A stretch of 52,551 nucleotides of DNA from Arthrobacter sp. (GTDB lineage Bacteria > Actinomycetota > Actinomycetes > Actinomycetales > Micrococcaceae), in the NCBI GenBank assembly GCA_036390955.1, contig DASWAW010000325.1, positions 1-52,551 of the forward strand, in the 5' to 3' direction. Within the stretch, counting starts at the first letter, position 1. Every line of letters starts with the position of its first letter. The notes below the pieces were generated by a model that was not told where the DNA came from, searched no databases, and saw only the letters and a program-made list of their open reading frames with translations. A program made the translations under genes and the position numbers. Positions 1 to 52,551 of this stretch are shown here, piece after piece.

Positions 1-549
1 ACCGTCACCGCCAAGAAGCCCGTCGATCCTGAGCAGGACGGCCTTGGCCGCCCGTACGTCGGCTACGAGCCCGGCATGACCCAGGATGAAATGTACGAGG
101 CCAACCACGGCGAATGGTCGATTGGGGCCCGCGGCCAGAAGGAGCGGTACGCCATCTTCTCGTTCGGCCGGACCGTCATCCAGGCCATCGAAATCGAATC
201 GCTGGAACGGACCACCATCTACAGCGGGAACCCCAACGACAAGCGCGACGACCGCTACTCGATCCACGGCAAGATCCTCGGCAAGGGCCACCCGGTCTTC
301 GACAAGTACGTCGGCAAGCCGAGCCCCGTCACCGCCGCACGGAACCCTGTCCGGTACTTCGATGACCCCGAGTTCGACGACGCGGCCGGCCAGTTGTGCC
401 GCTGCGGCTGCGGTGAGATGACGACGGGCGGCGAGTTCGTCCCTGGCCACGACCAGAAGGCCATCCACGAGCGCATCGCCCGGATCGGTACCGTCGCCGA
501 GTTCCTGGACTGGATGGACGTGGTCCGGCCAGCCTCACTCAGCCGCTAA
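1..549 (+). CDS. Hypothetical protein, 5'-truncated, with C-terminal CxCxC...PGHD metal-binding motif
   Basis: Frame is open from base 1 into ORF 76..549; CRCGCG...FVPGHD motif; followed by a hairpin. Confidence 0.7.
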   Translation, partial: TVTAKKPVDPEQDGLGRPYVGYEPGMTQDEMYEANHGEWSIGARGQKERYAIFSFGRTVIQAIEIESLERTTIYSGNPNDKRDDRYSIHGKILGKGHPVFDKYVGKPSPVTAARNPVRYFDDPEFDDAAGQLCRCGCGEMTTGGEFVPGHDQKAIHERIARIGTVAEFLDWMDVVRPASLSR

Positions 550-555
550 GATCAT

Positions 556-593
556 GAAGGCCCGGCGCAGCCTTGGGGCAGTGCCGGGCCTTC
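556..593. terminator. Hairpin terminator between convergent genes
   Basis: GAAGGCCCGGC...GCCGGGCCTTC inverted repeat. Confidence 0.65.
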
Positions 594-603
594 CTTGTGC
601 CCT

Positions 604-1401
604 CTAACCGTTCGGGAATTCCTGGGCGTGCCAGTCGTCGACGACGCCATGGATGTCCATCATGCCGTTCCAGCCGGAATCCTGGTATGCCTTGGCGGCG
701 AAACCGGCAAAACGCTCGACGGTGTCCCTGTCCTCAAAGCCCTTGCAGCCCAGGACACTGGTGCCGTAGGCGTACGAAAAACGGTGGTGTGTGTCGTATT
801 GGGCCCGGTCTTCGGGGCTCATCGGGTCCGAGTCGTCGGGCCATTCGATGTCGTACCGCTCGTCGTCCTCACCGTCTTCGCTCCCGAGGAGGGCCGCCAG
901 CTCGCCTGCTGCGGCTTCGTCGGCAGCTTTCTTCTTGGCGGCCTCCGCCTTGTACCTGTCGATGCACTCGTTCGCCGGCGTGCCGGGAGTGAAGTCCAGG
1001 TCGCGTTCGATCGGCAGCCCCATCTGTCCGCGGAGTTCCTCGACGTCGCCGAGCGGAATATAGCCCCATTCCCCGCCGCCCATACCGAGGTCCGCATAGC
1101 CGAACGCCTCGTTTCCCGCGGGGTCGTATTCGGCGATGTACCAGTCCATGCCGCCCTGGAAATAGTGGGCCTGGATCGGTTTCTCCCCGATGGGACCGTT
1201 GTTATCCGTGGCGTACAGCTGCGGCCAGGTGGCCATCTCCGAGGCCGGCGGGTAGAAGTCGTGCCCGCGGCACTCCCGCTGCGTCTCCTCCGGGCGGATA
1301 CCACCCGCAGTGAGCGGCGCCACCTCATCGGAATGGGCGGTGGGCGCGAACTGGCCTCCGATGGGGATACCTGCGGGCTGGTGGACGGTATTCGCGGACA
1401 T
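604..1401 (-). CDS. DUF2958-like protein with N-terminal GIPIGGQFA peptide
   Basis: W-Y-I-A-E-Y-D...FGYADLG...EWGYI..L.E...IERDL.F pattern typical of DUF2958; AAGGAG RBS. Confidence 0.7.
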   Translation of the reverse strand: MSANTVHQPAGIPIGGQFAPTAHSDEVAPLTAGGIRPEETQRECRGHDFYPPASEMATWPQLYATDNNGPIGEKPIQAHYFQGGMDWYIAEYDPAGNEAFGYADLGMGGGEWGYIPLGDVEELRGQMGLPIERDLDFTPGTPANECIDRYKAEAAKKKAADEAAAGELAALLGSEDGEDDERYDIEWPDDSDPMSPEDRAQYDTHHRFSYAYGTSVLGCKGFEDRDTVERFAGFAAKAYQDSGWNGMMDIHGVVDDWHAQEFPNG

Positions 1402-1436
1402 GATGCTCCTTGCAGACGGTGTGCGTTCACTCCTTC

Positions 1437-1445
1437 TGTGTGCGG
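1437..1445 (-). promoter_or_regulatory. Class C motif CCGCACACA
   Basis: Recurrent motif upstream of 604..1401. Confidence 0.6.
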
Positions 1446-1461
1446 CACTCCTCCCAAAGGG

Positions 1462-1485
1462 CCGTCACGGCGGTGCCTGCGCATG
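1462..1485 (+). promoter_or_regulatory. Class B motif CCGTC-N13-CGCATG
   Basis: Recurrent bipartite motif upstream of the LysM gene. Confidence 0.55.
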
Positions 1486-1542
1486 GTCCCTAGCTGGGCC
1501 CTGGTGAATTACCGGGCCCGTTGAACCCACCTAAGGAACACC

Positions 1543-2406
1543 GTGAAGAAACTCGACACATCCTTCGGCTTGTCGAAGCTCAAATGCGGCCTACGCTCCG
1601 CATTCCGGATCGCCACGATTTCCGGAACCATCGTCCTGTCCGTTTCCATGTCGGCCTGCGCACCTCCGTCCGCCACTCCCGCACCGGAATCCGTCGCAAT
1701 GGTCCAGGAGGTCCAGCAGGACCCGACCGCCACGGCAGCAGCAACAGCTTCGGACGCGCCGGCCCCCGACGCCTCGGCTCCTGCCGCAGCAACGGAGGCC
1801 CCGGCACCTGAGGCGCCTGTACCGGCGGAAGCCCCGTCGAACGACTACTCCGTGCAGTCCGGCGACACGGTAGACACCATCGCAGCCGCCCACGGGGTGG
1901 ACACCTACGGCATGCTCGCAGCCAACGGCCTGGGCATTTACAGCGTCATCGTTCCGGGACAGGTCCTGAAGCTCGCCGGCCCGGCGATCAGCGTTCCCGC
2001 GTACACACCGGCACCCGAGAGTGCCCCTGCACCAGCCGGCCGCGCCGCGGCTCCGGCCCCCGTGGCTGCGGCACCAGCCGGCCGAACGATCTACGTCGCC
2101 GGCTCCGGCGGCCAGGGCATGGTGGACCGGTGCATCGGGCCGATCCACTTCACCCCTGACGATGCCTGGTCGCTGTTCATCGTCGAGCACGACAGCTGTG
2201 GCGGATGGGCTCGCTTCTCGGGCATCGGCGTCGGCGAAACCGTCACGATCGCCGGTTACGGCACCTACACGGTGACGGGCCGGGGACAGGTCCCCAACCC
2301 CGGCACAACCGGCAACGTGGTCGCAGCCCTGGGCTCCATGCCCCGCGCCGTGCTGCAGACCTGCATCCCGGGCACCAACCAGATGCTGGTCATCGGCCTG
2401 AACTGA
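1543..2406 (+). CDS. LysM-domain probable lipoprotein with C-terminal sortase-like fold
   Basis: Hydrophobic signal ending SMSAC; YSVQSGDTVDTIAAAHGV LysM; C-terminal His plus VLQTC. Confidence 0.75.
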   Translation: MKKLDTSFGLSKLKCGLRSAFRIATISGTIVLSVSMSACAPPSATPAPESVAMVQEVQQDPTATAAATASDAPAPDASAPAAATEAPAPEAPVPAEAPSNDYSVQSGDTVDTIAAAHGVDTYGMLAANGLGIYSVIVPGQVLKLAGPAISVPAYTPAPESAPAPAGRAAAPAPVAAAPAGRTIYVAGSGGQGMVDRCIGPIHFTPDDAWSLFIVEHDSCGGWARFSGIGVGETVTIAGYGTYTVTGRGQVPNPGTTGNVVAALGSMPRAVLQTCIPGTNQMLVIGLN

Positions 2407-2416
2407 TCCAGGCAGC

Positions 2417-2450
2417 AAAGGGCCCGGCGGGAAATCCCGCCGGGCCCTTT
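2417..2450. terminator. Bidirectional rho-independent terminator
   Basis: AAAGGGCCCGGCGGGA-AA-TCCCGCCGGGCCCTTT palindrome between convergent genes. Confidence 0.8.
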
Positions 2451-2479
2451 CTCTTTGCCTGCGCCTGCTCCCCCGGCGG

Positions 2480-3361
2480 TTAGCCGAACTTGTTGATGAC
2501 GTTCAGGACGGCCGGGCCGAGAAGGGCGATGAACAGTACGGGCAGGATGCAGAGCATGAGCGGGATGATGACCTTGACCGGAATCTGCATAGCCTTCTCC
2601 TCCGCGCGCTGGCGGCGTTTGAGCCGGATTTCCCCGGCCTGGGTCCGCAGCACCTTGCTGATCGAGATGCCGTAGATGTCGGCCTGGACCACCGAACGGA
2701 CGAACGTGTCCAGATCCGGTACAGCGGTCCGTTCCGCCAGCGCTTCGTAGGCTTCCCGGCGCGATCGGCCGATCTGCATGTCCTGGAGGGTGCGGAGCAG
2801 TTCGTCCGCCAGCGGTCCTTTGCCTTTCTCTCCTGCCCGGGACATGGCGGAATCGAACCCGAGCCCGGCTTCAACAGCGATCATCATCTGGTCCAGGGTG
2901 TCCGGCAACTCAAGGGCAATGGTCTTCTGCCGCTCCTGGCCGCGGCCTTGAAGCAGGAGATCCGGAACGAAGAAGGCGACGACGGTCACGACAATGACGA
3001 GCAGGAGCAGCGGGCCGCCCAGGTGGCCGCTGAAGAGAAGCAGGCACAGCAACAGCGCCACGACTGCCAGGACCGGTTTGGCGGCGATGACCCGGGACAC
3101 GGTCCATGCCGGCGGCCTCCCTGCCAGGGCATGGAGGCGGTCCAGGCGCGCTACGGTGCGCGGCAGGGTGAGTCGGCGGGCGGCGGCGACGAACGACCAG
3201 TCACGTCGTGCTGAGATCTTTTCGGTGCTGCCGGTGAATCCGCGGGACAGGTTTTCCAGAATGACCGGCCGGCCTTTGTCGCGGGCGAAGAACAGAAACC
3301 AGAGCAGCACCGGCACGGAGACTGTGATGGCGAGGATTCCCAGGGTTATGGTCGTCGGCAT
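2480..3361 (-). CDS. tadC: Tad pilus assembly protein TadC (T2SS F family)
   Basis: ELPDTLDQM...AGLGFDSA...AEEKAMQIPVK; position in the locus. Confidence 0.9.
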   Translation of the reverse strand: MPTTITLGILAITVSVPVLLWFLFFARDKGRPVILENLSRGFTGSTEKISARRDWSFVAAARRLTLPRTVARLDRLHALAGRPPAWTVSRVIAAKPVLAVVALLLCLLLFSGHLGGPLLLLVIVVTVVAFFVPDLLLQGRGQERQKTIALELPDTLDQMMIAVEAGLGFDSAMSRAGEKGKGPLADELLRTLQDMQIGRSRREAYEALAERTAVPDLDTFVRSVVQADIYGISISKVLRTQAGEIRLKRRQRAEEKAMQIPVKVIIPLMLCILPVLFIALLGPAVLNVINKFG

Positions 3362-3389
3362 GGAGGGTGCTTTCTGCAGTGCGGGAGGG

Positions 3390-4319
3390 CTAGAACTTGA
3401 AGGTGACGATTTTCTTCATCCAGAGTCCGCCGACGGTCATCATGATGGCGCCGGCGGCCACCATGGCCCATCCGATGACGCTGGATCCGAAGCTCGCAAT
3501 GTAGGACGGGCTGATGATGGCCAGGACGCCGATGATCAGGACGGGCAGGGACGTGAGGATGTACGCGGAGATTTTGCCTTCGGCGCTGAGCGCTTTGACC
3601 TGGCGCTGAATCTGGCCGCGCTCACGGATGGTCCGTCCGACCTGGTCCAGGACTTCGGCAAGGTCCCCGCCGACTTCACGGTGGATGCCGATGGCCTGGG
3701 CGACCCAGCTGAAGTCCTCGCATTTCATCCGCTCCGAGGTCTGGTCCATGGCCGCGTTCAGGTCCCGGCCGAGCCTGGTTTCGTTGATGATGCGGGAGAA
3801 CTCTTCGGCGGTCGGGGACGGTGCCTGCTGGGATACGGCGTCGATGGCGCGCAGCAGGCTATGCCCGGCGCGCAGTCCGCCGGAGAGGAGCTGCAGCGAA
3901 TCGTCCATCTGGGCGGCGAACTTCTTGCGCCGCTTGTCAGCAAGGACGGACAGGTACATTTTCGCGCCCAGGGCGCAAGTACCCGCACCGAGCACCGCCG
4001 TCAGCGCTCCACCCAGAAGGGTGCCGCAGATGCCGCCGATCAGGCAGGCCGCCCCGGCCAGGATCAGAAAGTCAGCCGGAGCGATGACGAGTCCGGCCTG
4101 TTCCAGGGCTGAGGCGATCCCTCGTGTCCAGCCGCGGCGGTTCAGGAAGTCTTCGATGGACCCCGTGGTGATGCCGGTGATGCGGCTCAGCACCGAGGCC
4201 CCTTCCGGGGCCGCCGGGCGCCGCAGCTCTGCCGGCAGGGGCGGACGACCGGGTTTCAGCACGGCCACCCCGAAGACAGCCAGTGCGGCGTAGCAGCAGA
4301 TGAACCCGAAAACGAGCAT
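3390..4319 (-). CDS. tadB: Tad pilus assembly protein TadB
   Basis: LRAGHS...GGDLAEVLD...ALSAEGKISA. Confidence 0.9.
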   Translation of the reverse strand: MLVFGFICCYAALAVFGVAVLKPGRPPLPAELRRPAAPEGASVLSRITGITTGSIEDFLNRRGWTRGIASALEQAGLVIAPADFLILAGAACLIGGICGTLLGGALTAVLGAGTCALGAKMYLSVLADKRRKKFAAQMDDSLQLLSGGLRAGHSLLRAIDAVSQQAPSPTAEEFSRIINETRLGRDLNAAMDQTSERMKCEDFSWVAQAIGIHREVGGDLAEVLDQVGRTIRERGQIQRQVKALSAEGKISAYILTSLPVLIIGVLAIISPSYIASFGSSVIGWAMVAAGAIMMTVGGLWMKKIVTFKF

Positions 4320-5722
4320 TACCGGCCCCCGGGCCGAGCCGGCGGCGTGCCGAAAACCGACGGGGAGAGCTTGATCCCGAGGTCATCGAACTTGTCGGTG
4401 AACTTGGGGCGGACCCCGGTGGACACCGGCTTGCCCAGGAAGCGGCCGTCGGCGTCGATTCCGGCGCTGTAGTCGAAGACGAAGGCGTCCTGCAGCGTGA
4501 CGATGTCGCCTTCCATGCCCTGGACTTCGGTGACGTGGGTGACCCGGCGGGTGCCGTCCCGGAGCCGGGTGAGCTGGATGATGACATCCACGGCGGAGGC
4601 GATCTGCTCCCGGACCGCCCGCAGCGGAAGGTCCATGCCGGCCATCAGGACCAGCGTCTCCATGCGCGAGATCGCATCCCGCGGGGAGTTGGAGTGAATC
4701 GTGGACAGAGACCCGTCATGGCCGGTGTTCATCGCCTGGAGCATGTCCAGTGCCTCACCGCCACGGCATTCGCCCACGACGATCCGGTCGGGGCGCATCC
4801 GGAGGGAGTTCTTGAGCAGGTCCCGGATGCTGATTTCGCCTTTGCCTTCAACGTTGGAGGGCCGGCTTTCGAGCCGGACGACGTGGTTCTGCTGGAGTTG
4901 GAGTTCGACGGCGTCCTCGATCGTGACGATGCGCTCTCCGGCGGGGATGAAGGATGAGAGCACGTTCAGCAGGGTGGTCTTCCCGGTGCCGGTGCCTCCC
5001 GAGACGATGATGTTCAGGTGGGCTTTGACGCAGGCGTCCAGCAGTTCCGCCATTTCCGGGGAGATCGACCCGAAGCGCACCAGGTCGGCGACTTTCAGCG
5101 GGTCGGCGGCGAACTTACGGATTGTCAGGGAGGATCCGTTGACAGCCAGCGGCGGGATCACCGCGTTGACCCGGGAGCCGTCGGCTAGACGGGCATCCAC
5201 CATCGGGGAGGATTCGTCGATGCGCCGGCCGACACGGGAGACGATCCGTTCGATGACCCGGCGCAGGTCGTCTTCGGATTTGAAGTGTGCCTGGGTTTCG
5301 GTGACGATGCCGTTCTGCTCCACGAAGATCTGGTCCGGGCCGTTGACCATGATTTCGGAGACGGTTTCATCGTCGAGCAGCCGCTGGAGCGGACCGTAGC
5401 CCATCACGTCATCGCTGATCTGGGTGACCAGGCGCTGGCGCTCCTGGCTGCTGAGCGGGACGCTCTCCGCGTCGACGATCTGGATGAGTTCCTCGCGGGC
5501 GTAGGCGAGCAGACCCTCCTCGGCGAGGGTGGGGTCGTTCAGCCGGGCGCCGATCCGTTCGAAGAGGGCGGCGCCGGCGCGCTGCTTCAGCCCGGAAAGG
5601 GCGTCCTCCTGGTGGGCCGGGGCTTTGGCGGGCTCGGCGGTGACGGCCGGCGCGGGCCGGTCTTCGGTGATGGTGCTGGCTCCAGTGCCGGTTTGGGCAT
5701 CAAGGCGTTCGGCGAGATTCAA
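4319..5722 (-). CDS. tadA: Tad secretion ATPase TadA/CpaF
   Basis: GGTGTGKTT Walker A, TIEDAVEL, LRMRPDRIVVGE, MNTGH. Confidence 0.95.
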   Translation of the reverse strand: MNLAERLDAQTGTGASTITEDRPAPAVTAEPAKAPAHQEDALSGLKQRAGAALFERIGARLNDPTLAEEGLLAYAREELIQIVDAESVPLSSQERQRLVTQISDDVMGYGPLQRLLDDETVSEIMVNGPDQIFVEQNGIVTETQAHFKSEDDLRRVIERIVSRVGRRIDESSPMVDARLADGSRVNAVIPPLAVNGSSLTIRKFAADPLKVADLVRFGSISPEMAELLDACVKAHLNIIVSGGTGTGKTTLLNVLSSFIPAGERIVTIEDAVELQLQQNHVVRLESRPSNVEGKGEISIRDLLKNSLRMRPDRIVVGECRGGEALDMLQAMNTGHDGSLSTIHSNSPRDAISRMETLVLMAGMDLPLRAVREQIASAVDVIIQLTRLRDGTRRVTHVTEVQGMEGDIVTLQDAFVFDYSAGIDADGRFLGKPVSTGVRPKFTDKFDDLGIKLSPSVFGTPPARPGGR

Positions 5723-6918
5723 GATACATCGGCCCTTCGGTGCAGTCCCTTGCGGGGCTTGGATTCCATCGCGGGATCAAATCGGTCCACGAGCCTGCGG
5801 AGCGCTTTGGCTGCCTTGTCCCGCGACCGCTGGTGGAGCAGGGGTTCGCCCTGGTTCGTGGAGTAGGACAGGGCCTTGGAGCTCGGGATGGCAAGATCCA
5901 CCGGCGCCCCGAGCGTGGCCTCGACGTCCTGGATGGACAGTCCGCTGTCCCGGACGGCGTTGTTGACGACCAGGTGCCGGCCGTGGGAGGTCATACCCAG
6001 CTTGTCCAGAACATCGAGCTCCTTACGGGCCCCGCGGACGCTGGGAACGTCCATGCCGCACAGGATGACGGCGTCGGTCGCCGCCTCCAGCGCAGCCAGG
6101 GTGTGCTCTCCGAGGCCCGGGGCGGTGTCGATGACCACGTATTGGAATTCGCTGGCCAGCTGCTGAAGCACCCGGGTGATCTGCGCCCCGCTGATGCGGT
6201 TGCTGTCCGCCGGGTCCGAGGGGGCGCAGAGCGCGTAGATGGATGCCGGGTGGACGCTGAGGAGGGTCTTCAGGACCATGGTGTCCTGTGCTCCGGCGCC
6301 GGTGACCGCGTCTTTGAGTGTGTGTTCCGGGACGATCCGCAGGACGGTGTCCACGTCGCCGAACTGGATGTCCAGGTCCACCAGCACGGTCGACATCGGC
6401 GCAATCTTGCCCAGACCGACCGCGAGGTTGGTGGCGACGGTCGTCTTGCCGACACCGCCTTTGGCCGCGGTGACCACGATGACCTTTCCCCGGGATTCTT
6501 CCGGGGCGGCTTCCTGCGAGATGATCCGGCTCCGGCTGGCCGATGACAGGCAGGCCCGCTCCAGCAGGACGCGGATCATGTCGGGGTCAGCCTGGGGGCC
6601 CAGAATGTCACGGACACCGGCCCGCATCCCGGCGAGGGCCAGGTCCGGGTCGGTGTCCCGGACGAGGATGAGGCTGATTTCAGGATGCTGGACGTCAAAG
6701 ACTGCGGCCAGCCGGAGCACGGCTTCGAGGTCTGTATCGGGTCCGAACAGAATGACCTGCGGCGGCCCGTCGGTCATGGTCTTCAGGACAGCATCCGGGG
6801 TCTCAGGCAATGAGGTGTGAGGAAAGACCTGCATGGTTCCCGGCAGGCGGTCGGTGATCGCCGTCTTGACCCGCTGGATGAAGGCGGAGTCGGACGTGAG
6901 GAGAACGAAGCGGCTCAT
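5719..6918 (-). CDS. cpaE: CpaE/TadZ pilus localisation ATPase (receiver-like domain plus MinD-like domain)
   Basis: AKGGVGKTT deviant Walker A; DLDIQFGD. Confidence 0.88.
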   Translation of the reverse strand: MSRFVLLTSDSAFIQRVKTAITDRLPGTMQVFPHTSLPETPDAVLKTMTDGPPQVILFGPDTDLEAVLRLAAVFDVQHPEISLILVRDTDPDLALAGMRAGVRDILGPQADPDMIRVLLERACLSSASRSRIISQEAAPEESRGKVIVVTAAKGGVGKTTVATNLAVGLGKIAPMSTVLVDLDIQFGDVDTVLRIVPEHTLKDAVTGAGAQDTMVLKTLLSVHPASIYALCAPSDPADSNRISGAQITRVLQQLASEFQYVVIDTAPGLGEHTLAALEAATDAVILCGMDVPSVRGARKELDVLDKLGMTSHGRHLVVNNAVRDSGLSIQDVEATLGAPVDLAIPSSKALSYSTNQGEPLLHQRSRDKAAKALRRLVDRFDPAMESKPRKGLHRRADVS

Positions 6919-7655
6919 TTGTAGTAACCGTCCTTGGTGACGACGGATGTGCCGTCCCCGTTCGCTGCAGCTGGTTCCTTGGAGAGCCAGAGGGTGCCGT
7001 ACTCGGCGGCGAATACGATTTTCTCGGCCTCGTGGGCGGGCCGTGCCAGCGTGATGAGCATCGCCCCGGTCGGGACGGGCGGGCCCGGCGCCGTGGTTGC
7101 GGCAGCCTTTCCGGTCGGTTCCGCGGGCGCGCCCTGGACGCTGGTGACGAGGACCTTCTGGAAGGCGAGGTGTGTGGTGGGTGATCCCGGGCCTGCACCG
7201 TCCGTAAAGGAAACGAAGATGCCCACCGTGTCGCCTGCTATCAGCTGGCCACCTGCTACACGGTCCGGTCCAAGCTGCACTGTGACTTCCTGCAGCCCGG
7301 CCGGGACCGCGACCTTGCCCGGGATCAACAGCGAGGCCGGGTCGACCAGGCGGGCGTTCAGCAGCTGCTCCCCCTGGAGAAGCTTGGCGGAGGTCACCTT
7401 TCCATCGAGGGTGGACATGTCAGTGACGGCCCCTGGTGCGATGGCGGACACCGGCACGGATGCTGTTTTGGTGAACTTGGTGAGCTCCGCAGCGGGGGTG
7501 TTTGCCGGAACTTCCTTGTCGATCACGTAGATGTTCCGGACCTCCGCACCGTGCATCGCACGCTGGTCGGCGCCTTGGACGTAGGAGGTGACAGCGACAG
7601 TGCCGGTCACGGCGAGAAGGAGCGCGGCGGCGGCCCCGATAAGGCGGGTTTTCAA
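6915..7655 (-). CDS. cpaB: Flp pilus assembly protein CpaB/RcpC (SAF domain)
   Basis: N-terminal TM, SAF-like domain, GDTVGIFVS; position in the locus. Confidence 0.85.
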   Translation of the reverse strand: MKTRLIGAAAALLLAVTGTVAVTSYVQGADQRAMHGAEVRNIYVIDKEVPANTPAAELTKFTKTASVPVSAIAPGAVTDMSTLDGKVTSAKLLQGEQLLNARLVDPASLLIPGKVAVPAGLQEVTVQLGPDRVAGGQLIAGDTVGIFVSFTDGAGPGSPTTHLAFQKVLVTSVQGAPAEPTGKAAATTAPGPPVPTGAMLITLARPAHEAEKIVFAAEYGTLWLSKEPAAANGDGTSVVTKDGYYK

Positions 7656-7713
7656 GAGTCCGGTGCTCCTAAGAGGGTCCAGGCGGTAATGGTCGGTGGT
7701 GCGTGAAGGAATA

Positions 7714-7722
7714 TGTGTGCGG
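7714..7722 (-). promoter_or_regulatory. Class C motif inside the Tad cluster
   Basis: CCGCACACA upstream of cpaB. Confidence 0.55.
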
Positions 7723-7764
7723 CGTCGGGAGTAAACGTGCCCGCGGGGGTTCTCTGCACCCCGG

Positions 7765-8748
7765 CTATCCGATCAGGGTGACGATGTTCGCCCCGAGATC
7801 GGCTCCGGTTCCGGTGAAGTTGTCATCCAGGGAGACGAAGCTGACGAACTGTCCGATGATTCCCTTGCATGAGCCTTTGCAGGTGGCCCCGGTGTAGGCG
7901 TTGCTCTGATAGCTGGATCCCGGGTAGTTCCAGCCGAGAAGCTTGAAGGCGGCCCAGCCGGTGATCTTGTACCAGCCGCCGGCCCCGGCACCGCTCAAAT
8001 CGCTGTAGACCGGCAGCAGGACGGTCTTGTCGGCGTTGGCGGCAAGGACAGCGGCGCACCCTGTGGGGAGGCTGATGCCGGTGTCGCTGGTCATCATGGC
8101 GTTCAAGGCAACATCGACACTGGCGTTGCAGACCCCTGACGGAGTGGAGAGCCATCCAAACCCGCCGGGGAGGAGCTGCCCTGAAGGGCTGGTGCTTGAG
8201 CACGGGGTCCCGCCGGTGTCTCCGTGGCGGCTGATGACCTGGATGGCGCCGTTGAGCTTGAAGTTGCAGGGTGCGAACGTCAGGGGCAGGACTGCCGGCC
8301 CGCGGGCCGGGCTTCCCCATTGCGCGGTGGAGGTGGCGGCGACGGCGTCAGTTTTGATGCCGAGGACCGGTGCGAACGTGAGCGACAGGTAGCCGGCCCC
8401 GGTCTTGCCGTCCTTGGTGGCTGTCTGGACGGTGACGGCGTTCGAGCTGGGGTAGGTCAGGGACGAGACCCGGGAGGCCCCGTCGTTGGAGTTGGCGTTG
8501 GCGAAGTCCTGGGCGGTGGCCATCTTGAGTGCCGGGTTGGTGCAGTTCGTGGTCATACTGCATTCCTGGGCGATCGCGAGGGCAGCGGCGTCAGCGCCGG
8601 ACTGCAGCTGGGCCCGTTCGGAGTAGAGTGCGCCCGTGTCGATGGCGATGGCTGCGCATCCGATCAGGGCAACCATGGCGAAAGCGACGATCACGGTGAC
8701 GGCACCGCGTTCACCGTCGGGGACGGGTTTCCGTTTCACCCACCGCAC
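7765..8748 (-). CDS. TadG-like pseudopilin
   Basis: ERGAVTVIV...DTG...LQSGADAAALA Tad N-terminus. Confidence 0.85.
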   Translation of the reverse strand: MRWVKRKPVPDGERGAVTVIVAFAMVALIGCAAIAIDTGALYSERAQLQSGADAAALAIAQECSMTTNCTNPALKMATAQDFANANSNDGASRVSSLTYPSSNAVTVQTATKDGKTGAGYLSLTFAPVLGIKTDAVAATSTAQWGSPARGPAVLPLTFAPCNFKLNGAIQVISRHGDTGGTPCSSTSPSGQLLPGGFGWLSTPSGVCNASVDVALNAMMTSDTGISLPTGCAAVLAANADKTVLLPVYSDLSGAGAGGWYKITGWAAFKLLGWNYPGSSYQSNAYTGATCKGSCKGIIGQFVSFVSLDDNFTGTGADLGANIVTLIG

Positions 8749-9116
8749 CGCATCACGCTCTTTCCTGTAAGGTCCAGGCCGCGGCTAAGGAACCCTGTGA
8801 TGAAATCCAGATGGTAGGTGACAGTGACGGTGGTGTTGGCTCCGGTCGTGCAGGTTGCGGGGCTGATCTGTATCTGCGCATTTTTCAGCTGGGGGTTCAG
8901 CGACGGTGAGGCTGCAATGACAGCCGCCTGGGCCCCAGCGACGTTCTTCTGGATGGACATCACCCGCGCGCCTTCCCGTGCCGCGGCCGTGACAGAAATC
9001 TGGACGTTGTACGCCCGGCCGAACTCGACGATGCCGAGCATGAGGCCAATGAGGAGCGGGAGGATCAGGGCGAACTCTACGGCGACCGAACCGCGTTCGG
9101 ACCGGAACTTTTTCAT
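8736..9116 (-). CDS. tadE: TadE-like pseudopilin
   Basis: ERGSVAVEFALILP...AAREGAR. Confidence 0.9.
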   Translation of the reverse strand: MKKFRSERGSVAVEFALILPLLIGLMLGIVEFGRAYNVQISVTAAAREGARVMSIQKNVAGAQAAVIAASPSLNPQLKNAQIQISPATCTTGANTTVTVTYHLDFITGFLSRGLDLTGKSVMRCGG

Positions 9117-9196
9117 GTCAGGCTTCCTGTCCGAACGTAGATCTGCCCCGCGGCCGCCTTCGCAGCAACGGGGCAGATTTGTTCGAGGCGGGCCGC

Positions 9197-9403
9197 TTAG
9201 GCCGGCTTCGGGAGGCTGTTGGTCACGGAGGTGAACAGGTTGGCCAGCTGTGGGCCGAGGATGACCAGCGCGGCGATGATCGCTACCGCGATCAAACCGA
9301 CCAGCAGTCCGTATTCGACTGCCGTGGCACCCTTTTCTTCGCTGGCGAGGCGGTTCTTCGTGGTCTCGAGGAAGGAGAAGAAGGTAGCGAAGAGCGGATT
9401 CAT
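9197..9403 (-). CDS. flp: Flp family type IVb pilin
   Basis: EEKGATAVEYGLLVGLIA Flp motif. Confidence 0.93.
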   Translation of the reverse strand: MNPLFATFFSFLETTKNRLASEEKGATAVEYGLLVGLIAVAIIAALVILGPQLANLFTSVTNSLPKPA

Positions 9404-9634
9404 GAAAGGTCCTTACATTGATTGATTGCTGCAGTTCTGTTGTTCCCGGCCCGGGCCGGGAATGATTCGTGAGAATTCTGCGTACGAGGCCCGCCGCTTA
9501 CTCCCGCTGACGCTGTGCACGGCCCCGGCGATCCTTCTCACCGTGTCCGCAGTCGCGCTTAACCTTTAGAAGTCCGCTGCCGCGCAAAATCGGTGAGAAA
9601 TCCTGAAGCTTCTTTCTTCCGCATCGCTACAGGG

Positions 9635-10186
9635 TCAGGCTGCCAGGCGAAGACCGGACGTGTGGGCCGCCCGGTATGCCGCGGCCCAGGCTTCGATCGG
9701 GGCAATCAGGGTCGGCTCTCCCGGGCCGGCGAGCAGACCGACGCGCTCCAGCCGGTCCCAGGCACGGAAGCCGTGCGGGGCCTGGTCGGTCTTCACCCAT
9801 TTGAGGGCCTTGGAGACCATCGCGAACTCGGCGACCGGTTCCACCGGCACCGGCCAGCGGTCCGGGGCAACACAGGCGAGCCAGCGCACATGGCCGGCGC
9901 GGGCACCAAGGATCGGGAACATGCCCAGAGCGATTTCTTTGTCACCGTGGCCGGCCTGGACGACGGAACCGGATGCCGCGGCCCGGATTCCCGCGCCGGA
10001 GTCCTTCCATGCCTTCACCTGGATCGCGGCATCGGCCAGGACGTAGAGGTCGCCGATGTCTTCTGCCCGTCCGGCGCCCAGGTGCCGCATTGCTTTCGCG
10101 AGGGCGAACTCCGGGAGGAGGCCCACCATGACGGGGACCGCCTCGCGCTCGAAGCGGTCGCCTTTGTTCTTTGAAGTGTTAGCCAT
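9635..10186 (-). CDS. PD-(D/E)XK nuclease, phage Holliday-junction-resolvase-like
   Basis: NTSKNKGDRFERE...DIGD...IQVK pattern. Confidence 0.65.
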   Translation of the reverse strand: MANTSKNKGDRFEREAVPVMVGLLPEFALAKAMRHLGAGRAEDIGDLYVLADAAIQVKAWKDSGAGIRAAASGSVVQAGHGDKEIALGMFPILGARAGHVRWLACVAPDRWPVPVEPVAEFAMVSKALKWVKTDQAPHGFRAWDRLERVGLLAGPGEPTLIAPIEAWAAAYRAAHTSGLRLAA

Positions 10187-10194
10187 GCCAGTAA

Positions 10195-10217
10195 CTATGC
10201 GTAGACCTCACCGACGG
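10195..10217 (-). promoter_or_regulatory. Class A motif CCGTC-N11-CGCATAG
   Basis: CGCATA lies 9 nt before the ATG at 10186. Confidence 0.7.
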
Positions 10218-10261
10218 GGCGCCTGTACTGTCGCGAAAGGGGGCGCTAAGGCTACTTTGGA

Positions 10262-10285
10262 CCGTTCGCGAAGAATCTACGCATG
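10262..10285 (+). promoter_or_regulatory. Class B motif CCGTT-N13-CGCATG
   Basis: Upstream of the 10331 CDS. Confidence 0.55.
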
Positions 10286-10330
10286 CTCCATGACAGAGGC
10301 CACCACATCACGTACCAAGAGGATCTAAAC

Positions 10331-11227
10331 ATGGAAATCCGCCGCCGCCGCTCTTTCCTCACTGAACCAGGCGAAACGCTCCTGCTTTCCGACTCTGCCC
10401 TCGAATCCGCCGTGCGGCTTGCCGAGTGGCGCGAAGCGACCGGACTGGACACGTCGCGCATCGTTGCCGACGGCCTGACTGCCGTCCCGCTGCCGCTGTA
10501 CATGGCGACCCCTCCCGGCCCGCGCCAGTTCTCCGAGGTCAACCCCGCCATCATGTGGCACCCTCTGCTGTGGCTGCCGCCGCGCCTGTCCAACCGCTAC
10601 TCCGGGCTCCCGACCGGTGAGAACGGCGCCCCGGAGATCGAATCCAACGAACTCTGGTCCATCCGGATCGGCCTGGAACTGGCCATCTCTGGCCTGTACA
10701 ACGAGGACGAAGGCTGGCTGGACATCCTCGCCACCCTCGGCATCGACGTCGAAGACCCTTCCGATCTGGCCCGCATCGCCGAATGGCAGGCCGGCGCCCC
10801 GGACGAGATCCTGGACAACATCGACCTGGACTCCTACCTGCACTTGGAGGGGAACCCGAACTGGGCCCTGGAAAGCGCCCTTTCGTTGCTGGATCCGTTC
10901 ACCGAAGCCCAGTGGGCCCTGCGGGCCAACTCCCTCATCGAGATGATCCTCGAGGTCACCGACCCATCGGCGCCCACCGCCGCGCAGGACCTGCGCGACA
11001 CGATCCGGAACGCGGCAATCCTCGCCGGTGTCCAGCTCGCCGGCGTCTACGACGAAGAGGCCGATAGCTTCTGGTCCCGGATCGAGGCCGAAGCGTCCAC
11101 CGGGCAGTTCCCGAGCCTGGCCGCCTTCATGTCCGGCCCGGTCCTGGAAGCCAACTCCTGGCTGCACCGGGTCCGCGACACTTACTGGGGCACACTGGAC
11201 GAGCTCCAGACGCTGCAGACCGCCTAA
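10331..11227 (+). CDS. Hypothetical protein (acidic, Trp-rich)
   Basis: GC3-biased ORF; AGAGGA RBS before ATG 10331. Confidence 0.7.
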   Translation: MEIRRRRSFLTEPGETLLLSDSALESAVRLAEWREATGLDTSRIVADGLTAVPLPLYMATPPGPRQFSEVNPAIMWHPLLWLPPRLSNRYSGLPTGENGAPEIESNELWSIRIGLELAISGLYNEDEGWLDILATLGIDVEDPSDLARIAEWQAGAPDEILDNIDLDSYLHLEGNPNWALESALSLLDPFTEAQWALRANSLIEMILEVTDPSAPTAAQDLRDTIRNAAILAGVQLAGVYDEEADSFWSRIEAEASTGQFPSLAAFMSGPVLEANSWLHRVRDTYWGTLDELQTLQTA

Positions 11228-11230
11228 GGG

Positions 11231-12154
11231 ATGCTCGCCGTGCAGGAAACCTTCATTCCTGCCGGAGCGTGGCTGAAAGCAGATGGAACAGTCGACATAA
11301 CCGTCGGCGGCAAAGTGCTCGACGGTGGGTACGGCGTCAACATGCAGACCGCCATCCACGCGCTCCGGCGTTACGCGTCCCAGCACGGGCCGCTGCTGAT
11401 GACTACACTGCTGCCCGACGGCCGGTCCAACATGGATACTGTCCACCCGGACGGCACCGTCAAGAAGTACGACACTGCGCCGCACACGGTCCCCGCCCGC
11501 CCGCTCGGGCACGGGGCCGGAATCCACACTGAGCACCAGAACGGCTCTTCCCTGCCTCCTGTGCGGCAGAATCGTCCACTGGCACCGGCCGAGGGCCATG
11601 AATTCTTCAACTTTGGGCCAGCAGGGTCTCGCCCGCGACGGCAAATGCCGCCTGCAGAGGACATGGATTTCGGTCTCCCGCCGCGGTCACTGGCCCCGGC
11701 TGATGACGCGGACTTCTTCGGCCTGCCGCCATTGAAGGCCGATCATACGGTGCCCGGGGGTCACAACAGACCCGTCCGGGTGGATCCTTTCAGTGACCGG
11801 CCGGTGTTCCGCCCCACAGAGCACGCCCATGCCCCACGCCAGGACGGCCACATGACTCGGCCCCCGGACCGCGGCCTGGGCCTGCAGCGGAACCCAATAC
11901 TGCACCCGGTGGCGGTGACCCGGACAGAGGTCACCCCGGGGCGCCCGGCCCTGAGCGTGAAGGCTGTGGCCCTGGAACGACACCGGGCCGCGTCCCCACT
12001 GATGACCCTCGGCTTCGTCCTGGTGACCATGCTGCTCGCGGCTGCCCTGGTCATGTTCGGCCCCATGATCCTGCTGCACACCGGCGTCTGGGATCCGTTT
12101 CAGGCGTTGCACGGCGCGGCCGAGCCGGCCCGCCCGACGCCTTCGGCGCCCTAA
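11231..12154 (+). CDS. Hypothetical membrane protein (Pro-rich linker, C-terminal TM)
   Basis: ORF 3 nt downstream of the previous gene; hydrophobic C-terminal segment. Confidence 0.6.
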   Translation: MLAVQETFIPAGAWLKADGTVDITVGGKVLDGGYGVNMQTAIHALRRYASQHGPLLMTTLLPDGRSNMDTVHPDGTVKKYDTAPHTVPARPLGHGAGIHTEHQNGSSLPPVRQNRPLAPAEGHEFFNFGPAGSRPRRQMPPAEDMDFGLPPRSLAPADDADFFGLPPLKADHTVPGGHNRPVRVDPFSDRPVFRPTEHAHAPRQDGHMTRPPDRGLGLQRNPILHPVAVTRTEVTPGRPALSVKAVALERHRAASPLMTLGFVLVTMLLAAALVMFGPMILLHTGVWDPFQALHGAAEPARPTPSAP

Positions 12155-12175
12155 TGTCGAGCGGGGACGCCGCTG

Positions 12176-12184
12176 CCGCACACA
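12176..12184 (+). promoter_or_regulatory. Class C motif
   Basis: CGCACA lies 10 nt before ATG 12193. Confidence 0.6.
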
Positions 12185-12192
12185 TGCCGTTT

Positions 12193-12489
12193 ATGACCAC
12201 CAACGTGCAGCAGACCAGCGTTCTCGCCTACAAGAGCCTCACCCTGTCCGACCGGCAGACGGAGGTGCGCCGCGCGATCTCCTCGCTCGGCACCGCCTGC
12301 AACCAGCAGATCGCCGATTACCTGCACCTGCCTGTCAACCAGGTCACCGGCCGGGTCTTCGAACTGCGAGCCATGGGCGTCGTCATCTCATCCCACAAGG
12401 CCGTCTGGGCGCCGACCGGCAAGACCGTCATCTTCTGGCAGATTGCGCTCGGCACCCCGGCTGTCGCCACGGTGACCAGTCCCTCGTAG
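12193..12489 (+). CDS. Winged-HTH DNA-binding protein (phage-like)
   Basis: CNQQIADYLHLPVNQVTGRVFELRAMG HTH pattern. Confidence 0.65.
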   Translation: MTTNVQQTSVLAYKSLTLSDRQTEVRRAISSLGTACNQQIADYLHLPVNQVTGRVFELRAMGVVISSHKAVWAPTGKTVIFWQIALGTPAVATVTSPS

Positions 12490-12517
12490 CCTCGCCGGGT
12501 GAGAGCGGCCCGTCACG

Positions 12518-12526
12518 CCGCACACA
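12518..12526 (+). promoter_or_regulatory. Class C motif
   Basis: CGCACA lies 10 nt before ATG 12535. Confidence 0.55.
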
Positions 12527-12534
12527 TGAGCCCC

Positions 12535-12690
12535 ATGACTCCACACCCGCAGTTCCGCCCCGCGCGTGTCATTCCCGGCCCCGGCCCGGAGGACCACTAC
12601 GACTTCGAAGCGCGTCCCTTCACGACTGAACAGATGGATGAGCACAGCGACTGGCTGCTCTCATCGCCCGTCGGGTCCACCGGCGCATAG
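12535..12690 (+). CDS. Small hypothetical protein (51 aa)
   Basis: Short ORF supported mainly by motif spacing. Confidence 0.4.
   Translation: MTPHPQFRPARVIPGPGPEDHYDFEARPFTTEQMDEHSDWLLSSPVGSTGA
12668..12690 (+). promoter_or_regulatory. Class A motif upstream of dnaE
   Basis: CCGTC-N11-CGCATAG. Confidence 0.65.
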
Positions 12691-12771
12691 AACACACCAG
12701 AGGCACCGGCCGTAAGGCGCGGGCAGGGGTCCGCCGACCCCGTTTTCAGCACCACGGAAAGCAGCATCACT

Positions 12772-15700
12772 ATGGCGTTTGCCCACCTACATAATCACGG
12801 TGAAAACTCATCACTAGACGGACTTTCAAAGATTTCCACGATTGCCAAGACTGCTGCGGCCCTGGGCCAGACGGCCATGGCGCTTACGGACCACGGTTCA
12901 CTCTCGGGCGCGTGGAGGTTCACGAAGGCGTGCAAGGCTGCCGGGATCAAGCCCATCATCGGCATCGAAATCTACATGTCGATCGGGTCCCGGTTCGAGA
13001 AGAACTTCACCTGGGTGGACCGCAACGATGATGCCGACGCTGACACTGAGAACACGAAGACGGCGCAGAAGAAGAAGATCTACGAGCACCTGACCCTGCT
13101 GGCCCGCAATGAGGCCGGCTGGAAGTCCCTCCTGGCCCTGCACAACAAGGCCGAAGACTCCTACTGGATGAAGCCCCGCATCGACTTCGACCTGCTCAAA
13201 GAGCACGGCGAAGGTCTCATCATCCTTTCCGGCTGCCTCGGCGGCCCGGTGGCCGGACCACTGTCCCGTGCCGCTGCCGCGGAAAAGGCTGCAACCGAGG
13301 CCACGGCCGCCGGGATGAAAGCCACCGAAGCCGGTGACGACGACGCTGCGGTGCTGCTCGCCGCCACCGCCCAGGATTGCCTGGCCAAGGCAGCCGAGTT
13401 CGACGCCGAAGCGCGCACCGGCCTGAACCACATGATCGAGGCCGTCGGCAAGGACAACGTCTTCCTCGAAATCATGTACCACGGCATCGAAGCCGAACGC
13501 GATGTCCTGAACCGGATCCGGGCGCTGTCCAAGGAAACCGGCATCCCGCTGGTCGCCACCAACGACTGCCACTACGAGCACGCAGATGACACCACCGCGC
13601 ACGAAGGCTTCCTGGCTGTCGGCTCCGGCAAGACCCTGGATGACCCGGCCCGCTTCAAATTCAACGGCTCCGGCTACTACATCAAGTCCGAAGAGGAAAT
13701 GCTCGCCGTCGTGCCCCGCGGCTGGTGGGCCGAAGCGTGTGCCCAGACCCAGATCATCGCCGACATGTGCGAGGAGCAGGTCATCCCGACCCCGCACCAG
13801 CGGCTCCCCAAATTCCCGGTTCCGGCAGAGTTCGCCGACTCCGACGCCTACCTCAAGCACCTCTCCAAAGAAGGCGCCGTCGAGCGTTACGGCTACGACA
13901 AGGAGTCCAAGGCGCGGATTCCCCTCTCGACCGAGGTCAAGGAACGTCTCAAGGTCGAGCTGGACATCATCGCCGAGATGGGTTTCCCCGACTACTTCCT
14001 CATCGTGTGGGACCTCATCAACTGGTGCCGCTCCGACGCGCCCATCGAATTCGACAACCCGGACGCTCCCCGGAAGAAGCCGATCCTCGTAGGCCCGGGC
14101 CGCGGCTCCGCGGCAGGCTCCGCCGTGTCCTACTGCCTGCAGATCGTCGGCATCGACCCACTGGAGAACAACCTCCTGTTCGAGCGGTTCCTGGAACCGG
14201 GCCGCGCCGGCATGCCCGACATTGACGTCGACTTCGAAATGCTCCGCCGCCCCGAGGTCTTCGCCTACGCCGGTTACCGCTGGGGCAAGGGCAACGTCGC
14301 GCGCATTGGTACGTTCGGCGTCGCGCTGTCCAAGGCCGCCATCCAGGACGCTGCCCGCATCCTGAAGCCCTCCACCCCGCCCCAGGAAATCAAGGACGCC
14401 GCCGAGGCCCTCTTCAAGTCCGGCAACCGCGGCGAAGGTGCGGCGCTGCTCAAAGACGCGAACAAGGCCGTCGACGAGCGGGCCTCCCACATGCTGCGCC
14501 TGGGCAAGAAGATGTCCGAGCTGGTCCCCGCGTCCGGTGAGAAGGCCTACACGCTCACCGCCTTGGAGGACACCTCCGACGCGGCCGGTGAAGCCTTCCG
14601 GGAGCTCGTTGCCGCCGAAGGCCAGGACGCCCAGGACATCCTGGAGTTGGCCCGATCCTTCGAGGGCGTCATCAAGGGTGAATCCATCCACGCCTGCGGC
14701 TTCGTCATCTCCCCCGAACCGCTCGATGACCTGGTGCCGCTGCGTTACGCCTCGCACTCTGTCGACGCTGACCCGGCCGCGCCGCGCGTCATCTGCTGGG
14801 ACGGTCCCGAAGTCGAGGACTACGGTTTCCTGAAGATGGACATCCTGGGCCTGATGAACCTGGACATCGTCTCCTCCACCCTTGCCAACATCGAGATGAC
14901 CACCGGCGAGGTCGTCACGATGGATTCCATCCCGCACGCGGACACCCAGGGTGATCCGAAGGTCCAGGCTGCCTATGACCTGATCGCCGCGGGCCGTACC
15001 GCCGGAGTGTTCCAAATGGAATCCCCCGGCATGATCAAGATCGCCCAGGACGTCGTCCCGGCATCCCTCACCGACCTTTCCGCCATCGTCGCCCTGTTCC
15101 GTCCGGGTCCGCTGGCTGCCAAGGTCCCGGACCGCTACGCCGCGCGCAAAAACGGTCTCGAAGACGTCGACTACAACCAGTTCACCGCGAACCCGATGGA
15201 ACAGGAATGGATCGCGAAGGTCCTCGGCGACACCTACGGCGTGTTCGTGTTCCAGGAATCGCTGATGCGCCTGGGCACCGTCATCGCCGGGTTCGACGCC
15301 TCCCAGCGCTCCGTGCTGCGTAAGGCTGTTGGCAAGAAGGATGCGAAGAAGATGGCCGAGGTCGGCAAGATGCTGGCTGCCGGCGCCGAGCAGGAATTCT
15401 TTGACGAGGACGGGGTGATGATCTCCCCGAAGTTTGCCGCGAAAACCGCCGCCCACATGTTCGAGCTCATGAAGGGTTCCGCGTCGTACCTTTTCAACGC
15501 CTCCCACTCGGCCGCCTACGCCCACCTGGCGTACGTGACCGCCTACCTGAAGGCCAACTGGCCGGTCGAATACTCCGCCTCGATCCTCTCCGTCGTGGAC
15601 ACGAACAAGCCGGAGAAGCGCCTCACCGCGCTGCAGTCGCTCCGCGCCGATGACATCACGGTCCTGGCTCCTGACGTGAACGCCTCACGGGCCCGCACCG

Positions 15701-17043
15701 CTCCGGTCAACGGCAACGTCCAGATGGGCCTCGCCGAGGTCAAGGACGTCGGCGCAGTCGGCCACCACATCGTCACCGAGCGGGAGAAGAACGGCCAGTT
15801 CAAGGACCTCCACGACCTGATGACCCGGGTGATCACCCCGGGCAAGAACGGCGGCTACGACGCCAAGCTGGCCTCCGGTGCCGTCCAGGGTCTCATCGAG
15901 GCCGGCGCGCTGGACGAGTTCGGTCCCCGGCTGGGCCTGCTCATGACGATGCGTGCCGCCCACAAGGGCGCCATCACACCGGTCGAGGCCGCCTGGAACG
16001 ACGTGGAAATGTCCACCCGCCAGCGGTTCCGTCTCGGAGTGTCCCTGGGCATCCACCCGCTGACGTCCATGAAGGATGAGCTCAAGACCTGGCGGACCCC
16101 GGTCCGCGACGAGTACACCGGCGAATCCGTGGGCCGCACCCTGTCCCCGCTGCACAAGATCTCCGACCGGGACGGGGCCTCCGTCCTGACCGTCGGCGTC
16201 GTGTCCATGTGGGAAGAGAAAGGCTACTCGGGAGGCCGCCGCGCCAACTTCACGCTCGAATCCTCCACCGACGCCATCGGCGGGGTCGTCTGGGACCGCA
16301 CCCTCTCCGCGCTCCGGCGCCAGGGCACCGTCCCCAAAGTCGGCGACGTCGTGGCCGTTTCGGGCCGGGTCAAAGTCCGCGCCACCGTCGTCGGCGACGA
16401 AGAGACCGGCACCCAGGACACCATCACCACCAAGGAACTGAACATCAGCGAAATCTGGCCGATCAACACCGGCGCCGAACCTGTCATCAACCTGCCCGAG
16501 AACGTCTTCGACTTCGGCACCGCCTACAAGAAGCTCCGCGCCCTGGCGCCCGCCCCAGTCCCGCCCAAAGGCGGCAAGGACAAGGACACCACTCCAGCAC
16601 CGGCCATCGAGGCAGAGCCAACCGGGGCGACCGTGACCGTCCTGGACGAACACCGGAAGCAGAGCCGCGGCTGGGTCGCTGTGTCTGTAGGCCTGTTCAA
16701 GAACTCCCTCGTGGACGGCCGGATCATCGGCGGCAGCGAAGAGGTCAAAGAACGGCACAAGGCGGTCGGCATCCCGATCAAGTGGACCCAGGAATGTAAG
16801 GGCATGATCCTGCGCGGTCTCAGCACCGAAGGGGACCGGCTGATCGTCATCGTCAAGGGCGGCGCCCTCAGGCCTGAGGAAATGCTCGAGCTCGCCCAGC
16901 GCAACGAGGAAGACCCGTCCCGGTGGGTCGCCCAGGATTCCGGCGGCTCCACCGCCGGATTGAAGTCCAAATACACGTGGACGCGGATGACGGCTGAGGC
17001 CGGCTCCTCCGCCATGGAGCCGGAACTGGCAGAAGCAGTGTGA
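12772..17043 (+). CDS. dnaE: DNA polymerase III alpha subunit
   Basis: HLHNH...TDHG PHP domain, GPGRGSAAGS, PDIDVDF catalytic motif, KMDILGL, FNASHSAAY, OB fold. Confidence 0.95.
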   Translation: MAFAHLHNHGENSSLDGLSKISTIAKTAAALGQTAMALTDHGSLSGAWRFTKACKAAGIKPIIGIEIYMSIGSRFEKNFTWVDRNDDADADTENTKTAQKKKIYEHLTLLARNEAGWKSLLALHNKAEDSYWMKPRIDFDLLKEHGEGLIILSGCLGGPVAGPLSRAAAAEKAATEATAAGMKATEAGDDDAAVLLAATAQDCLAKAAEFDAEARTGLNHMIEAVGKDNVFLEIMYHGIEAERDVLNRIRALSKETGIPLVATNDCHYEHADDTTAHEGFLAVGSGKTLDDPARFKFNGSGYYIKSEEEMLAVVPRGWWAEACAQTQIIADMCEEQVIPTPHQRLPKFPVPAEFADSDAYLKHLSKEGAVERYGYDKESKARIPLSTEVKERLKVELDIIAEMGFPDYFLIVWDLINWCRSDAPIEFDNPDAPRKKPILVGPGRGSAAGSAVSYCLQIVGIDPLENNLLFERFLEPGRAGMPDIDVDFEMLRRPEVFAYAGYRWGKGNVARIGTFGVALSKAAIQDAARILKPSTPPQEIKDAAEALFKSGNRGEGAALLKDANKAVDERASHMLRLGKKMSELVPASGEKAYTLTALEDTSDAAGEAFRELVAAEGQDAQDILELARSFEGVIKGESIHACGFVISPEPLDDLVPLRYASHSVDADPAAPRVICWDGPEVEDYGFLKMDILGLMNLDIVSSTLANIEMTTGEVVTMDSIPHADTQGDPKVQAAYDLIAAGRTAGVFQMESPGMIKIAQDVVPASLTDLSAIVALFRPGPLAAKVPDRYAARKNGLEDVDYNQFTANPMEQEWIAKVLGDTYGVFVFQESLMRLGTVIAGFDASQRSVLRKAVGKKDAKKMAEVGKMLAAGAEQEFFDEDGVMISPKFAAKTAAHMFELMKGSASYLFNASHSAAYAHLAYVTAYLKANWPVEYSASILSVVDTNKPEKRLTALQSLRADDITVLAPDVNASRARTAPVNGNVQMGLAEVKDVGAVGHHIVTEREKNGQFKDLHDLMTRVITPGKNGGYDAKLASGAVQGLIEAGALDEFGPRLGLLMTMRAAHKGAITPVEAAWNDVEMSTRQRFRLGVSLGIHPLTSMKDELKTWRTPVRDEYTGESVGRTLSPLHKISDRDGASVLTVGVVSMWEEKGYSGGRRANFTLESSTDAIGGVVWDRTLSALRRQGTVPKVGDVVAVSGRVKVRATVVGDEETGTQDTITTKELNISEIWPINTGAEPVINLPENVFDFGTAYKKLRALAPAPVPPKGGKDKDTTPAPAIEAEPTGATVTVLDEHRKQSRGWVAVSVGLFKNSLVDGRIIGGSEEVKERHKAVGIPIKWTQECKGMILRGLSTEGDRLIVIVKGGALRPEEMLELAQRNEEDPSRWVAQDSGGSTAGLKSKYTWTRMTAEAGSSAMEPELAEAV

Positions 17044-17074
17044 CCCTGGCGGCCGGGGAGGGCATTCCCGGCCG

Positions 17075-17083
17075 CCGCACACA
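17075..17083 (+). promoter_or_regulatory. Class C motif
   Basis: Upstream of the 17150 CDS; overlaps hairpin 17048..17076. Confidence 0.5.
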
Positions 17084-17149
17084 TGGGGTGAAGCCGGCAG
17101 AACACTGCCGGTAAAGCCCCGGCCGCGACGAGCGGCAGACAGGATCCCA

Positions 17150-17443
17150 GTGACCTCCCCCGCGAACAAGCCACAGCCCGCCGCCGACACGATGCTTGCA
17201 GCCCTCACAGTGCTGGAGCGCCTCGATTCCGGCGACTACCCCTCTGTGGACGTCCTCATGGACTCCATTGACACCCGCGAGTTGTCCATCGGCCTGGTCG
17301 ATGTCGCCCGCTTCATGGCTTCCATGCTCGCCAACGCAGGTCAGACCGATTCCCCGACCGTGTACGGCCACGTCCGCTCGACCATTCACGGGCTCGTCAG
17401 CGACGGCTCCTTCGGTGCCGGATCGTTCGAGCTCCCCGCCTGA
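17150..17443 (+). CDS. Hypothetical protein
   Basis: GTG start with AGGA RBS; codon bias. Confidence 0.55.
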   Translation: MTSPANKPQPAADTMLAALTVLERLDSGDYPSVDVLMDSIDTRELSIGLVDVARFMASMLANAGQTDSPTVYGHVRSTIHGLVSDGSFGAGSFELPA

Positions 17444-17505
17444 CCACCCAGCTTCCGCCCAGGCCGCTCCCCCGTTTAGACGGGTCAGGGCGGCCTTTCG
17501 CGTAC

Positions 17506-17663
17506 CTGCAGAAAACGACACCCGTCGGGACATGCGACGCATAGAAAGACCGAGGCCAAAAGCGATTGCGGCCCCGACCGTTCCACCTCGCGTCAACTGC
17601 AGAAAACGACACCCGTCGGGACATGCGACGCATAGAAAGACCGAGGCCAAAAGCGATTGCGGC
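17506..17663 (+). repeat. Two identical 67-bp direct repeats (17506..17572, 17597..17663), each containing a class A motif
   Basis: CTGCAGAAAACGACACCCGTCGGGACATGCGACGCATAGAAAGACCGAGGCCAAAAGCGATTGCGGC x2, 91-bp period. Confidence 0.9.
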
Positions 17664-17707
17664 GGCCTCACCCCGCAGCCCAGATGGGCCATACGAAAGG
17701 CATTACC

Positions 17708-18196
17708 TTGACCTACAACGTCCCCTTCATCGGTAACCTCGTCAGCGACCCGAAGGAAGCTCTCCAGACCGACACGAAGTCCGGCACTCCCCGCCTGAAC
17801 TTCCGCATCGGCATCAACTCCGGTGAGCGCGGCACGGACAGCGAGAAGAAGAACTTCTACAGCTTCACGGCGTTCGGCTCCGTCGCCGAGAACATGGCCG
17901 CTTCCCTCGGCAAGGGCGACCGCGTCATCGTCCTCGCCCGCATCGACACCTTCGTGAAGGAAGTCCAGATCAAGGGCGAGGACGTCAACCTGACGATCCC
18001 CTCGTTCAAGGCCAACAACGTGGCTCCCGATCTGACCTGGGCCACGGCCAAGGTGTCCAAGACCCCGAAGAAGGCGACCAACTCGGACGCCGGCTACGGC
18101 AACGAGGACGCTGCCCCGGCCGCTCCCGCCAAAAAGGCTCCGGCCAAGGCAGCTCCGGCCGCCGCGGCAGCTGCTGACGAGGACGACGACTTCTAA
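17708..18196 (+). CDS. ssb: Single-stranded DNA-binding protein
   Basis: IGNLVSDP...AENMAASLGKGDRVIV OB fold; acidic tail DEDDDF; TTG start with GAAAGG RBS. Confidence 0.9.
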   Translation: MTYNVPFIGNLVSDPKEALQTDTKSGTPRLNFRIGINSGERGTDSEKKNFYSFTAFGSVAENMAASLGKGDRVIVLARIDTFVKEVQIKGEDVNLTIPSFKANNVAPDLTWATAKVSKTPKKATNSDAGYGNEDAAPAAPAKKAPAKAAPAAAAAADEDDDF

Positions 18197-18211
18197 GCCG
18201 TCCCCGCACCG

Positions 18212-18249
18212 ACAGGCCCCGTTCCACCTTCGGGTGGGGCGGGGCCTGT
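18212..18249 (+). terminator. Rho-independent terminator after ssb
   Basis: ACAGGCCCCG...CGGGGCCTGT followed by TTT. Confidence 0.7.
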
Positions 18250-18268
18250 TTTGTGCCGTCTACGCATG
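18246..18268 (+). promoter_or_regulatory. Class B motif (weak upstream box)
   Basis: TCTACGCATG upstream of the HNH gene. Confidence 0.45.
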
Positions 18269-18312
18269 TTCTCCACGGCAGGACACCACGACCACAGAAT
18301 CGAAACCGCACG

Positions 18313-18801
18313 ATGAACACGCTGAGCCCGGACTCCTTACTGACCGCCCTCACCGACGGCGCTGCCGGAGTGCTGCACCTGGTCACCGACTTGGCCAGCA
18401 CGAATCCGACACTGCTGATGGTGGCCGGTGCGTTCATCCTCCTGGCCCTCATCATCCGCGGCGTGGCGCGGTCCCGCAAAGCCCCGACGGATCCGAGCCG
18501 GCTGTTCTCAGCGAACCAGCGCGCCGAAGGCTTCTCCCGCGCAGGAGGCCGGTGCGAACTAGAAGGCTGGGGTTTCACCCGGTGTCGGCGCCCGGCCAGC
18601 CATGGCGACCACCACTTCCCCTGGTCCAAGGGCGGCTCGACGTCCATGGCCAACTTTGTCGCCGCGTGCGCGAAGTGCAATACCTCCAAGGGCGCGAAAG
18701 TGCCTGGCTTCTTCGTCACGCTCCGCATGCAGACCCGGCGCCGCAGATACTTCCCGCGCGGCTCCGTGGTGGCTGCTGGTGAACGCTTCACCCAGCGATA
18801 G
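18313..18801 (+). CDS. Membrane-anchored HNH endonuclease
   Basis: N-terminal TM; C..C, DHHFPWSKGG...N...CAKCN. Confidence 0.8.
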   Translation: MNTLSPDSLLTALTDGAAGVLHLVTDLASTNPTLLMVAGAFILLALIIRGVARSRKAPTDPSRLFSANQRAEGFSRAGGRCELEGWGFTRCRRPASHGDHHFPWSKGGSTSMANFVAACAKCNTSKGAKVPGFFVTLRMQTRRRRYFPRGSVVAAGERFTQR

Positions 18802-19135
18802 CCGACGACCCACACCCGACGAAAGGCCGCCAATCTCTTCACTTCCCGCCCCGCTTCCCGGACAACTTTGGGCTCTTGATGGGATACCCGGCCATCGGCA
18901 CGGCGTCTTCATCGGTGAGGGCTGCTGGAAGATCCTGGTCCGCAGCGACGCCGGCGAATACTCGCTGGCCCCCGCCTTCCACGCCGCACCGCTTGTCATG
19001 TCACCGGTTCAGCCCCACGGGGCTCACTGGGCCGACGAGTTCGATGCCCTCGCCCGGGCCGATGGGCTCGCGATCACCTGGGCGGATGAAATCCGCTCCT
19101 ACCAGCAGGACGCCCTGGAGCTTCTGGCCAACTGA
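18779..19135 (+). CDS. Hypothetical protein (start uncertain)
   Basis: 3' part of ORF 18602..19135 fills the gap between genes. Confidence 0.45.
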   Translation: MNASPSDSRRPTPDERPPISSLPAPLPGQLWALDGIPGHRHGVFIGEGCWKILVRSDAGEYSLAPAFHAAPLVMSPVQPHGAHWADEFDALARADGLAITWADEIRSYQQDALELLAN

Positions 19136-19164
19136 ACGGGCCCTTCCGGCCGGGCAGGTGATGA

Positions 19165-19188
19165 GCGTCGGCCCAAAATCTGCGCATG
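19165..19188 (+). promoter_or_regulatory. Class B motif GCGTC-N13-CGCATG
   Basis: CGCATG lies 9 nt before ATG 19198. Confidence 0.6.
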
Positions 19189-19197
19189 TTCCCTGGC

Positions 19198-21135
19198 ATG
19201 AGCGCGCCCATTCCAGAACCCGGTAACGTCCCACCTCCTTCCGGCGCGCCCGATGTGGCTGGCGATGCCGCCGCGATCGCCAAGGGCGCCGCAACCGGCG
19301 GAACCGCCGGGGCACTGAAAGCTGCTCTCAAAACAGGTTCCGGGCGCAAGGGCCTCATGTTCGCTGCAGCACTCCCGCTGATTGCCGGCATCGCCGTTGT
19401 CAGTATGGTCGCCGGCAGCGCCAGCAGTTCCGTTACGTCCCTGAAAGGCAGCCACGACGCGCTCTCCGCCAGCGTCGTCACAGCTGACTTCAAAGACGAG
19501 GCCATGGTCCAGACGCTTCAGGGCATCGGCGCCGAAACAAGCACGGACTGGCAGGTCCTGGCTGCGATCATCAAGATCCAGAAGGGACGCTTCGTAGACA
19601 AGGGCGTCGGCCCGTTCGGCCTGGATATGTCCAAGGTCGGCGAAGAGATCAGCGAGAAGGACGCCGCCGATCTGAACGCCTCCGCACGATATGTGGGCCG
19701 CAAGATCCTCGTGGCCGGCCAGGGAACGCTCTCGACCCTGGATAACCGGGCTCTGGATGCCGGAGCAGTCGACTACACCAGCAACGCAGGGACATCCGCC
19801 CGAAAAATCCCGGCCGACCAGAACGCCAAGGACCAACAGTCCGCCGTGAAAAAGCAATACGTCGCGGCCCTCTCCACCCTGCCGGTCAAGGGCAACCCCG
19901 CCATCGCCAACAGCGTGTACGCCCTCGCCCAGAACTGGGCCATGGGAGCCAACGCGTCGGACAGCAAATGCGCCGCCGGCTCCGTGACCCTGGGCGGATC
20001 CTCCACGGTGAAGCTCAACGACTCCCAGAAGAACTACGCGCAGTACATCATCAACACGGCAGCGAACCGGAGCATGCCCAAGAAGGCTGCGGTCATCGCC
20101 CTGTCCACAGCGCTGCAGGAATCCACCCTGAGGATGTACTGGAACCCCAAGGTCGACGGATCCCAGGAACTGGCCCCGGACACCTCCGCAGAGGGCACCG
20201 ACGGCTACTCGGTCGGGCTGTTCCAGCAGCAGGTCCACGGCAGCGAATACTCCTGGGGAACTGTCTCTGACGCCATGAACCCGGACAAGTCGGCGACCAT
20301 GTTCCTGAACGCGCTGGACCGGGTCTCCGGATGGGATGCCATGGACGTTTCCGTCGCGGCCCAGACCGTCCAGGTTTCCGCGTTCCCGAGCGCCTACGCC
20401 AAGTGGGAAGATATGGCCACCCAGCTGGTCACGGACCTAAAGCCCACCGGCAGCGGATCATTCAGTGACGGGGACTCCACACCGGCCCCCTCGGCCTCGC
20501 CGTCCCCGTCAGGAGACGCCACCGCGACGCCGTCCCCCACAGCGCCCGCAAAGCCGGTCATCTCCGCTGACGGCTGTACCTTCGGGGTCGGCTCCGGCTC
20601 CGCCGGCAAGGGCGATGACTACCCGTTCAAAGAGCCGGCCGGCGCCTGTGCCTGGTGCAGCGATGTCGACGCTGACGGGAACGTCGACCCGTGGACGCTG
20701 TACAAGCGCGAGTGCGTCTCGTTTGTCGCCTGGCGCATGAACGTCCAGATGGGCTGGAAAGAAGGCCAGCCATACCCGTTCACACCGTCCAAGCTGGGCC
20801 TGGGCGGCTTCGGCAGCGCCGTGGAGTGGAAGGGCAACCTGGCCAAGGCCGGATTCGTCACCGACAGCACTCCCAAGGTCGGTGCGATCGCCTGGTGGGA
20901 CGCATTTGTCACGGCTCCCAGTACGATTACCGGCGAGGCCGGCCACGTAGCAGTGGTCAGCGCCGTCAACGCTGACGGCACCATCAGTCTCGAAGAGTAC
21001 AACTTCAACCCGTGGCGGTACGGCACGCGCACCATCCCCGCAGCCGACGTCACCGGCTTCATCCACGTCGCCGACATCAGCGACACTTCACCATCCAGTA
21101 CCGCCTCACCCAGCCCCAGCCCGTCCGCCAAGTAA
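19198..21135 (+). CDS. Conjugation-associated peptidoglycan hydrolase (lysozyme-like domain plus CHAP)
   Basis: ALQES...SVGLFQQ domain; RECVSFVAWR, GHVAVV, EEYN CHAP triad. Confidence 0.85.
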   Translation: MSAPIPEPGNVPPPSGAPDVAGDAAAIAKGAATGGTAGALKAALKTGSGRKGLMFAAALPLIAGIAVVSMVAGSASSSVTSLKGSHDALSASVVTADFKDEAMVQTLQGIGAETSTDWQVLAAIIKIQKGRFVDKGVGPFGLDMSKVGEEISEKDAADLNASARYVGRKILVAGQGTLSTLDNRALDAGAVDYTSNAGTSARKIPADQNAKDQQSAVKKQYVAALSTLPVKGNPAIANSVYALAQNWAMGANASDSKCAAGSVTLGGSSTVKLNDSQKNYAQYIINTAANRSMPKKAAVIALSTALQESTLRMYWNPKVDGSQELAPDTSAEGTDGYSVGLFQQQVHGSEYSWGTVSDAMNPDKSATMFLNALDRVSGWDAMDVSVAAQTVQVSAFPSAYAKWEDMATQLVTDLKPTGSGSFSDGDSTPAPSASPSPSGDATATPSPTAPAKPVISADGCTFGVGSGSAGKGDDYPFKEPAGACAWCSDVDADGNVDPWTLYKRECVSFVAWRMNVQMGWKEGQPYPFTPSKLGLGGFGSAVEWKGNLAKAGFVTDSTPKVGAIAWWDAFVTAPSTITGEAGHVAVVSAVNADGTISLEEYNFNPWRYGTRTIPAADVTGFIHVADISDTSPSSTASPSPSPSAK

Positions 21136-21142
21136 GGACCCC

Positions 21143-21856
21143 ATGACCGAGCACCGTAATGCGCCGCACCCCGCTGTTGCCTTCGTCAAGAAGAACTTCG
21201 TGGTCCTCGGATTGACCACTGTCCTGGTCGGCTCGGTAGGGGCCTTCGCGATCGGTTCGATGACGCCGGAGCGGACAGCTGCTGCCGCACCAATGCCTTC
21301 CATCAGCTCCTCCGCGACGCTGGAAGGCAGTGGGGTGACACCGGGCGGCGCAACAGCGTCCGCTGGAGCCTCAGCAGGGGCCACCACAGCCCCGTCAGGC
21401 GCCTCGGGATCCGCCGGGGGCTCACAGGCGGGTGCTGGGACTGCGGGCGGCTCCACAGGCCAGCAGGCAGGCGGCGCAACGGCTACAACAGCACCGGTCC
21501 GGTCGCAAACCACGGTCACGGTCGGTGCCGCTCCCCAGGCTCCGAAGATCCAGGACTGGAACCCGGTGGCGAAATCGTTCGCAGCTGCCTGGTCCAACCC
21601 CGGCATCGGCAAGGACGCCTGGCTGGCAGCCATGAAGCCGTACGTCACCGCATCGCTGTACTCGAGCTTCCAGCTCACCGACATCCGCTCCGTCCCGGCC
21701 GACAAGGTGACCGACGTCAGCTCCGACCGGCACAGCGAACGCACCTACATCTTCACGCCTCGGTTCGCATCCGGCACCCCGCGGTTCACCGCCTCCATCA
21801 CCATCCAGAACGACGGATCCTGGCTCGTTGACGGGGTCACTCCCCCGGAGAAGTAA
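21143..21856 (+). CDS. Membrane-anchored hypothetical protein (conjugation accessory)
   Basis: TM, Ala/Gly/Thr linker, FAAAW...WLAAMKPY...WLV domain; follows the hydrolase gene. Confidence 0.65.
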   Translation: MTEHRNAPHPAVAFVKKNFVVLGLTTVLVGSVGAFAIGSMTPERTAAAAPMPSISSSATLEGSGVTPGGATASAGASAGATTAPSGASGSAGGSQAGAGTAGGSTGQQAGGATATTAPVRSQTTVTVGAAPQAPKIQDWNPVAKSFAAAWSNPGIGKDAWLAAMKPYVTASLYSSFQLTDIRSVPADKVTDVSSDRHSERTYIFTPRFASGTPRFTASITIQNDGSWLVDGVTPPEK

Positions 21857-21888
21857 GCCGGCCGGCAGCAGCCGGCTCCCAGGAACCA

Positions 21889-21920
21889 GAAAGCCCCCGT
21901 CCAGCTGGACGGGGGCTTTC
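21889..21920. terminator. Bidirectional terminator
   Basis: GAAAGCCCCCGTCCAGCTGGACGGGGGCTTTC perfect palindrome. Confidence 0.8.
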
Positions 21921-21951
21921 GACTGGGTTGTGTCGTCTGTCAGGCAGGTGG

Positions 21952-22653
21952 TCAGATCATCGAGTCGCGGCGCGCGTCGATGACTTCCTCGGAGACGATG
22001 TTCATGCTTTCGCCGAGGTTCTTCATGACCTGGAGCATCTCCTTCTCGGTGGTGTCCTCGAAGACCTTCTCCAGGGCGTGGTGTATCTGGTACAGCTTGT
22101 ACTTCGCCTGGATCTCTTCCACGGTCAGGGTTTCCGTGAACAGCTCGATCTCATGGTCCCGTACCTTGATGTTCTCGTCCGGGAACCGATGGGCGTGCGG
22201 TGCGTGGAAGAGCATCTGTGCCGCCCGAACCAGCTGCCGTGAGTCGTACGTTCCCAACCACATGGGTCGCTCGTTGGTGAGGTCCTCACGCACCTGGTTC
22301 TTGAACGGAGCCAGCTCCGCCTGGAATTTCTCCTCCCAGGCCTCAAGCTTGAAGCGTGGCTTCGGGTTCTCGACTACCCAGTTTGTCTTCCAGTCGTCAA
22401 CCCGCTGCTTGAAGCCGGCCTCGACTTCAGCGGTCCTTGTCTCGTGGTAGACCGACTCCGCCTGGCTGATGATCTCGTCCGGGATAACGATGTTGGACCA
22501 GAAGTTGAGGCAGTGCTCCGCCGTACTGGACGGTGAAGGCTTGAAGAACGACCCGTCGTTACGGTCGAACAGCTTCACGGGCGATTCGGCATGCGCCGCG
22601 GCGGCGAACTGACCGCCTTCCGGCACCCCGCCTGAGGTCCTGTTGTCGTTCAT
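21952..22653 (-). CDS. Hypothetical protein with N-terminal GVPEGGQFA peptide
   Basis: Codon bias; AAGGGAG upstream of ATG 22653. Confidence 0.7.
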   Translation of the reverse strand: MNDNRTSGGVPEGGQFAAAAHAESPVKLFDRNDGSFFKPSPSSTAEHCLNFWSNIVIPDEIISQAESVYHETRTAEVEAGFKQRVDDWKTNWVVENPKPRFKLEAWEEKFQAELAPFKNQVREDLTNERPMWLGTYDSRQLVRAAQMLFHAPHAHRFPDENIKVRDHEIELFTETLTVEEIQAKYKLYQIHHALEKVFEDTTEKEMLQVMKNLGESMNIVSEEVIDARRDSMI

Positions 22654-22713
22654 TGCGTTAATCGCTCCCTTGGTGCTTTTGTCTGATGTTCTTGAGTTCC
22701 CGCTGACCATACA

Positions 22714-22721
22714 GTGTGCGG
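22714..22721 (-). promoter_or_regulatory. Class C motif (CCGCACAC)
   Basis: Upstream of 21952..22653. Confidence 0.5.
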
Positions 22722-22734
22722 CCGCGGCCCGATG

Positions 22735-25731
22735 TTACCGGCTCGCCCGATCCGGCCGAGCCGGTGCGTCCTTCAACGGGGCAGCCGCGGCAGGGACGGG
22801 CTCCCTTGTAACGCGTGGGACGACTGAAATCTGAGCCGTGCTCGGGCCCGAGGGGTTGGGCCGCTCGGCGGGTGTTGCCTGCGTCGGCGCACCCTCTCCA
22901 CCGGCCGGAGTGTTGGCCCCAGTGCCGGAAGACTGCTTCTGCTTCGTCTTCGCGCTGCCGCCATTGCCACCACCCTTGGGCTTGGTCTTCTCGATGCCCG
23001 CGCGGTAGTCGTTGACCATCGAGTCGTTCTTGGCGCGCTGGCCGGCCGGCGTGGCCTTGTAAGCCTTCTTGGCGCCGTACCCGATCGCGAGTGCCGCCAC
23101 CGGGAGTGCGATGCCACCGGTAGCCGCCAGGGCGGTACCGAGTACGACGGCGCCGGCCGTCTTCTTCGCAGCCTTGCCCAGGAACTGGACCGGGCGGTCC
23201 TTGAGCTCCTGGTGTGCGTTCGCCATGTTGTTCTTGACGCTGGCGAGCCGGCGGCCGACGAAGGTGTCAGGAGTGGTGATGCCCATTGCTTCGCGCTGTT
23301 CCTTGTTGTGGCGCTTCGCGGCGGCGAGCTCGTCCGCGGCCATGCCCTTGACCACGGCCCGTTCTTCCCTGCTGCCCATTTTGCCCTTGGCCAGCTGGGA
23401 GTTTGCGACACGCGACGTCGAGAGGAGGGTGTGGTCCATGCGCTCGACAGTCGGCTTCGAAGCACCCGATGTTGCAGCTGCTGTCTCGGCGCCCGTGGTC
23501 GATTCCCCGGACCCTGCCGCGACAGCCTCTTCGGTGCCCCGCGTGGTCGACTCTTCCATGCCTTCCTTGCCGCCCTTGCCCTTGTTCTTGCGGCGAGCGG
23601 ACTCGATGCCGGCCCCGGCGAGAACACCCTTGGCGGCATCTTCCAGACCGGCCGGTGCTGCAGCGTTGCGGCGTCCGCTGGATGCTCCGGCGACACCACC
23701 GATACGCCCACCGGTTGCACGGCCCACTGCGGTGCTGAGGCCACGCTTGCCGGAATCGATGCTGCCCTTCGCGGCGTTGCTTGCCCGGCCCTTCATGCGG
23801 GACTGTCCGCGCTCCAGGAGGCTGGAGACACCGGCGAATGCGGCGCCGCCGGCGGCGGAGCCCATGGCGTTACCCCAGGAGAGCCCGCCTGAGACGGAGA
23901 ACGGGGACGGGATCTTCATGACCTTGGTGAACATCATGTGCAGGATGCCGACTGCCACGAGCGGGGCCATGCCGGACCAGACCGTGGCGACGACGGATGA
24001 GTCTCCGCCGAGCATGTTGGTGCCGACCTCCTGGAGGAGCCGGGTGAACACAGAGACGAACGCGAAGATCAGTTGGATGGAGAAGATGAACAGGGTCATG
24101 CCCATCATGGTCTTCAGGAACCCGCCGAGCTTGCCCATGTCCGCACCGGGCATAAGCGCCTGGAGCATCATGAAGAACGCGATCACGATCATGACGACCA
24201 GGGCGATCTTGGAAACGATGATCGCAATGGAGATCAGGCCGAAGACAATGAGCATCCCGAGGGCGCCGAGGTTGTAGGCCAGGATCGTGGTCATGCCGGC
24301 CTGGTTGTCGTTGCCGTGCATCGTGCGGATGAACTGACGGACCGCGAGTCCCGCGCTCTTGTCATCCGTGGTCGTCCTGGTGTTGACCGAGTCACCGGAG
24401 GTGGACCATTCGAAGTTGTCCAGGGAATCGTTGGGAACATTCCAGAACTTCCGGCAGGTGTCCTGGTCGGCCTTGTGCTCCTTGTCGCCCTTGTTGAATG
24501 CGTCGACATCCCAGTTGTTCTTGTTCGACCAGTCTGCGCCGGCGGGGAGCTTGCAGGTCGCCCAGCCGACGAGGGAGTGGTCAACGCGGGTGTTGTCTGA
24601 AGGGACAAACGCCGTTGAGTCCCACACCGGGGAGCTGTTGTCGGGCAAGGGTGTGCCGCTGGCGCGGAAGACGTCGCCAAGGATATTCCGGACTGAGCCA
24701 TACTCGTTCTGGTCGGAGGGAACTACGACAGCAACAGCTGCCTTCTGGTCCAGGAAGTGGCACCAGACGTTGCCGCTCATCCCGTCGTCCTTGGCGTTGC
24801 CGAACTGGGCGGTGCGCCATGCCCGGAGGCCGGTGGTTTCCCAGATGGAGGAGAGGATCAGCGGAACACCCGAGGAAAGCTTGGCGGGGCCCGAGTAGAC
24901 GCCCATGTACTCCTGCTTCAGCGCCAGTGTGTAGTCGCTGCAGTTGAGCGGGTCAGCGCCCTTCATGGTGGTTCCCTTGCCGGTGTCCAGGGACAGCGCA
25001 GCTGCCGGTGCTGAAGCCAGGGAAGACACCGTGTTGTTCATCGTGGTGACGATCCAACCCGGTGAGCCGACGCCCGGGTGGTATGCGCCGGCCTGGCCTT
25101 CAAAGCCGCCGCCAGTGGTCTTGCCGGCGCCGATGACCATGATGACGAAAACACCGACGATCACAGCCTTCATCATGATGGGCTTCCACTGCATGGTGCC
25201 GCGGCGCATACCGTTGATGAGCAAGCCGATGACGCCGATGAAGACGAGGCCCGCGAGCAGTCCGCTGCCCGGGCTCAGCATGGATTCGCCGATGGTGTGG
25301 CCGATCTGGTCGGCGGCACCTCCGGCGGACTCCAGGATGCAGAAGTTGATCGCGAAGCCGGCAAGACCCGTACCCAGGCTCCACATGAAGTTTCCGGTAG
25401 CCATGCCACCGTTCTGGAGCGCGTTGCGCTGGACCATTTCGGCGTTGATGCCGAACGTTCCGCCGTCGAGGCGGCTGTGCATGTCAGCGGTCGACTGGGC
25501 CCAGCGGGAGACCGGCAGGACCGGCGACTGTGTAGCGCCGTCAGCGGACGGGCAGACAGAAGGTTCGGTTACTGCGGGGACTACTGAATGTACCGCGGCC
25601 GGGGCCGAGAGAACAACGCTGGATGCTGTGGCCGGCGGCATGGCTGCTTCGGCGGTGGGTGCGAATCCGAAGAGGAATACCGCTGCGACTGCAGCGATAG
25701 CTCCGGCCCGGGTGAACAGGGTCTTTTTCAT
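22735..25731 (-). CDS. Large polytopic conjugation membrane protein (VirB6/TcpH-like)
   Basis: Signal peptide, multiple TM segments, long basic/Ala-rich C-terminus; follows a TcpE-like gene. Confidence 0.65.
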   Translation of the reverse strand: MKKTLFTRAGAIAAVAAVFLFGFAPTAEAAMPPATASSVVLSAPAAVHSVVPAVTEPSVCPSADGATQSPVLPVSRWAQSTADMHSRLDGGTFGINAEMVQRNALQNGGMATGNFMWSLGTGLAGFAINFCILESAGGAADQIGHTIGESMLSPGSGLLAGLVFIGVIGLLINGMRRGTMQWKPIMMKAVIVGVFVIMVIGAGKTTGGGFEGQAGAYHPGVGSPGWIVTTMNNTVSSLASAPAAALSLDTGKGTTMKGADPLNCSDYTLALKQEYMGVYSGPAKLSSGVPLILSSIWETTGLRAWRTAQFGNAKDDGMSGNVWCHFLDQKAAVAVVVPSDQNEYGSVRNILGDVFRASGTPLPDNSSPVWDSTAFVPSDNTRVDHSLVGWATCKLPAGADWSNKNNWDVDAFNKGDKEHKADQDTCRKFWNVPNDSLDNFEWSTSGDSVNTRTTTDDKSAGLAVRQFIRTMHGNDNQAGMTTILAYNLGALGMLIVFGLISIAIIVSKIALVVMIVIAFFMMLQALMPGADMGKLGGFLKTMMGMTLFIFSIQLIFAFVSVFTRLLQEVGTNMLGGDSSVVATVWSGMAPLVAVGILHMMFTKVMKIPSPFSVSGGLSWGNAMGSAAGGAAFAGVSSLLERGQSRMKGRASNAAKGSIDSGKRGLSTAVGRATGGRIGGVAGASSGRRNAAAPAGLEDAAKGVLAGAGIESARRKNKGKGGKEGMEESTTRGTEEAVAAGSGESTTGAETAAATSGASKPTVERMDHTLLSTSRVANSQLAKGKMGSREERAVVKGMAADELAAAKRHNKEQREAMGITTPDTFVGRRLASVKNNMANAHQELKDRPVQFLGKAAKKTAGAVVLGTALAATGGIALPVAALAIGYGAKKAYKATPAGQRAKNDSMVNDYRAGIEKTKPKGGGNGGSAKTKQKQSSGTGANTPAGGEGAPTQATPAERPNPSGPSTAQISVVPRVTREPVPAAAAPLKDAPARPDRASR

Positions 25732-26180
25732 CGGATGAATTCCTCAAAGTCTTTGGTACGGCTGTCGGCCGGGTGGTTTCCGCTGCCATCGACCGGACGG
25801 ACCGGGACGGTAATCTGGCGGATTGTGCCGAACTCCGCGGCGCCTACCTCGATGGGCTGGCCGCAGAGGAAGAACTGGTTGACGCTGGACTTCTTCTTGT
25901 CCAGGAGCCCTTCGTAGGTCCGGAGTTTCAGGCCGTCGGTGGAGCGCCGTTCAATCAGGTAGAAGGCTCCACCCATGAGGATCGGCAGCCACAGGAAGGC
26001 CCAGACGTTCACGAAGGGGTAGAACATGGCGGACAGGATGCCGCCGGGGACCAGGGAGAGTGTGCTGACCCAGAAGGTCCGCCATTTCATTTCGACTGTC
26101 CCGATGACCGTCGTGCGTTCCGAACCGGAGGTCCGTCCCGTCATGGGGGTCAGCGAGTACAGCGAGCCGTAGGCGGCCAC
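25728..26180 (-). CDS. PrgI/TcpE (VirB3)-like two-TM protein
   Basis: Two central TMs; overlaps the start of the next gene. Confidence 0.55.
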   Translation of the reverse strand: MAAYGSLYSLTPMTGRTSGSERTTVIGTVEMKWRTFWVSTLSLVPGGILSAMFYPFVNVWAFLWLPILMGGAFYLIERRSTDGLKLRTYEGLLDKKKSSVNQFFLCGQPIEVGAAEFGTIRQITVPVRPVDGSGNHPADSRTKDFEEFIR

Positions 26181-26262
26181 GGGTTTCCTTTCAAACGTGA
26201 GCCGGGGCCGTGTGGCCCCGGCTCAGCGGGAGTTGCTACCGGGTGGTGCGTGGTGGGGAGTT

Positions 26263-26613
26263 TTATGCTCCGCCGGTCATCGCCTTGAAGACCGAGATGC
26301 CGATGTTGGCCACGCCGTCCAGGATCGTCAGCAGCAGGGGAAGCAGCACGGTCGGCGCGACGAGCACGCAACCGACGAGCAGGGCACCCCAGAGCGGCTG
26401 GTGGTTGCCGGCTCCGCCCTGGCGGCGGCGCTCCCAGACCCATTTGCCGATGGCGATGACCACGAGGGCCACGCCGACGAAGGACATCATGCTGGTGATC
26501 AGGGGGAAGCCTGCGGTGATGGCGCCCCAGAAGGTGGACCAGCTGCCCTTGAGGTTTACGTCCGCCATAGGAACGGCGGCGGTGATGATGGTGTGCATCG
26601 TCGTGCCTTTCAT
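26263..26613 (-). CDS. Small two-TM conjugation protein (TcpD/VirB2-like)
   Basis: Hydrophobic 116 aa; first gene of the membrane operon. Confidence 0.55.
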   Translation of the reverse strand: MKGTTMHTIITAAVPMADVNLKGSWSTFWGAITAGFPLITSMMSFVGVALVVIAIGKWVWERRRQGGAGNHQPLWGALLVGCVLVAPTVLLPLLLTILDGVANIGISVFKAMTGGA

Positions 26614-26672
26614 TTTGTCTGCCGGAGCAGTCCCACCCGGTGTGGGTATTTCTTTTCTGTACTGCTAATTGA

Positions 26673-26696
26673 CATGCGTAGAAGTGCTGGCCACGG
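26673..26696 (-). promoter_or_regulatory. Class B motif CCGTG-N13-CGCATG
   Basis: Upstream of conjugation membrane operon 26613->22735. Confidence 0.6.
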
Positions 26697-26701
26697 CCGT
26701 T

Positions 26702-27130
26702 TTAGGCGGCGAGGCCTTCCAGCACGCGCTGGACGGTGCGGTCCTCGTGGAGCCGGGCACGGTTCGTGTCCGAGATGTCCCACCCGTGGGCGGCGACGGC
26801 GCGGACGAACGGGTTCCGGTCGTGGGAGGCCCGGTCGGCGGTGCCGGCGTAGCCGGTGTGGGCCGCAGCCAGGCGCACCGAGGTGTCCTGGGACGGTGCG
26901 GCAAGCCGCTCCAGGACGTCATCCGTGATCGCCGGGCTGGAGGTCAGCTCGGCGAGGACGTATGCGTCGTGGCTGTGGGAAAGGTCGCGGATCTGGTCCG
27001 GGGTGGCGTGGTCCAGATTCGGGAAGGAGGGCTGGCGGCCAAGGCTCAGGTCACCTTCCGTGTGGATGCTGCCGGTGAAGCGGCCAGCACCCTTGATTCC
27101 CTTGAGGACTCGGAGCTGCTTATCTGCCAT
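26702..27130 (-). CDS. Small helical-repeat (LRV/HEAT-like) protein with a variant N-terminal peptide
   Basis: LERLA...D.SVRLAAA and NPFVRAVAA repeats; GAGAGGA RBS. Confidence 0.65.
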   Translation of the reverse strand: MADKQLRVLKGIKGAGRFTGSIHTEGDLSLGRQPSFPNLDHATPDQIRDLSHSHDAYVLAELTSSPAITDDVLERLAAPSQDTSVRLAAAHTGYAGTADRASHDRNPFVRAVAAHGWDISDTNRARLHEDRTVQRVLEGLAA

Positions 27131-27146
27131 GGTGTTCCTCTCGTGC

Positions 27147-28244
27147 TTAGGAGTTGTGCTTGTTGTTGGCGAAGGCGACCGCGGAGGCCCACATGATGTC
27201 GGCCTTCTCGGGCTTGTCGGCGCCGATGCGCTCGAGCAGGCCGATGACGCTTTCGCGCTGGTGGATGTCGATCGTGCCGAACGGTGCGAACAGGGCCTCG
27301 GTGGTGGGGCTGTCCTTGCCGTCTGACCAGGCCTTGCAGGCAGCCATGACGCCGCCCTCCTGGGCCTCCATGAGCTTGCGGATCTCGGTGACCTTGCGCT
27401 GGGAGATCGTGCCCGGCAGTGCCAGCGGAAGCTCGGCACGCTCGGCGATGGCGTTCCAGGCGTAGCGCTTGGCTTCGGCCTTGTTCGCTGCACCAGTGGT
27501 TTCCAGTGCCGTGAAGGCCCGGTCCATGTAGGAGTCCGGCTCGATGTAGTGGCCGGAGTTTTCCGGGTTCACCAGGCTCGCGCCGAGGGTGGATTCGACG
27601 CCACCGTCTTCACCGAAGCTGCGGTCCAGCGAGGTGTCCACGGTGTGCGGGGTGCGGAAATCCTTGGACGGCTTGTGGCGCGGGTCGTGCCACTCGTCGA
27701 GAACGATCTGTGCCACGGTGTCTTCCTCACGCTGGGTCAGCGAACGGCCGAGCAGGCCCTGTGCTTCATCGCGCTTGGCGACGAAGAGGCGGTAGGCACG
27801 GCGGTCTTCGGCGCGGAACTTGTTAGCCGTGGCCCGGACGGTGACGTTGGCAGTCACCGAGTTCACCAGTTGGCGGAAGTCCGTGATGGGACCACCCTTT
27901 TTGACGCGCTCCAGGATCTGGAGGATGGCTTCCTGGGCGATGTCGTCCACGTCTTTGTCGTTGGACTTGCCGGCCTGGTTGTAATACGCCTGGTGGTACA
28001 CAGCCGAGCTGTGGGCTACTTCGACGAGCCGCTCCGCCGAGGTGTACTTCGCCAGGAGGGAGTTCATGTCCGCGCCTATCAGGTCCTCGACCATGACGGA
28101 GCCTGCGTGCAGCTGGGTCTGACCCAGGACGACGTCGGATTCGGAGTGGCGGTTCGCGGCGAATTCGCCGCCCGAGGGCACGCCTGCCTCGACACGGTTC
28201 GGTGCGAAGGAGGTGCCGGCTGCGGAAGTTTTCGAGTTGCTCAT
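27147..28244 (-). CDS. Divergent sigma70-family-like protein
   Basis: DVDDIAQEAILQILE (region 2-like), LGRSLTQREE (region 3.1-like), SLDRSFGEDGGVESTLGASL (region 3.2-like). Confidence 0.6.
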   Translation of the reverse strand: MSNSKTSAAGTSFAPNRVEAGVPSGGEFAANRHSESDVVLGQTQLHAGSVMVEDLIGADMNSLLAKYTSAERLVEVAHSSAVYHQAYYNQAGKSNDKDVDDIAQEAILQILERVKKGGPITDFRQLVNSVTANVTVRATANKFRAEDRRAYRLFVAKRDEAQGLLGRSLTQREEDTVAQIVLDEWHDPRHKPSKDFRTPHTVDTSLDRSFGEDGGVESTLGASLVNPENSGHYIEPDSYMDRAFTALETTGAANKAEAKRYAWNAIAERAELPLALPGTISQRKVTEIRKLMEAQEGGVMAACKAWSDGKDSPTTEALFAPFGTIDIHQRESVIGLLERIGADKPEKADIMWASAVAFANNKHNS

Positions 28245-28251
28245 GCCCTCT

Positions 28252-28260
28252 TGTGTGCGG
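28252..28260 (-). promoter_or_regulatory. Class C motif
   Basis: CGCACA lies 9 nt before ATG 28244. Confidence 0.6.
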
Positions 28261-28420
28261 CTGAATCAAAAAACGCGCAGCGGCCGCCGGGTCAGTTTCA
28301 GGCGGGCTCGATCAGGAGCTTTCCGCGGCAGCAGATGGCTGGATTTTTGGGGCTCGCCGAGGGCCGCCAGCCGGTCGGGGTGTCCCCAATCCTGGGGGCC
28401 GGTCGGGCCCCTTTCAGGGG

Positions 28421-28547
28421 TGGTCCTTTTGGGGTGGTCCACCCTGGTCCTTTTGGTGGTCCTTTTGCTGGTCCACAGGTGGTCCATCCCCGGTCCATGC
28501 GGTGGTCCTTTGAGTGGTCCATCGCTGGTCCTTTACTGTCGGGGACC
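28421..28547. repeat. Array of 10 GGTCC units (10-14 bp spacing) plus one GGACC
   Basis: GGTCC at 28422, 28436, 28446, 28458, 28470, 28481, 28492, 28504, 28516, 28527. Confidence 0.9.
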
Positions 28548-28605
28548 ACCCCTAGACTGGGCAGCCGACGGCCCTTCCGGTGGCCGGGGAGCAGGAAGGA
28601 CGGCA

Positions 28606-29346
28606 ATGAGCACACGTATCGAGCCCGACGGACCGGCGATGATGCTGCTGTCCCTGGGGCTGGTGGCGGTACTGGCGATCGCCAGTTTCACCCTCTCGTT
28701 CCTGGGTCTCATCCAAGCGGCCGTGTGGGCCGGGATCCCCGTTGAGCTCCGGTGGCTCGTGCCGGTCGTGGTGGACTCGACGATCCTCGTTTATGCCGTT
28801 GCGGCCAGCGTACAAAGGGCCAGAGGGGAATCGACGACGCTTTCCTGGGTCGCGGTCGGGTTCTTCACGGCGGTGTCGGTGAGCGCCAACGCAGCGCACG
28901 TCCTTGCCCCCGGCGGAGTCATGGCGGCGCTAGACGGGACGGTCATCTTCGGGGCGATCCTGGCGGCCATCATGCCGATCAGCCTGTTCTTCGCAACGGA
29001 GACGACAGTGAAGCTCGCAGTGGCCCCGGTGTATGGCTCGGTTGCGCAGCGGCGCCGGCGGGCAGCGAAGAATCTGGTCCACACGGGAGAAAAGGACCAA
29101 CAAAAGGACCAGTGGTCCTTTTCAAATGGACCACTAAAAGGACCAGCAAAAGGACCACTTGTGGACCACCAAAAGGACCACCTGCGGACCACCCTGAAAA
29201 CCCGTCCGGAAGTCGACCCGAAAACGATCCGGGAACTGGCCGATCAGGACCTGAGCCAACGGGCGATCGCGCAGCGGCTGGGGGTCTCCAAAACGACGGT
29301 GGCACGGGTGCTCTCAGGGGCTGCCGAGGCGGCTCCGGCGCGCTGA
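28606..29346 (+). CDS. DUF2637-like membrane protein with C-terminal HTH
   Basis: SFTLSF..L...WLVPVVVD...SANAAH four-TM pattern; LSQRAIAQRLGVSKTTVARVL HTH. Confidence 0.8.
   Translation: MSTRIEPDGPAMMLLSLGLVAVLAIASFTLSFLGLIQAAVWAGIPVELRWLVPVVVDSTILVYAVAASVQRARGESTTLSWVAVGFFTAVSVSANAAHVLAPGGVMAALDGTVIFGAILAAIMPISLFFATETTVKLAVAPVYGSVAQRRRRAAKNLVHTGEKDQQKDQWSFSNGPLKGPAKGPLVDHQKDHLRTTLKTRPEVDPKTIRELADQDLSQRAIAQRLGVSKTTVARVLSGAAEAAPAR
29076..29190. repeat. Intragenic array of 8 GGACC plus 2 GGTCC, inverted relative to 28421..28547
   Basis: GGACC at 29094, 29106, 29128, 29140, 29152, 29163, 29175, 29186. Confidence 0.9.
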
Positions 29347-29352
29347 CCGGAG

Positions 29353-29976
29353 TCAGTCGAAGCCGTTGTCGTCGTCGAGCGCGATCGGGCCGCGTGGTGC
29401 CGGTGGCGCGGGCGGGGCTTCGTCGGTTTCCTCGTACTCGGGTTCAGAGGACGAATCGGCGGCCAGGAACTCTTCAGCCATTTCTTTCACTGTCTCAACG
29501 GCGTCTTCCATGTCGGCCTTGAGGACTGCCAACTCCGGCACGGCCGCCGGTTCTGCCACCGGCGCTGCCTGAGTCGCTGCTTCGGGTGCCGCTTCGGTGA
29601 CCTCTACGGGCTTCTTGGCGGTGGTGGCCGCAACCACCTTGAACGGCTTCCCGGGGCATCCGGGCTTGACCAGGCACCGAGTCGAGGCCGTATCGGAGCT
29701 GAGGATGTAGTGGCCGCAGGCCGGGCAGATGACCGGGATCACCGAAGGGGCGATGCGGAGCAGGCCCAGCTCGGCCTGGTAGGCCATGATGGTCCCGATC
29801 TGCGCGTCATCGAGTTCCAGGACCTTGAACGCCTTCACGACGACAGGGTCCGTGGCGGACATGGCGGCCGTCAGCTCCGCCCAGGTGTTCTGCTTGGTCC
29901 GTTTGAGCACGGTGATGCCGAGGCTGACCGCTGTGGCCAGTCCCTGGTAGTCCTCTTTGGTGGCGAGTCCGGCCAT
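29353..29976 (-). CDS. Hypothetical zinc-ribbon protein with acidic tail
   Basis: CPACGH...C....C; codon bias; start uncertain. Confidence 0.6.
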   Translation of the reverse strand: MAGLATKEDYQGLATAVSLGITVLKRTKQNTWAELTAAMSATDPVVVKAFKVLELDDAQIGTIMAYQAELGLLRIAPSVIPVICPACGHYILSSDTASTRCLVKPGCPGKPFKVVAATTAKKPVEVTEAAPEAATQAAPVAEPAAVPELAVLKADMEDAVETVKEMAEEFLAADSSSEPEYEETDEAPPAPPAPRGPIALDDDNGFD

Positions 29977-30010
29977 CAGTGCTGGCCCGTGGTGATGCTC
30001 ATAGAAGCCA

Positions 30011-30019
30011 TGTGTGCGG
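30011..30019 (-). promoter_or_regulatory. Class C motif
   Basis: Upstream of 29976. Confidence 0.55.
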
Positions 30020-30067
30020 CATCCGGCCCGCCGCTCATCGGACGGCCCTTCATCAGTACCCGGCCCA

Positions 30068-33000
30068 TCATGCGGCCAGCGCGTAACCGCGGGTGTCGAG
30101 GATTTCCAGGACGATGTGCTCGATGATGTCGCCCAGGGACTTGAAGTTCTTCTCCATCTCGAGGTCTTCCTCGGTGATGGCTTCGTAGGCGTTCGCCTGT
30201 TCATTCAGGACCGAGGTCATGGTGGTGACGTTGTTGTCGGCGCCCGGCATAAGGACGTTCAGGTCCTTGGCCTTGTTCCGCAGGATCGCGCGCATGTGGG
30301 CGTCCAGGGTGTTGGTCGCCAGCAGGGTCGTGACCATGCAGATGTTCTCCTGGCCGATGCGGTTGCAGTTGTGGACGGCCGCCGATCCGACGACGTAAGA
30401 CTCGTCGCCTTCTACGGACAGGTCCCAGAGCCGCTCCTCGCGCCGAGCGTACCTAGAGGTGACCATAGAGACGCGCCTCCAAATCCAGGGACCTTCATGA
30501 GCGTCGTCCGTGTATTCAGTCACGTAGGAATCCCTCGCGGTCATTGCGTTGACTGTTGACGTTGCTTCCTTGAAGTGGCCTTCGATGGTCCTGGTCCCCG
30601 TGCGGTAACCGAGAGCGGCCGCAATGAGGCCTAGTTGCCCGCTCAGCGACTCCGACACGGTGGTCCACGACAGCACAACTTTTTCACCGTTGTCCGACAA
30701 TTTAGCGTGCCCGTCTCCGGCCATGTAGCCGAGGAATACCTGCTCAAGTTGTGGCTTGGACAGGTCAAATACCCATGCGGGGAAGCGCTTGTTCTGGGCA
30801 CGGTGGCCGAACATCTGTAGAAACCACGCTGCAAGGTCTTGGGAAAAGATCCGCATCTCGATGCCGTTGTGATTGTGCTTGTAGATCGTGAACTTGAAGC
30901 CGAACGTTCGCTGAAGGTATTCACCGTGGGCTCGGAGCACATGCTCCTCGTTCCGGTGCCCCGAGATGGAGACGAAAGCGCCCTTTGATTCATCGACGGT
31001 GGAGAATCCTTCCGCCACGTACAAGCCGCAGAACGACAAGAACTCTGGCGTCAGGTCAACCGTCGCCGGCATCGGATTGTATCGACCATTGGGCCTGCGC
31101 TCCGTCAATATGGGCAACGGAGTTTTGGCTCCGAAATCGAGACGGTGCTGACGCTTCAGCGCTGTGTAGTGCTCCTGGCACAGTCCGCGGGCAATAACGT
31201 TCTTTGATCCGCAGACCTTGCAGGAAGACCATGCCTTGAGCTCCGCGTCTGTCCAGCGGCGGCATGAGTCGGGAAAGACGACACTCTGAACGTCAAGGCC
31301 GCTGAGCCGCATTTTCGGCGTGGCCATACTGTCCCCGGGCAACACTGTTGACGCGAAGGCCCACTCCTCGATGCCATTGGCGCGACGGACCCATACCTCG
31401 TGATCGTGAGTTACTGCCAGGGGGTCCCGCTGGCCCATGAAGTTGACCTCGGTGATGACTTTCCGTGCACCTACGTTGTCGCGCGAGCCGCGAGACCAAA
31501 CGTCGGTAACAGGGCGCCAGTTGCCCTCGTGAGTGAGAACCGTGTCCCCGATGGAGATCGCCTCGATGGGAACGGGCCCGCGGTCAGTCTGGACAGGCTG
31601 CCCTTCGACCACGCACCGGTCCTCTGCTTGACTTATGTTCGCCGGCGTCCAGTCCGTTTCGATGAACAAAACGTCGGAGCTGGCCGTCAGGGTGATGCCG
31701 AAGCCGGCGGCGCCGATGGAGCAGAAGATGACACCGATCTCCCCGTTCTGGAGCCGGTCGGCGACGAGCTGGCGCTTGTGCTGGGCCACTCCCCCGTCAA
31801 TGAACCCGGTGTCGGCGATGCCGGCCTTTTCGACGGCTTCGACCAGGGCCTGCATGACGGGCTGGTTGTGGACCCAGACGGTGAGCGGCCGGGTGTAGAC
31901 CTTTTTGCCGTTGCGGATCTCGGTGGTTGCTTCCATCCAGTCGGAGATGATCTCGATGGCGGCCGGTACCTTGGCGACGCCGGCGGCGGAGCGCAGCGGG
32001 GTGATGAGGTCCACACGGGTCCGGGCGAACAGCTTGATCGCCTCGTTGTCGATCCGGGCGCCGAGCTCGCGCTGCTCGTCTATCCACTCCGTGACTTTCT
32101 CGTACAGGGTGTCGTGCGCGGCCTTGAAGCCCTTGGGGTCGATGTCGACATACCTGGTGGTGCGCAGCTTGGGCGGCAGCTGTTTGAGGACGTCGGCTTT
32201 GTTCCGACGCACCCAGCACTGGCGGGTGAGGGTCTGCTCCAGCTCGGGAAGCATCTTGCGGTTGGGCAGGAACGCACCGAAGTGGTTCTGGCTGGTGTAT
32301 CGCTCCATGAAGTTGGACGCACCGCCGAACACCGGATCCAGAAGGCCGCCGATGGCGAGCATGTTCGCGCCCTCGGCCGGGTTCTGCAGGAACGGGGTAC
32401 CTGTCATCGGCACGCACATCCCATTGATGGAGGATGCCAGGTTGCGGTTCGCGGTGGCGCGCTTCCCGGCCCAGGTCCGGGACCGGTGTACCTCATCGAA
32501 GAGGGCAACGTTCGGGTCCCAGGCGATCAGTTCGGCCAGGAGCTCGGGACGGGATCCGAGCAGGGAGTCGGCGACTACGATGACGCCGGCGTTCGGGAAC
32601 GGCGGAACCTTCTTGCCGGCCCGGATCGGGACAATGTAGTCCGGGAAGTCCGGCTTCTTAACAGCCTTCTTCGGCTTGGCTTTGGACTTGCGCGTGGTCG
32701 CGATCGGCACGACGACGTCGGTGACGACGGGCTGGATCCGCTTCAGGCCCGGGCCCAGACCGGCGTAGGTTTCCCGGCACCAGTTCTCCACGACCAGGGG
32801 CGGAACGACTATGACGGTGCGCCGGGCACGGACAATTGCTGCCGCCGCGAGGGCTTGCCGGGTCTTCCCCAGGCCCGGACTGTCGTTGAGGGCGCGGTGT
32901 CCGCCGGCGATGGCGTAGGCGCCGGCCAGCTGGAACGGGTACAGGGCCAGGCCGAACCATTTGGGCAGGTAGCCGGTGTGGGAGGCGACGATGTCGATGA

Positions 33001-33607
33001 GTTCCTGGGCGCGCGGGGACAGCTCGTGCTGGAAGTCCCCGTCGACGCCGGTGGAGCAGGCGAGCTCGCGGGCGGCGGCCCGGACGCTCTCGGGGATGTC
33101 TTCGGCCTGGCGGGACGCGACCGCATCGGCGATCATGGCGTCGTCCATCTGCATGCCCTTTTTGGGCTGGCCGTCGTTGGTGATCATGTCCGAGAGCTGG
33201 ACTTCGAAGCGCTGCAGGTTCTTGTCCCAGACGGCGCCGGGGCCCAGGATGGCGGCGAGCCGTTCGTAGCCTGCCATGCGGGGCCGGACGAAAACCATGT
33301 GCGGGAACTTGGCGGAGCGCTTCAGCATCGGACGCCACAGGGTTTCGAGGGAGTCCAGGCCGGCGAGGTCACCCTCCGCTTCGGAGAAGTCGACGGGAAT
33401 CCTGGCGGCGGCGAAGAACTTGTCCGGGTGGGTGCCGGTGCCGGTGATGTACCAGGTCTTCTCGGACCGGTCGAAGCGGCGGCCGGGCAGGCCCTTGACC
33501 CAGTCCTGCGCGGACTTGCCGTTGGGGAGGGTCGCACCCCAGCCGAATTCAAAGCGCAGTTCAGGGTTGCGGAACGTCCCGGTAAGGACGGCGGTGAGAG
33601 GGGCCAT
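30068..33607 (-). CDS. SNF2-family helicase containing an intein
   Basis: DSPGLGKT, DEVH, MTGTP, QAEDR|CNRIGQ motif VI split by the intein. Confidence 0.9.
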   Translation of the reverse strand: MAPLTAVLTGTFRNPELRFEFGWGATLPNGKSAQDWVKGLPGRRFDRSEKTWYITGTGTHPDKFFAAARIPVDFSEAEGDLAGLDSLETLWRPMLKRSAKFPHMVFVRPRMAGYERLAAILGPGAVWDKNLQRFEVQLSDMITNDGQPKKGMQMDDAMIADAVASRQAEDIPESVRAAARELACSTGVDGDFQHELSPRAQELIDIVASHTGYLPKWFGLALYPFQLAGAYAIAGGHRALNDSPGLGKTRQALAAAAIVRARRTVIVVPPLVVENWCRETYAGLGPGLKRIQPVVTDVVVPIATTRKSKAKPKKAVKKPDFPDYIVPIRAGKKVPPFPNAGVIVVADSLLGSRPELLAELIAWDPNVALFDEVHRSRTWAGKRATANRNLASSINGMCVPMTGTPFLQNPAEGANMLAIGGLLDPVFGGASNFMERYTSQNHFGAFLPNRKMLPELEQTLTRQCWVRRNKADVLKQLPPKLRTTRYVDIDPKGFKAAHDTLYEKVTEWIDEQRELGARIDNEAIKLFARTRVDLITPLRSAAGVAKVPAAIEIISDWMEATTEIRNGKKVYTRPLTVWVHNQPVMQALVEAVEKAGIADTGFIDGGVAQHKRQLVADRLQNGEIGVIFCSIGAAGFGITLTASSDVLFIETDWTPANISQAEDRCVVEGQPVQTDRGPVPIEAISIGDTVLTHEGNWRPVTDVWSRGSRDNVGARKVITEVNFMGQRDPLAVTHDHEVWVRRANGIEEWAFASTVLPGDSMATPKMRLSGLDVQSVVFPDSCRRWTDAELKAWSSCKVCGSKNVIARGLCQEHYTALKRQHRLDFGAKTPLPILTERRPNGRYNPMPATVDLTPEFLSFCGLYVAEGFSTVDESKGAFVSISGHRNEEHVLRAHGEYLQRTFGFKFTIYKHNHNGIEMRIFSQDLAAWFLQMFGHRAQNKRFPAWVFDLSKPQLEQVFLGYMAGDGHAKLSDNGEKVVLSWTTVSESLSGQLGLIAAALGYRTGTRTIEGHFKEATSTVNAMTARDSYVTEYTDDAHEGPWIWRRVSMVTSRYARREERLWDLSVEGDESYVVGSAAVHNCNRIGQENICMVTTLLATNTLDAHMRAILRNKAKDLNVLMPGADNNVTTMTSVLNEQANAYEAITEEDLEMEKNFKSLGDIIEHIVLEILDTRGYALAA
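30368..31615 (-). mobile_element. Intein (416 aa) with LAGLIDADG homing endonuclease
   Basis: Starts CVVEGQPV; THDH block B; GLYVAEG and LGYMAGDG; ends VHN followed by Cys; lower GC. Confidence 0.92.
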
Positions 33608-33614
33608 GGTCTCT

Positions 33615-33637
33615 CTATGCGCCGGAGGCCCCGACGG
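33615..33637 (-). promoter_or_regulatory. Class A motif
   Basis: CGCATA lies 8 nt before ATG 33607. Confidence 0.7.
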
Positions 33638-33697
33638 CCGTCCTGCGGCTGAAGTAGACCTCGCGGGGCCGGTCTAGCGGCCCGGAGGCCAGAGGCC

Positions 33698-33979
33698 TTA
33701 GATCAGCTCTTCGGTGCACACGGTGCCGGTGATTTCTTCGAAGCAGATCATCCGGACGGCCTCGGCAGTGCCAGCCGCGGAAATGGCGACTGCGAGGGCG
33801 TTGCGGACGGCACGTGCCGCGGGGCGTCCGGCGAGTCCGGTCGCGAAGGCCGCGGACTTGGCGTCGGTAGCGGCGACGACTTCCCAGGTCCCTCCCGGGG
33901 TGGATTCCTTGACCAGGATGTGGCCCACGGATGCGGTGTTGAGCAGGTTTCCTGAGGCTGTTTCAATCCATGCAACCAT
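33698..33979 (-). CDS. Hypothetical protein
   Basis: AGGAG RBS; class C motif upstream. Confidence 0.6.
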   Translation of the reverse strand: MVAWIETASGNLLNTASVGHILVKESTPGGTWEVVAATDAKSAAFATGLAGRPAARAVRNALAVAISAAGTAEAVRMICFEEITGTVCTEELI

Positions 33980-34022
33980 GATGTTCTCCTGGGGTAAGTG
34001 AGGCCGTCCGGCCTATCCCTTA

Positions 34023-34031
34023 TGTGTGCGG
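34023..34031 (-). promoter_or_regulatory. Class C motif
   Basis: Upstream of 33979. Confidence 0.55.
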
Positions 34032-34107
34032 AGCACCCTTTTAGTCCACCCGTTTCGCCCTTTATTCCCGGGGCTTTATCGCAATTCTTTTGTATTCGAA
34101 TACGCCT

Positions 34108-34123
34108 TCGAACAATGGTTCTT
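34108..34123. promoter_or_regulatory. Possible LexA (SOS) box
   Basis: TCGAAC-aatg-GTTCtt versus actinobacterial consensus TCGAAC-N4-GTTCGA. Confidence 0.4.
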
Positions 34124-34203
34124 TTCTGTTGCATTCCTCAACGATTACCTGCCCGGCCGGCGGGTAGGGTTCTTCGGGGGCCAACCACTTTGAGGAAAAC
34201 ACC

Positions 34204-34923
34204 ATGACTGAAACAGCGGCGCGCAGCGTCCTCATCACCGGCGGGAACAGGGGCATCGGCCTTGCCATCGCGAAGTCGTTCCTGGCCAACGGGGACAAGG
34301 TCGCGGTCACCTACCGCACCGAGTCTGAGCTGCCGGAGGGCATCATGGGCGTCCAGTCGGACGTCACCGACTCGGCGTCCGTTGACGCGGCGTTCAAGCT
34401 CGTCGAGGCCGCCCACGGCCCCGTCCAGGTGCTCGTCCCGAATGCCGGGATCACGAAGGACACCCTGCTGATGCGGATGTCCGAAGAGGACTTCACCTCG
34501 GTCATCGACACGAACCTGACCGGCGCGTTCCGGGTCATCCAGCGGGCGACCCAAGGCATGATGAAACTGCGCAAGGGCAGGATCGTGCTGATCTCATCCG
34601 TCTCCGGGATCTACGGCGCCCCGGGCCAGGTCAACTACTCGGCGTCGAAGGCCGGCCTGATCGGGATCGCCCGGTCCATCACCCGCGAACTGGGCTCCCG
34701 CGGCATCACCGCGAACGTCATCATGCCCGGCGTGGTGCTCACCGACATGTTCAACGAAGTCTCCGATGAGATGAAGCAGCACTACCTGGACGGGATCCCC
34801 GCCGGCCGGTTCGCCGAGCCCTCAGAGATCGCCGATGTCGTGCGCTGGCTGGCCAGTGATGAGGCCTCGTACATCTCCGGGGCACTCATCCCGGTCGACG
34901 GCGGCGGGTCCATGGGCCACTAG
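34204..34923 (+). CDS. fabG: 3-oxoacyl-ACP reductase (FabG/MabA-like SDR)
   Basis: TGGNRGIG, NAGITKDTLLMRM, YSASK. Confidence 0.9.
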   Translation: MTETAARSVLITGGNRGIGLAIAKSFLANGDKVAVTYRTESELPEGIMGVQSDVTDSASVDAAFKLVEAAHGPVQVLVPNAGITKDTLLMRMSEEDFTSVIDTNLTGAFRVIQRATQGMMKLRKGRIVLISSVSGIYGAPGQVNYSASKAGLIGIARSITRELGSRGITANVIMPGVVLTDMFNEVSDEMKQHYLDGIPAGRFAEPSEIADVVRWLASDEASYISGALIPVDGGGSMGH

Positions 34924-35420
34924 GCTGCGGTGCGGAGCTCCTCCGCGGGGAGGGCTTCGACCAGGATGAGTTCGCGGACCGGCGCCGGGACGCGCACCGC
35001 CCCGGCTGACTCGTCCAGGAACGCTGCCAGCTCGACCAGGGCGGCGTCGACGACCTCGCGGTCGATGGCGTCGTTGTCACGCAGGTACACATCCGCGGCG
35101 AGGGCCGGTGCCCCCTGGAAATCCCAGTCGATTTGCAGGCACCAGACGAATATCTCGTTCGCTTCATCCTGGTTGAGTTTGTCCAGGTCTTCGTCCGTCG
35201 GGGCGCCGTCGGCCAGGCGGCCCAGCTCTCCCCCGAGGTCGGCGCCGGGCCGGACTAGGGCAAGGTGGTTGATGCTCAGGCGCAGCAGCTCCTGCAGGTG
35301 CGGGAGGGAGTTATCGACGAGGTCTCCGGCGCTCTGTGCAGCGGCGGTGAAGGAAGCCAGGGCTTCCGGTGAGGCGTGGTCCGCCAGGATGGCGGCCAGC
35401 AGCTGGGGTGCTTCGGACAT
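34920..35420 (-). CDS. Hypothetical protein
   Basis: GC3-biased 3' half of ORF 34920..35786 from MSEAPQ. Confidence 0.55.
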   Translation of the reverse strand: MSEAPQLLAAILADHASPEALASFTAAAQSAGDLVDNSLPHLQELLRLSINHLALVRPGADLGGELGRLADGAPTDEDLDKLNQDEANEIFVWCLQIDWDFQGAPALAADVYLRDNDAIDREVVDAALVELAAFLDESAGAVRVPAPVRELILVEALPAEELRTAA

Positions 35421-35449
35421 GGTGAGGGCGGGGTGGATCTGCAAGGTAA

Positions 35450-38400
35450 TCAGGCTGCCATTTCGTAGTTTGATGGGCGGACGGCGACGTATTCGCCGTC
35501 GTTTTCGAGTCGGAGGATCCAGCTGAGGATTGCGTCGGATGCTTTTTGGGGGCTGACCGTCAGGCTCTTCGCAATGACACCCTCCAGCACGGCATCGGCG
35601 ACAGACTGCTTGAACGTGAGGATGCTGAGCCGGCGGCGGCACCACGACCACGGTGTTTCGCCGCTGTCGCCCGGCACCATGTGCGAGGCAGCAACGGTGA
35701 CCGGGGTGACTACCCGGACCTTTTCGGAACGCTGCCCGGTGCGGTGCACCCGGCCGATGACCTGCTCGCGCTCGGCGGAGGTCCACGGCAGCACGGCAAA
35801 CACCAGGGTGTCGGTAGCGTGCTGGAGCCCGTCCACGCCTGTGGAGATCGCGGAGGAGCCGATGAGTACGTCGACCCGCTGCGCGTCTGGCACCGGGGCG
35901 CCGTCACTGTGGGTCCCAGTGAACCGGGCCAGGCCGCTCTTGTCGTCGCCGCTGAATTCGCCGACGGTGAGTCCGGCTGCTTCAAGTTCGGCCCGGATCG
36001 GGTCGATGATCCCTTCCACGTAGTGGACGTACACGAAGGATCTCTTGCCGCGGGTCTTGGCCAGGAGGCATTCGTCGACGATCACGGGCAGCTTGGCGCC
36101 CAGCAGGACCTGCTCGACGGAGGACGGGGTGGGCCGGGCACCGAGTTCGCGGATTTCATCGACCAGGTCATCGCAGTCCACCACCGTGCTGACTTCCTCC
36201 AGTTCAGCCTCATAGTCCGGCATGAACCGTGTGCCGGCGAGGACGAACTGCTGGTGCATCTTCAGGCAGTTCTGGGTGTTGGCGAAGGTGTCCAGGTCGG
36301 GGTAATCGTGTCCGGAGATCAGTTCCAGGACCGACCGGGCCTCGTTGAGGTCATTGATCAGCGGGGTTGCTGACATTCCGAGAACGGCAAGGTCGCTGTT
36401 CTGCTCGGTGGCGCGGGACAGGATCGTCTTCAAGTTGGTCCGGCGCTGTGATTCGGTCGGGGCGCTGTGCTGTCCCTGGTGGCCTCGGAGCTTGGCCAGG
36501 TGGATCTCATCGATCGCCACCATGTCCAACCGGATGTCGTCACGGCCAAGCAGCTCATCCACCAGTTCAGCGGAATCCGGCTGCGACAAGGAATCGAAGT
36601 TGATGACCATCCAGCGCGGTCCGGTTCCGGGCTCCCAGACAGGGTTGAGCCCGCCTGTGGAGATGCTGGAATCCGGGTAGCAGTTCAGGATGCTGCTCTT
36701 CCAGCCGTCCAAAGTGTTGTTCGGGCACACGACGAGGACCACCCCGTCGCCGAAGCCGGCGCCGATCAGGCGGGCTCCGAGGATGGCCGAGACGGTCTTT
36801 CCGGCTCCGGTTCCTGACCAGTTTCCGATCCGACGGCGGTTCGCGAGCTGGGTGGCGACGTGGGCCTGCATCAGCAGCGGCTGTTCGATGCCTGTTCCGG
36901 GGCCGAGGGGTTCGAAGTTCCAGCCGGCGGGCGGGACAACGCTGCGAGCAGCGTCGAACTCAGCGCGGAAGGCGGCGCGGACCTGCTCCTCGAAGTGATT
37001 CTCCCGGGCATTCGAGGTCTCGAGGTCCACCGTTTCCGGAGCGCGGTAGGCGCTCTTCCACAGCTGCTCCACACTGGAGGCCACGAGATACATTGCAGCA
37101 TCGCTGTCAGCGGCAGCCAGCAGGGCTCCGGCGTTGCGCAGCACCGGTCCGGCGCTCGGGACCGGGAGACGCTGTCCGTCAGCTACGGGATTTACGTCGG
37201 AAGGCATGAAACAGGTTTGCTCGAACGGCGCATCGGGTCCGGAAGGCCAGGTAGCGGCGGGATCTCCCTGCTTCGGCGTGCCTGTGGTGAACCCGGTAGC
37301 GAGATCGACGGAGTCAGTGATCTCGGCTTCGTCGTCAGTAAGCTCTACGGCGTCATCGTCCAGTCCATCGTCCCCAGCGAGGGCCCGGATTGCGTCGTCC
37401 AACGCCTTCACGCTGTGACCGTTCACGACCTGCATGAACGCACCGTTTTTCGCGATGCCAGCCTGGACACCAATGGTGAGCATCTGCGCTTGTGAAAGAG
37501 AGAGACTGTCCAGGCCATCGCGGAACGACTCCAGGAGGGTGATGAGACGCTTCTTTGTCATTAAGCTGTGGCCCATGGCTGCAGATACTGCTGCGCAACT
37601 GTCGCAACCCAGAACGGTGCTCATAATAACCCTCGGTGACATCTGGAAATCACCATGGATACTGCAGTTCCACCAGATCAGAATGTCTGATCTGGGCTTA
37701 ATGTCGAACGCGGTCAAGTCGCCATTGCGTACCGGATGAAATCGGGAAACCAGATGATGAAACTCATCTCCGAAGGACTGACCTGGCTTAGGCTTGCGCC
37801 TTGCCCTTGCGGCCGAGAGAACTCCGCATGGTGCGCACCCCTTCCCGGCACCTGTCCGAGCTGTGACTTTCTGCTGGAAATCGCCGTGAACATTGCAGAC
37901 CCACCACCGTTTGATGTTCGAGCCTGGTTTCACGTCGAAAGCCGTCAGGTCCCCATTCAGGGTCGGGTGAAACTCAAGGGCCAGGAGCGGGTACAGATCG
38001 CCCAGTGACTGACCGGGCTTTGGCTTCATCCTCGCCGCTGCAGCCTTAAGAACTCCGCAGTCATAGCACCCATTGCCGCGGCTGCGAACGTTAATTTGCT
38101 GTTCGAAGTCTCCGTGCACTTTGCAGACCCACCAAAGTTTGTCCTCCGAACCAGGATTCACGTCAAATATGGTCGTCGCGCCGTTCAGGGTTGGGTGGAA
38201 CTCTGACACCAAGTTTGGACATAGGTCACCCAAGGACTGGCCCGCCTTTGCTCGACGAAGCGTCGAGGCTATGTTGATGTTCCCGCAGGCAGGGCATTTT
38301 TGCCCCTTTTTTCGGTTGCATGGAGCCTGCTGGAATTCGCCGTGGTCTTTGCAGACCCACCATCGTTTGATATTCGCGGAGGGCTTCACATCGAATATAG

Positions 38401-38518
38401 TCATGTCTCCGTTTAGCGTCGGATGAAATTCTGGAATCAGATGCGGGTAAAGATCTCCGAGGGATCCGCCAGGATTAGGTATCTGGCTGGGCATCCTTCC
38501 GCTTTTGCTGTCGGTCAT
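35450..38518 (-). CDS. Four DUF4379-like zinc-ribbon repeats fused to an SF2 (SNF2-like) helicase
   Basis: SLGDLYP.L..EFHP.LNG...WW.C..HG....C..C x4; SGTGAGKT, DEIH, SATP, QVIGRVHR. Confidence 0.8.
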   Translation of the reverse strand: MTDSKSGRMPSQIPNPGGSLGDLYPHLIPEFHPTLNGDMTIFDVKPSANIKRWWVCKDHGEFQQAPCNRKKGQKCPACGNINIASTLRRAKAGQSLGDLCPNLVSEFHPTLNGATTIFDVNPGSEDKLWWVCKVHGDFEQQINVRSRGNGCYDCGVLKAAAARMKPKPGQSLGDLYPLLALEFHPTLNGDLTAFDVKPGSNIKRWWVCNVHGDFQQKVTARTGAGKGCAPCGVLSAARARRKPKPGQSFGDEFHHLVSRFHPVRNGDLTAFDIKPRSDILIWWNCSIHGDFQMSPRVIMSTVLGCDSCAAVSAAMGHSLMTKKRLITLLESFRDGLDSLSLSQAQMLTIGVQAGIAKNGAFMQVVNGHSVKALDDAIRALAGDDGLDDDAVELTDDEAEITDSVDLATGFTTGTPKQGDPAATWPSGPDAPFEQTCFMPSDVNPVADGQRLPVPSAGPVLRNAGALLAAADSDAAMYLVASSVEQLWKSAYRAPETVDLETSNARENHFEEQVRAAFRAEFDAARSVVPPAGWNFEPLGPGTGIEQPLLMQAHVATQLANRRRIGNWSGTGAGKTVSAILGARLIGAGFGDGVVLVVCPNNTLDGWKSSILNCYPDSSISTGGLNPVWEPGTGPRWMVINFDSLSQPDSAELVDELLGRDDIRLDMVAIDEIHLAKLRGHQGQHSAPTESQRRTNLKTILSRATEQNSDLAVLGMSATPLINDLNEARSVLELISGHDYPDLDTFANTQNCLKMHQQFVLAGTRFMPDYEAELEEVSTVVDCDDLVDEIRELGARPTPSSVEQVLLGAKLPVIVDECLLAKTRGKRSFVYVHYVEGIIDPIRAELEAAGLTVGEFSGDDKSGLARFTGTHSDGAPVPDAQRVDVLIGSSAISTGVDGLQHATDTLVFAVLPWTSAEREQVIGRVHRTGQRSEKVRVVTPVTVAASHMVPGDSGETPWSWCRRRLSILTFKQSVADAVLEGVIAKSLTVSPQKASDAILSWILRLENDGEYVAVRPSNYEMAA

Positions 38519-38526
38519 GGCTCCCA

Positions 38527-38535
38527 TGTGTGCGG
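38527..38535 (-). promoter_or_regulatory. Class C motif
   Basis: CGCACA lies 10 nt before ATG 38518. Confidence 0.6.
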
Positions 38536-38565
38536 AGGACCCTCCGCCGGTACCCGCTGCGGTCA

Positions 38566-39690
38566 TCAGGCTGCAACAGCGGTGTCAACGGCGCAGACTG
38601 TGTAATCAGTCGTAGACGTCTTGTATCCGCTCAGCGGCAGCGGGTCGGTCCCGGACAGGATGCCGTCCAGTCGCGGGGTGATGAAGTTGGCGATCGTTTC
38701 GGGGCTGAGCTCGATGCCGATCCAGTCCCGGCCCATCTTCTGGGCGACGGCCAAGGTGGTGCCGGAGCCGGCGAAGCAGTCCAGGACGGTGTCTCCGGGT
38801 TCGGTGGCCGCGGCGATGAGGCGTTCCAGCAGAGCTTCCGGTTTCGGGGTGTCGAAGGATTTGCCGGCCTCGGTGCCGAAGATCAGTTCCGATTCGGCGC
38901 GGGCGTCCTCGTTGGTGGGCGAGCCGTTGACCCGGAACGACTGCAGGTTGGTGAGCACCTTGCCCTTGGACTCAGTGGAGAGGAAGGAGGGCCGCAGCAT
39001 CGGGCGCGGGCAGATGAAGGCGCCGGGGGTTTCGGCCATCTTGTTCACAGCGTCCTGGCCGTAGCGGAACGGGCCGGTCATCCGGAAGGCGAACTTATTG
39101 GTGCCGTTCTCCACGACCAGGTCGTCCAGCAGGTCCGAGACGATTGTCGGGGTGTTCATCTCGCCGGCTTCGATGATCCGGTCGCTGAAATTGAAGGTCA
39201 TGGACCCGGCCGGGAACTTGAGCATGGAAGGCTTGTTGCCCTTGTTATGGACCGGGATCCGCTTGCCAACCTCGGTGGCCGAGTGGACCAGCGGCGCCAT
39301 CTTGGACTTGTCCTTGGCGTAGACGAGGATGTGGTCGGTGACGTCGGCCAGGTGCGTGTGAAGGAACGAGGCCCGGTTCTTCTTTTCCCAGATCATGGTC
39401 CCGACGTAGTTCCGGTCCCCGAAGATGTCATCCAGGAGGCAACGGACCCGGTGGATGTACTGGTCATCGAGGTGGACGAAGATACTGCCGTCCTCGGTGA
39501 GAGTGTCCCGGACGCCGGCGAAGGTGCGCTCCAGCATGGCCAGCCAGCCCTTCAGCGGGGACGAGTCGCTGTACTGCCCGAACTTCCTGCCCGTGTTGTA
39601 GGGCGGATCAAGGAAGGCCATCTTCACCGTCCCGTGGAGCTGGGGGTCAGTGAGTGCGGTGTCGGCCTTGGCGTTGATCAGAAGGTTCAT
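38566..39690 (-). CDS. Site-specific DNA methyltransferase (beta-class, Mod-like)
   Basis: DPPY, FDTPKPEALL, DCFAGSGTT. Confidence 0.9.
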   Translation of the reverse strand: MNLLINAKADTALTDPQLHGTVKMAFLDPPYNTGRKFGQYSDSSPLKGWLAMLERTFAGVRDTLTEDGSIFVHLDDQYIHRVRCLLDDIFGDRNYVGTMIWEKKNRASFLHTHLADVTDHILVYAKDKSKMAPLVHSATEVGKRIPVHNKGNKPSMLKFPAGSMTFNFSDRIIEAGEMNTPTIVSDLLDDLVVENGTNKFAFRMTGPFRYGQDAVNKMAETPGAFICPRPMLRPSFLSTESKGKVLTNLQSFRVNGSPTNEDARAESELIFGTEAGKSFDTPKPEALLERLIAAATEPGDTVLDCFAGSGTTLAVAQKMGRDWIGIELSPETIANFITPRLDGILSGTDPLPLSGYKTSTTDYTVCAVDTAVAA

Positions 39691-39698
39691 GCATTCTT

Positions 39699-39721
39699 CT
39701 ATGCGCCTAAACCAGCGACGG
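39699..39721 (-). promoter_or_regulatory. Class A motif
   Basis: CGCATA lies 9 nt before ATG 39690. Confidence 0.7.
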
Positions 39722-40168
39722 GCCTTTTCGGTCCGGGAACACCGGCTTCTCAAGGCTCCGCCAGCCCGGACAGTGACTGTCCAGCCAGGTTCCCCGGTCC
39801 GGGCGCAGCATCCCCAGTCGCTCCGCTGACTGGTTGGTTTTCAGCCAGGTGGCGATGAGCCGTTCCCCGCATTCGGGGCCGGCCATGGACGGCTGGCGCC
39901 CGTGCAGGAGCAGGAAGCTGGAGGCCTCCCGTGCGCTGGCGAGCCAGGCGTCCTCGGCAGTGACCTGCCAGCCGGGAAGCTCCTCATCGAGGACCTCGAG
40001 ACGGAACAAGTCGATGGTCTTCCGCCCGGCGTCAATGCGCTGGGTGTTCAGCCACACCCCGAGGGTGCGTTCGTGGACGGACGCGGCCGCCGGCGACGGC
40101 CAGGTACCCCGCTCACGGCGGAAGGCAGCGATCGCTGCGATGGTGCGGCGCTCGTCTGCGAGGTTCAT
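39707..40168 (-). CDS. Helicase-associated (HA) repeat protein
   Basis: ERTLGVWLNTQR...LDEELPGW; ATGA overlap with the upstream gene. Confidence 0.7.
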   Translation of the reverse strand: MNLADERRTIAAIAAFRRERGTWPSPAAASVHERTLGVWLNTQRIDAGRKTIDLFRLEVLDEELPGWQVTAEDAWLASAREASSFLLLHGRQPSMAGPECGERLIATWLKTNQSAERLGMLRPDRGTWLDSHCPGWRSLEKPVFPDRKGPSLV

Positions 40169-41061
40169 CCGGTGCCGCCGGTGATGCGTTGACGCTCCGG
40201 GTGATCCCAGCCGGCCAGCTTCGCGTTCAACCACGCGGCACGGGGCGCGTTCAGCCGGTCCTTGCGGGCGGCCGCGCGCTGGGTTCCCAGCCACCGTGCC
40301 ATCTGGCGTTCATCCTCGCGGGAGGCGAGCGGCCAGCGGGCGTTCGTCTTGAAGAATTCGGCAACCTTGTCAGCCATGGCGGTCCAGGCGCCGTCGCGGC
40401 CGCTGTCGGCCGGCAGCCAGTCCGGGACGTTCTTGTTCAGCCAGTCCAGCCGCTTCTTGGGCAGCTTCCCGGACCGGGCCAGGAACCGCTGGTAGTTCAT
40501 CCACCGGTACAGCCCGGCGCGCTCGGATTCCCCGGCCTCATACGGCGGGGTGGTGCGGTTCAGGTCCACGAAGTCGGCCAGGTCCTCGGCGCGGGAGCGC
40601 CACTGGTGGTCACTGTTTTCCTGCCAGCCCGGAATACTCGCATCCAGGGCCTCCTGGCGTTCAGACTTCAGGGTGCCGTCGGCCAGGGCGCGGCGCTGGT
40701 TCAGCAGCCAGTATTTGAGGTTTGGATCCAGCGGGGCACCGGTCTTCATGCTCAGCGCCAGGGAGTTGAGCTGTGCCTGCCAGCGGTCCTCGTGGGAGAG
40801 CCGCCAGCCCCGGATGTTCCGGTCCAGCACCTCCATGTGCACGGCACTGAGGCGGCCCTTTTGGGCGGAGCGGCGCTGGCCGCGAAGCCACTCGTGAAGG
40901 ATAGCTTCCCGGCTGTAGGGTCCCGGCTCGGGGAGCCGGTTCTGGGAGCGGACAAATTCAACGACGGTCTTGGCTGCCCCCATCCACGCATCTGGCACGA
41001 CGGATCGGCCCTTTCGTGTTGGACCCGCCCCAAGGGTCGCTGCATAAGTCTGTATATCCAC
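40165..41061 (-). CDS. Helicase-associated (HA) repeat protein, about 4 repeats
   Basis: WL..QR.....G.L...R...LD....W repeated. Confidence 0.75.
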   Translation of the reverse strand: MDIQTYAATLGAGPTRKGRSVVPDAWMGAAKTVVEFVRSQNRLPEPGPYSREAILHEWLRGQRRSAQKGRLSAVHMEVLDRNIRGWRLSHEDRWQAQLNSLALSMKTGAPLDPNLKYWLLNQRRALADGTLKSERQEALDASIPGWQENSDHQWRSRAEDLADFVDLNRTTPPYEAGESERAGLYRWMNYQRFLARSGKLPKKRLDWLNKNVPDWLPADSGRDGAWTAMADKVAEFFKTNARWPLASREDERQMARWLGTQRAAARKDRLNAPRAAWLNAKLAGWDHPERQRITGGTG

Positions 41062-41069
41062 ATTACTTA

Positions 41070-41092
41070 CTATGCGGGCCATGTCCTGACGG
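41070..41092 (-). promoter_or_regulatory. Class A motif
   Basis: CGCATA lies 9 nt before GTG 41061. Confidence 0.7.
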
Positions 41093-41137
41093 CCGGATGA
41101 GGTGTTTCCCCATGTCAGGCCCATGTACGGGCACGAG

Positions 41138-41169
41138 GAAGGCCCGCCACCAACCGGTGACGGGCCTTC
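41138..41169 (-). terminator. Hairpin after nrdH
   Basis: GAAGGCCCG...CGGGCCTTC. Confidence 0.55.
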
Positions 41170-41178
41170 CAGGGAATG

Positions 41179-41529
41179 CTAGGCGGCGAGCCGGAGCGGC
41201 GCCTTCTCTTCACTGGCGGCCGGCTGGCGGTCCAGCTTCGCGTCCCACTCTTCGAGCTTGGGCGGGTTGAAGCCGCCCCAGAAATCGGCGATGGAACCAT
41301 CGGCGGCACGGACGATGACCAGGGGCGCGGTCATGACACCCAGGGCCAGGCCCATCTCGCGGTTGGCGGTGACTTTGGCGTCCAGGAGTTCGTAGCCGGT
41401 GTTCTTCTTCTTGAGCTGGCGCTTCGTGGCGTCGCACTGGACGCACGGGCTCTTCGAGTACACCTCGAGGGTGAATTCGGAGGTTGCCGCGGTGGTGGCG
41501 ACGGGTGCTTCGAGAACTGCTGCAGACAT
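41179..41529 (-). CDS. nrdH: NrdH-like glutaredoxin
   Basis: VYSKSPCVQCDATKR...APLV...WGGFNP. Confidence 0.85.
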   Translation of the reverse strand: MSAAVLEAPVATTAATSEFTLEVYSKSPCVQCDATKRQLKKKNTGYELLDAKVTANREMGLALGVMTAPLVIVRAADGSIADFWGGFNPPKLEEWDAKLDRQPAASEEKAPLRLAA

Positions 41530-41587
41530 GGGTTCTGCCTTTCGGGTGGTGGTAATGGTCTTTGGTGGGTGGTGCGGGTAAACCTCT

Positions 41588-41596
41588 TGTGTGCGG
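41588..41596 (-). promoter_or_regulatory. Class C motif
   Basis: Upstream of nrdH. Confidence 0.55.
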
Positions 41597-41612
41597 CCGG
41601 ACACCGAAAGTG

Positions 41613-43865
41613 TCAGCCCGCCGGCAGGAGGGCCCGGCCGGAGGCACGGTGCAGGAAGTCCACGGCTTCCGGAAGTTTGGTCGTGACGGTGGTGAAGCGG
41701 GCGACGGCCTTCTTGTAGACGGCGCGGGTCGGTTCCGGATAGGAGACCGGACCGGTTTTCAGCATCCGGGGATCCAGCAGGGCCACGAGCCCGGAGTCGG
41801 TCACGGAACGGATGAGACGGCCGACGGCCTGTTCCATCAGCAGCGACGCATCGGAGGAATACACCATCCGGTCCGCGGACCACTTGTCCGTTTCCAGGGC
41901 CTCCATGAGGGCCTCTACACGCGCGTCGTCCACCGGGTTGCCGGCGGCCCGCGGGACACGATCGATGGTCACCAGGGAGCACGTGCGGCCTTTGGCGTCC
42001 ACCCCTGTCATGAGGGAGCGGGTACCGACCAGGACGGAGCGTTCATCTTCGCGCCAGGCGTTGATCAACTGGCGGGTGGAGAGCCCGTCCCACTGGGAGT
42101 AGACCTTGTAGTCCGAGCCCGCAGCCTCCCGGAGCGCCGCGGCGTAGATCTTGCCGGCGTTGGAGTTCGCGGACAGGATCAGCGCGGATCCCCCGTTGGC
42201 GGTGACCAGGTCGACGTTCTTCCTTGCCGCCCACTGCTCGTGGAGCTTGGTGTCGAACTTGGTCCGGCGCCCGGGGGCCCAGCCGGGGTAGAGCTCCTGG
42301 ATTTCGGCGCCGGAGACCTTGGGGATGTACAGCAGGGAGGAGCCGTAGGCGTCATCGAACGGGGACGGGTAGGCGATGTTGTCCGCGGTCATCCCGGCCT
42401 GGTAGCCGAACCGGGACGGCAGGGTGGCGGAGACGGCAATGACCGTCATCGGGTACGTTTCGGGCTCTTCGTTGTCAACCGGTTCCCCGGCCTCCTTCAT
42501 AGCCTGGGCGATCGGGTCCTCTTCATCGAACATGACCGGGGCCGTCCACAGGTTCGCCTGCAGGAGCCCGCCGATGTTCACCGGGGAGGCGTTCGCGGCC
42601 CAGTAGGGCTGCTGGTTCTTGGAGGCCGGGCCGGGTGTCTTGGATTCGATCCAGCGGGCCGTGCCGACCTTGTGGAGCTTGACGGCAGCGACGTTGGCGA
42701 TGAAGTTGTCGATCCGGCCGGTGAGGCGCTTGGCCTTGATGCGGATCTGGGTGTTGGACGAGTCGGCCGACTTTTCGAGGGCGTTCTTCACAGACTTGGC
42801 CCAGGCGATGACCATCTCTCCGGTGTCTTCGACCGGGTCCATGTTTTCGCCGACCTTGAAGACCTCGCCCTTGCGGGTGTTGCGGGCGTAGCCCTCGAGC
42901 TCGGTGTTCACCTCGATGGCCATGGCCATGCCCTCTTCGATGAGCTTGTCGACGGCGGGGTCCAGGTCATCGAGGACGCGGGTGATCGATTTGGCCAGGG
43001 AGGTGACGGTCGCGGCGGAAACCTCGCAGGCGCCGGCGTTGCGGACAGCGGCCGGGAGCGTGTGGGCCTCGTCGACCATGATGATGTGGAATTCGCCGAG
43101 GGTTTTGTTGCCGATGATGACCGGGACACCCTTGGCGGCCTGGACGGCGAGCATGGAGTGGTTGGTGACGACGATGTCCGCTTCGGCGGCCTTGGCGCGG
43201 GCGCCGCGGGGCTTGCACAGGTCGAACACGGGGCAGGAGTCGCCGATGCATTCGGACGGGCCGACGGAGATCAGGTCCCACAGGTCGTTGGTGAGGTTGC
43301 CCGGGTAGTTCTGCTTGTCTCCGGCGTCCCCCGGCGCCAGGGTCAGGGCCCAGGTCAGCAGCGGGATGCCGTTGATGACGTCGAACGGGCGTCCGTCCAC
43401 GAGGGGACGCTTGGACTTGGGCAGCTTGGCGAGCTTCGCAGCGAGAGCCTTGAAGCTCAGGTGCTGGCCGACGGCGCCGGCCACAGCCTCGGCGGTGTCC
43501 CGGACAGCCTGCAGGCAGACGTAGTTGGAGAAGCCTTTGAGCATTGCCACGTCAGGGCGGGTGCCGGTGACTTTCTCGCAGGCGGCGGCCGCGTCCGGGG
43601 CGTCCTTGTCGATGATCTGTCCCAGCAGGGACAGGGACTCGGTGCTGATGATGGTCCGCTGGCCGTGCACTGCGGCGGCGACCATGGCGGGGGCCAAAAG
43701 TGCTATCGACTTGCCAACGCCAGTGGGCGCAACCCCGATCGTGTGGCCGGTGTTCAGGATCGCGGCCTCGATGGCTTCCGTCAGGGCCAGCTGCCCGGGG
43801 CGGGCCTGCGCGTCCGGGATGCCGGTGGCGATGCGGACGGCTTCGGTCAGGGTGGGGATCATCAT
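41613..43865 (-). CDS. dinG: DinG-family Fe-S helicase
   Basis: RPGQ Q-motif, APTGVGKS, four Cys ligands, VTNH, DEAH, SAT, QAVGRLIR. Confidence 0.88.
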   Translation of the reverse strand: MMIPTLTEAVRIATGIPDAQARPGQLALTEAIEAAILNTGHTIGVAPTGVGKSIALLAPAMVAAAVHGQRTIISTESLSLLGQIIDKDAPDAAAACEKVTGTRPDVAMLKGFSNYVCLQAVRDTAEAVAGAVGQHLSFKALAAKLAKLPKSKRPLVDGRPFDVINGIPLLTWALTLAPGDAGDKQNYPGNLTNDLWDLISVGPSECIGDSCPVFDLCKPRGARAKAAEADIVVTNHSMLAVQAAKGVPVIIGNKTLGEFHIIMVDEAHTLPAAVRNAGACEVSAATVTSLAKSITRVLDDLDPAVDKLIEEGMAMAIEVNTELEGYARNTRKGEVFKVGENMDPVEDTGEMVIAWAKSVKNALEKSADSSNTQIRIKAKRLTGRIDNFIANVAAVKLHKVGTARWIESKTPGPASKNQQPYWAANASPVNIGGLLQANLWTAPVMFDEEDPIAQAMKEAGEPVDNEEPETYPMTVIAVSATLPSRFGYQAGMTADNIAYPSPFDDAYGSSLLYIPKVSGAEIQELYPGWAPGRRTKFDTKLHEQWAARKNVDLVTANGGSALILSANSNAGKIYAAALREAAGSDYKVYSQWDGLSTRQLINAWREDERSVLVGTRSLMTGVDAKGRTCSLVTIDRVPRAAGNPVDDARVEALMEALETDKWSADRMVYSSDASLLMEQAVGRLIRSVTDSGLVALLDPRMLKTGPVSYPEPTRAVYKKAVARFTTVTTKLPEAVDFLHRASGRALLPAG

Positions 43866-43873
43866 GGTGCTCT

Positions 43874-43896
43874 CTATGCGGTCGAGGTCCCCACGG
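43874..43896 (-). promoter_or_regulatory. Class A motif (CCGTG)
   Basis: CGCATA lies 9 nt before ATG 43865. Confidence 0.7.
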
Positions 43897-44005
43897 CCGA
43901 CAGGTCCAGGCGGCGGGGTGAAGAAAAGGCGGGCCCGCCACCGGTAATCCAGTGGCGGGCCCGGGCGGATCCGACATCCGCCCAGTGCGCAGGGCTGTGC
44001 GGGCC

Positions 44006-44449
44006 CTACGCAGTCTTGGGTTTGCGCAGCTTCAGGAAGACTGAGCCGGCAGGGGACGCGGTGGTCTTGTCCGCCTGGTCCGGCGGGGCTTTCTTGGTGC
44101 GGCGGAAACGGTTGATGATGCCGCCGTCGAGTTCGGTGACCCATTGGCGGTGCAGTGCCCACGCTTCGCCGACGGTCAGGACCAGCGGGACGGAGTCCGA
44201 GTAGGTGGTCAGGAAGAGCAGTCCAAGGGCGGCCCAGCGGTACCAGCGTCGGTAGCCGCGCGGGAGCAGGATCATGGTGGCCAGGGCCGGGAGGCCGAGC
44301 AGGACGGGGAACAGCCAGCCGACCGTGTCGGGACTGAACGGCACGGCCATGACGGTCTGGATGTGGGTAGCGGAGACGGCGATGACAACGGCCCAGCCGA
44401 AGGGCTGTTTCCAGTTGAAGGAACGGATGCGTCCCAGGATGGTTTTCAT
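44006..44449 (-). CDS. Hypothetical membrane protein
   Basis: About three TM segments; ATGA overlap with the upstream gene. Confidence 0.6.
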   Translation of the reverse strand: MKTILGRIRSFNWKQPFGWAVVIAVSATHIQTVMAVPFSPDTVGWLFPVLLGLPALATMILLPRGYRRWYRWAALGLLFLTTYSDSVPLVLTVGEAWALHRQWVTELDGGIINRFRRTKKAPPDQADKTTASPAGSVFLKLRKPKTA

Positions 44450-45621
44450 GCGGCAGGGGCCTTTACTTCAACGTCGGTGAGGTTGCGGATCAGCTGATCC
44501 AGCTGGGCGTACATGGCGTGTTCGGTCAGGCCGAGGCGCTGGCCCTTGTGGGCGAGGGCGCGGGCGAACACGTCCGGGGCTTTCATGACCGCGATGCGGC
44601 GGCCGGCGATGCGTTCGGCCCGGTATTCGGCGCCGGTGGTGTCGAAGGAGGAGTACGCCTCGAATTCCAGGGCGATGAACGCCTCGCAGACGTCTTCGGC
44701 GACACGGGACCAGTTGCGTTCCGGGCCCATGGCACGGACGGCGCCGCGGAAGGAGCGCAGCACGGTGCGGGAGGGCCGGACCCGGTCGGTGAGGACTGAT
44801 TCAACCAGGGCGGACGCGACCATCGGGGCGGCGGTGGCGATGGCTTCGAGGTTGTTGTAGGCGAACTCGTCCCAGAGGGTGAGGAAACCGGGGTCCACCG
44901 GGTCGGTGACCGGGTCCCCGGAAATGATCCGGTACATCTCGGTGACGGAGCGGTGCGCGATGGACGAGTCCAGGGCCAGCAGTGCTGAGAGCCGGCGGCG
45001 TTCGTGCAGGCGGGGCCGGTCCAGTGCCGGGATGCCGTAGGCGTGGGTCAGGGATGCGGCCTGGGCTTCGAGCCGGGAGTTGTCGCGCAGGTGGCGGCTG
45101 CGGGCGCGGAGCCAGTCGGCGGCAACCAGCATGCGCTGGCCGGAGTCGGAGGCTTCAATGACCTCGGGGGTGTCATCTTCAGACCGGGTGTGGAAGACGT
45201 AGCTGGCATGGGTGCGGTGCCGGACCTCGTCGTTTTCCATCGTCTTGATCGGTTCGACGAGTTCGTACTTGCCGTTCCGGGTCCGGAGGTTGCGTTCGAT
45301 GGATTTTCGGGCCGCGCGGAGCATCTGCCGGGCCCAGCCGGTCGCCGAGGCGCCGTCCAGTCCGCGGTCCAGGTCGTAGCCGCCGGAGGTTTCCTGCATC
45401 ATCTTGGTGACGACGAGTTCTTCCATTTCGGCGGTGATGTCCAGGAGCTGCTGCCGGTCAATGAGCGGCTTCTCCCCCGCTACTGTGGCAGCGATGCCGG
45501 AGCGGTGAAGGGCTTCTGCGAGAGCCTTGCGGGTGTCGAACGGGGAGAGGTCTCCGTCAGCGAATTGCTGAAGGACCGCCCGGCATTCTGTATCGGAGTC
45601 GGAGGTCTGAAGTGTTTGCAC
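44446..45621 (-). CDS. Hypothetical protein, possible second divergent sigma-like factor
   Basis: YDLDRG...SATGWARQMLR resembles sigma region 2.3 (FDPxRG..F.T.A.WWIR); GTG start. Confidence 0.5.
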   Translation of the reverse strand: MQTLQTSDSDTECRAVLQQFADGDLSPFDTRKALAEALHRSGIAATVAGEKPLIDRQQLLDITAEMEELVVTKMMQETSGGYDLDRGLDGASATGWARQMLRAARKSIERNLRTRNGKYELVEPIKTMENDEVRHRTHASYVFHTRSEDDTPEVIEASDSGQRMLVAADWLRARSRHLRDNSRLEAQAASLTHAYGIPALDRPRLHERRRLSALLALDSSIAHRSVTEMYRIISGDPVTDPVDPGFLTLWDEFAYNNLEAIATAAPMVASALVESVLTDRVRPSRTVLRSFRGAVRAMGPERNWSRVAEDVCEAFIALEFEAYSSFDTTGAEYRAERIAGRRIAVMKAPDVFARALAHKGQRLGLTEHAMYAQLDQLIRNLTDVEVKAPAA

Positions 45622-45629
45622 GAACCTTA

Positions 45630-45638
45630 TGTGTGCGG
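45630..45638 (-). promoter_or_regulatory. Class C motif
   Basis: CGCACA lies 10 nt before GTG 45621. Confidence 0.6.
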
Positions 45639-45668
45639 CCCCGGACGTTAATGTGCACAAGGAACATG

Positions 45669-45684
45669 TGTGAACTGACTCACA
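45669..45684. promoter_or_regulatory. CRP/GlxR-type site
   Basis: Perfect TGTGA-actgac-TCACA in an intergenic region. Confidence 0.55.
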
Positions 45685-45744
45685 TCCAGTCCGGGCGCGG
45701 GAAAGCCCGGCGTGTCGTCTCAACACGCCGGGCGGACCCGGTTT

Positions 45745-48210
45745 TTAGACTGCTGCCCCGGCCAGTGCCAGTTCGGCGTTGCGGGCATTCAGGTCATCGG
45801 AGTTCGTGGAAGCGAGCTTCAGGAACGCCGGCGGCAGGACGATCTCGATCGGAACACACCGGCCGGCGAGGTCGGAGTAGTACCCGACGGTGCCGCGCAG
45901 GACCGTCTTCGTGATCGGGTCGCGCAGGGCACGCATCGAGGACCAGTTCGGGGCAACGGATTCCCCGTCGCCCAGCATGGCCTTGCCGGTGATGCGCGTC
46001 ATCCGCTCCTCGGTGGCTTCGAGCTTGAACAGCTCCAGGGCCGCGCGGGCCTCGTCCTTGTCCTCGATGGGCAGGATCAGGCCGCGGGAGATGTAGCCGG
46101 CCAGCCCGGCCTTCAGCGGGTCAGAGGCGCGCTGCGTGTACAGCTCCGGGAGCACCTGCTGGGAACGGGCCAGACGGCCCAGGCGCTCGACCTCGGCTTT
46201 GCCGGCGCCCAGGAACACCCAGGCCTCATCGAGGTGGATCGCCCCGCCGCGGCCGGTGAGGGCCATCGCGGAACCGAACACCATCATGCGGACCAGCGCC
46301 AGGGACACCTTCTGCATCAGGGAGGCGCTCTCCATCGCACCGGGCTCCGGCAGATCCAGGTGCGTGTTGCCGACCTTGATCAGCGTGATGCCCTCGTTGA
46401 TGGACAGTGCCTTCGTGTGCGGATCCACGCCGACACAGGCACGGAACAGCGGGGAGGTGTTCGCGAGCCGGAAGATCGGGTCCACCAGTTCCTGGCTCGC
46501 CTGGTTCGCGTCGAGTGCCATCTGCAGCGCCTGGCCCACGCAGGTAGCGCCCTGGGAGACGCCGAAGGACAGGGCCGTGTACAGGTGCACCTCGTACTCC
46601 TTGGCCTTGCCGCCCCACGGGTCGATGGAGGCGAGCATGGACACTGCCAGCTCCACGCCGACGGTCGGGTTCGGCGAGAAGCGCAGCGGGTCGAAGATGC
46701 CGTCGGCGCCCTTGAGGTCATCGAGGGAAGCGACCTGTCCGCCGTGGGCCAGGACCGTCGGAGAATGATCAGATCCGGTTTTCGGGTCGATGATAACCTG
46801 GGGCCCGCCGAGCTTGGCGAACTGGATTGCCTTCCAGAGCAGCACCATGGATTTACCGGAGCCGGTCGCGCCCAGGTTGACGAAGATCGGGGCCGCGTCG
46901 CCGGAGGATGCTGCCGTCGGGGACTCGTAGGCGGGCTGTGAATCCCGTTCGGTGAAGCCCAGCAGTGCGCCGTCCTTGTCGCCGACCGTGGACAGGGACT
47001 GGATCCCCGAGCACGCGATGACTTGGATGGGCAGGTCGTGAAGGTTCGGGTTGGCACGGATGTTCGAGCACATCAGCATTTCGGCCAGACCCTGGCGCTG
47101 GCGGAAGTTCATGATCCGCAGGTTCGCCGCGGACCGGGGCCCGGCCTGGGTGATGTCTTCGACTTCGCCGTTGAACGCGACCAGCACGGAGGCGTCCACC
47201 AGGGTCGGGGAACCGCCGCCGGCGTACACGCCCTCGACAGCCTCGAGGGTGCCGAGCATTTCCTGCTGCCGGCCATCCTCCATCTTGTTCTGCTTGTGGC
47301 GTTCGTTGATGTCATCCATGTACCGCTTGCGCTGGCGGCGCAGTTCCTGGCGGGTGATCTTGGCCGGCTCTACGCCGCCACGGATCGAGATCGCCACGGC
47401 ACCGTCTTCAACGAGGCCGGTCGCCCAGTGGGCCATGGAGGATTCGGAGGATTCGAACTCGAAGCTGAAGTCCTCCAGGGTCGCGATCGTCAGGGACCGG
47501 TGCTTGGGGATTTCCGGCCAGTTGGTGCAGTCTTCCCGACCGGCATCATTGGCCATCCGGACAGCTTTCGTGTCGGAGAAGACGTGCAGGTGGTCCGAGT
47601 GCGGCAGGTCCACGGTGTCCGGGAACTCGCCCTGGTTCCACCAGGAGTTGGCGATCGAGATTTCCTGGGCGGTGGGCGTGGCGAGGCCGCAGCGGGCCAT
47701 CGCCGCATCGACCTTGCGCAGGTCATCGTCGTAGTCGCTCATCGGTGTACCGCCGCTGACGAGGGTCTCCACGACGGAGTCCACGGCCTTGCTGAACCCG
47801 CCCTTGGCGCCCACCGAGGGCACCAGCCGGACACCGAACAGTGCCAGGCGCTTCTCGGTAGCCTGCTTCGGGAAGGATTCTTTGAGGAAGCCAGCGATTT
47901 TGTGCCCGGCCGGGTTGTACAGCCGGGTCAGGTTCACCATCAGCAGCTGCGTCTGGCGGTATTTGTTCCGGGACATGGAGCGGCGGTTGCCGGTCGTGGA
48001 CGCCATCGCGGAGAGCTCCTCGTAGGCGGCCATCAGCGGCATGTACACGTTCATGCGTTCGGAGATGGACTTGGCATCCGCGACCGGTTCCAGCGGGAGC
48101 CGGCGCCACAGCCAGTACGAGCCGTCGACCGCCAGCAGGCGGCCCTCGGGAAGCTTGGTCCGGACCATGGTGGAGACGGACACTTCGTAATTCATTGAGG
48201 CTTTAGCCAT
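45745..48210 (-). CDS. virB4: VirB4/TcpF-like conjugative ATPase
   Basis: GATGSGKS, IIDPK, LDEAW, ARSQ. Confidence 0.8.
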   Translation of the reverse strand: MAKASMNYEVSVSTMVRTKLPEGRLLAVDGSYWLWRRLPLEPVADAKSISERMNVYMPLMAAYEELSAMASTTGNRRSMSRNKYRQTQLLMVNLTRLYNPAGHKIAGFLKESFPKQATEKRLALFGVRLVPSVGAKGGFSKAVDSVVETLVSGGTPMSDYDDDLRKVDAAMARCGLATPTAQEISIANSWWNQGEFPDTVDLPHSDHLHVFSDTKAVRMANDAGREDCTNWPEIPKHRSLTIATLEDFSFEFESSESSMAHWATGLVEDGAVAISIRGGVEPAKITRQELRRQRKRYMDDINERHKQNKMEDGRQQEMLGTLEAVEGVYAGGGSPTLVDASVLVAFNGEVEDITQAGPRSAANLRIMNFRQRQGLAEMLMCSNIRANPNLHDLPIQVIACSGIQSLSTVGDKDGALLGFTERDSQPAYESPTAASSGDAAPIFVNLGATGSGKSMVLLWKAIQFAKLGGPQVIIDPKTGSDHSPTVLAHGGQVASLDDLKGADGIFDPLRFSPNPTVGVELAVSMLASIDPWGGKAKEYEVHLYTALSFGVSQGATCVGQALQMALDANQASQELVDPIFRLANTSPLFRACVGVDPHTKALSINEGITLIKVGNTHLDLPEPGAMESASLMQKVSLALVRMMVFGSAMALTGRGGAIHLDEAWVFLGAGKAEVERLGRLARSQQVLPELYTQRASDPLKAGLAGYISRGLILPIEDKDEARAALELFKLEATEERMTRITGKAMLGDGESVAPNWSSMRALRDPITKTVLRGTVGYYSDLAGRCVPIEIVLPPAFLKLASTNSDDLNARNAELALAGAAV

Positions 48211-48212
48211 GA

Positions 48213-49361
48213 CTACTTTCCTGCGGAGGATGTGGGCGGCGTGAGCGTGCCGACGTTCGGGACCGAGGACGGTGAGGTCGTCGGACCGGCCGTCGCTGCA
48301 GGCGCGGGGGCCTTGGGTGTCGCCGATGCGGTGGTGACGGACTTCTCCACGCCGTCGCTGTTGATCTTGCGGTTCTCGGCGTTCATGAACTCGGTGAGGG
48401 ACTCCCCGGAGCCGACACCGCCCCAGGCGACGACCACAGGGGCTCCGCCGTCTGCCCGGTTCAACAGAACGTCGTAACTGACCCGGGACGGGGTCTTGGA
48501 GGTGCCCATGTCCTGGCCCTGCCACTGGACGGCGAAGGTGACCCGGGCGATGACCTGGGTGGGCTTCGGCGCGGAGTCGCCGGCCTTGACATCCTTGCGG
48601 TAGCCGACGGCGGCGACCTGGACATCCGTGGCGGTGACCTGTGCCAGCGGGATGTAGGAGTGAGAGACGTCCGTGTCGCCGACGGAGAGCCGGAGCGTGT
48701 CCGTGTTCCCGGAGGTGAAGGCCTTCACCCAGGCGGTCGCGGACTGGATCATCGGATCAGATGCCGTGACGGTGGTCAGGTTCGGCCAGGAGGTGATGCC
48801 GGGCCAGGTTCCCTTGTCATCCGGTGCCCTCGGGACCAGGGAGGGAAGGCCGATGACCTGCGATCCGCGGACCTTCGAGTAGGCGACCTGGACGGTGGTG
48901 TTGAAGATCTGCCCGGTCGCTGACGCCACCGTGATGTGGTGCATCTGCAGACCCTGCTTCTCGGTGGTCTGGCTGGTGTTCGGGTCGACGACGATCTCCG
49001 GGGTGGCCTGGATGTCGACGCCGTCCCAGGAGAGCAGCTGGCCGCCCGGAAGCGGGGACGGGCTCTGGGCCAGCCAGTTCTGCACCGCCAGCATGGCGGC
49101 CGGCTTCGTTTCCGAAGTCAGCGCGCCCGGCTGGGAGACGGCGGCAGGTTTGGAGTCCAGGATCTTGGGCAGCATGGCCAGGTTTCCGAACGCGGACAGC
49201 GGGAAGCCAACGAACAGGACCGAGACGACCGCGAAGCGGTACAGCTTCTGCCGGCCCGCGGCCTTGTCCTTGAGCTCGACGTCGGCGCGGGGCAGCTCAT
49301 CGGGGTTGCTGAGCCAGCCCACGTCGGGGGTGCTTGCGTTGGTGCGTGTGGTCTTGGCCAT
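48213..49361 (-). CDS. TcpC/VirB8-like conjugation protein
   Basis: N-terminal TM and two extracytoplasmic domains; directly upstream of the VirB4-like gene. Confidence 0.55.
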   Translation of the reverse strand: MAKTTRTNASTPDVGWLSNPDELPRADVELKDKAAGRQKLYRFAVVSVLFVGFPLSAFGNLAMLPKILDSKPAAVSQPGALTSETKPAAMLAVQNWLAQSPSPLPGGQLLSWDGVDIQATPEIVVDPNTSQTTEKQGLQMHHITVASATGQIFNTTVQVAYSKVRGSQVIGLPSLVPRAPDDKGTWPGITSWPNLTTVTASDPMIQSATAWVKAFTSGNTDTLRLSVGDTDVSHSYIPLAQVTATDVQVAAVGYRKDVKAGDSAPKPTQVIARVTFAVQWQGQDMGTSKTPSRVSYDVLLNRADGGAPVVVAWGGVGSGESLTEFMNAENRKINSDGVEKSVTTASATPKAPAPAATAGPTTSPSSVPNVGTLTPPTSSAGK

Positions 49362-49381
49362 GATTGCCTTCCGGGGTGATG

Positions 49382-49993
49382 CTAGGAGCGTTTGATGAGT
49401 TCGCCGGCTGCAGCCAGCTCGGCTTTGGACTCATCGGTCAGGGAAGCGGTGGCCTTGACGATGGCGCCGGATGCCTTGACGATGGCGGCCGGCGGGGTCG
49501 GGGCGCCGACTGCGTCCAGGGCGAACAGCAGGGTCCAGACGTCTTTGAGGGCGCCGCGTTCCAGGGAGGCTGCGATGATGCCGGCTTCCCAGGAGGCGTC
49601 GGACTTGAGCGCGGTGGCGATCTCGTCCAGGTCAGCGGCGGCGGTCTGGGAGGTCCGCGGTGCGGTCATGATTGCGGTGGCCAGGTCGACCGGGTCCGGG
49701 GAGGATCCGACGAGGGTGGCGGCCAGCACGCGGGTGCCTTCGCCGGCTTCGAGGACCTCGACGGTCTTCGCGGCGGCGCGGCGGATCAGGGCCCGGTTGG
49801 ACTTGGCCTGGTTCTTGGCCTTGGCTGCCGGATCCGAGGAAAGGACGGTGTCCTCGGCGGAGGTGTCAGCTTCCTCTTCGTCGGTCTCGGCGTCCTCCAG
49901 ATCCTGGTCGTCCAGGTCGGGAAGTTCGGTCTCTGCTTCGGCGGTGTCGCCGTGCGAGGGGAAGGTCAGGTTCTCGTACGTTGCTGTGCTCAC
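49382..49993 (-). CDS. Hypothetical protein (acidic N-terminus)
   Basis: GAAGGAG RBS, GTG start. Confidence 0.65.
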   Translation of the reverse strand: MSTATYENLTFPSHGDTAEAETELPDLDDQDLEDAETDEEEADTSAEDTVLSSDPAAKAKNQAKSNRALIRRAAAKTVEVLEAGEGTRVLAATLVGSSPDPVDLATAIMTAPRTSQTAAADLDEIATALKSDASWEAGIIAASLERGALKDVWTLLFALDAVGAPTPPAAIVKASGAIVKATASLTDESKAELAAAGELIKRS

Positions 49994-50029
49994 GGGTGTC
50001 GTGCTCCTTCTGGTTGGTCCACCGGGGAA

Positions 50030-50053
50030 CATGCGTAGACCTTGGCGGAACGG
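50030..50053 (-). promoter_or_regulatory. Class B motif CCGTT-N13-CGCATG
   Basis: Upstream of operon 49993->45745. Confidence 0.6.
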
Positions 50054-50059
50054 GCAAAA

Positions 50060-50101
50060 CGACAGAGCCCCGCCACCGGGTAGGTGACAGGGGCTCTGTC
50101 G
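50060..50101 (-). terminator. Rho-independent terminator
   Basis: CGACAGAGCCCC...GGGGCTCTGTCG with a T-tract on the minus strand. Confidence 0.7.
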
Positions 50102-50118
50102 TCGCAGGACGGGGCTGG

Positions 50119-50646
50119 TTAGCCCTTCATGTCCTTGGCGGCACGTGCCTTACCGGCGGCCAGGTCGTCCTCGGTGATCGAGGTGTCCTCGCCGAGGTCC
50201 GAGACGTGCTGGAGGATGCGGAACTTCCGGGTCGGGTCGTCGCGGCCGGTCTGCATTTCCACATACACGAGGACGCGGTGGCCGACCATGTTCTCGCGCA
50301 GGTCCTTGGCGAACGCGGTGACGGAGTCGTTGCCTTCGACGATCTCGGTGCGGACGGTTTCGATGCCTTCGGCGTTGAGCTTCGTCGGGGACGTCTTGAG
50401 GACCACGAAGCCGCGCTTGGAGGACTTCTCCTTGCCGACGTACAGCACGGTGCCGATGAACTTCTTCGCGTCGTCGAGCATGTCGATCGTCTTGGCGATG
50501 TTCGAGCCGTCCGCCAGCAGCGTGGTGAGGTGCTTGGCGTTGGCGATCAGCTTCATCTCCCATTCGGCTGCGCTGTCGCCGACCGCGCCGGTCATGCCGA
50601 CGGCGCCAAGGATGATGTTATTGCGGGTCAGGGTGTCAAGAGCCAA
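50119..50646 (-). CDS. Hypothetical protein (possible OB-fold)
   Basis: Strong codon bias; AGGAAA before the TTG start. Confidence 0.65.
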   Translation of the reverse strand: MALDTLTRNNIILGAVGMTGAVGDSAAEWEMKLIANAKHLTTLLADGSNIAKTIDMLDDAKKFIGTVLYVGKEKSSKRGFVVLKTSPTKLNAEGIETVRTEIVEGNDSVTAFAKDLRENMVGHRVLVYVEMQTGRDDPTRKFRILQHVSDLGEDTSITEDDLAAGKARAAKDMKG

Positions 50647-50699
50647 GGGAATTTCCTGCTTTCATATGTGGGTCATACGGGGTGGTGGGGTGGAACGGA

Positions 50700-52505
50700 C
50701 TAGGCGGCGTCTTCGTCCTCGTCAGGGAAGTCGTGGTCGCTGAGACCGGCGGGAGCCGGGGCGGGCTTGATCGTGGTCACGGTCGCGGCGACCGGGGCCT
50801 CGACGACTGCGGGGACCTCGGCTACCGGGGCGGGAGCTTCGACGACTGCTTCGGCAACAGCCTTGGCAGGAGCCTTGGCGCGGGCCTTGGGGGCAGCCTT
50901 GACCGTTTCGGCGGACTCGGTGGCTGTGATTCCGGCCAGTGCCGCCCACGGGCGCTCGGGAGCCTCGTCGTGGTAGGTGGAGAGGGCAACGGACGTGATG
51001 GCCTTGCACCGGCGCAGAGCCGCGCTGGCCCATTCGTCCCACGCGGCTTCGTCCTGGCCGAACGGCAGGGGAAGCGTGTCGATCACGGAGCGCAGGGCAC
51101 CGCGCATCCGGGTGTTGGCGCCATCCATCAGGGACCTGGACCCGGTCCAGTGGAACTGGGCGTCAGAGACGATGGAAAGGAACGTGAAGGCCAGGGCCTT
51201 GACGGTCGAACCCTTAAGTTCGATCCCGGCCTTGGAGAGTACGTCAACGGCCAGGCTGGCGTTGCCAATGGCGGCAATGGACGCGAACGAGTTGGGGTTC
51301 AACTCGCCGTCGGCGGTTTCGATCCAAACCTTGTCCTCGGTGATTTTCGGCATATCTTCCTCATCGGAGTCGTTTTTCGGGTTCTCCCCGCTGACATTCA
51401 TGTGTGCGGCAAGCTCGCTGGCCCTCTCCACCAGCGCGAGGTCTTCGGCCGGGATTTTTGACAGGTCCGGGGCGAAGAGAATGAGGTTCCCGTCGCTGTC
51501 CACGGAGTCATCCGGAACCGGCTCGGGAGCAGCCGCGGCGCCGGGGCGCAGGGACGGGATTCCCAGGTCGGTGGCGGAGAGCAGGCCGTCGATCTTGCCT
51601 TCCTTGCCCTCGGCCTTGGCGACCGGGCAGGAGTTCACGAGCGGGCACCAGCCGCACAGGGCGGAAACCTTCGTGGGGAACTCAGCGTTCTTCATGTACC
51701 GGTTGTGCCGGTCCCAGGAGAGCTTGAACGTCTTCAGGGTCTTGGCCATGGCGGACTCGGACAGGTCCACATCGCGCTTCTCACCGAACTTCGTGTAGAG
51801 CACGGTGGCGCCGACAGCCTTCTCGCCGGTCTTCGCTTCCAGGGCCGCAGCGTAGATCCTCAGCTGGTCCCCGTGGTCGTCGCCGTAGCGCAGGCTGTAC
51901 TTCGACGGGACCTTACCCGTCTTAAAATCTTCAGCTATCAGGCCGTATTTCTGAGTGATCGCACCAGTGCCTTCCTGGATCCGGTCGATGAATCCGTTGA
52001 TCGGGACACCGTTGAGGAACAGTCCGTCGATCTGCGTTTCGCGGCCCCACACGTTGATGGATTTCGGGTCCTCGATCGTCCACAGGCCCTCGTAGGAGGT
52101 GCGGACATCGGCGATCCAGCGGTAGCGGTTGATCCGCACGGCGGCGCGTACAGCGTCGTCAGCGTTCGGGTCATCGGCCCAGAGCTTGTCGGCGTGGCGT
52201 TCGACGATGCTGGCGGCGGTGCGCATGGTCCGCATTTCGACGGCAAATTCACGGACGTCGAACAGGTCTTCCAGGACCGCGTGGCCGGAGGTTCCCAGGG
52301 GCGCCGGCGCGAACGGGTCTTCCTCTTCGGAGCGCAGCAGGCGCTCCCCTACCCAGCGCGCGGCGCACGACTGCATGGACTTGGACGTGGACGGCGACAG
52401 TGCGGCACGCCTCAGCTTGTTTTCGACGAGCCCGTCGCCGGTGACGACGAGCGTCTTGCCGTCCCAGGCGAGCTTGTCGCGGAGCAGTGGCGTGTGATTG
52501 GTCAT
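50700..52505 (-). CDS. RecB/PD-(D/E)XK exonuclease-family protein with an extra C-terminal domain
   Basis: LSPS...C, GTSGH.VLE, GFIDRI, EDFKTG, QLRIY, LCGWCP...CP. Confidence 0.85.
   Translation of the reverse strand: MTNHTPLLRDKLAWDGKTLVVTGDGLVENKLRRAALSPSTSKSMQSCAARWVGERLLRSEEEDPFAPAPLGTSGHAVLEDLFDVREFAVEMRTMRTAASIVERHADKLWADDPNADDAVRAAVRINRYRWIADVRTSYEGLWTIEDPKSINVWGRETQIDGLFLNGVPINGFIDRIQEGTGAITQKYGLIAEDFKTGKVPSKYSLRYGDDHGDQLRIYAAALEAKTGEKAVGATVLYTKFGEKRDVDLSESAMAKTLKTFKLSWDRHNRYMKNAEFPTKVSALCGWCPLVNSCPVAKAEGKEGKIDGLLSATDLGIPSLRPGAAAAPEPVPDDSVDSDGNLILFAPDLSKIPAEDLALVERASELAAHMNVSGENPKNDSDEEDMPKITEDKVWIETADGELNPNSFASIAAIGNASLAVDVLSKAGIELKGSTVKALAFTFLSIVSDAQFHWTGSRSLMDGANTRMRGALRSVIDTLPLPFGQDEAAWDEWASAALRRCKAITSVALSTYHDEAPERPWAALAGITATESAETVKAAPKARAKAPAKAVAEAVVEAPAPVAEVPAVVEAPVAATVTTIKPAPAPAGLSDHDFPDEDEDAA
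51401..51409 (-). promoter_or_regulatory. Class C motif inside the CDS, upstream of in-frame ATG 51353
   Basis: CCGCACACA followed by GAGGAAGAT-ATG. Confidence 0.5.
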
Positions 52506-52512
52506 GTACTTT

Positions 52513-52550
52513 CTATGCGTCCAAGGCGACCACGGGTGTCGTTTTTTGCA
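52513..52550 (-). promoter_or_regulatory. Extended class A motif
   Basis: TGCAAAAAACGACACCCGTG-N11-CGCATAGAAAG; CGCATA lies 8 nt before ATG 52505. Confidence 0.75.
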
Positions 52551-52551
52551 C

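Follow-up and report, generated by a model that had tools for sequence, protein, structure and literature searches.

Candidate private promoter classes and divergent sigma-like factors on a Micrococcales megaplasmid

The DNA analysed here, a stretch of 52,551 nucleotides from an Arthrobacter sp. genome (the window), carries related motifs with a CGCAYR core ahead of many of its genes, which raises the question whether the element transcribes these genes through promoters and sigma factors of its own. Judging from sequence and predicted structure, we consider it probable that private two-part promoters are read by the host core RNA polymerase together with divergent sigma factors of the plasmid in an ordered cascade.

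Four two-part motif classes on a megaplasmid

The window belongs to a Micrococcales megaplasmid of the pACHL01 type (375-608 kb). The sigma candidates described below, four in all, were each found in an identical set of 8 out of 72,556 plasmid records, and PLSDB types 8/8 of these as non-mobilizable. Parts of a Gram-positive type IV secretion system are present (an AAA_10/TcpF-like VirB4-type ATPase and a CHAP wall hydrolase), and the annotation of the related plasmid pPA-B-2242 includes a T4SS DNA-transfer protein, the coupling protein of a conjugative plasmid. The terminase PF03237 was not found in the contigs of the window's own genome (G000, 77.6% complete), no phage structural gene is named in the incomplete and mostly hypothetical annotation table of pPA-B-2242, and no homologue of P0001, the first of the sigma candidates, was found among 50,697 phage records.

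The original prediction had given 28 motif copies in three promoter classes. Our hand-curated count from the CGCAYR match lists arrived at 27 extended copies in the window (9 of class A, 5 of class B, 13 of class C); a 28th was not found, and class C splits in two, which makes four classes (A, B, C1 and C2). In each, the core is preceded at constant distance by a second box, least distinctly so in B and C2. Counted from the CGCA core, class A reads CCGTCGGG at -16, then CGCATAGA; class B GSCCGT at -20, then TCTACGCATGTT; class C1 CGGKGAG at -22, then KCCGCACACAT; and class C2 a weak TGCC at -20, then GCCGCACACAG. Among the class A copies, the one at 10201 is a hybrid of A and B.

On its own, the hexamer CGCAYR shows no enrichment in the window (87 observed versus 167 expected from 100 dinucleotide shuffles). 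The extended patterns were matched 9 times for A, 7 times for B and 13 times for C, with shuffle expectations of 0.04, 0.61 and 1.19, respectively. Element contigs of G000, which were defined by protein homology to pPA-B-2242 only (40 contigs, 390 kb), contain 5.9 (A), 5.1 (B), 25.2 (C1) and 9.2 (C2) sites per 100 kb, compared to 0.03, 0.23, 0.38 and 0.38 in the remaining 622 contigs (3.42 Mb). The classes are thus 22-200-fold denser on the element contigs, in line with the element-specific programme that had been proposed. Weight matrices trained on pPA-B-2242 and applied to G000 identified 7 A, 14 B, 104 C1 and 34 C2 sites in 409 kb of element contigs; the remaining contigs (3.40 Mb) gave 0, 0, 2 and 3, and 20 shuffles gave none. 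Among 18 motif-headed window genes with orthologues, the class is retained in 16 in pPA-B-2242 and in at least 10 in pACHL01.

Promoter-like behaviour and the genes behind each class

Start codons cluster 9-10 nt after the hexamer. An ATG or GTG lies 8-10 nt past it and opens an ORF of at least 45 aa at 13 of the 27 window sites; at site 1444 this codon does not share the frame of the real gene, which leaves 12 genuine cases and recovers the 12 genes for which such spacing had been reported. The copies had also been described as all oriented with the downstream gene. This holds for 26 of the 27, which fall between called genes or at their margins, while the copy at 51408 (class C1, 51398..51431, minus strand) is situated inside a PD-(D/E)XK gene on the sense strand, where it is conserved in 4 of 4 orthologues checked.

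When G000 and pPA-B-2242 sites were pooled and those deep inside genes left out, an ATG stood exactly at the predicted start in 90/198 C1, 48/84 C2, 12/72 B and 8/44 A sites. At sites without a start codon, a YR dinucleotide was found at the same offset in 44/57 B and 58/87 C1 cases and more weakly in A (14/29) and C2 (8/20), the position being taken from the ATG peak and the sites of both genomes being partly orthologous, which overstates significance. Two boxes at fixed spacing, a YR start and a start codon at +1 thus occur together as in leaderless promoters, strongly for B and C1. These features suggest that the four motifs are likely to be promoters, with transcription starting at the predicted positions.

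The consensus of SigA-type promoters is TANNNT at -12 to -7. At these positions the logos read CACATG (C1), ACACAG (C2), ATAGA. (A) and ATGTTC (B), which bears out the earlier remark that the motifs do not match it. According to PMC8325347, FliA/WhiG (sigma-28) promoters read TAAA-GCCGATAA; an identity of classes A-C with this type was rejected, as no GCCGATAA match was found beyond a GCCG common with class C. The FliA/WhiG-type GCCGATAA was seen only before flagellin, in chromosomal islands of genus g195.

The fixed spacing to start codons might also be expected if the motifs acted at the RNA or translation level, as leader, processing or ribosome signals, or were remnants of dispersed repeats, and the class A copies at 17515 and 17606, which are identical, do stem from a duplication. 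We give this explanation very little credence, since leadered genes show the YR signature at an unchanged offset, the spacers between the conserved boxes are unconserved, and the class is retained across orthologues of 45-80% identity.

Under the promoter reading, the classes serve different sets of genes. On a complete relative, class A heads replication genes and class B conjugation and pilus genes, just as the original prediction had assigned them (replication/repair and conjugation/surface). In the window, class A sites precede dnaE (12772-17043; site 12661..12694, plus strand) and ssb (17515..17548 and 17606..17639, plus strand, first and second copy of a direct duplication). On the minus strand, they lie 8 nt ahead of a SNF2 helicase (33611..33644), 9 nt ahead of a DNA methyltransferase (39695..39728), an HA-domain gene (41066..41099) and a DinG-like helicase (43870..43903), and 8 nt ahead of a PD-(D/E)XK nuclease (52509..52542); the A/B hybrid (10191..10224, minus strand) is 9 nt ahead of a RusA-like gene (9635-10186). 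Class B sites are located ahead of an HNH gene (18240..18273, plus strand), a CHAP peptidoglycan hydrolase gene (19160..19193, plus strand), an operon of small membrane proteins, putatively mating-pair genes (26668..26701, minus strand), and an operon ending in a VirB4/TcpF-like ATPase (45745-48210; site 50025..50058, minus strand), with a fifth at 10257..10290 (plus strand).

Of the regulators and accessory genes assigned to class C, the accessory part stood: C1 heads accessory genes, but C2 heads proteins with a common N-terminal tag, not regulators generally. Window C1 sites lie ahead of cpaB in a Tad pilus cluster (7711..7744, minus strand) and 10 nt ahead of a helicase/DUF4379 gene (38524..38557, minus strand), show leaderless spacing at 12154..12187 and 12496..12529 (plus strand), and occur at 17053..17086 (plus strand), 30008..30041 and 34020..34053 (both minus strand). 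C2 sites precede a tagged DUF2958 gene (604..1401, tag at about 1312-1383; site 1434..1467), a tagged gene whose function is not assigned (21952..22653; variant site 22710..22743), P0001 at 9 nt (28249..28282) and a glutaredoxin (NrdH-like) gene (41585..41618), all on the minus strand.

The tag follows the pattern R/H-x-P-x-G-x-P-x-G-G-Q/E-F-x4-H-x-E/D-x4-L. The first gene is tagged behind 27/38 C2 sites in G000 and 30/41 in pPA-B-2242, compared to 2/153 and 5/135 behind the other classes. Tagged cargo includes DUF2958, DUF7007 and CCA-type nucleotidyltransferase-HD proteins, and a membrane-like stretch was found in 0/79 tagged proteins versus 97/443 plasmid proteins. Most likely, the tag is an export or transfer address for the conjugation machine. 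The C2 set of tagged proteins includes P0001 (tag at aa 17-40, 28125..28196, minus strand), the first sigma factor of the order proposed below, and P0001 may therefore reach the recipient as a protein. A protein with a divergent tag (26702..27130, minus strand) follows P0001 immediately.

Sigma-factor candidates

P0001 (27147..28244, minus strand; 365 aa) had been named as sigma-like, and profile searches confirm it as a sigma-70 homologue. Its family profile (121 sequences) matches SigE at E 6e-6, with sigma factors in all of the best 18 PDB rows, and hhalign against host sigma factors gave 91% (E 1e-6); matches to NCBIfam sigma models were under cut-off (E 6e-4 to 3e-3). The model of aa 56-204 resembles the sigma factor ShbA (Z 7.6, rmsd 3.3, 82 aligned). 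Behind the tag follow sigma domain 2 (aa ~55-141), a sigma-3-like LGRxLTxxE segment and a C-terminal helical domain. For sigma domain 4, no Pfam r4 match was obtained, and the C-terminal aa 239-360 are well modelled and barely probed by the fold search. P0001 is our candidate reader of class C.

The second gene that had been named, as perhaps encoding a sigma factor, is P0057 (44446..45621, minus strand; 391 aa). Here, a sigma-2 fold is predicted, but no sequence-level sigma match accompanies it. With a region 1.2+2 fold predicted for aa 5-115, the model of aa 25-115 matches the SigE N-domain at Z 8.1 (rmsd 3.1, 80 aligned) and the best 12 rows are all sigma-containing entries, a Z of about 8 falling in a range common for helical proteins; the Atlas rank-2 cluster is named sigma-70 (0.95). 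Sequence and profile searches (Pfam, NCBIfam) gave no sigma match, hhalign against the FliA group reached only E 0.027, and Foldseek returned no match at E<=0.001. P0057 is a candidate upper-tier factor.

Two further candidates of 279 aa and 357 aa (C629:3889-4728 and 5122-6195, minus strand) are encoded on contig C629, which overlaps the end of the window at the class A site 52509..52542. The 279-aa family aligns with the FliA group (hhalign 81%, E 1.2e-5, 166 columns) and the protein has sigma domains 2.4, 3 and 4 in order; its Pfam r3 and r4_2 matches are weak and under cut-off, and the best PDB match is FliA (E 0.55). No profile or Atlas support for a sigma identity was found for the 357-aa protein, in which a likeness to region 1.2-2.4 was judged by eye only. 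Complex prediction with the host beta' clamp helices lends it weak support (0.60 versus 0.01 for the best control), with 45% or more of the contacts agreeing between runs and a partner pLDDT of 58 or higher. The mark is reached by 116/157 solved and 2/215 mismatched pairs, and scores of 0.60 or lower at the mark comprise 18/157 solved pairs and both mismatches.

All four factors are under every Pfam and NCBIfam cut-off; a FliA-like and an RpoD-like sigma factor are encoded by the element in addition. Sigma domain-2 features in P0001, and those predicted for P0057, support the claim that the element runs sigma factors of its own, which are likely to be very divergent, sigma-70-type and to work on host core RNA polymerase.

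The weak sigma evidence for P0057 and the 357-aa protein would also fit motifs that are operators of plasmid master activators or repressors working with host SigA, the sigma-like proteins being incidental or activators; plasmid-wide regulons of this kind are known from AcaCD (PMC4207636). We regard this as improbable, because the conserved core occupies positions of about -19 to -7 relative to the predicted start, the place of a sigma -10 element, no TANNNT is left in leaderless genes, the motifs lack symmetry and consist of two parts at fixed spacing, and P0001 and the 279-aa protein are sigma homologues by profile.

Proposed cascade, chromosomal islands and known systems

In the arrangement with private sigma factors that we favour, P0001 would read class C and in this way drive its own expression, some 40 tagged proteins, some 100 accessory units and the gene of P0057. 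The latter factor, together with input from a host CRP-like site, would switch on class A, which would yield the replisome, nucleotide synthesis and the ParA-357aa-279aa operon, and the FliA-like 279-aa factor might sustain this class. The 357-aa factor would then activate class B, with the coupling protein, the VirB4 operon, the CHAP hydrolase and type IV pili, and A and B promoters would drive the plasmid's own FliA as reader of the ordinary flagellin promoter. Tagged P0001 could enter the recipient as a protein via the conjugation machine. The order of these steps is conjectural. That the full four-tier cascade is ignited by injection of the first sigma factor with about 40 other tagged effectors, and that some Micrococcaceae are motile via a captured flagellar cluster and the mid-cascade, with the top rewired to host CRP, is an extension we put forward as speculative.

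Chromosomal flagellar islands, beside which P0057 homologues are retained, keep subsets of the factors with matching promoter classes. All P0057-bearing genomes of genus g195 (9/9) contain the 357-aa gene along with 1-4 sites of class B, and none (0/9) contains P0001. In G453 and G610, a flagellar cluster of the plasmid type is flanked by the genes of P0057 and of the 357-aa and 279-aa factors and has A/B sites ahead of fliA, flgB and flhA. The island of G711 has the 279-aa, P0057 and P0001 genes, lacks the 357-aa gene, and its genome has no class B site. The g195 deletions count as one event and G711 as another. The 357-aa gene is present in G686, yet strict B sites number 0; in Curtobacterium D40, which also has the gene, there is no B regex match in 98 kb and only a divergent CCGCCGCATC/G stands ahead of B-type orthologues.

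The reading with private sigma factors is least secure for class C. The P0057 promoter (45627..45660, minus strand) combines a C1 core with a C2-like upstream TGC, 10 nt from the start codon. Its C core is conserved in g195 despite the absence of P0001, so that P0001 is not the sole reader there. A CRP-like box (45669..45684, minus strand; CRP consensus TGTGA-N6-TCACA) lies 31 nt above the core, and similar boxes recur above the P0057 promoter in pPA-B-2242 (31 nt) and g195 (29 nt in G453). Furthermore, 24/400 family genomes without a P0057 match have 1-5 strict C1 copies. In five of these that were searched further, full-length P0001, 279-aa and 357-aa genes were all absent, and 4 of the five keep tagged genes.

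Only A and B might then be private, with C1 and/or C2 serving as entry promoters for a host sigma factor or activator (CRP input) before element sigma factors take over. C1/C2 sites and tagged genes stand without the four factors on G668:C3, G537:C91, G444:C1 and G440, the first a 131-kb contig with rep, ParA and coupling protein; the C core that survives in g195 adjoins a CRP-like box; and an entering plasmid requires some host-readable promoter. Nevertheless, we consider this unlikely. The few C1 and C2 matrix matches outside the element in the 77.6% complete G000 make up no host regulon, 374/400 family genomes have zero strict C1 copies, and G668:C3 is syntenic with pPA-B-2242 at 102-181 kb and rich in insertion sequences, so that it looks like a decayed derivative.

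A literature search found no description of such a promoter and sigma system on these plasmids. To our knowledge, plasmids have been described with single sigma factors, such as SigN, and programmes with several sigma factors belong to phages. Phage sigma cascades include those of SPO1 (gp28 and gp33/34) and T4 (gp55). The proposed system would resemble them in its ordered early, replication and late promoter classes and in element sigma factors on host core RNA polymerase, the order being conjectural here, and differs in a late class of conjugation, pili and flagella. The 279-aa factor and P0001 are similar to the FliA/WhiG group in the sigma 2-3 region.

SigN (ZpdN) of Bacillus subtilis plasmid pBS32 (PMC6751061) is a single recognisable sigma factor, LexA-controlled and linked to cell death, whereas the present element has four divergent candidates, in addition to a FliA-like and an RpoD-like sigma factor, and four promoter classes with well over 150 promoters per replicon, which span replication, conjugation and motility. 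AcaCD/SetCD of IncC plasmids and SXT elements (PMC4207636) likewise control transfer genes in an element-wide regulon, which is also used by mobile islands without the activator, as the factor-less C-site carriers may do here; they differ as an activator complex with host sigma and one motif from the replacement sigma factors and four motifs proposed here. Polyvalent proteins have an N-terminal header (ArdC) linking their cargo to the conjugation machinery (PMC5512222), an idea akin to our tag, although the latter is a linear stretch of ~25 aa, occurs on some 40 different proteins and has a promoter class to itself; neither "sigma" nor "GRF" occurs in the main text of that paper.

If the proposed wiring is true, large plasmids can shield almost all of their transcription from the host via sigma factors invisible to Pfam, which bears on how plasmids of 400-600 kb hold their cost low. 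It would also offer orthogonal sigma-promoter pairs for Actinobacteria and a candidate N-terminal transfer signal in Gram-positive conjugation, and would explain how Micrococcaceae with the plasmid-type cluster activate their flagellar genes.

The plasmid pACHL01 is carried by P. chlorophenolicus A6, a soil strain available in culture.

Replicon, relatives and motif classes

The Arthrobacter sp. assembly G000 comprises 3.8 Mb in 662 contigs at a completeness of 77.6%; the window is its contig C325. The window encodes DnaE, SSB, SNF2- and DinG-like helicases, a methyltransferase, a CHAP hydrolase, a VirB4/TcpF-like ATPase, and a Tad pilus cluster. P0001 (27147-28244, minus strand) and P0057 (44446-45621, minus strand) match the same eight of 72,556 plasmid records, each of 375-608 kb: pACHL01, the complete plasmid pPA-B-2242 (pPA), three further Micrococcaceae plasmids, and three from Curtobacterium. 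The genes for a 279-aa and a 357-aa protein on contig C629, which adjoins the window, are likewise present in these eight plasmids, so that all four factors co-occur. pPA is syntenic with the window; it additionally carries a coupling protein, FtsK, ParA, nrdEFI, thyA, type IV pili, a full flagellar cluster including a FliA-like sigma factor, and a separate RpoD-like sigma factor. Protein homology to pPA assigns 40 G000 contigs (390 kb) to the megaplasmid, hereafter the element. A search of the incomplete G000 assembly revealed no terminase, and the pPA annotation names no phage structural gene.

The Tad/Flp cluster (2480-9403, minus strand) is inserted between LysM and RusA-like genes and is missing from the corresponding place in pPA; a similar cluster lies on contig C3 of genome G668. 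The SNF2 helicase gene (30068-33607, minus strand) contains Hint and LAGLIDADG domains, i.e. an intein, and is longer than its orthologs in pPA and pACHL01. At ~331-346 kb of pPA, the locus-tag numbers skip widely, which suggests a tRNA array missing from the annotation; tRNA calls in G000 number 82. A 102-bp "NDM-19" prediction in L017 (19658-19759) is far too short for that gene and likely an annotation artefact.

We counted 27 motif copies in the window, one fewer than originally noted: nine of class A (one an A/B hybrid), five of class B, and 13 of class C. For 12 of them, the distance to the real gene start is 8-10 nt, exactly the number of genes first noted. The bare CGCAYR hexamer was rejected as the signal, being depleted (87 observed vs 167 expected); the extended words are over-represented (A, 9 observed vs 0.04 expected; B, 7 vs 0.61; C, 13 vs 1.19). 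Motifs are 22- to 200-fold denser on the homology-defined element contigs than in the remaining genome. pPA contains 21 A, 23 B, 97 C1, and 39 C2 motifs, at the same densities as the G000 element. Matrices trained on pPA identified 159 sites in 409 kb of element contigs vs five in 3.40 Mb of other G000 contigs, with an element set that was partly adjusted by hand. This set, also used for the logos and the start-offset test, includes C100, C510, C2, C229, and C307, partly for their motifs, and omits C177, C107, and C556; therefore, the homology-defined density comparison alone is motif-independent. We excluded sites located over 60 nt into a called gene and limited class A to those carrying a CCGT-like box; our own hexamer-score caller supplied the gene starts, which are approximate.

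Logos built from both replicons, numbered from the C of CGCA, confirmed the existence of separate classes but raised their number from three to four, as class C splits into C1 and C2. Class A consists of CCGTCGGG at -16 followed by CGCATAGA; CCGT at -16 accompanies 22/30 and 21/27 intergenic CGCATAG in the two replicons. Class B combines a weak GSCCGT at -20 with TCTACGCATGTT, class C1 CGGKGAG at -22 with KCCGCACACAT (box at -21 in 61/103 and 48/95 sites, respectively), and class C2 a weak TGCC at -20 with GCCGCACACAG. The ATG peaks sharply 10 nt after the hexamer for C1 and 9 nt for A, B, and C2. At this offset, leadered genes show a YR at 44/57 B and 58/87 C1 sites, whereas A (14/29; purine in 25/29) and C2 (8/20) show it weakly. 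As noted at the outset, the letters at -12 to -7 of all four classes differ from TANNNT, the SigA-type consensus for these positions. Spacing and YR signature give the motifs a promoter-like appearance, from which we infer promoter activity.

Among 18 motif-headed window genes with orthologs, the class is kept for 16 in pPA and for at least ten in pACHL01, where two switch class and the remainder showed no motif, partly because start calls are approximate. Through a direct duplication with 91-bp spacing (17500-17660), ssb is preceded by a pair of identical class A sites, and two A sites likewise occupy this position in pPA. A C1 site with an upstream GGAG box (51398-51431, minus strand) lies inside a PD-(D/E)XK gene (50700-52505) and is kept in 4/4 orthologs. 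It would yield a separate C-terminal product; the AAHM codons also constrain the site.

Genes headed by each class and a shared N-terminal tag

Class A in pPA heads dnaE, ssb (twice), helicases, a methyltransferase, thyA, nrdF, nrdI-E, FtsK, and the ParA operon on the replication and nucleotide side, and fliA, flgB, and flhA on the flagellar side. Class B precedes the genes for the coupling protein and the CHAP hydrolase, the VirB4 operon, umuD, and fliA, and has seven sites in the pilus region; C1 is scattered over long runs of small hypothetical genes. This gene content agrees with the roles proposed for A (replication), B (conjugation and surface), and, as regards accessory genes, C1. Class C2, by contrast, does not stand for regulators generally; it heads proteins that share an N-terminal peptide of ~25 aa, the tag, with the core G-x-P-x-G-G-Q/E-F, then H-x-E/D, then Leu. 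The first gene is tagged after 27/38 C2 sites in G000 and 30/41 in pPA, compared to 2/153 and 5/135 after the other classes. A narrower tag pattern occurs in 35/545 element genes vs 6/3,420 other genes, and most of these six are not genuine. A membrane-like stretch is absent from all 79 tagged proteins. The Pfam scan of 40 tagged pPA proteins left 35 without match; the matches were DUF7007 (2), DUF2958, a weak KTSC, and a CCA-type nucleotidyltransferase-HD. The tag might serve as a transfer address. Some C2-headed pPA genes (156566, 160410, 367347, 381880) carry divergent tags of the types HPR..G(R/K)F and RxxDGKF, and these may relate it to a broader family of peptides known from phage head-associated proteins.

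Candidate sigma factors

P0001 bears the tag, and its gene is preceded by a C2 site. A wide profile of the protein matched SigE in the PDB (E 6e-6), with sigma factors in all of the top 18 rows, which substantiates the sigma-like factor predicted at this locus; the narrow profile A1 gave SigW at E 1.5 only. Sigma domain 2 is predicted at aa 55-141. The family comprises 525 clusters at 50% identity, with a loose tag pattern in 98/141 representatives; a class-wide sample contained it in 0/400 other genomes, and a scan of genome contigs gave three loci. Pfam and PHROGs scans returned no match for P0001 or P0057.

For P0057, originally proposed with a "perhaps", a sigma fold is predicted: the first 115 residues of the model aligned best to sigma regions 1.2 and 2 (Z 8.1, rmsd 3.1, 80 residues aligned), and the top 12 structural rows are sigma entries, a Z near 8 not being decisive by itself. 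No sigma match at the sequence level accompanied this fold, NCBIfam gave none, and Foldseek was blank. Profile comparison of P0001 with P0057 gave no significant match (E 0.087 over their C-terminal parts) and thus does not demonstrate that these parts share an origin. In the window and in pPA, a box that we take to be CRP-like from its consensus lies 31 nt above the C core of P0057. Short GGACCAC-like repeats at ~28440-28560, between P0001 and a DUF2637-HTH gene and also in the relatives L013 and L014, could form an operator array.

The 279-aa and 357-aa genes lie within a class A operon on C629, and neither protein matched NCBIfam. The 279-aa protein is homologous to the FliA group (166 aligned columns, E 1.2e-5). 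The 357-aa protein had no profile support, no usable feature match in Atlas, and a model pLDDT of 0.33. Its predicted complex with the host beta' clamp helices weakly supports core binding (0.60 vs 0.01 for the best control, with contacts agreeing in at least 45% and a pLDDT of 58 or more). The score mark was passed by 116/157 solved and 2/215 mismatched pairs; 18 of the 157 solved pairs and both passing mismatches did so with a score no higher than that of the 357-aa protein.

We dismissed the element's other sigma factors as readers of classes A-C, because the RpoD-like one retains a SigA-like region 2.4 and the FliA-like one has its own GCCGATAA targets. In G000, a helicase continues into an RpoD-like sigma factor that ends in an HA-like domain (contig C621, 7131-9923, minus strand); the pPA counterpart of this sigma factor is a separate sigma-HA protein after dut. 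An element-encoded RNA polymerase was also discarded: the G000 search gave host rpoC pieces only, and the catalytic motif NADFDGD occurs in 0/555 called pPA proteins.

Chromosomal flagellar islands and the reading of class C

P0057 matches occur in 15/400 family genomes, nine of them in genus g195. In two g195 genomes, the plasmid-type flagellar cluster resides on a multi-megabase contig, directly flanked by the 357-aa, 279-aa, and P0057 genes (G453:C2, 1.62-1.657 Mb; G610:C9, 2.139-2.173 Mb); a third island is found in genome G711 (C25, 9-48 kb). Plasmid-borne clusters of the family are those of pPA (292-322 kb) and L061, and in Curtobacterium D40 a P0057 homolog also adjoins a flagellar cluster. 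In the g195 islands, fliA and flgB are preceded by B sites, flgB, flgD, fliM, and flhA by A-like sites, and flagellin by GCCGATAA, identified by the FliA consensus (PMC8325347). The 357-aa gene is present in all nine g195 P0057 carriers, each of which also has 1-4 B sites; none has P0001. The G711 island retains the 279-aa, P0057, and P0001 genes, lacks the 357-aa gene, and its genome has no B site; A sites precede fliA, flgB, flhA, and the 279-aa gene, C1-like sites P0057 and fliM, and C2 P0001. These natural deletions, which count as two events and not ten, connect the factors with gene expression driven by A and B sites; they also suggest that the 357-aa protein pairs with B and P0001 with C.

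We consider it probable that element sigma factors redirect the host core RNA polymerase in tiers. Class C would act first, upon entry, on tagged cargo, accessory genes, P0001, and P0057; class A would follow with replication and the 357/279 operon, class B with transfer and surface genes, and FliA with flagellin. This order is conjectural, and the exact assignment of factors to classes is tentative. In its mode of working, such a scheme would resemble a phage sigma cascade.

The main alternative, that the host itself reads class C, appears unlikely, yet several results tell against the tiered reading. We found the strict C1 pattern 38 times in G000, 40 times in genome G548, and not at all in 374/400 family genomes, but 24 genomes without a P0057 match contain 1-5 copies (reversed control, 0). 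Five of these were searched further and had no full-length P0001, 279-aa, or 357-aa gene; four of the five have tagged genes. The insertion-sequence-rich contig G668:C3 (131,541 bp), which corresponds to pPA 102-181 kb, carries 18 tagged genes, rep, ParA, and a coupling protein, and none of the four factors was found in its genome; it is apparently a deletion derivative of the megaplasmid. Such C sites may be silent relics, may depend on a helper plasmid, or may be read by the host. Moreover, g195 conserves the C core upstream of P0057 despite lacking P0001. The pairing of P0057 with C1 is weakened: leaving G000 aside, 12/13 genomes with full-length P0057 contain between 0 and 2 strict C1 copies. 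Class B also has exceptions, in that G686 carries the 357-aa gene with no strict B site and Curtobacterium D40 (98 of 608 kb read) shows A-like and C2-like words and only diverged B.

Redirection by several element sigma factors would extend the case of SigN, a single plasmid sigma factor (PMC6751061), and differs from AcaCD-type activator regulons (PMC4207636). Searches of the open literature (PMC, bioRxiv) gave no description of the motifs, factors, or tag, which subscription journals or supplements may contain; the terms pACHL01, megaplasmid, sigma, and flagell- do not appear in PMC6305408. The scheme of four classes, the two additional factors, and the flagellar islands on chromosomes are new in this analysis. 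A hypothetical gene for a 222-aa protein (C629, 8426-9094, plus strand; IDT60_RS20340 in pPA), without PHROGs or NCBIfam match, is retained together with these factors in each of the three flagellar islands that were read and might encode an anti-sigma factor or cofactor.

What the first reader, a model, noticed from the sequence alone, without database searches (positions are those of the whole stretch)
10195..52535. Class A motif CCGT[CG]-N11-CGCATAG marks DNA-metabolism genes with invariant spacing
Seen: nine copies, all with exactly 11 nt spacer, at 10195 (resolvase-like), 12668 (dnaE), 17522 and 17613 (ssb), 33615 (SNF2), 39699 (MTase), 41070 (HA repeats), 43874 (dinG) and 52513 (RecB-like). 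The spacer sequence varies while both boxes are conserved. Inference: a bipartite promoter for a replication/recombination regulon, with an unusually short spacer.
Basis: partly seen in the sequence, partly recalled or inferred. Interest (0 to 1): 0.85.

Follow-up and report, generated by a model that had tools for sequence, protein, structure and literature searches.

The report
Megaplasmid's private promoter and sigma factors
The repeated motif is confined to a family of giant actinobacterial plasmids, where it sits just ahead of DNA-replication, nucleotide-supply and flagellar genes, and it is likely a private promoter read by an unannotated, plasmid-encoded protein predicted to be a sigma factor, which would let the plasmid run its own gene programme inside its host.

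Summary
Confirmed: nine exact copies, none expected by chance; two come from one tandem duplication. The window belongs to a ~450 kb Arthrobacter-group conjugative megaplasmid. Four complete relatives carry 16-21 copies each; 60 related genomes stay at control level. A start codon often follows CGCATAG by 7-8 nt, the geometry of a leaderless -10 box, with CCGTC at about -30 to -26. Targets go beyond DNA metabolism: nrdI, nrdF, thyA, a ParA-like operon and plasmid-borne fliA, flhA, flgB. A second motif class (CCGCACACAT) exists. Two unannotated proteins have sigma-70 architecture: sigmaX (window 27147-28244) and sigmaY (279 aa, adjoining contig). SigmaY's operon carries the motif. The -10 box persists where FliA, the RpoD-like sigma or sigmaX is not found, including chromosomal flagellar islands that kept sigmaY; the upstream box drifts between lineages. 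SigmaY is the likeliest reader, but two constant companions (Z and W) cannot be excluded. No transcription data were available. Nearest precedent: Bacillus pBS32 SigN. New variant of a known kind.

The parts
10195..10217 (-). Class A site; ATG 8 nt after it, 183-aa conserved ORF of unknown family
   Evidence: orthologue in pACHL01 has the site at 7 nt
12668..12690 (+). Class A site 81 nt before dnaE (12772)
   Evidence: same 81-nt distance in pACHL01 and pPA-B-2242
17522..17544 (+). Class A site, first unit of a 91-bp tandem duplication before ssb
17613..17635 (+). Class A site, second unit, before ssb
33615..33637 (-). Class A site; ATG at 7 nt, SNF2 helicase with intein/LAGLIDADG
39699..39721 (-). 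Class A site; ATG at 8 nt, N6/N4 DNA methyltransferase (374 aa)
41070..41092 (-). Class A site; GTG at 8 nt, HA-repeat protein (298 aa)
43874..43896 (-). Class A site; ATG at 8 nt, DinG-type helicase (750 aa)
52513..52535 (-). Class A site; ATG at 7 nt, PD-(D/E)XK nuclease (601 aa). Contig C629 overlaps here and carries sigmaY at C629:3889-4728(-), about 3.7 kb beyond the window end
27147..28244 (-). sigmaX: unannotated 365-aa sigma70-like protein (regions 2 and 3, altered region 4 plus extra C-terminal helices), carrying the shared N-terminal tag
28252..28259 (-). Class B-type box (CGCACACA) heading sigmaX
44446..45621 (-). W: conserved 391-aa protein that travels with sigmaY; weak, unproven resemblance to sigma region 2
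45630..45637 (-). Class B box heading W
12177..12184 (+). Class B box before a 98-aa ORF (one of 12 CCGCACACA copies in the window)
12519..12526 (+). Class B box before a 51-aa ORF upstream of dnaE
38527..38534 (-). Class B box before the 1022-aa DUF4379/helicase ORF

Best explanation
The motif recurs only on this megaplasmid family and is likely a private promoter, likely read by host RNA polymerase loaded with the plasmid's 279-residue protein sigmaY, which is predicted to be a divergent sigma-70 factor. Inferred layout: C-A-T-A-G-(A/G) is the -10 hexamer (-12 to -7) with an extended CG in front, which would put the start site on the start codon of about half of the genes (leaderless) and ahead of 30-170 nt leaders in the rest. 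CCGTC(GG) at about -30 to -26 would be held by sigmaY's region-4 helix-turn-helix. SigmaY's own operon carries the box, so it would amplify itself and switch on replication, recombination, nucleotide-supply, partition and early flagellar genes, acting as a flagellar master regulator above the plasmid's FliA. A sister class (CCGCACACAT, 100 or more sites) would be read by sigmaX and/or W. Shown: motif, positions, distribution, gene content, co-occurrence. Predicted: sigma folds. My odds: promoter 0.9, plasmid-encoded reader 0.85, sigmaY as the sigma 0.65-0.7.
For: Confinement: 23 of 24 copies lie on 51 plasmid-like contigs (453 kb), 1 on the other 3.36 Mb, on C535, which also has a class B box. 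Counts of 18, 21, 16, 19 in four complete plasmids, reversed control 0; 0-4 per genome in 60 relatives against 0-5 for the control; 15 of 17 on two contigs of A. terrae. Spacer: 18 at 11 vs 6 over the 12 other spacers in pACHL01, 22 vs 1 in pPA-B-2242. Start geometry: in Curtobacterium pS16, of 154 CGCATAG, 53 have a start at 7 nt and 21 at 8 nt; 0 and 0 of 63 in 1.62 Mb of control contigs. Annotated starts at 7-9 nt for 6 of 9 pACHL01 and 5 of 11 pPA sites examined. SigmaY: Sigma70_r3 over cut-off (27.8 vs 25.3 bits), r4_2 E 1e-3; all 49 Foldseek rows shown are sigma-70 chains, best E 8e-4; HHalign probability 92% over 217 columns; present in all 8 related megaplasmids. Elimination: the motif stays without FliA in pACHL01 and pYJN5-1; GCATAG stays without an RpoD-like sigma in pS16. 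In genus g137 sigmaX is not found in 9 of 9 genomes, yet GCATAG+7+ATG heads the Z-sigmaY operon in 9 of 10 loci and GCATAG precedes flhA, fliM and flgB in both chromosomal flagellar clusters read. The box lies directly on sigmaY in Sinomonas and G404. The upstream box drifts while GCATAG stays: CTGTC in Tersicoccus (3 sites), ACTG in Aeromicrobium (5 of 6), CnGC in pS16 (109 sites).
Against: No transcript, start site or binding was observed. W (14 of the 15 sigmaY genomes) and Z (40 distinct homologues, upstream of sigmaY in the loci read) travel with sigmaY, so co-occurrence cannot single it out. SigmaY has no Pfam region-2 hit; its N-terminus alone did not match my sigma-2 profile (probability 0.7%) and matched only sigmaX's (93%); Foldseek TM-scores are 0.2-0.3. 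Some sigmaY loci show no leaderless GCATAG: 129 kb of redundant JAAB contigs, G395, G338, and the short loci of G528, G640, G700. A residue-to-base code (R250 with C) failed: L156 lacks the arginine and keeps CCGTG. A crude intergenic test put 8 of 23 -10 boxes inside long frames, against 70% coding. The lineages compared are related, not independent, and the g137 upstream box was defined after seeing the sites.
Confidence: 0.62

Rival explanations
1. Composite reader: a plasmid sigma melts the shared CGCA(T/C)A core, while the CCGTC box is bound by a separate plasmid adaptor (Z, 357 aa, or W), as PafBC does at -26 or T4 MotA at -30; or W itself is the class A sigma in a cross-activating loop with sigmaY.
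For: The box position and its GTCgg core resemble PafBC's tGTCgg-N10-tA (PMC8635444 passages). Classes A and B share a -10 core but differ upstream. Z and W co-occur with sigmaY. W has a region-2-like pattern and an ESM Atlas neighbour named sigma-70 factor at 0.95. In g137 the clearest class B site is W's own, which fits a loop.
Against: SigmaY already has an intact region-4 HTH. Z shows no sigma similarity (probability 1%). W gave no sigma hit in Pfam, PDB sequences or HHalign (best 7%). No WYL protein in 5 of 5 plasmids.
Confidence: 0.2
2. SigmaX, the sigma-like gene inside the window, reads class A.
For: Present in all 8 megaplasmids; sigma-like by HHalign (92%), by Pfam region 2 in 25 of 48 homologues at E<=0.1 and by Foldseek (45 of 47 rows, none at E<=0.001).
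Against: Not found in 9 of 9 g137 genomes that keep GCATAG sites. Its own gene carries a class B-type box, start at 9 nt, in most relatives read.
Confidence: 0.07
3. The motif is read by known machinery: host SigA with PafBC, the plasmid's FliA, or the plasmid's RpoD-like sigma.
For: The GTCgg core is PafBC-like; the motif precedes flagellar genes; RpoD-like sigmas occur on 4 of 5 plasmids.
Against: 0 of 61 sites have TANNNT in the TAG register. True PafBC-type sites exist separately, 12 off-plasmid and 3 on it. FliA is not found on two plasmids with 16-18 sites, an RpoD-like sigma not on pS16. The RpoD-like proteins keep canonical RQAITRG/RERIRQIE-type segments (canonical form recalled).
Confidence: 0.04
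4. Not a promoter: an operator of a plasmid repressor, a translation signal or a structural DNA element.
For: pMP7017 has a plasmid-specific 34-bp motif read as a factor binding site over a canonical -10 (PMC10832533 passages). Here there are no RNA data.
Against: The motif is not palindromic and folds no better than shuffles (-4.59 vs -4.52 kcal/mol). It has a fixed orientation and a fixed distance to start codons, also occurs 46-174 nt upstream, and no canonical -10 lies under it.
Confidence: 0.07

Closest known systems
SigN (ZpdN) of Bacillus subtilis plasmid pBS32 (PMC6751061, passages read)
   Same: Plasmid-encoded divergent sigma; regulon essentially confined to the plasmid; autoactivation; short spacer (14 nt to the -10 hexamer in the two table rows I counted, 13 here).
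   Different: Other boxes and phylum; one sigma against two or three here; SigN is LexA-repressed and lethal. No leaderless geometry or flagellar targets in the passages seen. Homology of sigmaY to SigN was not tested.
FliA/WhiG (sigma-28) promoters (PMC4183435, table rows)
   Same: An extended upstream box, 11 nt, then an extended -10 box with GC before the melted A; a flagellar link; sigmaX and sigmaY align full length to a profile headed by the plasmid's FliA.
   Different: Other sequences; class A lies upstream of fliA, flgB and flhA (one tier above FliA) and persists on plasmids where FliA is not found.
PafBC sigma adaptation (PMC8635444, passages read)
   Same: GTCgg element near -26, fixed short spacer, DNA-metabolism targets, actinobacterial host.
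   Different: PafBC needs a SigA TANNNT box; class A has none, its GTC is one base further upstream, and no WYL gene was found on 5 plasmids.
Bifidobacterium megaplasmid pMP7017 34-bp motif (PMC10832533, passages read)
   Same: A plasmid-specific motif heading replication and defence genes of an actinobacterial conjugative megaplasmid, absent from chromosomes.
   Different: It overlaps a canonical TATACT -10 and is read as a factor site; no plasmid sigma is proposed in the passages seen.
T4 middle/late transcription (MotA-AsiA, gp55); recalled, MotA/AsiA also mentioned in PMC8635444
   Same: A mobile element redirects host RNA polymerase with its own promoter classes.
   Different: Here a plasmid, with full-length sigma-like proteins; no phage record matched sigmaX.

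Membership tests
Sigma-70 family (sigmaY, C629:3889-4728) | Region 2 (core binding, -10 melting) | tested here: inconclusive
   No PF04542 hit; N-terminus vs my sigma-2 profile 0.7%, vs sigmaX N-terminus 93%; the full-length alignment covers it.
Sigma-70 family (sigmaY, C629:3889-4728) | Region 3 | tested here: met
   PF04539 27.8 bits, cut-off 25.3; below cut-off in the two orthologues scanned.
Sigma-70 family (sigmaY, C629:3889-4728) | Region 4 helix-turn-helix | tested here: met
   HTH_11 over cut-off; Sigma70_r4_2 E 1e-3, below cut-off; aligned.
Sigma-70 family (sigmaY, C629:3889-4728) | Binds core RNA polymerase and directs initiation | not testable with these tools
   Needs in vitro transcription.
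Sigma-70 family (sigmaX, window 27147-28244) | Region 2 | tested here: met
   HHalign 94%; PF04542 in 25 of 48 homologues at E<=0.1, best 7e-5, none in the window protein itself; VIA Z 7.5 to sigma-2 domains, within the range of chance for that tool.
Sigma-70 family (sigmaX, window 27147-28244) | Canonical region 4 | tested here: inconclusive
   Aligned by HHalign but no Pfam r4 hit; about 70 extra C-terminal residues.
Sigma-70 family (W, window 44446-45621) | Region 2-like domain | tested here: inconclusive
   Atlas neighbour at 0.95; Pfam, PDB and HHalign blank or weak.
PafBC (RecA-NDp) promoter | SigA-type TANNNT 10 nt after tGTCgg | tested here: not met
   0 of 61 sites have TANNNT in the TAG register; -10 is CATAG.
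FliA/WhiG promoter | Depends on a FliA-type sigma; GCCGATAA-type -10 | tested here: not met
   16-18 sites on two plasmids where FliA is not found.
SigN-type plasmid sigma system | Plasmid-restricted regulon with the site on the sigma's own operon | tested here: met
   (by sequence only).
SigN-type plasmid sigma system | Homology to SigN; LexA control | not tested
   No comparison run.
pACHL01-like megaplasmid | Shared backbone order (Tad pilus, dnaE, ssb, CHAP, helicases, VirB4-like ATPase) | tested here: met
   67% of the window aligns to pPA-B-2242.

The most novel reading that the evidence does not exclude
These megaplasmids run a phage-like transcription cascade of their own, with two or three new sigma families. 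SigmaY (class A) drives replication, nucleotide supply and a plasmid-borne flagellum. SigmaX and/or W (class B) drive about 100 small genes, dozens of which, like sigmaX itself, share an N-terminal tag that could export them into a recipient during mating to start the cascade. One host genus has kept the Z-sigmaY-W module in its chromosome as master regulator of a flagellar cluster taken from such an element.
Probability: 0.3. Interest if true: 0.92.

Novelty: new variant of a known kind. Interest (0 to 1): 0.78.

Why it matters
It gives named, testable sigma-promoter pairs in proteins that databases call 'hypothetical' or 'HTH domain', in sequenced, cultured strains (pACHL01 in P. chlorophenolicus A6). 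It would show a conjugative plasmid running a multi-class transcription programme apart from its host. It offers a candidate for the top regulator of flagellar genes in these actinobacteria and a route by which motility spreads. It would also supply an orthogonal promoter/sigma set for actinobacterial engineering and a natural case of -35 recognition at short spacing.

Tried and rejected
First idea, that the sigma next to a motif copy on C570 reads it: that gene is FliA in a plasmid-borne flagellar cluster, not found on two motif-rich plasmids. Helicase-sigma fusion and other RpoD-like sigmas: canonical recognition segments, not found on pS16. SigmaX as reader: weakened by g137. One-residue/one-base code for the upstream box: refuted by L156, and G404 does not fit either. 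Z as a third sigma: HHalign 1%; Atlas gave nothing usable. W and sigmaX as paralogues: not significant. Hairpin reading: no better than shuffles. A stricter composite pattern found nothing in genome contigs. SigmaX: no phage or viral-contig relative; the PDB sequence search gave one weak unrelated hit. Expression: no RNA holder listed, which is no evidence either way. A complex prediction of W with the RNA polymerase clamp helices was not obtained, so whether W binds core stays open. Literature: eight searches; in the listings and four papers read in passages I saw no description of this motif or these proteins. Subscription journals and supplements were not seen and may bear on the novelty claim.
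Full report
1. Observation. The pattern CCGTS-N11-CGCATAG matches nine times at the stated places; 100 shuffles give none. With two mismatches the count is 17 against 11.0 expected, so the set is sharp. In the whole assembly (3.81 Mb, 662 contigs, window = contig C325) spacer 11 gives 24 copies on 11 contigs; the other nine spacers tried give 4 in all. One of the 24 is the window's last site repeated on overlapping contig C629. The two ssb copies are one 91-bp tandem duplication.

2. What the DNA is. The window encodes a Tad pilus, dnaE, ssb, a CHAP hydrolase, helicases, a methyltransferase and a VirB4-like ATPase. Its DnaE is 81-57% identical to that of five 375-440 kb plasmids of Pseudarthrobacter, Paenarthrobacter and Arthrobacter and 43-45% to three 546-608 kb Curtobacterium plasmids, with shared gene order. 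51 contigs (453 kb) of the assembly align to two of these plasmids and hold 23 of the 24 copies. The four Micrococcaceae plasmids searched have 18, 21, 16 and 19 copies, pS16 has 1, reversed controls 0. Sixty related genomes have 0-4 against 0-5 for the control.

3. Anatomy. A start codon follows CGCATAG at 7-8 nt for 6 of 9 window sites, and at 7-9 nt for 6 of 9 pACHL01 and 5 of 11 pPA-B-2242 sites that I checked against annotation (of 18 and 21); the rest lie 46-174 nt upstream, with 81 nt before dnaE in all three. If the start codon is +1 (leaderless messages with a -10 hexamer 6-7 nt upstream are common in actinobacteria; recalled), CATAG(A/G) is -12 to -7 with the usual A at -11, and CCGTC falls at -30 to -26 (inference). 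The alternative register on TAG gives no T at -7 in 61 of 61 sites. In pS16 the -10 box is plentiful (154 copies in 451 kb read, 74 with a start at 7-8 nt; 0 of 63 in control contigs) while the upstream box has become CnGC. Tersicoccus has CTGTC, Aeromicrobium ACTG, Sinomonas still CCGTC. A crude test put 8 of 23 boxes inside long frames against 70% coding; some are upstream extensions of their own gene.

4. Targets. Outside the window the motif heads nrdI, nrdF, thyA, a metallophosphoesterase, a ParA-like operon, a 1062-aa protein, fliA and flhA, and with one mismatch flgB and a deoxynucleotide kinase. The flagellar cluster is plasmid-borne in pPA-B-2242, and contigs C570 and C631 align to it over 94% and 89%.

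5. A second class. (G/T)CCGCACACA(T), start codon 8-10 nt after GCACAC, with a looser GG(G/T)GAG-like box upstream, heads 97 frames in pACHL01 and 73 in pPA-B-2242 by my filter. The window has 12 CCGCACACA copies. In Tersicoccus all 81 CCGCACACAT copies lie on the one 263-kb contig that holds both sigma-like genes; in the Sinomonas and Aeromicrobium genomes there are only 6 and 4, not clustered at the element.

6. Candidate readers. FliA occurs on three of five plasmids and is not found on pACHL01 or pYJN5-1; RpoD-like sigmas occur on four and not on pS16. Weak hits in those searches led to two unannotated proteins found in all eight megaplasmids. SigmaX (window 27147-28244) belongs to a family of 527 clusters at 50% identity; 25 of 48 homologues hit Sigma70_r2 weakly and 45 of 47 Foldseek rows are sigma chains, none significant alone. 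SigmaY (C629:3889-4728) passes the Sigma70_r3 cut-off and has a region-4 HTH; all 49 Foldseek rows are sigma chains. Both align full length to a 13-sequence sigma profile that I built, at 92%. SigmaY's region 2 is not recognised alone.

7. Which reads class A. SigmaY lies in an operon headed by a class A site in this assembly, pACHL01 and pPA-B-2242, and has the box directly upstream in Sinomonas and G404. SigmaX is headed by a class B-type box in most relatives read. In one draw of 400 genomes of the family, sigmaY is in 15, sigmaX in 5 (all with sigmaY) and W in 15 (14 shared with sigmaY). Nine genomes of genus g137 have sigmaY and W, and sigmaX was not found in any; GCATAG+7+ATG heads the Z-sigmaY operon in 9 of 10 loci. 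In the two read in depth the module sits beside a flagellar cluster with none of eight plasmid backbone genes nearby. GCATAG precedes flhA, fliM and flgB in both, and fliD and flgK in one. A GAC(C/G/T)GCC-type upstream box, defined after the fact, marks 4 and 3 sense sites (plus one antisense hit) and none of 33 and 30 GCATAG outside the cluster. Only sigmaY and its companions Z and W are common to all these settings. SigmaY is the one with sigma architecture; Z is not sigma-like and W is unresolved. Against: several distant sigmaY loci show no such site, and my residue-base code failed. These lineages are related, so the pattern is not a statistical test.

8. Comparison. It works like Bacillus SigN: plasmid sigma, plasmid regulon, autoactivation, short spacer (PMC6751061, passages). 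Its spacing recalls FliA (PMC4183435, table rows) and PafBC (PMC8635444, passages), but it fails both membership tests. The pMP7017 motif (PMC10832533, passages) overlaps a canonical -10. Eight literature searches showed no description of this motif or these proteins; only listings and those passages were seen, no supplements. An earlier AI note on another genome (e1-5753074) proposes a similar private promoter code; I saw only its few lines and do not count it as support.

9. Verdict. A real, plasmid-specific bipartite motif, very likely a promoter, most likely read by sigmaY. No RNA evidence could be obtained. New variant of a known kind; interest 0.78.

Noticed in passing
window 28169-28202 (-), N-terminus of sigmaX; two more window ORFs; pACHL01; pPA-B-2242: A shared N-terminal peptide (R-x-P-x-G-x-P-x-G-G-Q/E-F-A ... 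H-x-E) on otherwise unrelated proteins: 46 pattern hits in pACHL01, 35-36 in pPA-B-2242, 5 in pS16, 3 in the window. 25 of 46 and 24 of 35 have CGCACAC within 150 nt upstream; 0 and 1 have GCATAG. Possible export or targeting tag; unexplained.
   Followed up: partly
window 12177, 12519, 17076 (+); 1437, 7714, 28252, 30011, 34023, 38527, 41588, 45630, 51401 (-): Class B motif CCGCACACA, 12 copies in the window; 135 (G/T)CCGCACACA on plasmid-like contigs against 12 elsewhere.
   Followed up: yes
L006 (C570), L020-L021 (C631), L015: A flagellar gene cluster with its own FliA is plasmid-borne in pPA-B-2242 and matches these contigs; FliA was not found on pACHL01 or pYJN5-1.
   Followed up: partly
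G627:C9:2137000-2172000; G598:C1:202000-234000: The Z-sigmaY-W module sits in long contigs beside a flagellar cluster with no plasmid backbone nearby; it looks like a captured motility island.
   Followed up: partly
L019:7131-9878 (-) (C621); L014:12205-15177 (-): SF2 helicase + RpoD-like sigma-70 + HA-domain fusion of 915-990 aa; in pPA-B-2242 the RpoD-like sigma lacks the helicase.
   Followed up: partly
window 28537-28558 (+): A host PafBC-type site (TGTCGG-N10-TAGACT) before the DUF2637-HTH gene, divergent from sigmaX: a possible DNA-damage input.
   Followed up: no
window 28340-28530 and 29060-29200: Many short GGACCAC/TGGTCC repeats in and around the DUF2637-HTH gene, possibly operator- or iteron-like (seen).
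   Followed up: no
window 30068-33607 (-): The SNF2 helicase holds a Hint domain and a LAGLIDADG endonuclease (intein).
   Followed up: no
L114, L115 (Curtobacterium plasmids): A WhiB-family gene lies in the ParA-Z-sigmaY operon; these plasmids have a second sigmaY-like match and short proteins resembling only its C-terminal HTH part.
   Followed up: no
L106, L107, L113 (Aeromicrobium chromosome, 2.93-2.99 Mb): An apparently integrated relative with two sigmaX paralogues and one sigmaY.
   Followed up: partly
P0098, P0135, P0145, P0152, P0172, P0187, P0193: Distant sigmaX relatives match the profile in three stretches, best in the C-terminal domain, which may be repeated.
   Followed up: no

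What the first reader, a model, noticed from the sequence alone, without database searches (positions are those of the whole stretch)
27147..28244. Cryptic divergent sigma70-like protein carrying the shared N-terminal peptide
Seen: DVDDIAQEAILQILE, EAQGLLGRSLTQREEDTVAQ and TSLDRSFGEDGGVESTLGASL occur in the order expected for sigma regions 2, 3.1 (LGRxPTxEEIA) and 3.2 (SLDxPxGxDxxxTLGD). Region 4 is not clearly recognisable, which would fit a -10-only promoter. Inference: this is the master activator of the element.
Basis: partly seen in the sequence, partly recalled or inferred. Interest (0 to 1): 0.85.

Follow-up and report, generated by a model that had tools for sequence, protein, structure and literature searches.

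The report
Megaplasmid's private tagged sigma factor
Giant plasmids of Arthrobacter and related actinobacteria carry an unannotated, very divergent relative of sigma factors, a second likely one, and their own promoter-like words, so they likely run a private gene-expression programme on the host RNA polymerase.

Summary
The ORF (27147-28244, minus strand, 365 aa) is real and the three motifs are in the stated order. Profile and fold searches support a sigma-70 domain 2 (residues 52-141); domain 3 is weaker. Region 4 appears replaced rather than simply lost: a confidently modelled 130-residue helical domain with no fold match sits there. The family lies on 375-608 kb plasmids and related elements of Micrococcales. 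The gene is preceded by GCCGCACACA, 7 nt before ATG. This word is element-wide (57 copies on pACHL01, control 0) and behaves like a -10 element for leaderless transcripts; related elements carry their own variants. There are three promoter classes: one before the tagged genes (little upstream information) and two before untagged genes, both with -35-like words. A second sigma-like gene (44446-45621) travels with the first. 'Sigma-like' is supported, '-10-only' holds for one class, and 'the master activator' is not shown. Which factor reads which class is open; weak covariation leans to this protein reading untagged-gene promoters, which would close a two-factor loop. No RNA or binding data were obtained.

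The parts
27147..28244 (-). sigma-70-like gene, 365 aa (family 1); pACHL01 orthologue Achl_4419
28252..28261 (-). class I promoter-like word GCCGCACACA, 7 nt before the ATG (predicted leaderless transcript)
28140..28196 (-). shared N-terminal tag, residues 17-35 (R-x-P-x-G-x-P-x-G-G-Q-F-A...E); low-confidence region in the model
27822..28091 (-). sigma domain 2, residues 52-141, with D-x-x-Q-E at 101-105
27675..27812 (-). sigma domain 3-like helices, about residues 145-190 (LGRxLTxxE)
27564..27647 (-). acidic low-confidence linker, residues 200-227, region 3.2-like (SLD)
   Evidence: the region 3.2 label rests on a recalled motif
27150..27563 (-). C-terminal helical domain in place of region 4; no fold match
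26702..27130 (-). next gene, tagged, Shine-Dalgarno-led, 16 nt downstream; likely same operon
44446..45621 (-). second sigma-like gene (family 2), 391 aa, untagged, GTG start
45630..45638 (-). class II-type word CCGCACACA(T), 8 nt before the family-2 start
604..1445 (-). tagged DUF2958 gene with class I word at 1437-1445 and a short leader
21952..22653 (-). tagged gene, Shine-Dalgarno-led, end of the transfer-like gene run
12176..12526 (+). two class II sites (12176, 12518); others at 17075 (+), 7714, 30011, 34023, 38527, 51401 (-); a further non-T site at 41588 (-)
33615..33621 (-). class III word CGCATAG (CCGTSG about 11 nt upstream) before the SNF2 helicase; also at 10195, 39699, 41070, 43874, 52513 (-) and 12684, 17538, 17629 (+), before DNA-metabolism genes

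Best explanation
The gene encodes a very divergent sigma-70-family protein of a giant plasmid-like element, which likely binds the host RNA polymerase and likely directs it to promoter words found on the element. Shown: a domain 2 with the conserved D-x-x-Q-E motif, a weaker domain 3, a new C-terminal domain where region 4 would be, an N-terminal tag shared with about 40 element proteins, three classes of element-specific words about 7-8 nt before start codons, and a second sigma-like gene on the same elements. Inferred: domain 2 docks on the beta-prime clamp helices; domains 2-3 read a CCGC-containing composite -10 element; many transcripts are leaderless. Most likely wiring (inferred, about 45%): this tagged factor reads the promoters of untagged genes, among them the second factor, and the second factor reads the promoters of the tagged genes, among them this gene. 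The alternative is that it reads its own class (about 35%). Such a loop needs priming in a new host; the tag would then mark proteins handed over with the DNA (speculative).
For: Domain 2: 53 of 142 members match Pfam Sigma70_r2 (best E 5.9e-7); PDB profile hits 14 of 17 sigma, SigE E 1.2e-5; VIA Z 7.7 to ShbA (rmsd 3.5, 79 aligned) and SigH (2.9, 74), 9 of the top 10 rows sigma; profile-profile 95%, E 4e-8; the protein's three NCBIfam hits are all sigma-70. Domain 3: FliA collinear over profile positions 61-160, E 0.01; Atlas rows 2-10 all sigma clusters starting at residues 56-60. Promoters: CCGCACACA 12 in the window vs 0.33 expected; 166 in the assembly vs 14 reversed, ATG 7-8 nt later at 85; 57 on pACHL01 and 18 on D40, control 0. 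Of 40 tagged genes, 21 have the word and no Shine-Dalgarno, 18 the reverse, 1 neither; 37 of 40 class II sites without a start codon have a purine at the predicted +1. In 9 of 15 element stretches an unbiased scan recovered the word that precedes the family gene. Tag by class: 23 of 30 vs 1 of 58, p 5e-14. Loop: residues 120-155 track the untagged word (Mantel 0.61, p 0.006), not the tagged word (0.22, p 0.22).
Against: No expression, start-site or binding data. The protein alone has no Pfam hit, NCBIfam scores are far below cut-off, Foldseek gives no hit at E<=0.001 and Z 7.7 is within the range common to helical bundles. Sigma70_r3 matches only 3 of 142. Covariation does not separate the two factors: family 2 tracks the untagged word as well (0.67) and, whole, the tagged word (0.69); 9 related elements, words chosen after looking; without two near-duplicates the family-1 value is 0.54, p 0.06. 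Five of six genomes with 7-19 words were tested and have neither family. G567 has family 1 but no word and no family 2. 6 of 15 stretches gave no matching word. Three classes but two candidate factors; no third was found. Transfer is unproven: no TrwC relaxase in 3 of 3 complete plasmids, 8 of 8 typed non-mobilizable.
Confidence: 0.7

Rival explanations
1. Simple autoregulation: it is a sigma factor that reads the class I word in front of its own gene and of the other tagged genes; family 2 reads the rest.
For: Its own gene has the tagged-class word in every element where both were read. Class I has little upstream information, which fits a factor without region 4. SigN of pBS32 activates its own expression (PMC6751061, section 7). 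The sigma3 stretch correlates with the class I word (0.44, p 0.03).
Against: Residues 120-155 do not track the class I word (0.22). D40 and G660 share the stretch HRRHEDS but differ in class I word while both use CGCATA before untagged genes.
Confidence: 0.35
2. One reader for all classes: this protein is the master factor, reading the shared CCGC core, with family 2 or other proteins acting as activators at the -35-like words.
For: Tagged and untagged words share a core within several elements (assembly, G643, G105, G289). Family 2 is only weakly sigma-like (52%, E 1.4e-4; no PDB, Pfam or NCBIfam hit).
Against: In G663 the two words are CCGTCAAC and CGCATAGG; on D40 CCGCACACA and CGCATAG; tagged and untagged word distances are not correlated (0.27, p 0.16).
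Confidence: 0.15
3. It is a sigma-derived inhibitor or decoy that occupies the core polymerase (own or recipient's) without starting transcription; the words are read by family 2 or another protein.
For: The best-conserved part of domain 2 is the D-x-x-Q-E stretch; region 2.3-2.4 is variable and this protein has no aromatic residue at position 126, where 88 of 142 members do. No region 4.
Against: Domain 3 and the SLD linker are conserved across the family; element-specific promoter words accompany it.
Confidence: 0.12
4. The words are translation signals in mRNA rather than promoters, and the protein has nothing to do with them.
For: They lie at Shine-Dalgarno distance from the start and exclude Shine-Dalgarno sequences.
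Against: 73 of 166 sites have no ATG 6-9 nt later, and many of these are followed by a leader and a Shine-Dalgarno-led gene; purine at +1 in 37 of 40; spaced upstream words; one copy precedes a tRNA-like sequence on contig C529 (read by eye).
Confidence: 0.05

Closest known systems
SigN (ZpdN) of Bacillus subtilis plasmid pBS32 (PMC6751061; abstract and section 7 read)
   Same: Plasmid-encoded divergent sigma factor that uses host polymerase and has a plasmid regulon that includes DNA-metabolism genes.
   Different: SigN has mapped -35 and -10 words, SigA/LexA-controlled promoters for priming, and is described as weakly ECF-like. Here there is a domain 3, a new C-terminal domain, a tag, a partner family and three promoter classes. 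Homology to SigN was not tested.
Group 3 sigma factors, FliA/sigma28/WhiG type (PMC12784957, passages read)
   Same: Domain 2 runs collinearly into domain 3 (residues 96-175, E 0.01). The sigma28 -10 is (-15)GCCGATAA(-8); the words here start GCCG and end near -8.
   Different: No region 4 match; the strongest domain-2 scores are to ECF factors; the GCCG likeness may be chance.
ECF (group 4) sigma factors: SigE, SigH, ShbA, SigR
   Same: Best sequence and fold matches of domain 2.
   Different: ECF factors lack domain 3 and have region 4 (recalled); this family is the reverse; no anti-sigma neighbour was seen.
Leaderless SigA promoters of actinobacteria (PMC3898074, passages read)
   Same: -10 motif 7-12 bp before the start site, purine preferred at +1, leaderless transcripts abundant.
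   Different: The host word is TANNNT; host contigs here give TAGGCT/TAGACT-type words, not CCGCACACA.
pMP7017 of Bifidobacterium breve (PMC10832533, passages read)
   Same: Actinobacterial megaplasmid with a plasmid-specific motif before 19 promoters.
   Different: Its promoters are canonical TTGACA/TATAAT, the motif is read as a transcription-factor site, and no plasmid sigma appears in the passages seen.

Membership tests
sigma-70 family | domain 2 by sequence and fold | tested here: met
   below curated cut-offs for this protein alone
sigma-70 family | region 2.2 core-binding residues D-x-x-Q-E (role recalled) | tested here: met
   D101 125/142, Q104 113/142, E/D105 122/142
sigma-70 family | region 4 helix-turn-helix for the -35 element | tested here: inconclusive
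   C-terminal model pLDDT 94; best Z 3.4, no sigma among 50 rows; no Foldseek hit; Sigma70_r4 not among the 25 of 52 families shown. Not found, but the tool does not allow exclusion.
sigma-70 family | binds core RNA polymerase and starts promoter-specific transcription | not testable with these tools
   complex prediction unavailable; no RNA run listed
group 3 (FliA/WhiG type) | domain 3 after domain 2 | tested here: inconclusive
   3 of 142 match Sigma70_r3 (best 0.0024); FliA E 0.01; helices 145-183 modelled
ECF (group 4) | only domains 2 and 4, short linker | tested here: not met
   conserved LGRxLTxxE helices and a 130-residue C-terminal domain
group 1/2 (RpoD-like) | region 1.2 and canonical region 2.3 (YATWWIRQ) | tested here: not met
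   absent from the family; present in the separate helicase-RpoD fusion on C621

The most novel reading that the evidence does not exclude
A family of giant actinobacterial elements runs a closed two-sigma circuit on the host polymerase: a tagged factor without region 4 is handed to the recipient cell as protein along with dozens of tagged proteins, switches on the untagged genes including a second sigma-like factor, and that factor switches on the tagged genes for the next transfer. Both tag and promoter words diverge between elements, which would insulate them from each other.
Probability: 0.2. Interest if true: 0.93.

Novelty: new variant of a known kind. Interest (0 to 1): 0.76.

Why it matters
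It would be a sigma-70 architecture with region 4 replaced by an unknown domain, and it comes with its candidate promoters, so it can be tested at once in a cultured, sequenced strain (Pseudarthrobacter chlorophenolicus A6, pACHL01). It would explain how 400-600 kb plasmids made mostly of hypothetical genes are expressed, or kept silent, apart from the host programme. Natural sigma/promoter variants (CCGCACACA, CCGTCAAC, CCGGACACT, GGCCGCAGT, CGCATAG) could give a recognition code and orthogonal expression tools for actinobacteria. The tag defines a co-regulated protein set of unknown destination.

Tried and rejected
Phage origin: no tblastn match in 50,697 phage records, no PHROG hit for either factor, no Terminase_6N in 3 of 3 complete plasmids (one terminase family only). 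Flagellar export as the route for tagged proteins: D40 has a full flagellar cluster with its own annotated sigma beside family 2, but FlhA was not found in pACHL01 or G663, so it is treated as cargo. Third sigma: none among 2,690 frames of 33 element contigs. Fold of the C-terminal domain: no match; likeness to the family-2 C-terminal half E 0.05-0.12, not significant. Function of tagged proteins: 36 of 39 have no Pfam hit. RNA: no RNA holder listed. Complex prediction with beta-prime: tool not available, nothing folded. Viral and metagenome contig scans were not run. Literature: nine searches, listings only, showed no paper on this family, the words or the tag; the library lacks most subscription papers, 'GGQF'-type terms were swamped by unrelated hits, and supplements were not searched.

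Full report
Observation. The ORF at 27147-28244 (-) encodes 365 aa, and the quoted motifs are at residues 98-112, 160-179 and 204-224. A word-index search gives 55 proteins including itself, 28-82% identical, all named ones 'hypothetical'. A profile search finds 526 clusters at E<=0.001 and 447 at <=1e-10 (the weak end may include tag-only hits). Of 72,556 plasmids, 8 match, all 375-608 kb, from Arthrobacter-group and Curtobacterium hosts; no phage record matches. The window has the same gene order as pACHL01 337-378 kb. Full-length members were found in 5 of 301 genomes of the family, 8 of 401 of the order, 4 of 351 of a second family and only the own genome among 351 of the class; one Aeromicrobium chromosome has two. 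G131, unpublished, enters only the tallies.

Is it a sigma? The protein alone has no Pfam hit and three weak NCBIfam hits, all sigma-70. 28 of 49 close and 53 of 142 diverse members match Sigma70_r2, and 3 of 142 match r3. The deep profile finds 17 PDB sequences, 14 of them sigma factors: SigE E 1.2e-5, FliA over positions 61-160 E 0.01, SigA over 60-198 E 0.9. The model (pLDDT 78, pTM 0.41) has a low-confidence N-terminus, a helical domain at 52-141, helices at 145-183, a low-confidence acidic linker at 200-227 and a C-terminal domain. VIA ranks sigma domain 2 first (Z 7.7; 9 of the top 10 rows), though Z below 8 is common for helical bundles; Foldseek gives no hit at E<=0.001, with mostly sigma chains on top. 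Against the assembly's own 11 domain-2 sequences the profile scores 95%, E 4e-8. D101, Q104 and E/D105 are conserved in 125, 113 and 122 of 142; that these bind beta-prime is recalled. The C-terminal domain folded alone is confident (pLDDT 94, pTM 0.87) but has no match (best Z 3.4, no sigma in 50 rows). So domain 2 is well supported, domain 3 moderately, and region 4 appears replaced.

The tag. An HMM of residues 14-41 finds 40 ORF starts at >=14 bits in the assembly, clustered on a few contigs. 36 of 39 of the other tagged proteins have no Pfam domain. 94 of 142 family members carry it; distant elements use other versions, and the family gene carries its element's version.

The promoters. 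GCCGCACACA lies 7 nt before the ATG of this gene and 7-8 nt before its orthologues on pACHL01 and D40. CCGCACACA occurs 12 times in the window (0.33 expected, maximum 2 in 100 simulated sequences) and 166 times in the assembly against 14 for the reversed word, with ATG 7 or 8 nt later at 85 sites. 141 sites lie on 29 contigs (354 kb; contigs chosen by having two or more sites) and 25 in the other 3.46 Mb. pACHL01 has 57 and D40 18, controls 0. Among 301 genomes the three with close family members have 85, 83 and 41 copies; the two with distant members have 0; six others have 7-19. An unbiased scan of 15 element stretches recovered the word before the family gene in 9, each element with its own variant (for example G643 CCGCACATCT, G105 CCGGACACT, G663 CCGTCAAC, G289 GGCCACAGT); 6 gave no matching word, four of them stretches of 42 kb or less. 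The word behaves like a -10 element: it and Shine-Dalgarno sequences exclude each other before tagged genes (21, 18 and 1 of 40), and 37 of 40 class II sites without a start codon have a purine at the predicted +1, often followed by a leader and a Shine-Dalgarno-led gene. The geometry matches leaderless mycobacterial promoters (PMC3898074, passages) and the sigma28 element (-15)GCCGATAA(-8) (PMC12784957, passages).

Three classes. Class I (next base not T, 7 nt spacing, little upstream information) precedes tagged genes: 23 of 30, against 1 of 58 for class II (next base T, 8 nt, CGGKGA 14-15 nt upstream; Fisher p 5e-14; 56 fully bipartite sites). Class III (CCGTSG, about 11 nt, CGCATAG) precedes DNA-metabolism genes in the window (10 sites, 1.5 expected) and dominates the Curtobacterium plasmids (75 and 89 sites, controls 2 and 1; 6 on pACHL01). 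'-10-only' therefore holds for class I alone.

A second factor. The ORF at 44446-45621 (391 aa) is on the same 8 plasmids, in 7 of 18 stretches scanned and in 4 of 5 further genomes. It is untagged and has an untagged-class word before it in the assembly, pACHL01, G660 and G289. Its N-terminal domain scores 52%, E 1.4e-4, against domain 2; an Atlas neighbour at 0.95 is named sigma-70; PDB, Pfam and NCBIfam give nothing relevant. It is a candidate, not a proven sigma.

Who reads what. Distance tests do not link this protein to its own word (0.22, p 0.18 over 13 elements; family 2 0.44, p 0.03; the family-1 sigma3 stretch 0.44, p 0.03). Over 9 elements its residues 120-155 track the untagged word (0.61, p 0.006) and not the tagged one (0.22), but family 2 tracks the untagged word too (0.67), and without two near-duplicates the value is 0.54, p 0.06. 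These tests are post hoc and on related elements, so they give a lean only. I put the cross loop at 45%, autoregulation at 35% and the rest at 20%.

Against. Five genomes with 7-19 words have neither family; two inspected carry element cargo with words and tags, read as remnants, which is an inference. G567 has family 1 alone and no word. Transfer is inferred from a TcpF/VirB4-like ATPase (E 4e-7) and a CHAP protein; no TrwC relaxase was found. No RNA run was listed and no complex was folded, so expression and polymerase binding remain open.

Known relatives and novelty. SigN of pBS32 is the functional precedent for a plasmid sigma with a plasmid regulon (PMC6751061, abstract and section 7); pMP7017 uses canonical promoters (PMC10832533, passages). 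Nine searches (listings only) showed no paper on this family. Three unchecked notes of this scan describe what appear to be the same kind of factor or the class I word in other genomes; they are not independent support. The lines shown do not mention the second factor or the three classes. Verdict: a real, unannotated sigma-70 variant with candidate promoters in hand; one of probably two regulators, not shown to be the master. New variant of a known kind; interest 0.76.

Noticed in passing
window 44446-45621 (-): Second, untagged family with a weakly sigma2-like N-terminal domain (SAxGWARQ); same 8 plasmids as the finding's gene; unannotated.
   Followed up: partly
window, ten CGCATAG sites: Third promoter-like class before nuclease, DinG, methylase, SNF2, dnaE and SSB-like genes; dominant on Curtobacterium plasmids (75 and 89 sites, controls 2 and 1) but 6 on pACHL01.
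   Followed up: partly
G000 contigs C36, C130, C655, C100, C125: Arrays of tagged genes; 36 of 39 tagged proteins have no Pfam domain; one is a tRNA nucleotidyltransferase, one DUF2958, one DUF7007.
   Followed up: partly
G289, G105, G494, G663 stretches: The tag itself is element-specific (MSKTGGGRGTNQ, RTxDGKY, RKADGKFG, HPRxxxGKF) and the family gene carries its own element's version.
   Followed up: partly
L176 (G000 C621) 7131-9923; L001 39933 onward: Helicase fused to an RpoD-like sigma domain; preceded by a class II word on pACHL01.
   Followed up: partly
L164 12166-41703: Complete flagellar cluster with its own sigma on Curtobacterium plasmid D40, next to the family-2 gene; flhA/flhB also on pS16.
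   Followed up: partly
L136-L145 (G271:C3, G046:C1): Element cargo with both promoter classes and tags but neither factor found: remnants or dependent elements.
   Followed up: partly
window 30068-33607 (-): SNF2 helicase with Hint and LAGLIDADG domains (intein); the pACHL01 orthologue gene is about 1.2 kb shorter.
   Followed up: no
window 17510-17660 (+): Direct repeat 91 nt apart that duplicates a class III site upstream of the SSB-like gene.
   Followed up: no
window 28370-28545 and 29100-29260: Runs of short GGTGGTCC/GGACC repeats between the gene and DUF2637-HTH and inside that gene; seen by eye.
   Followed up: no
window 2480-9403 (-) and 34204-34923 (+): Tad/Flp pilus-like gene cluster and a fabG-like gene, read by eye from translations; fabG is at the same place on pACHL01.
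   Followed up: no
G000 C529: A class II word precedes a tRNA-like sequence (read by eye).
   Followed up: no
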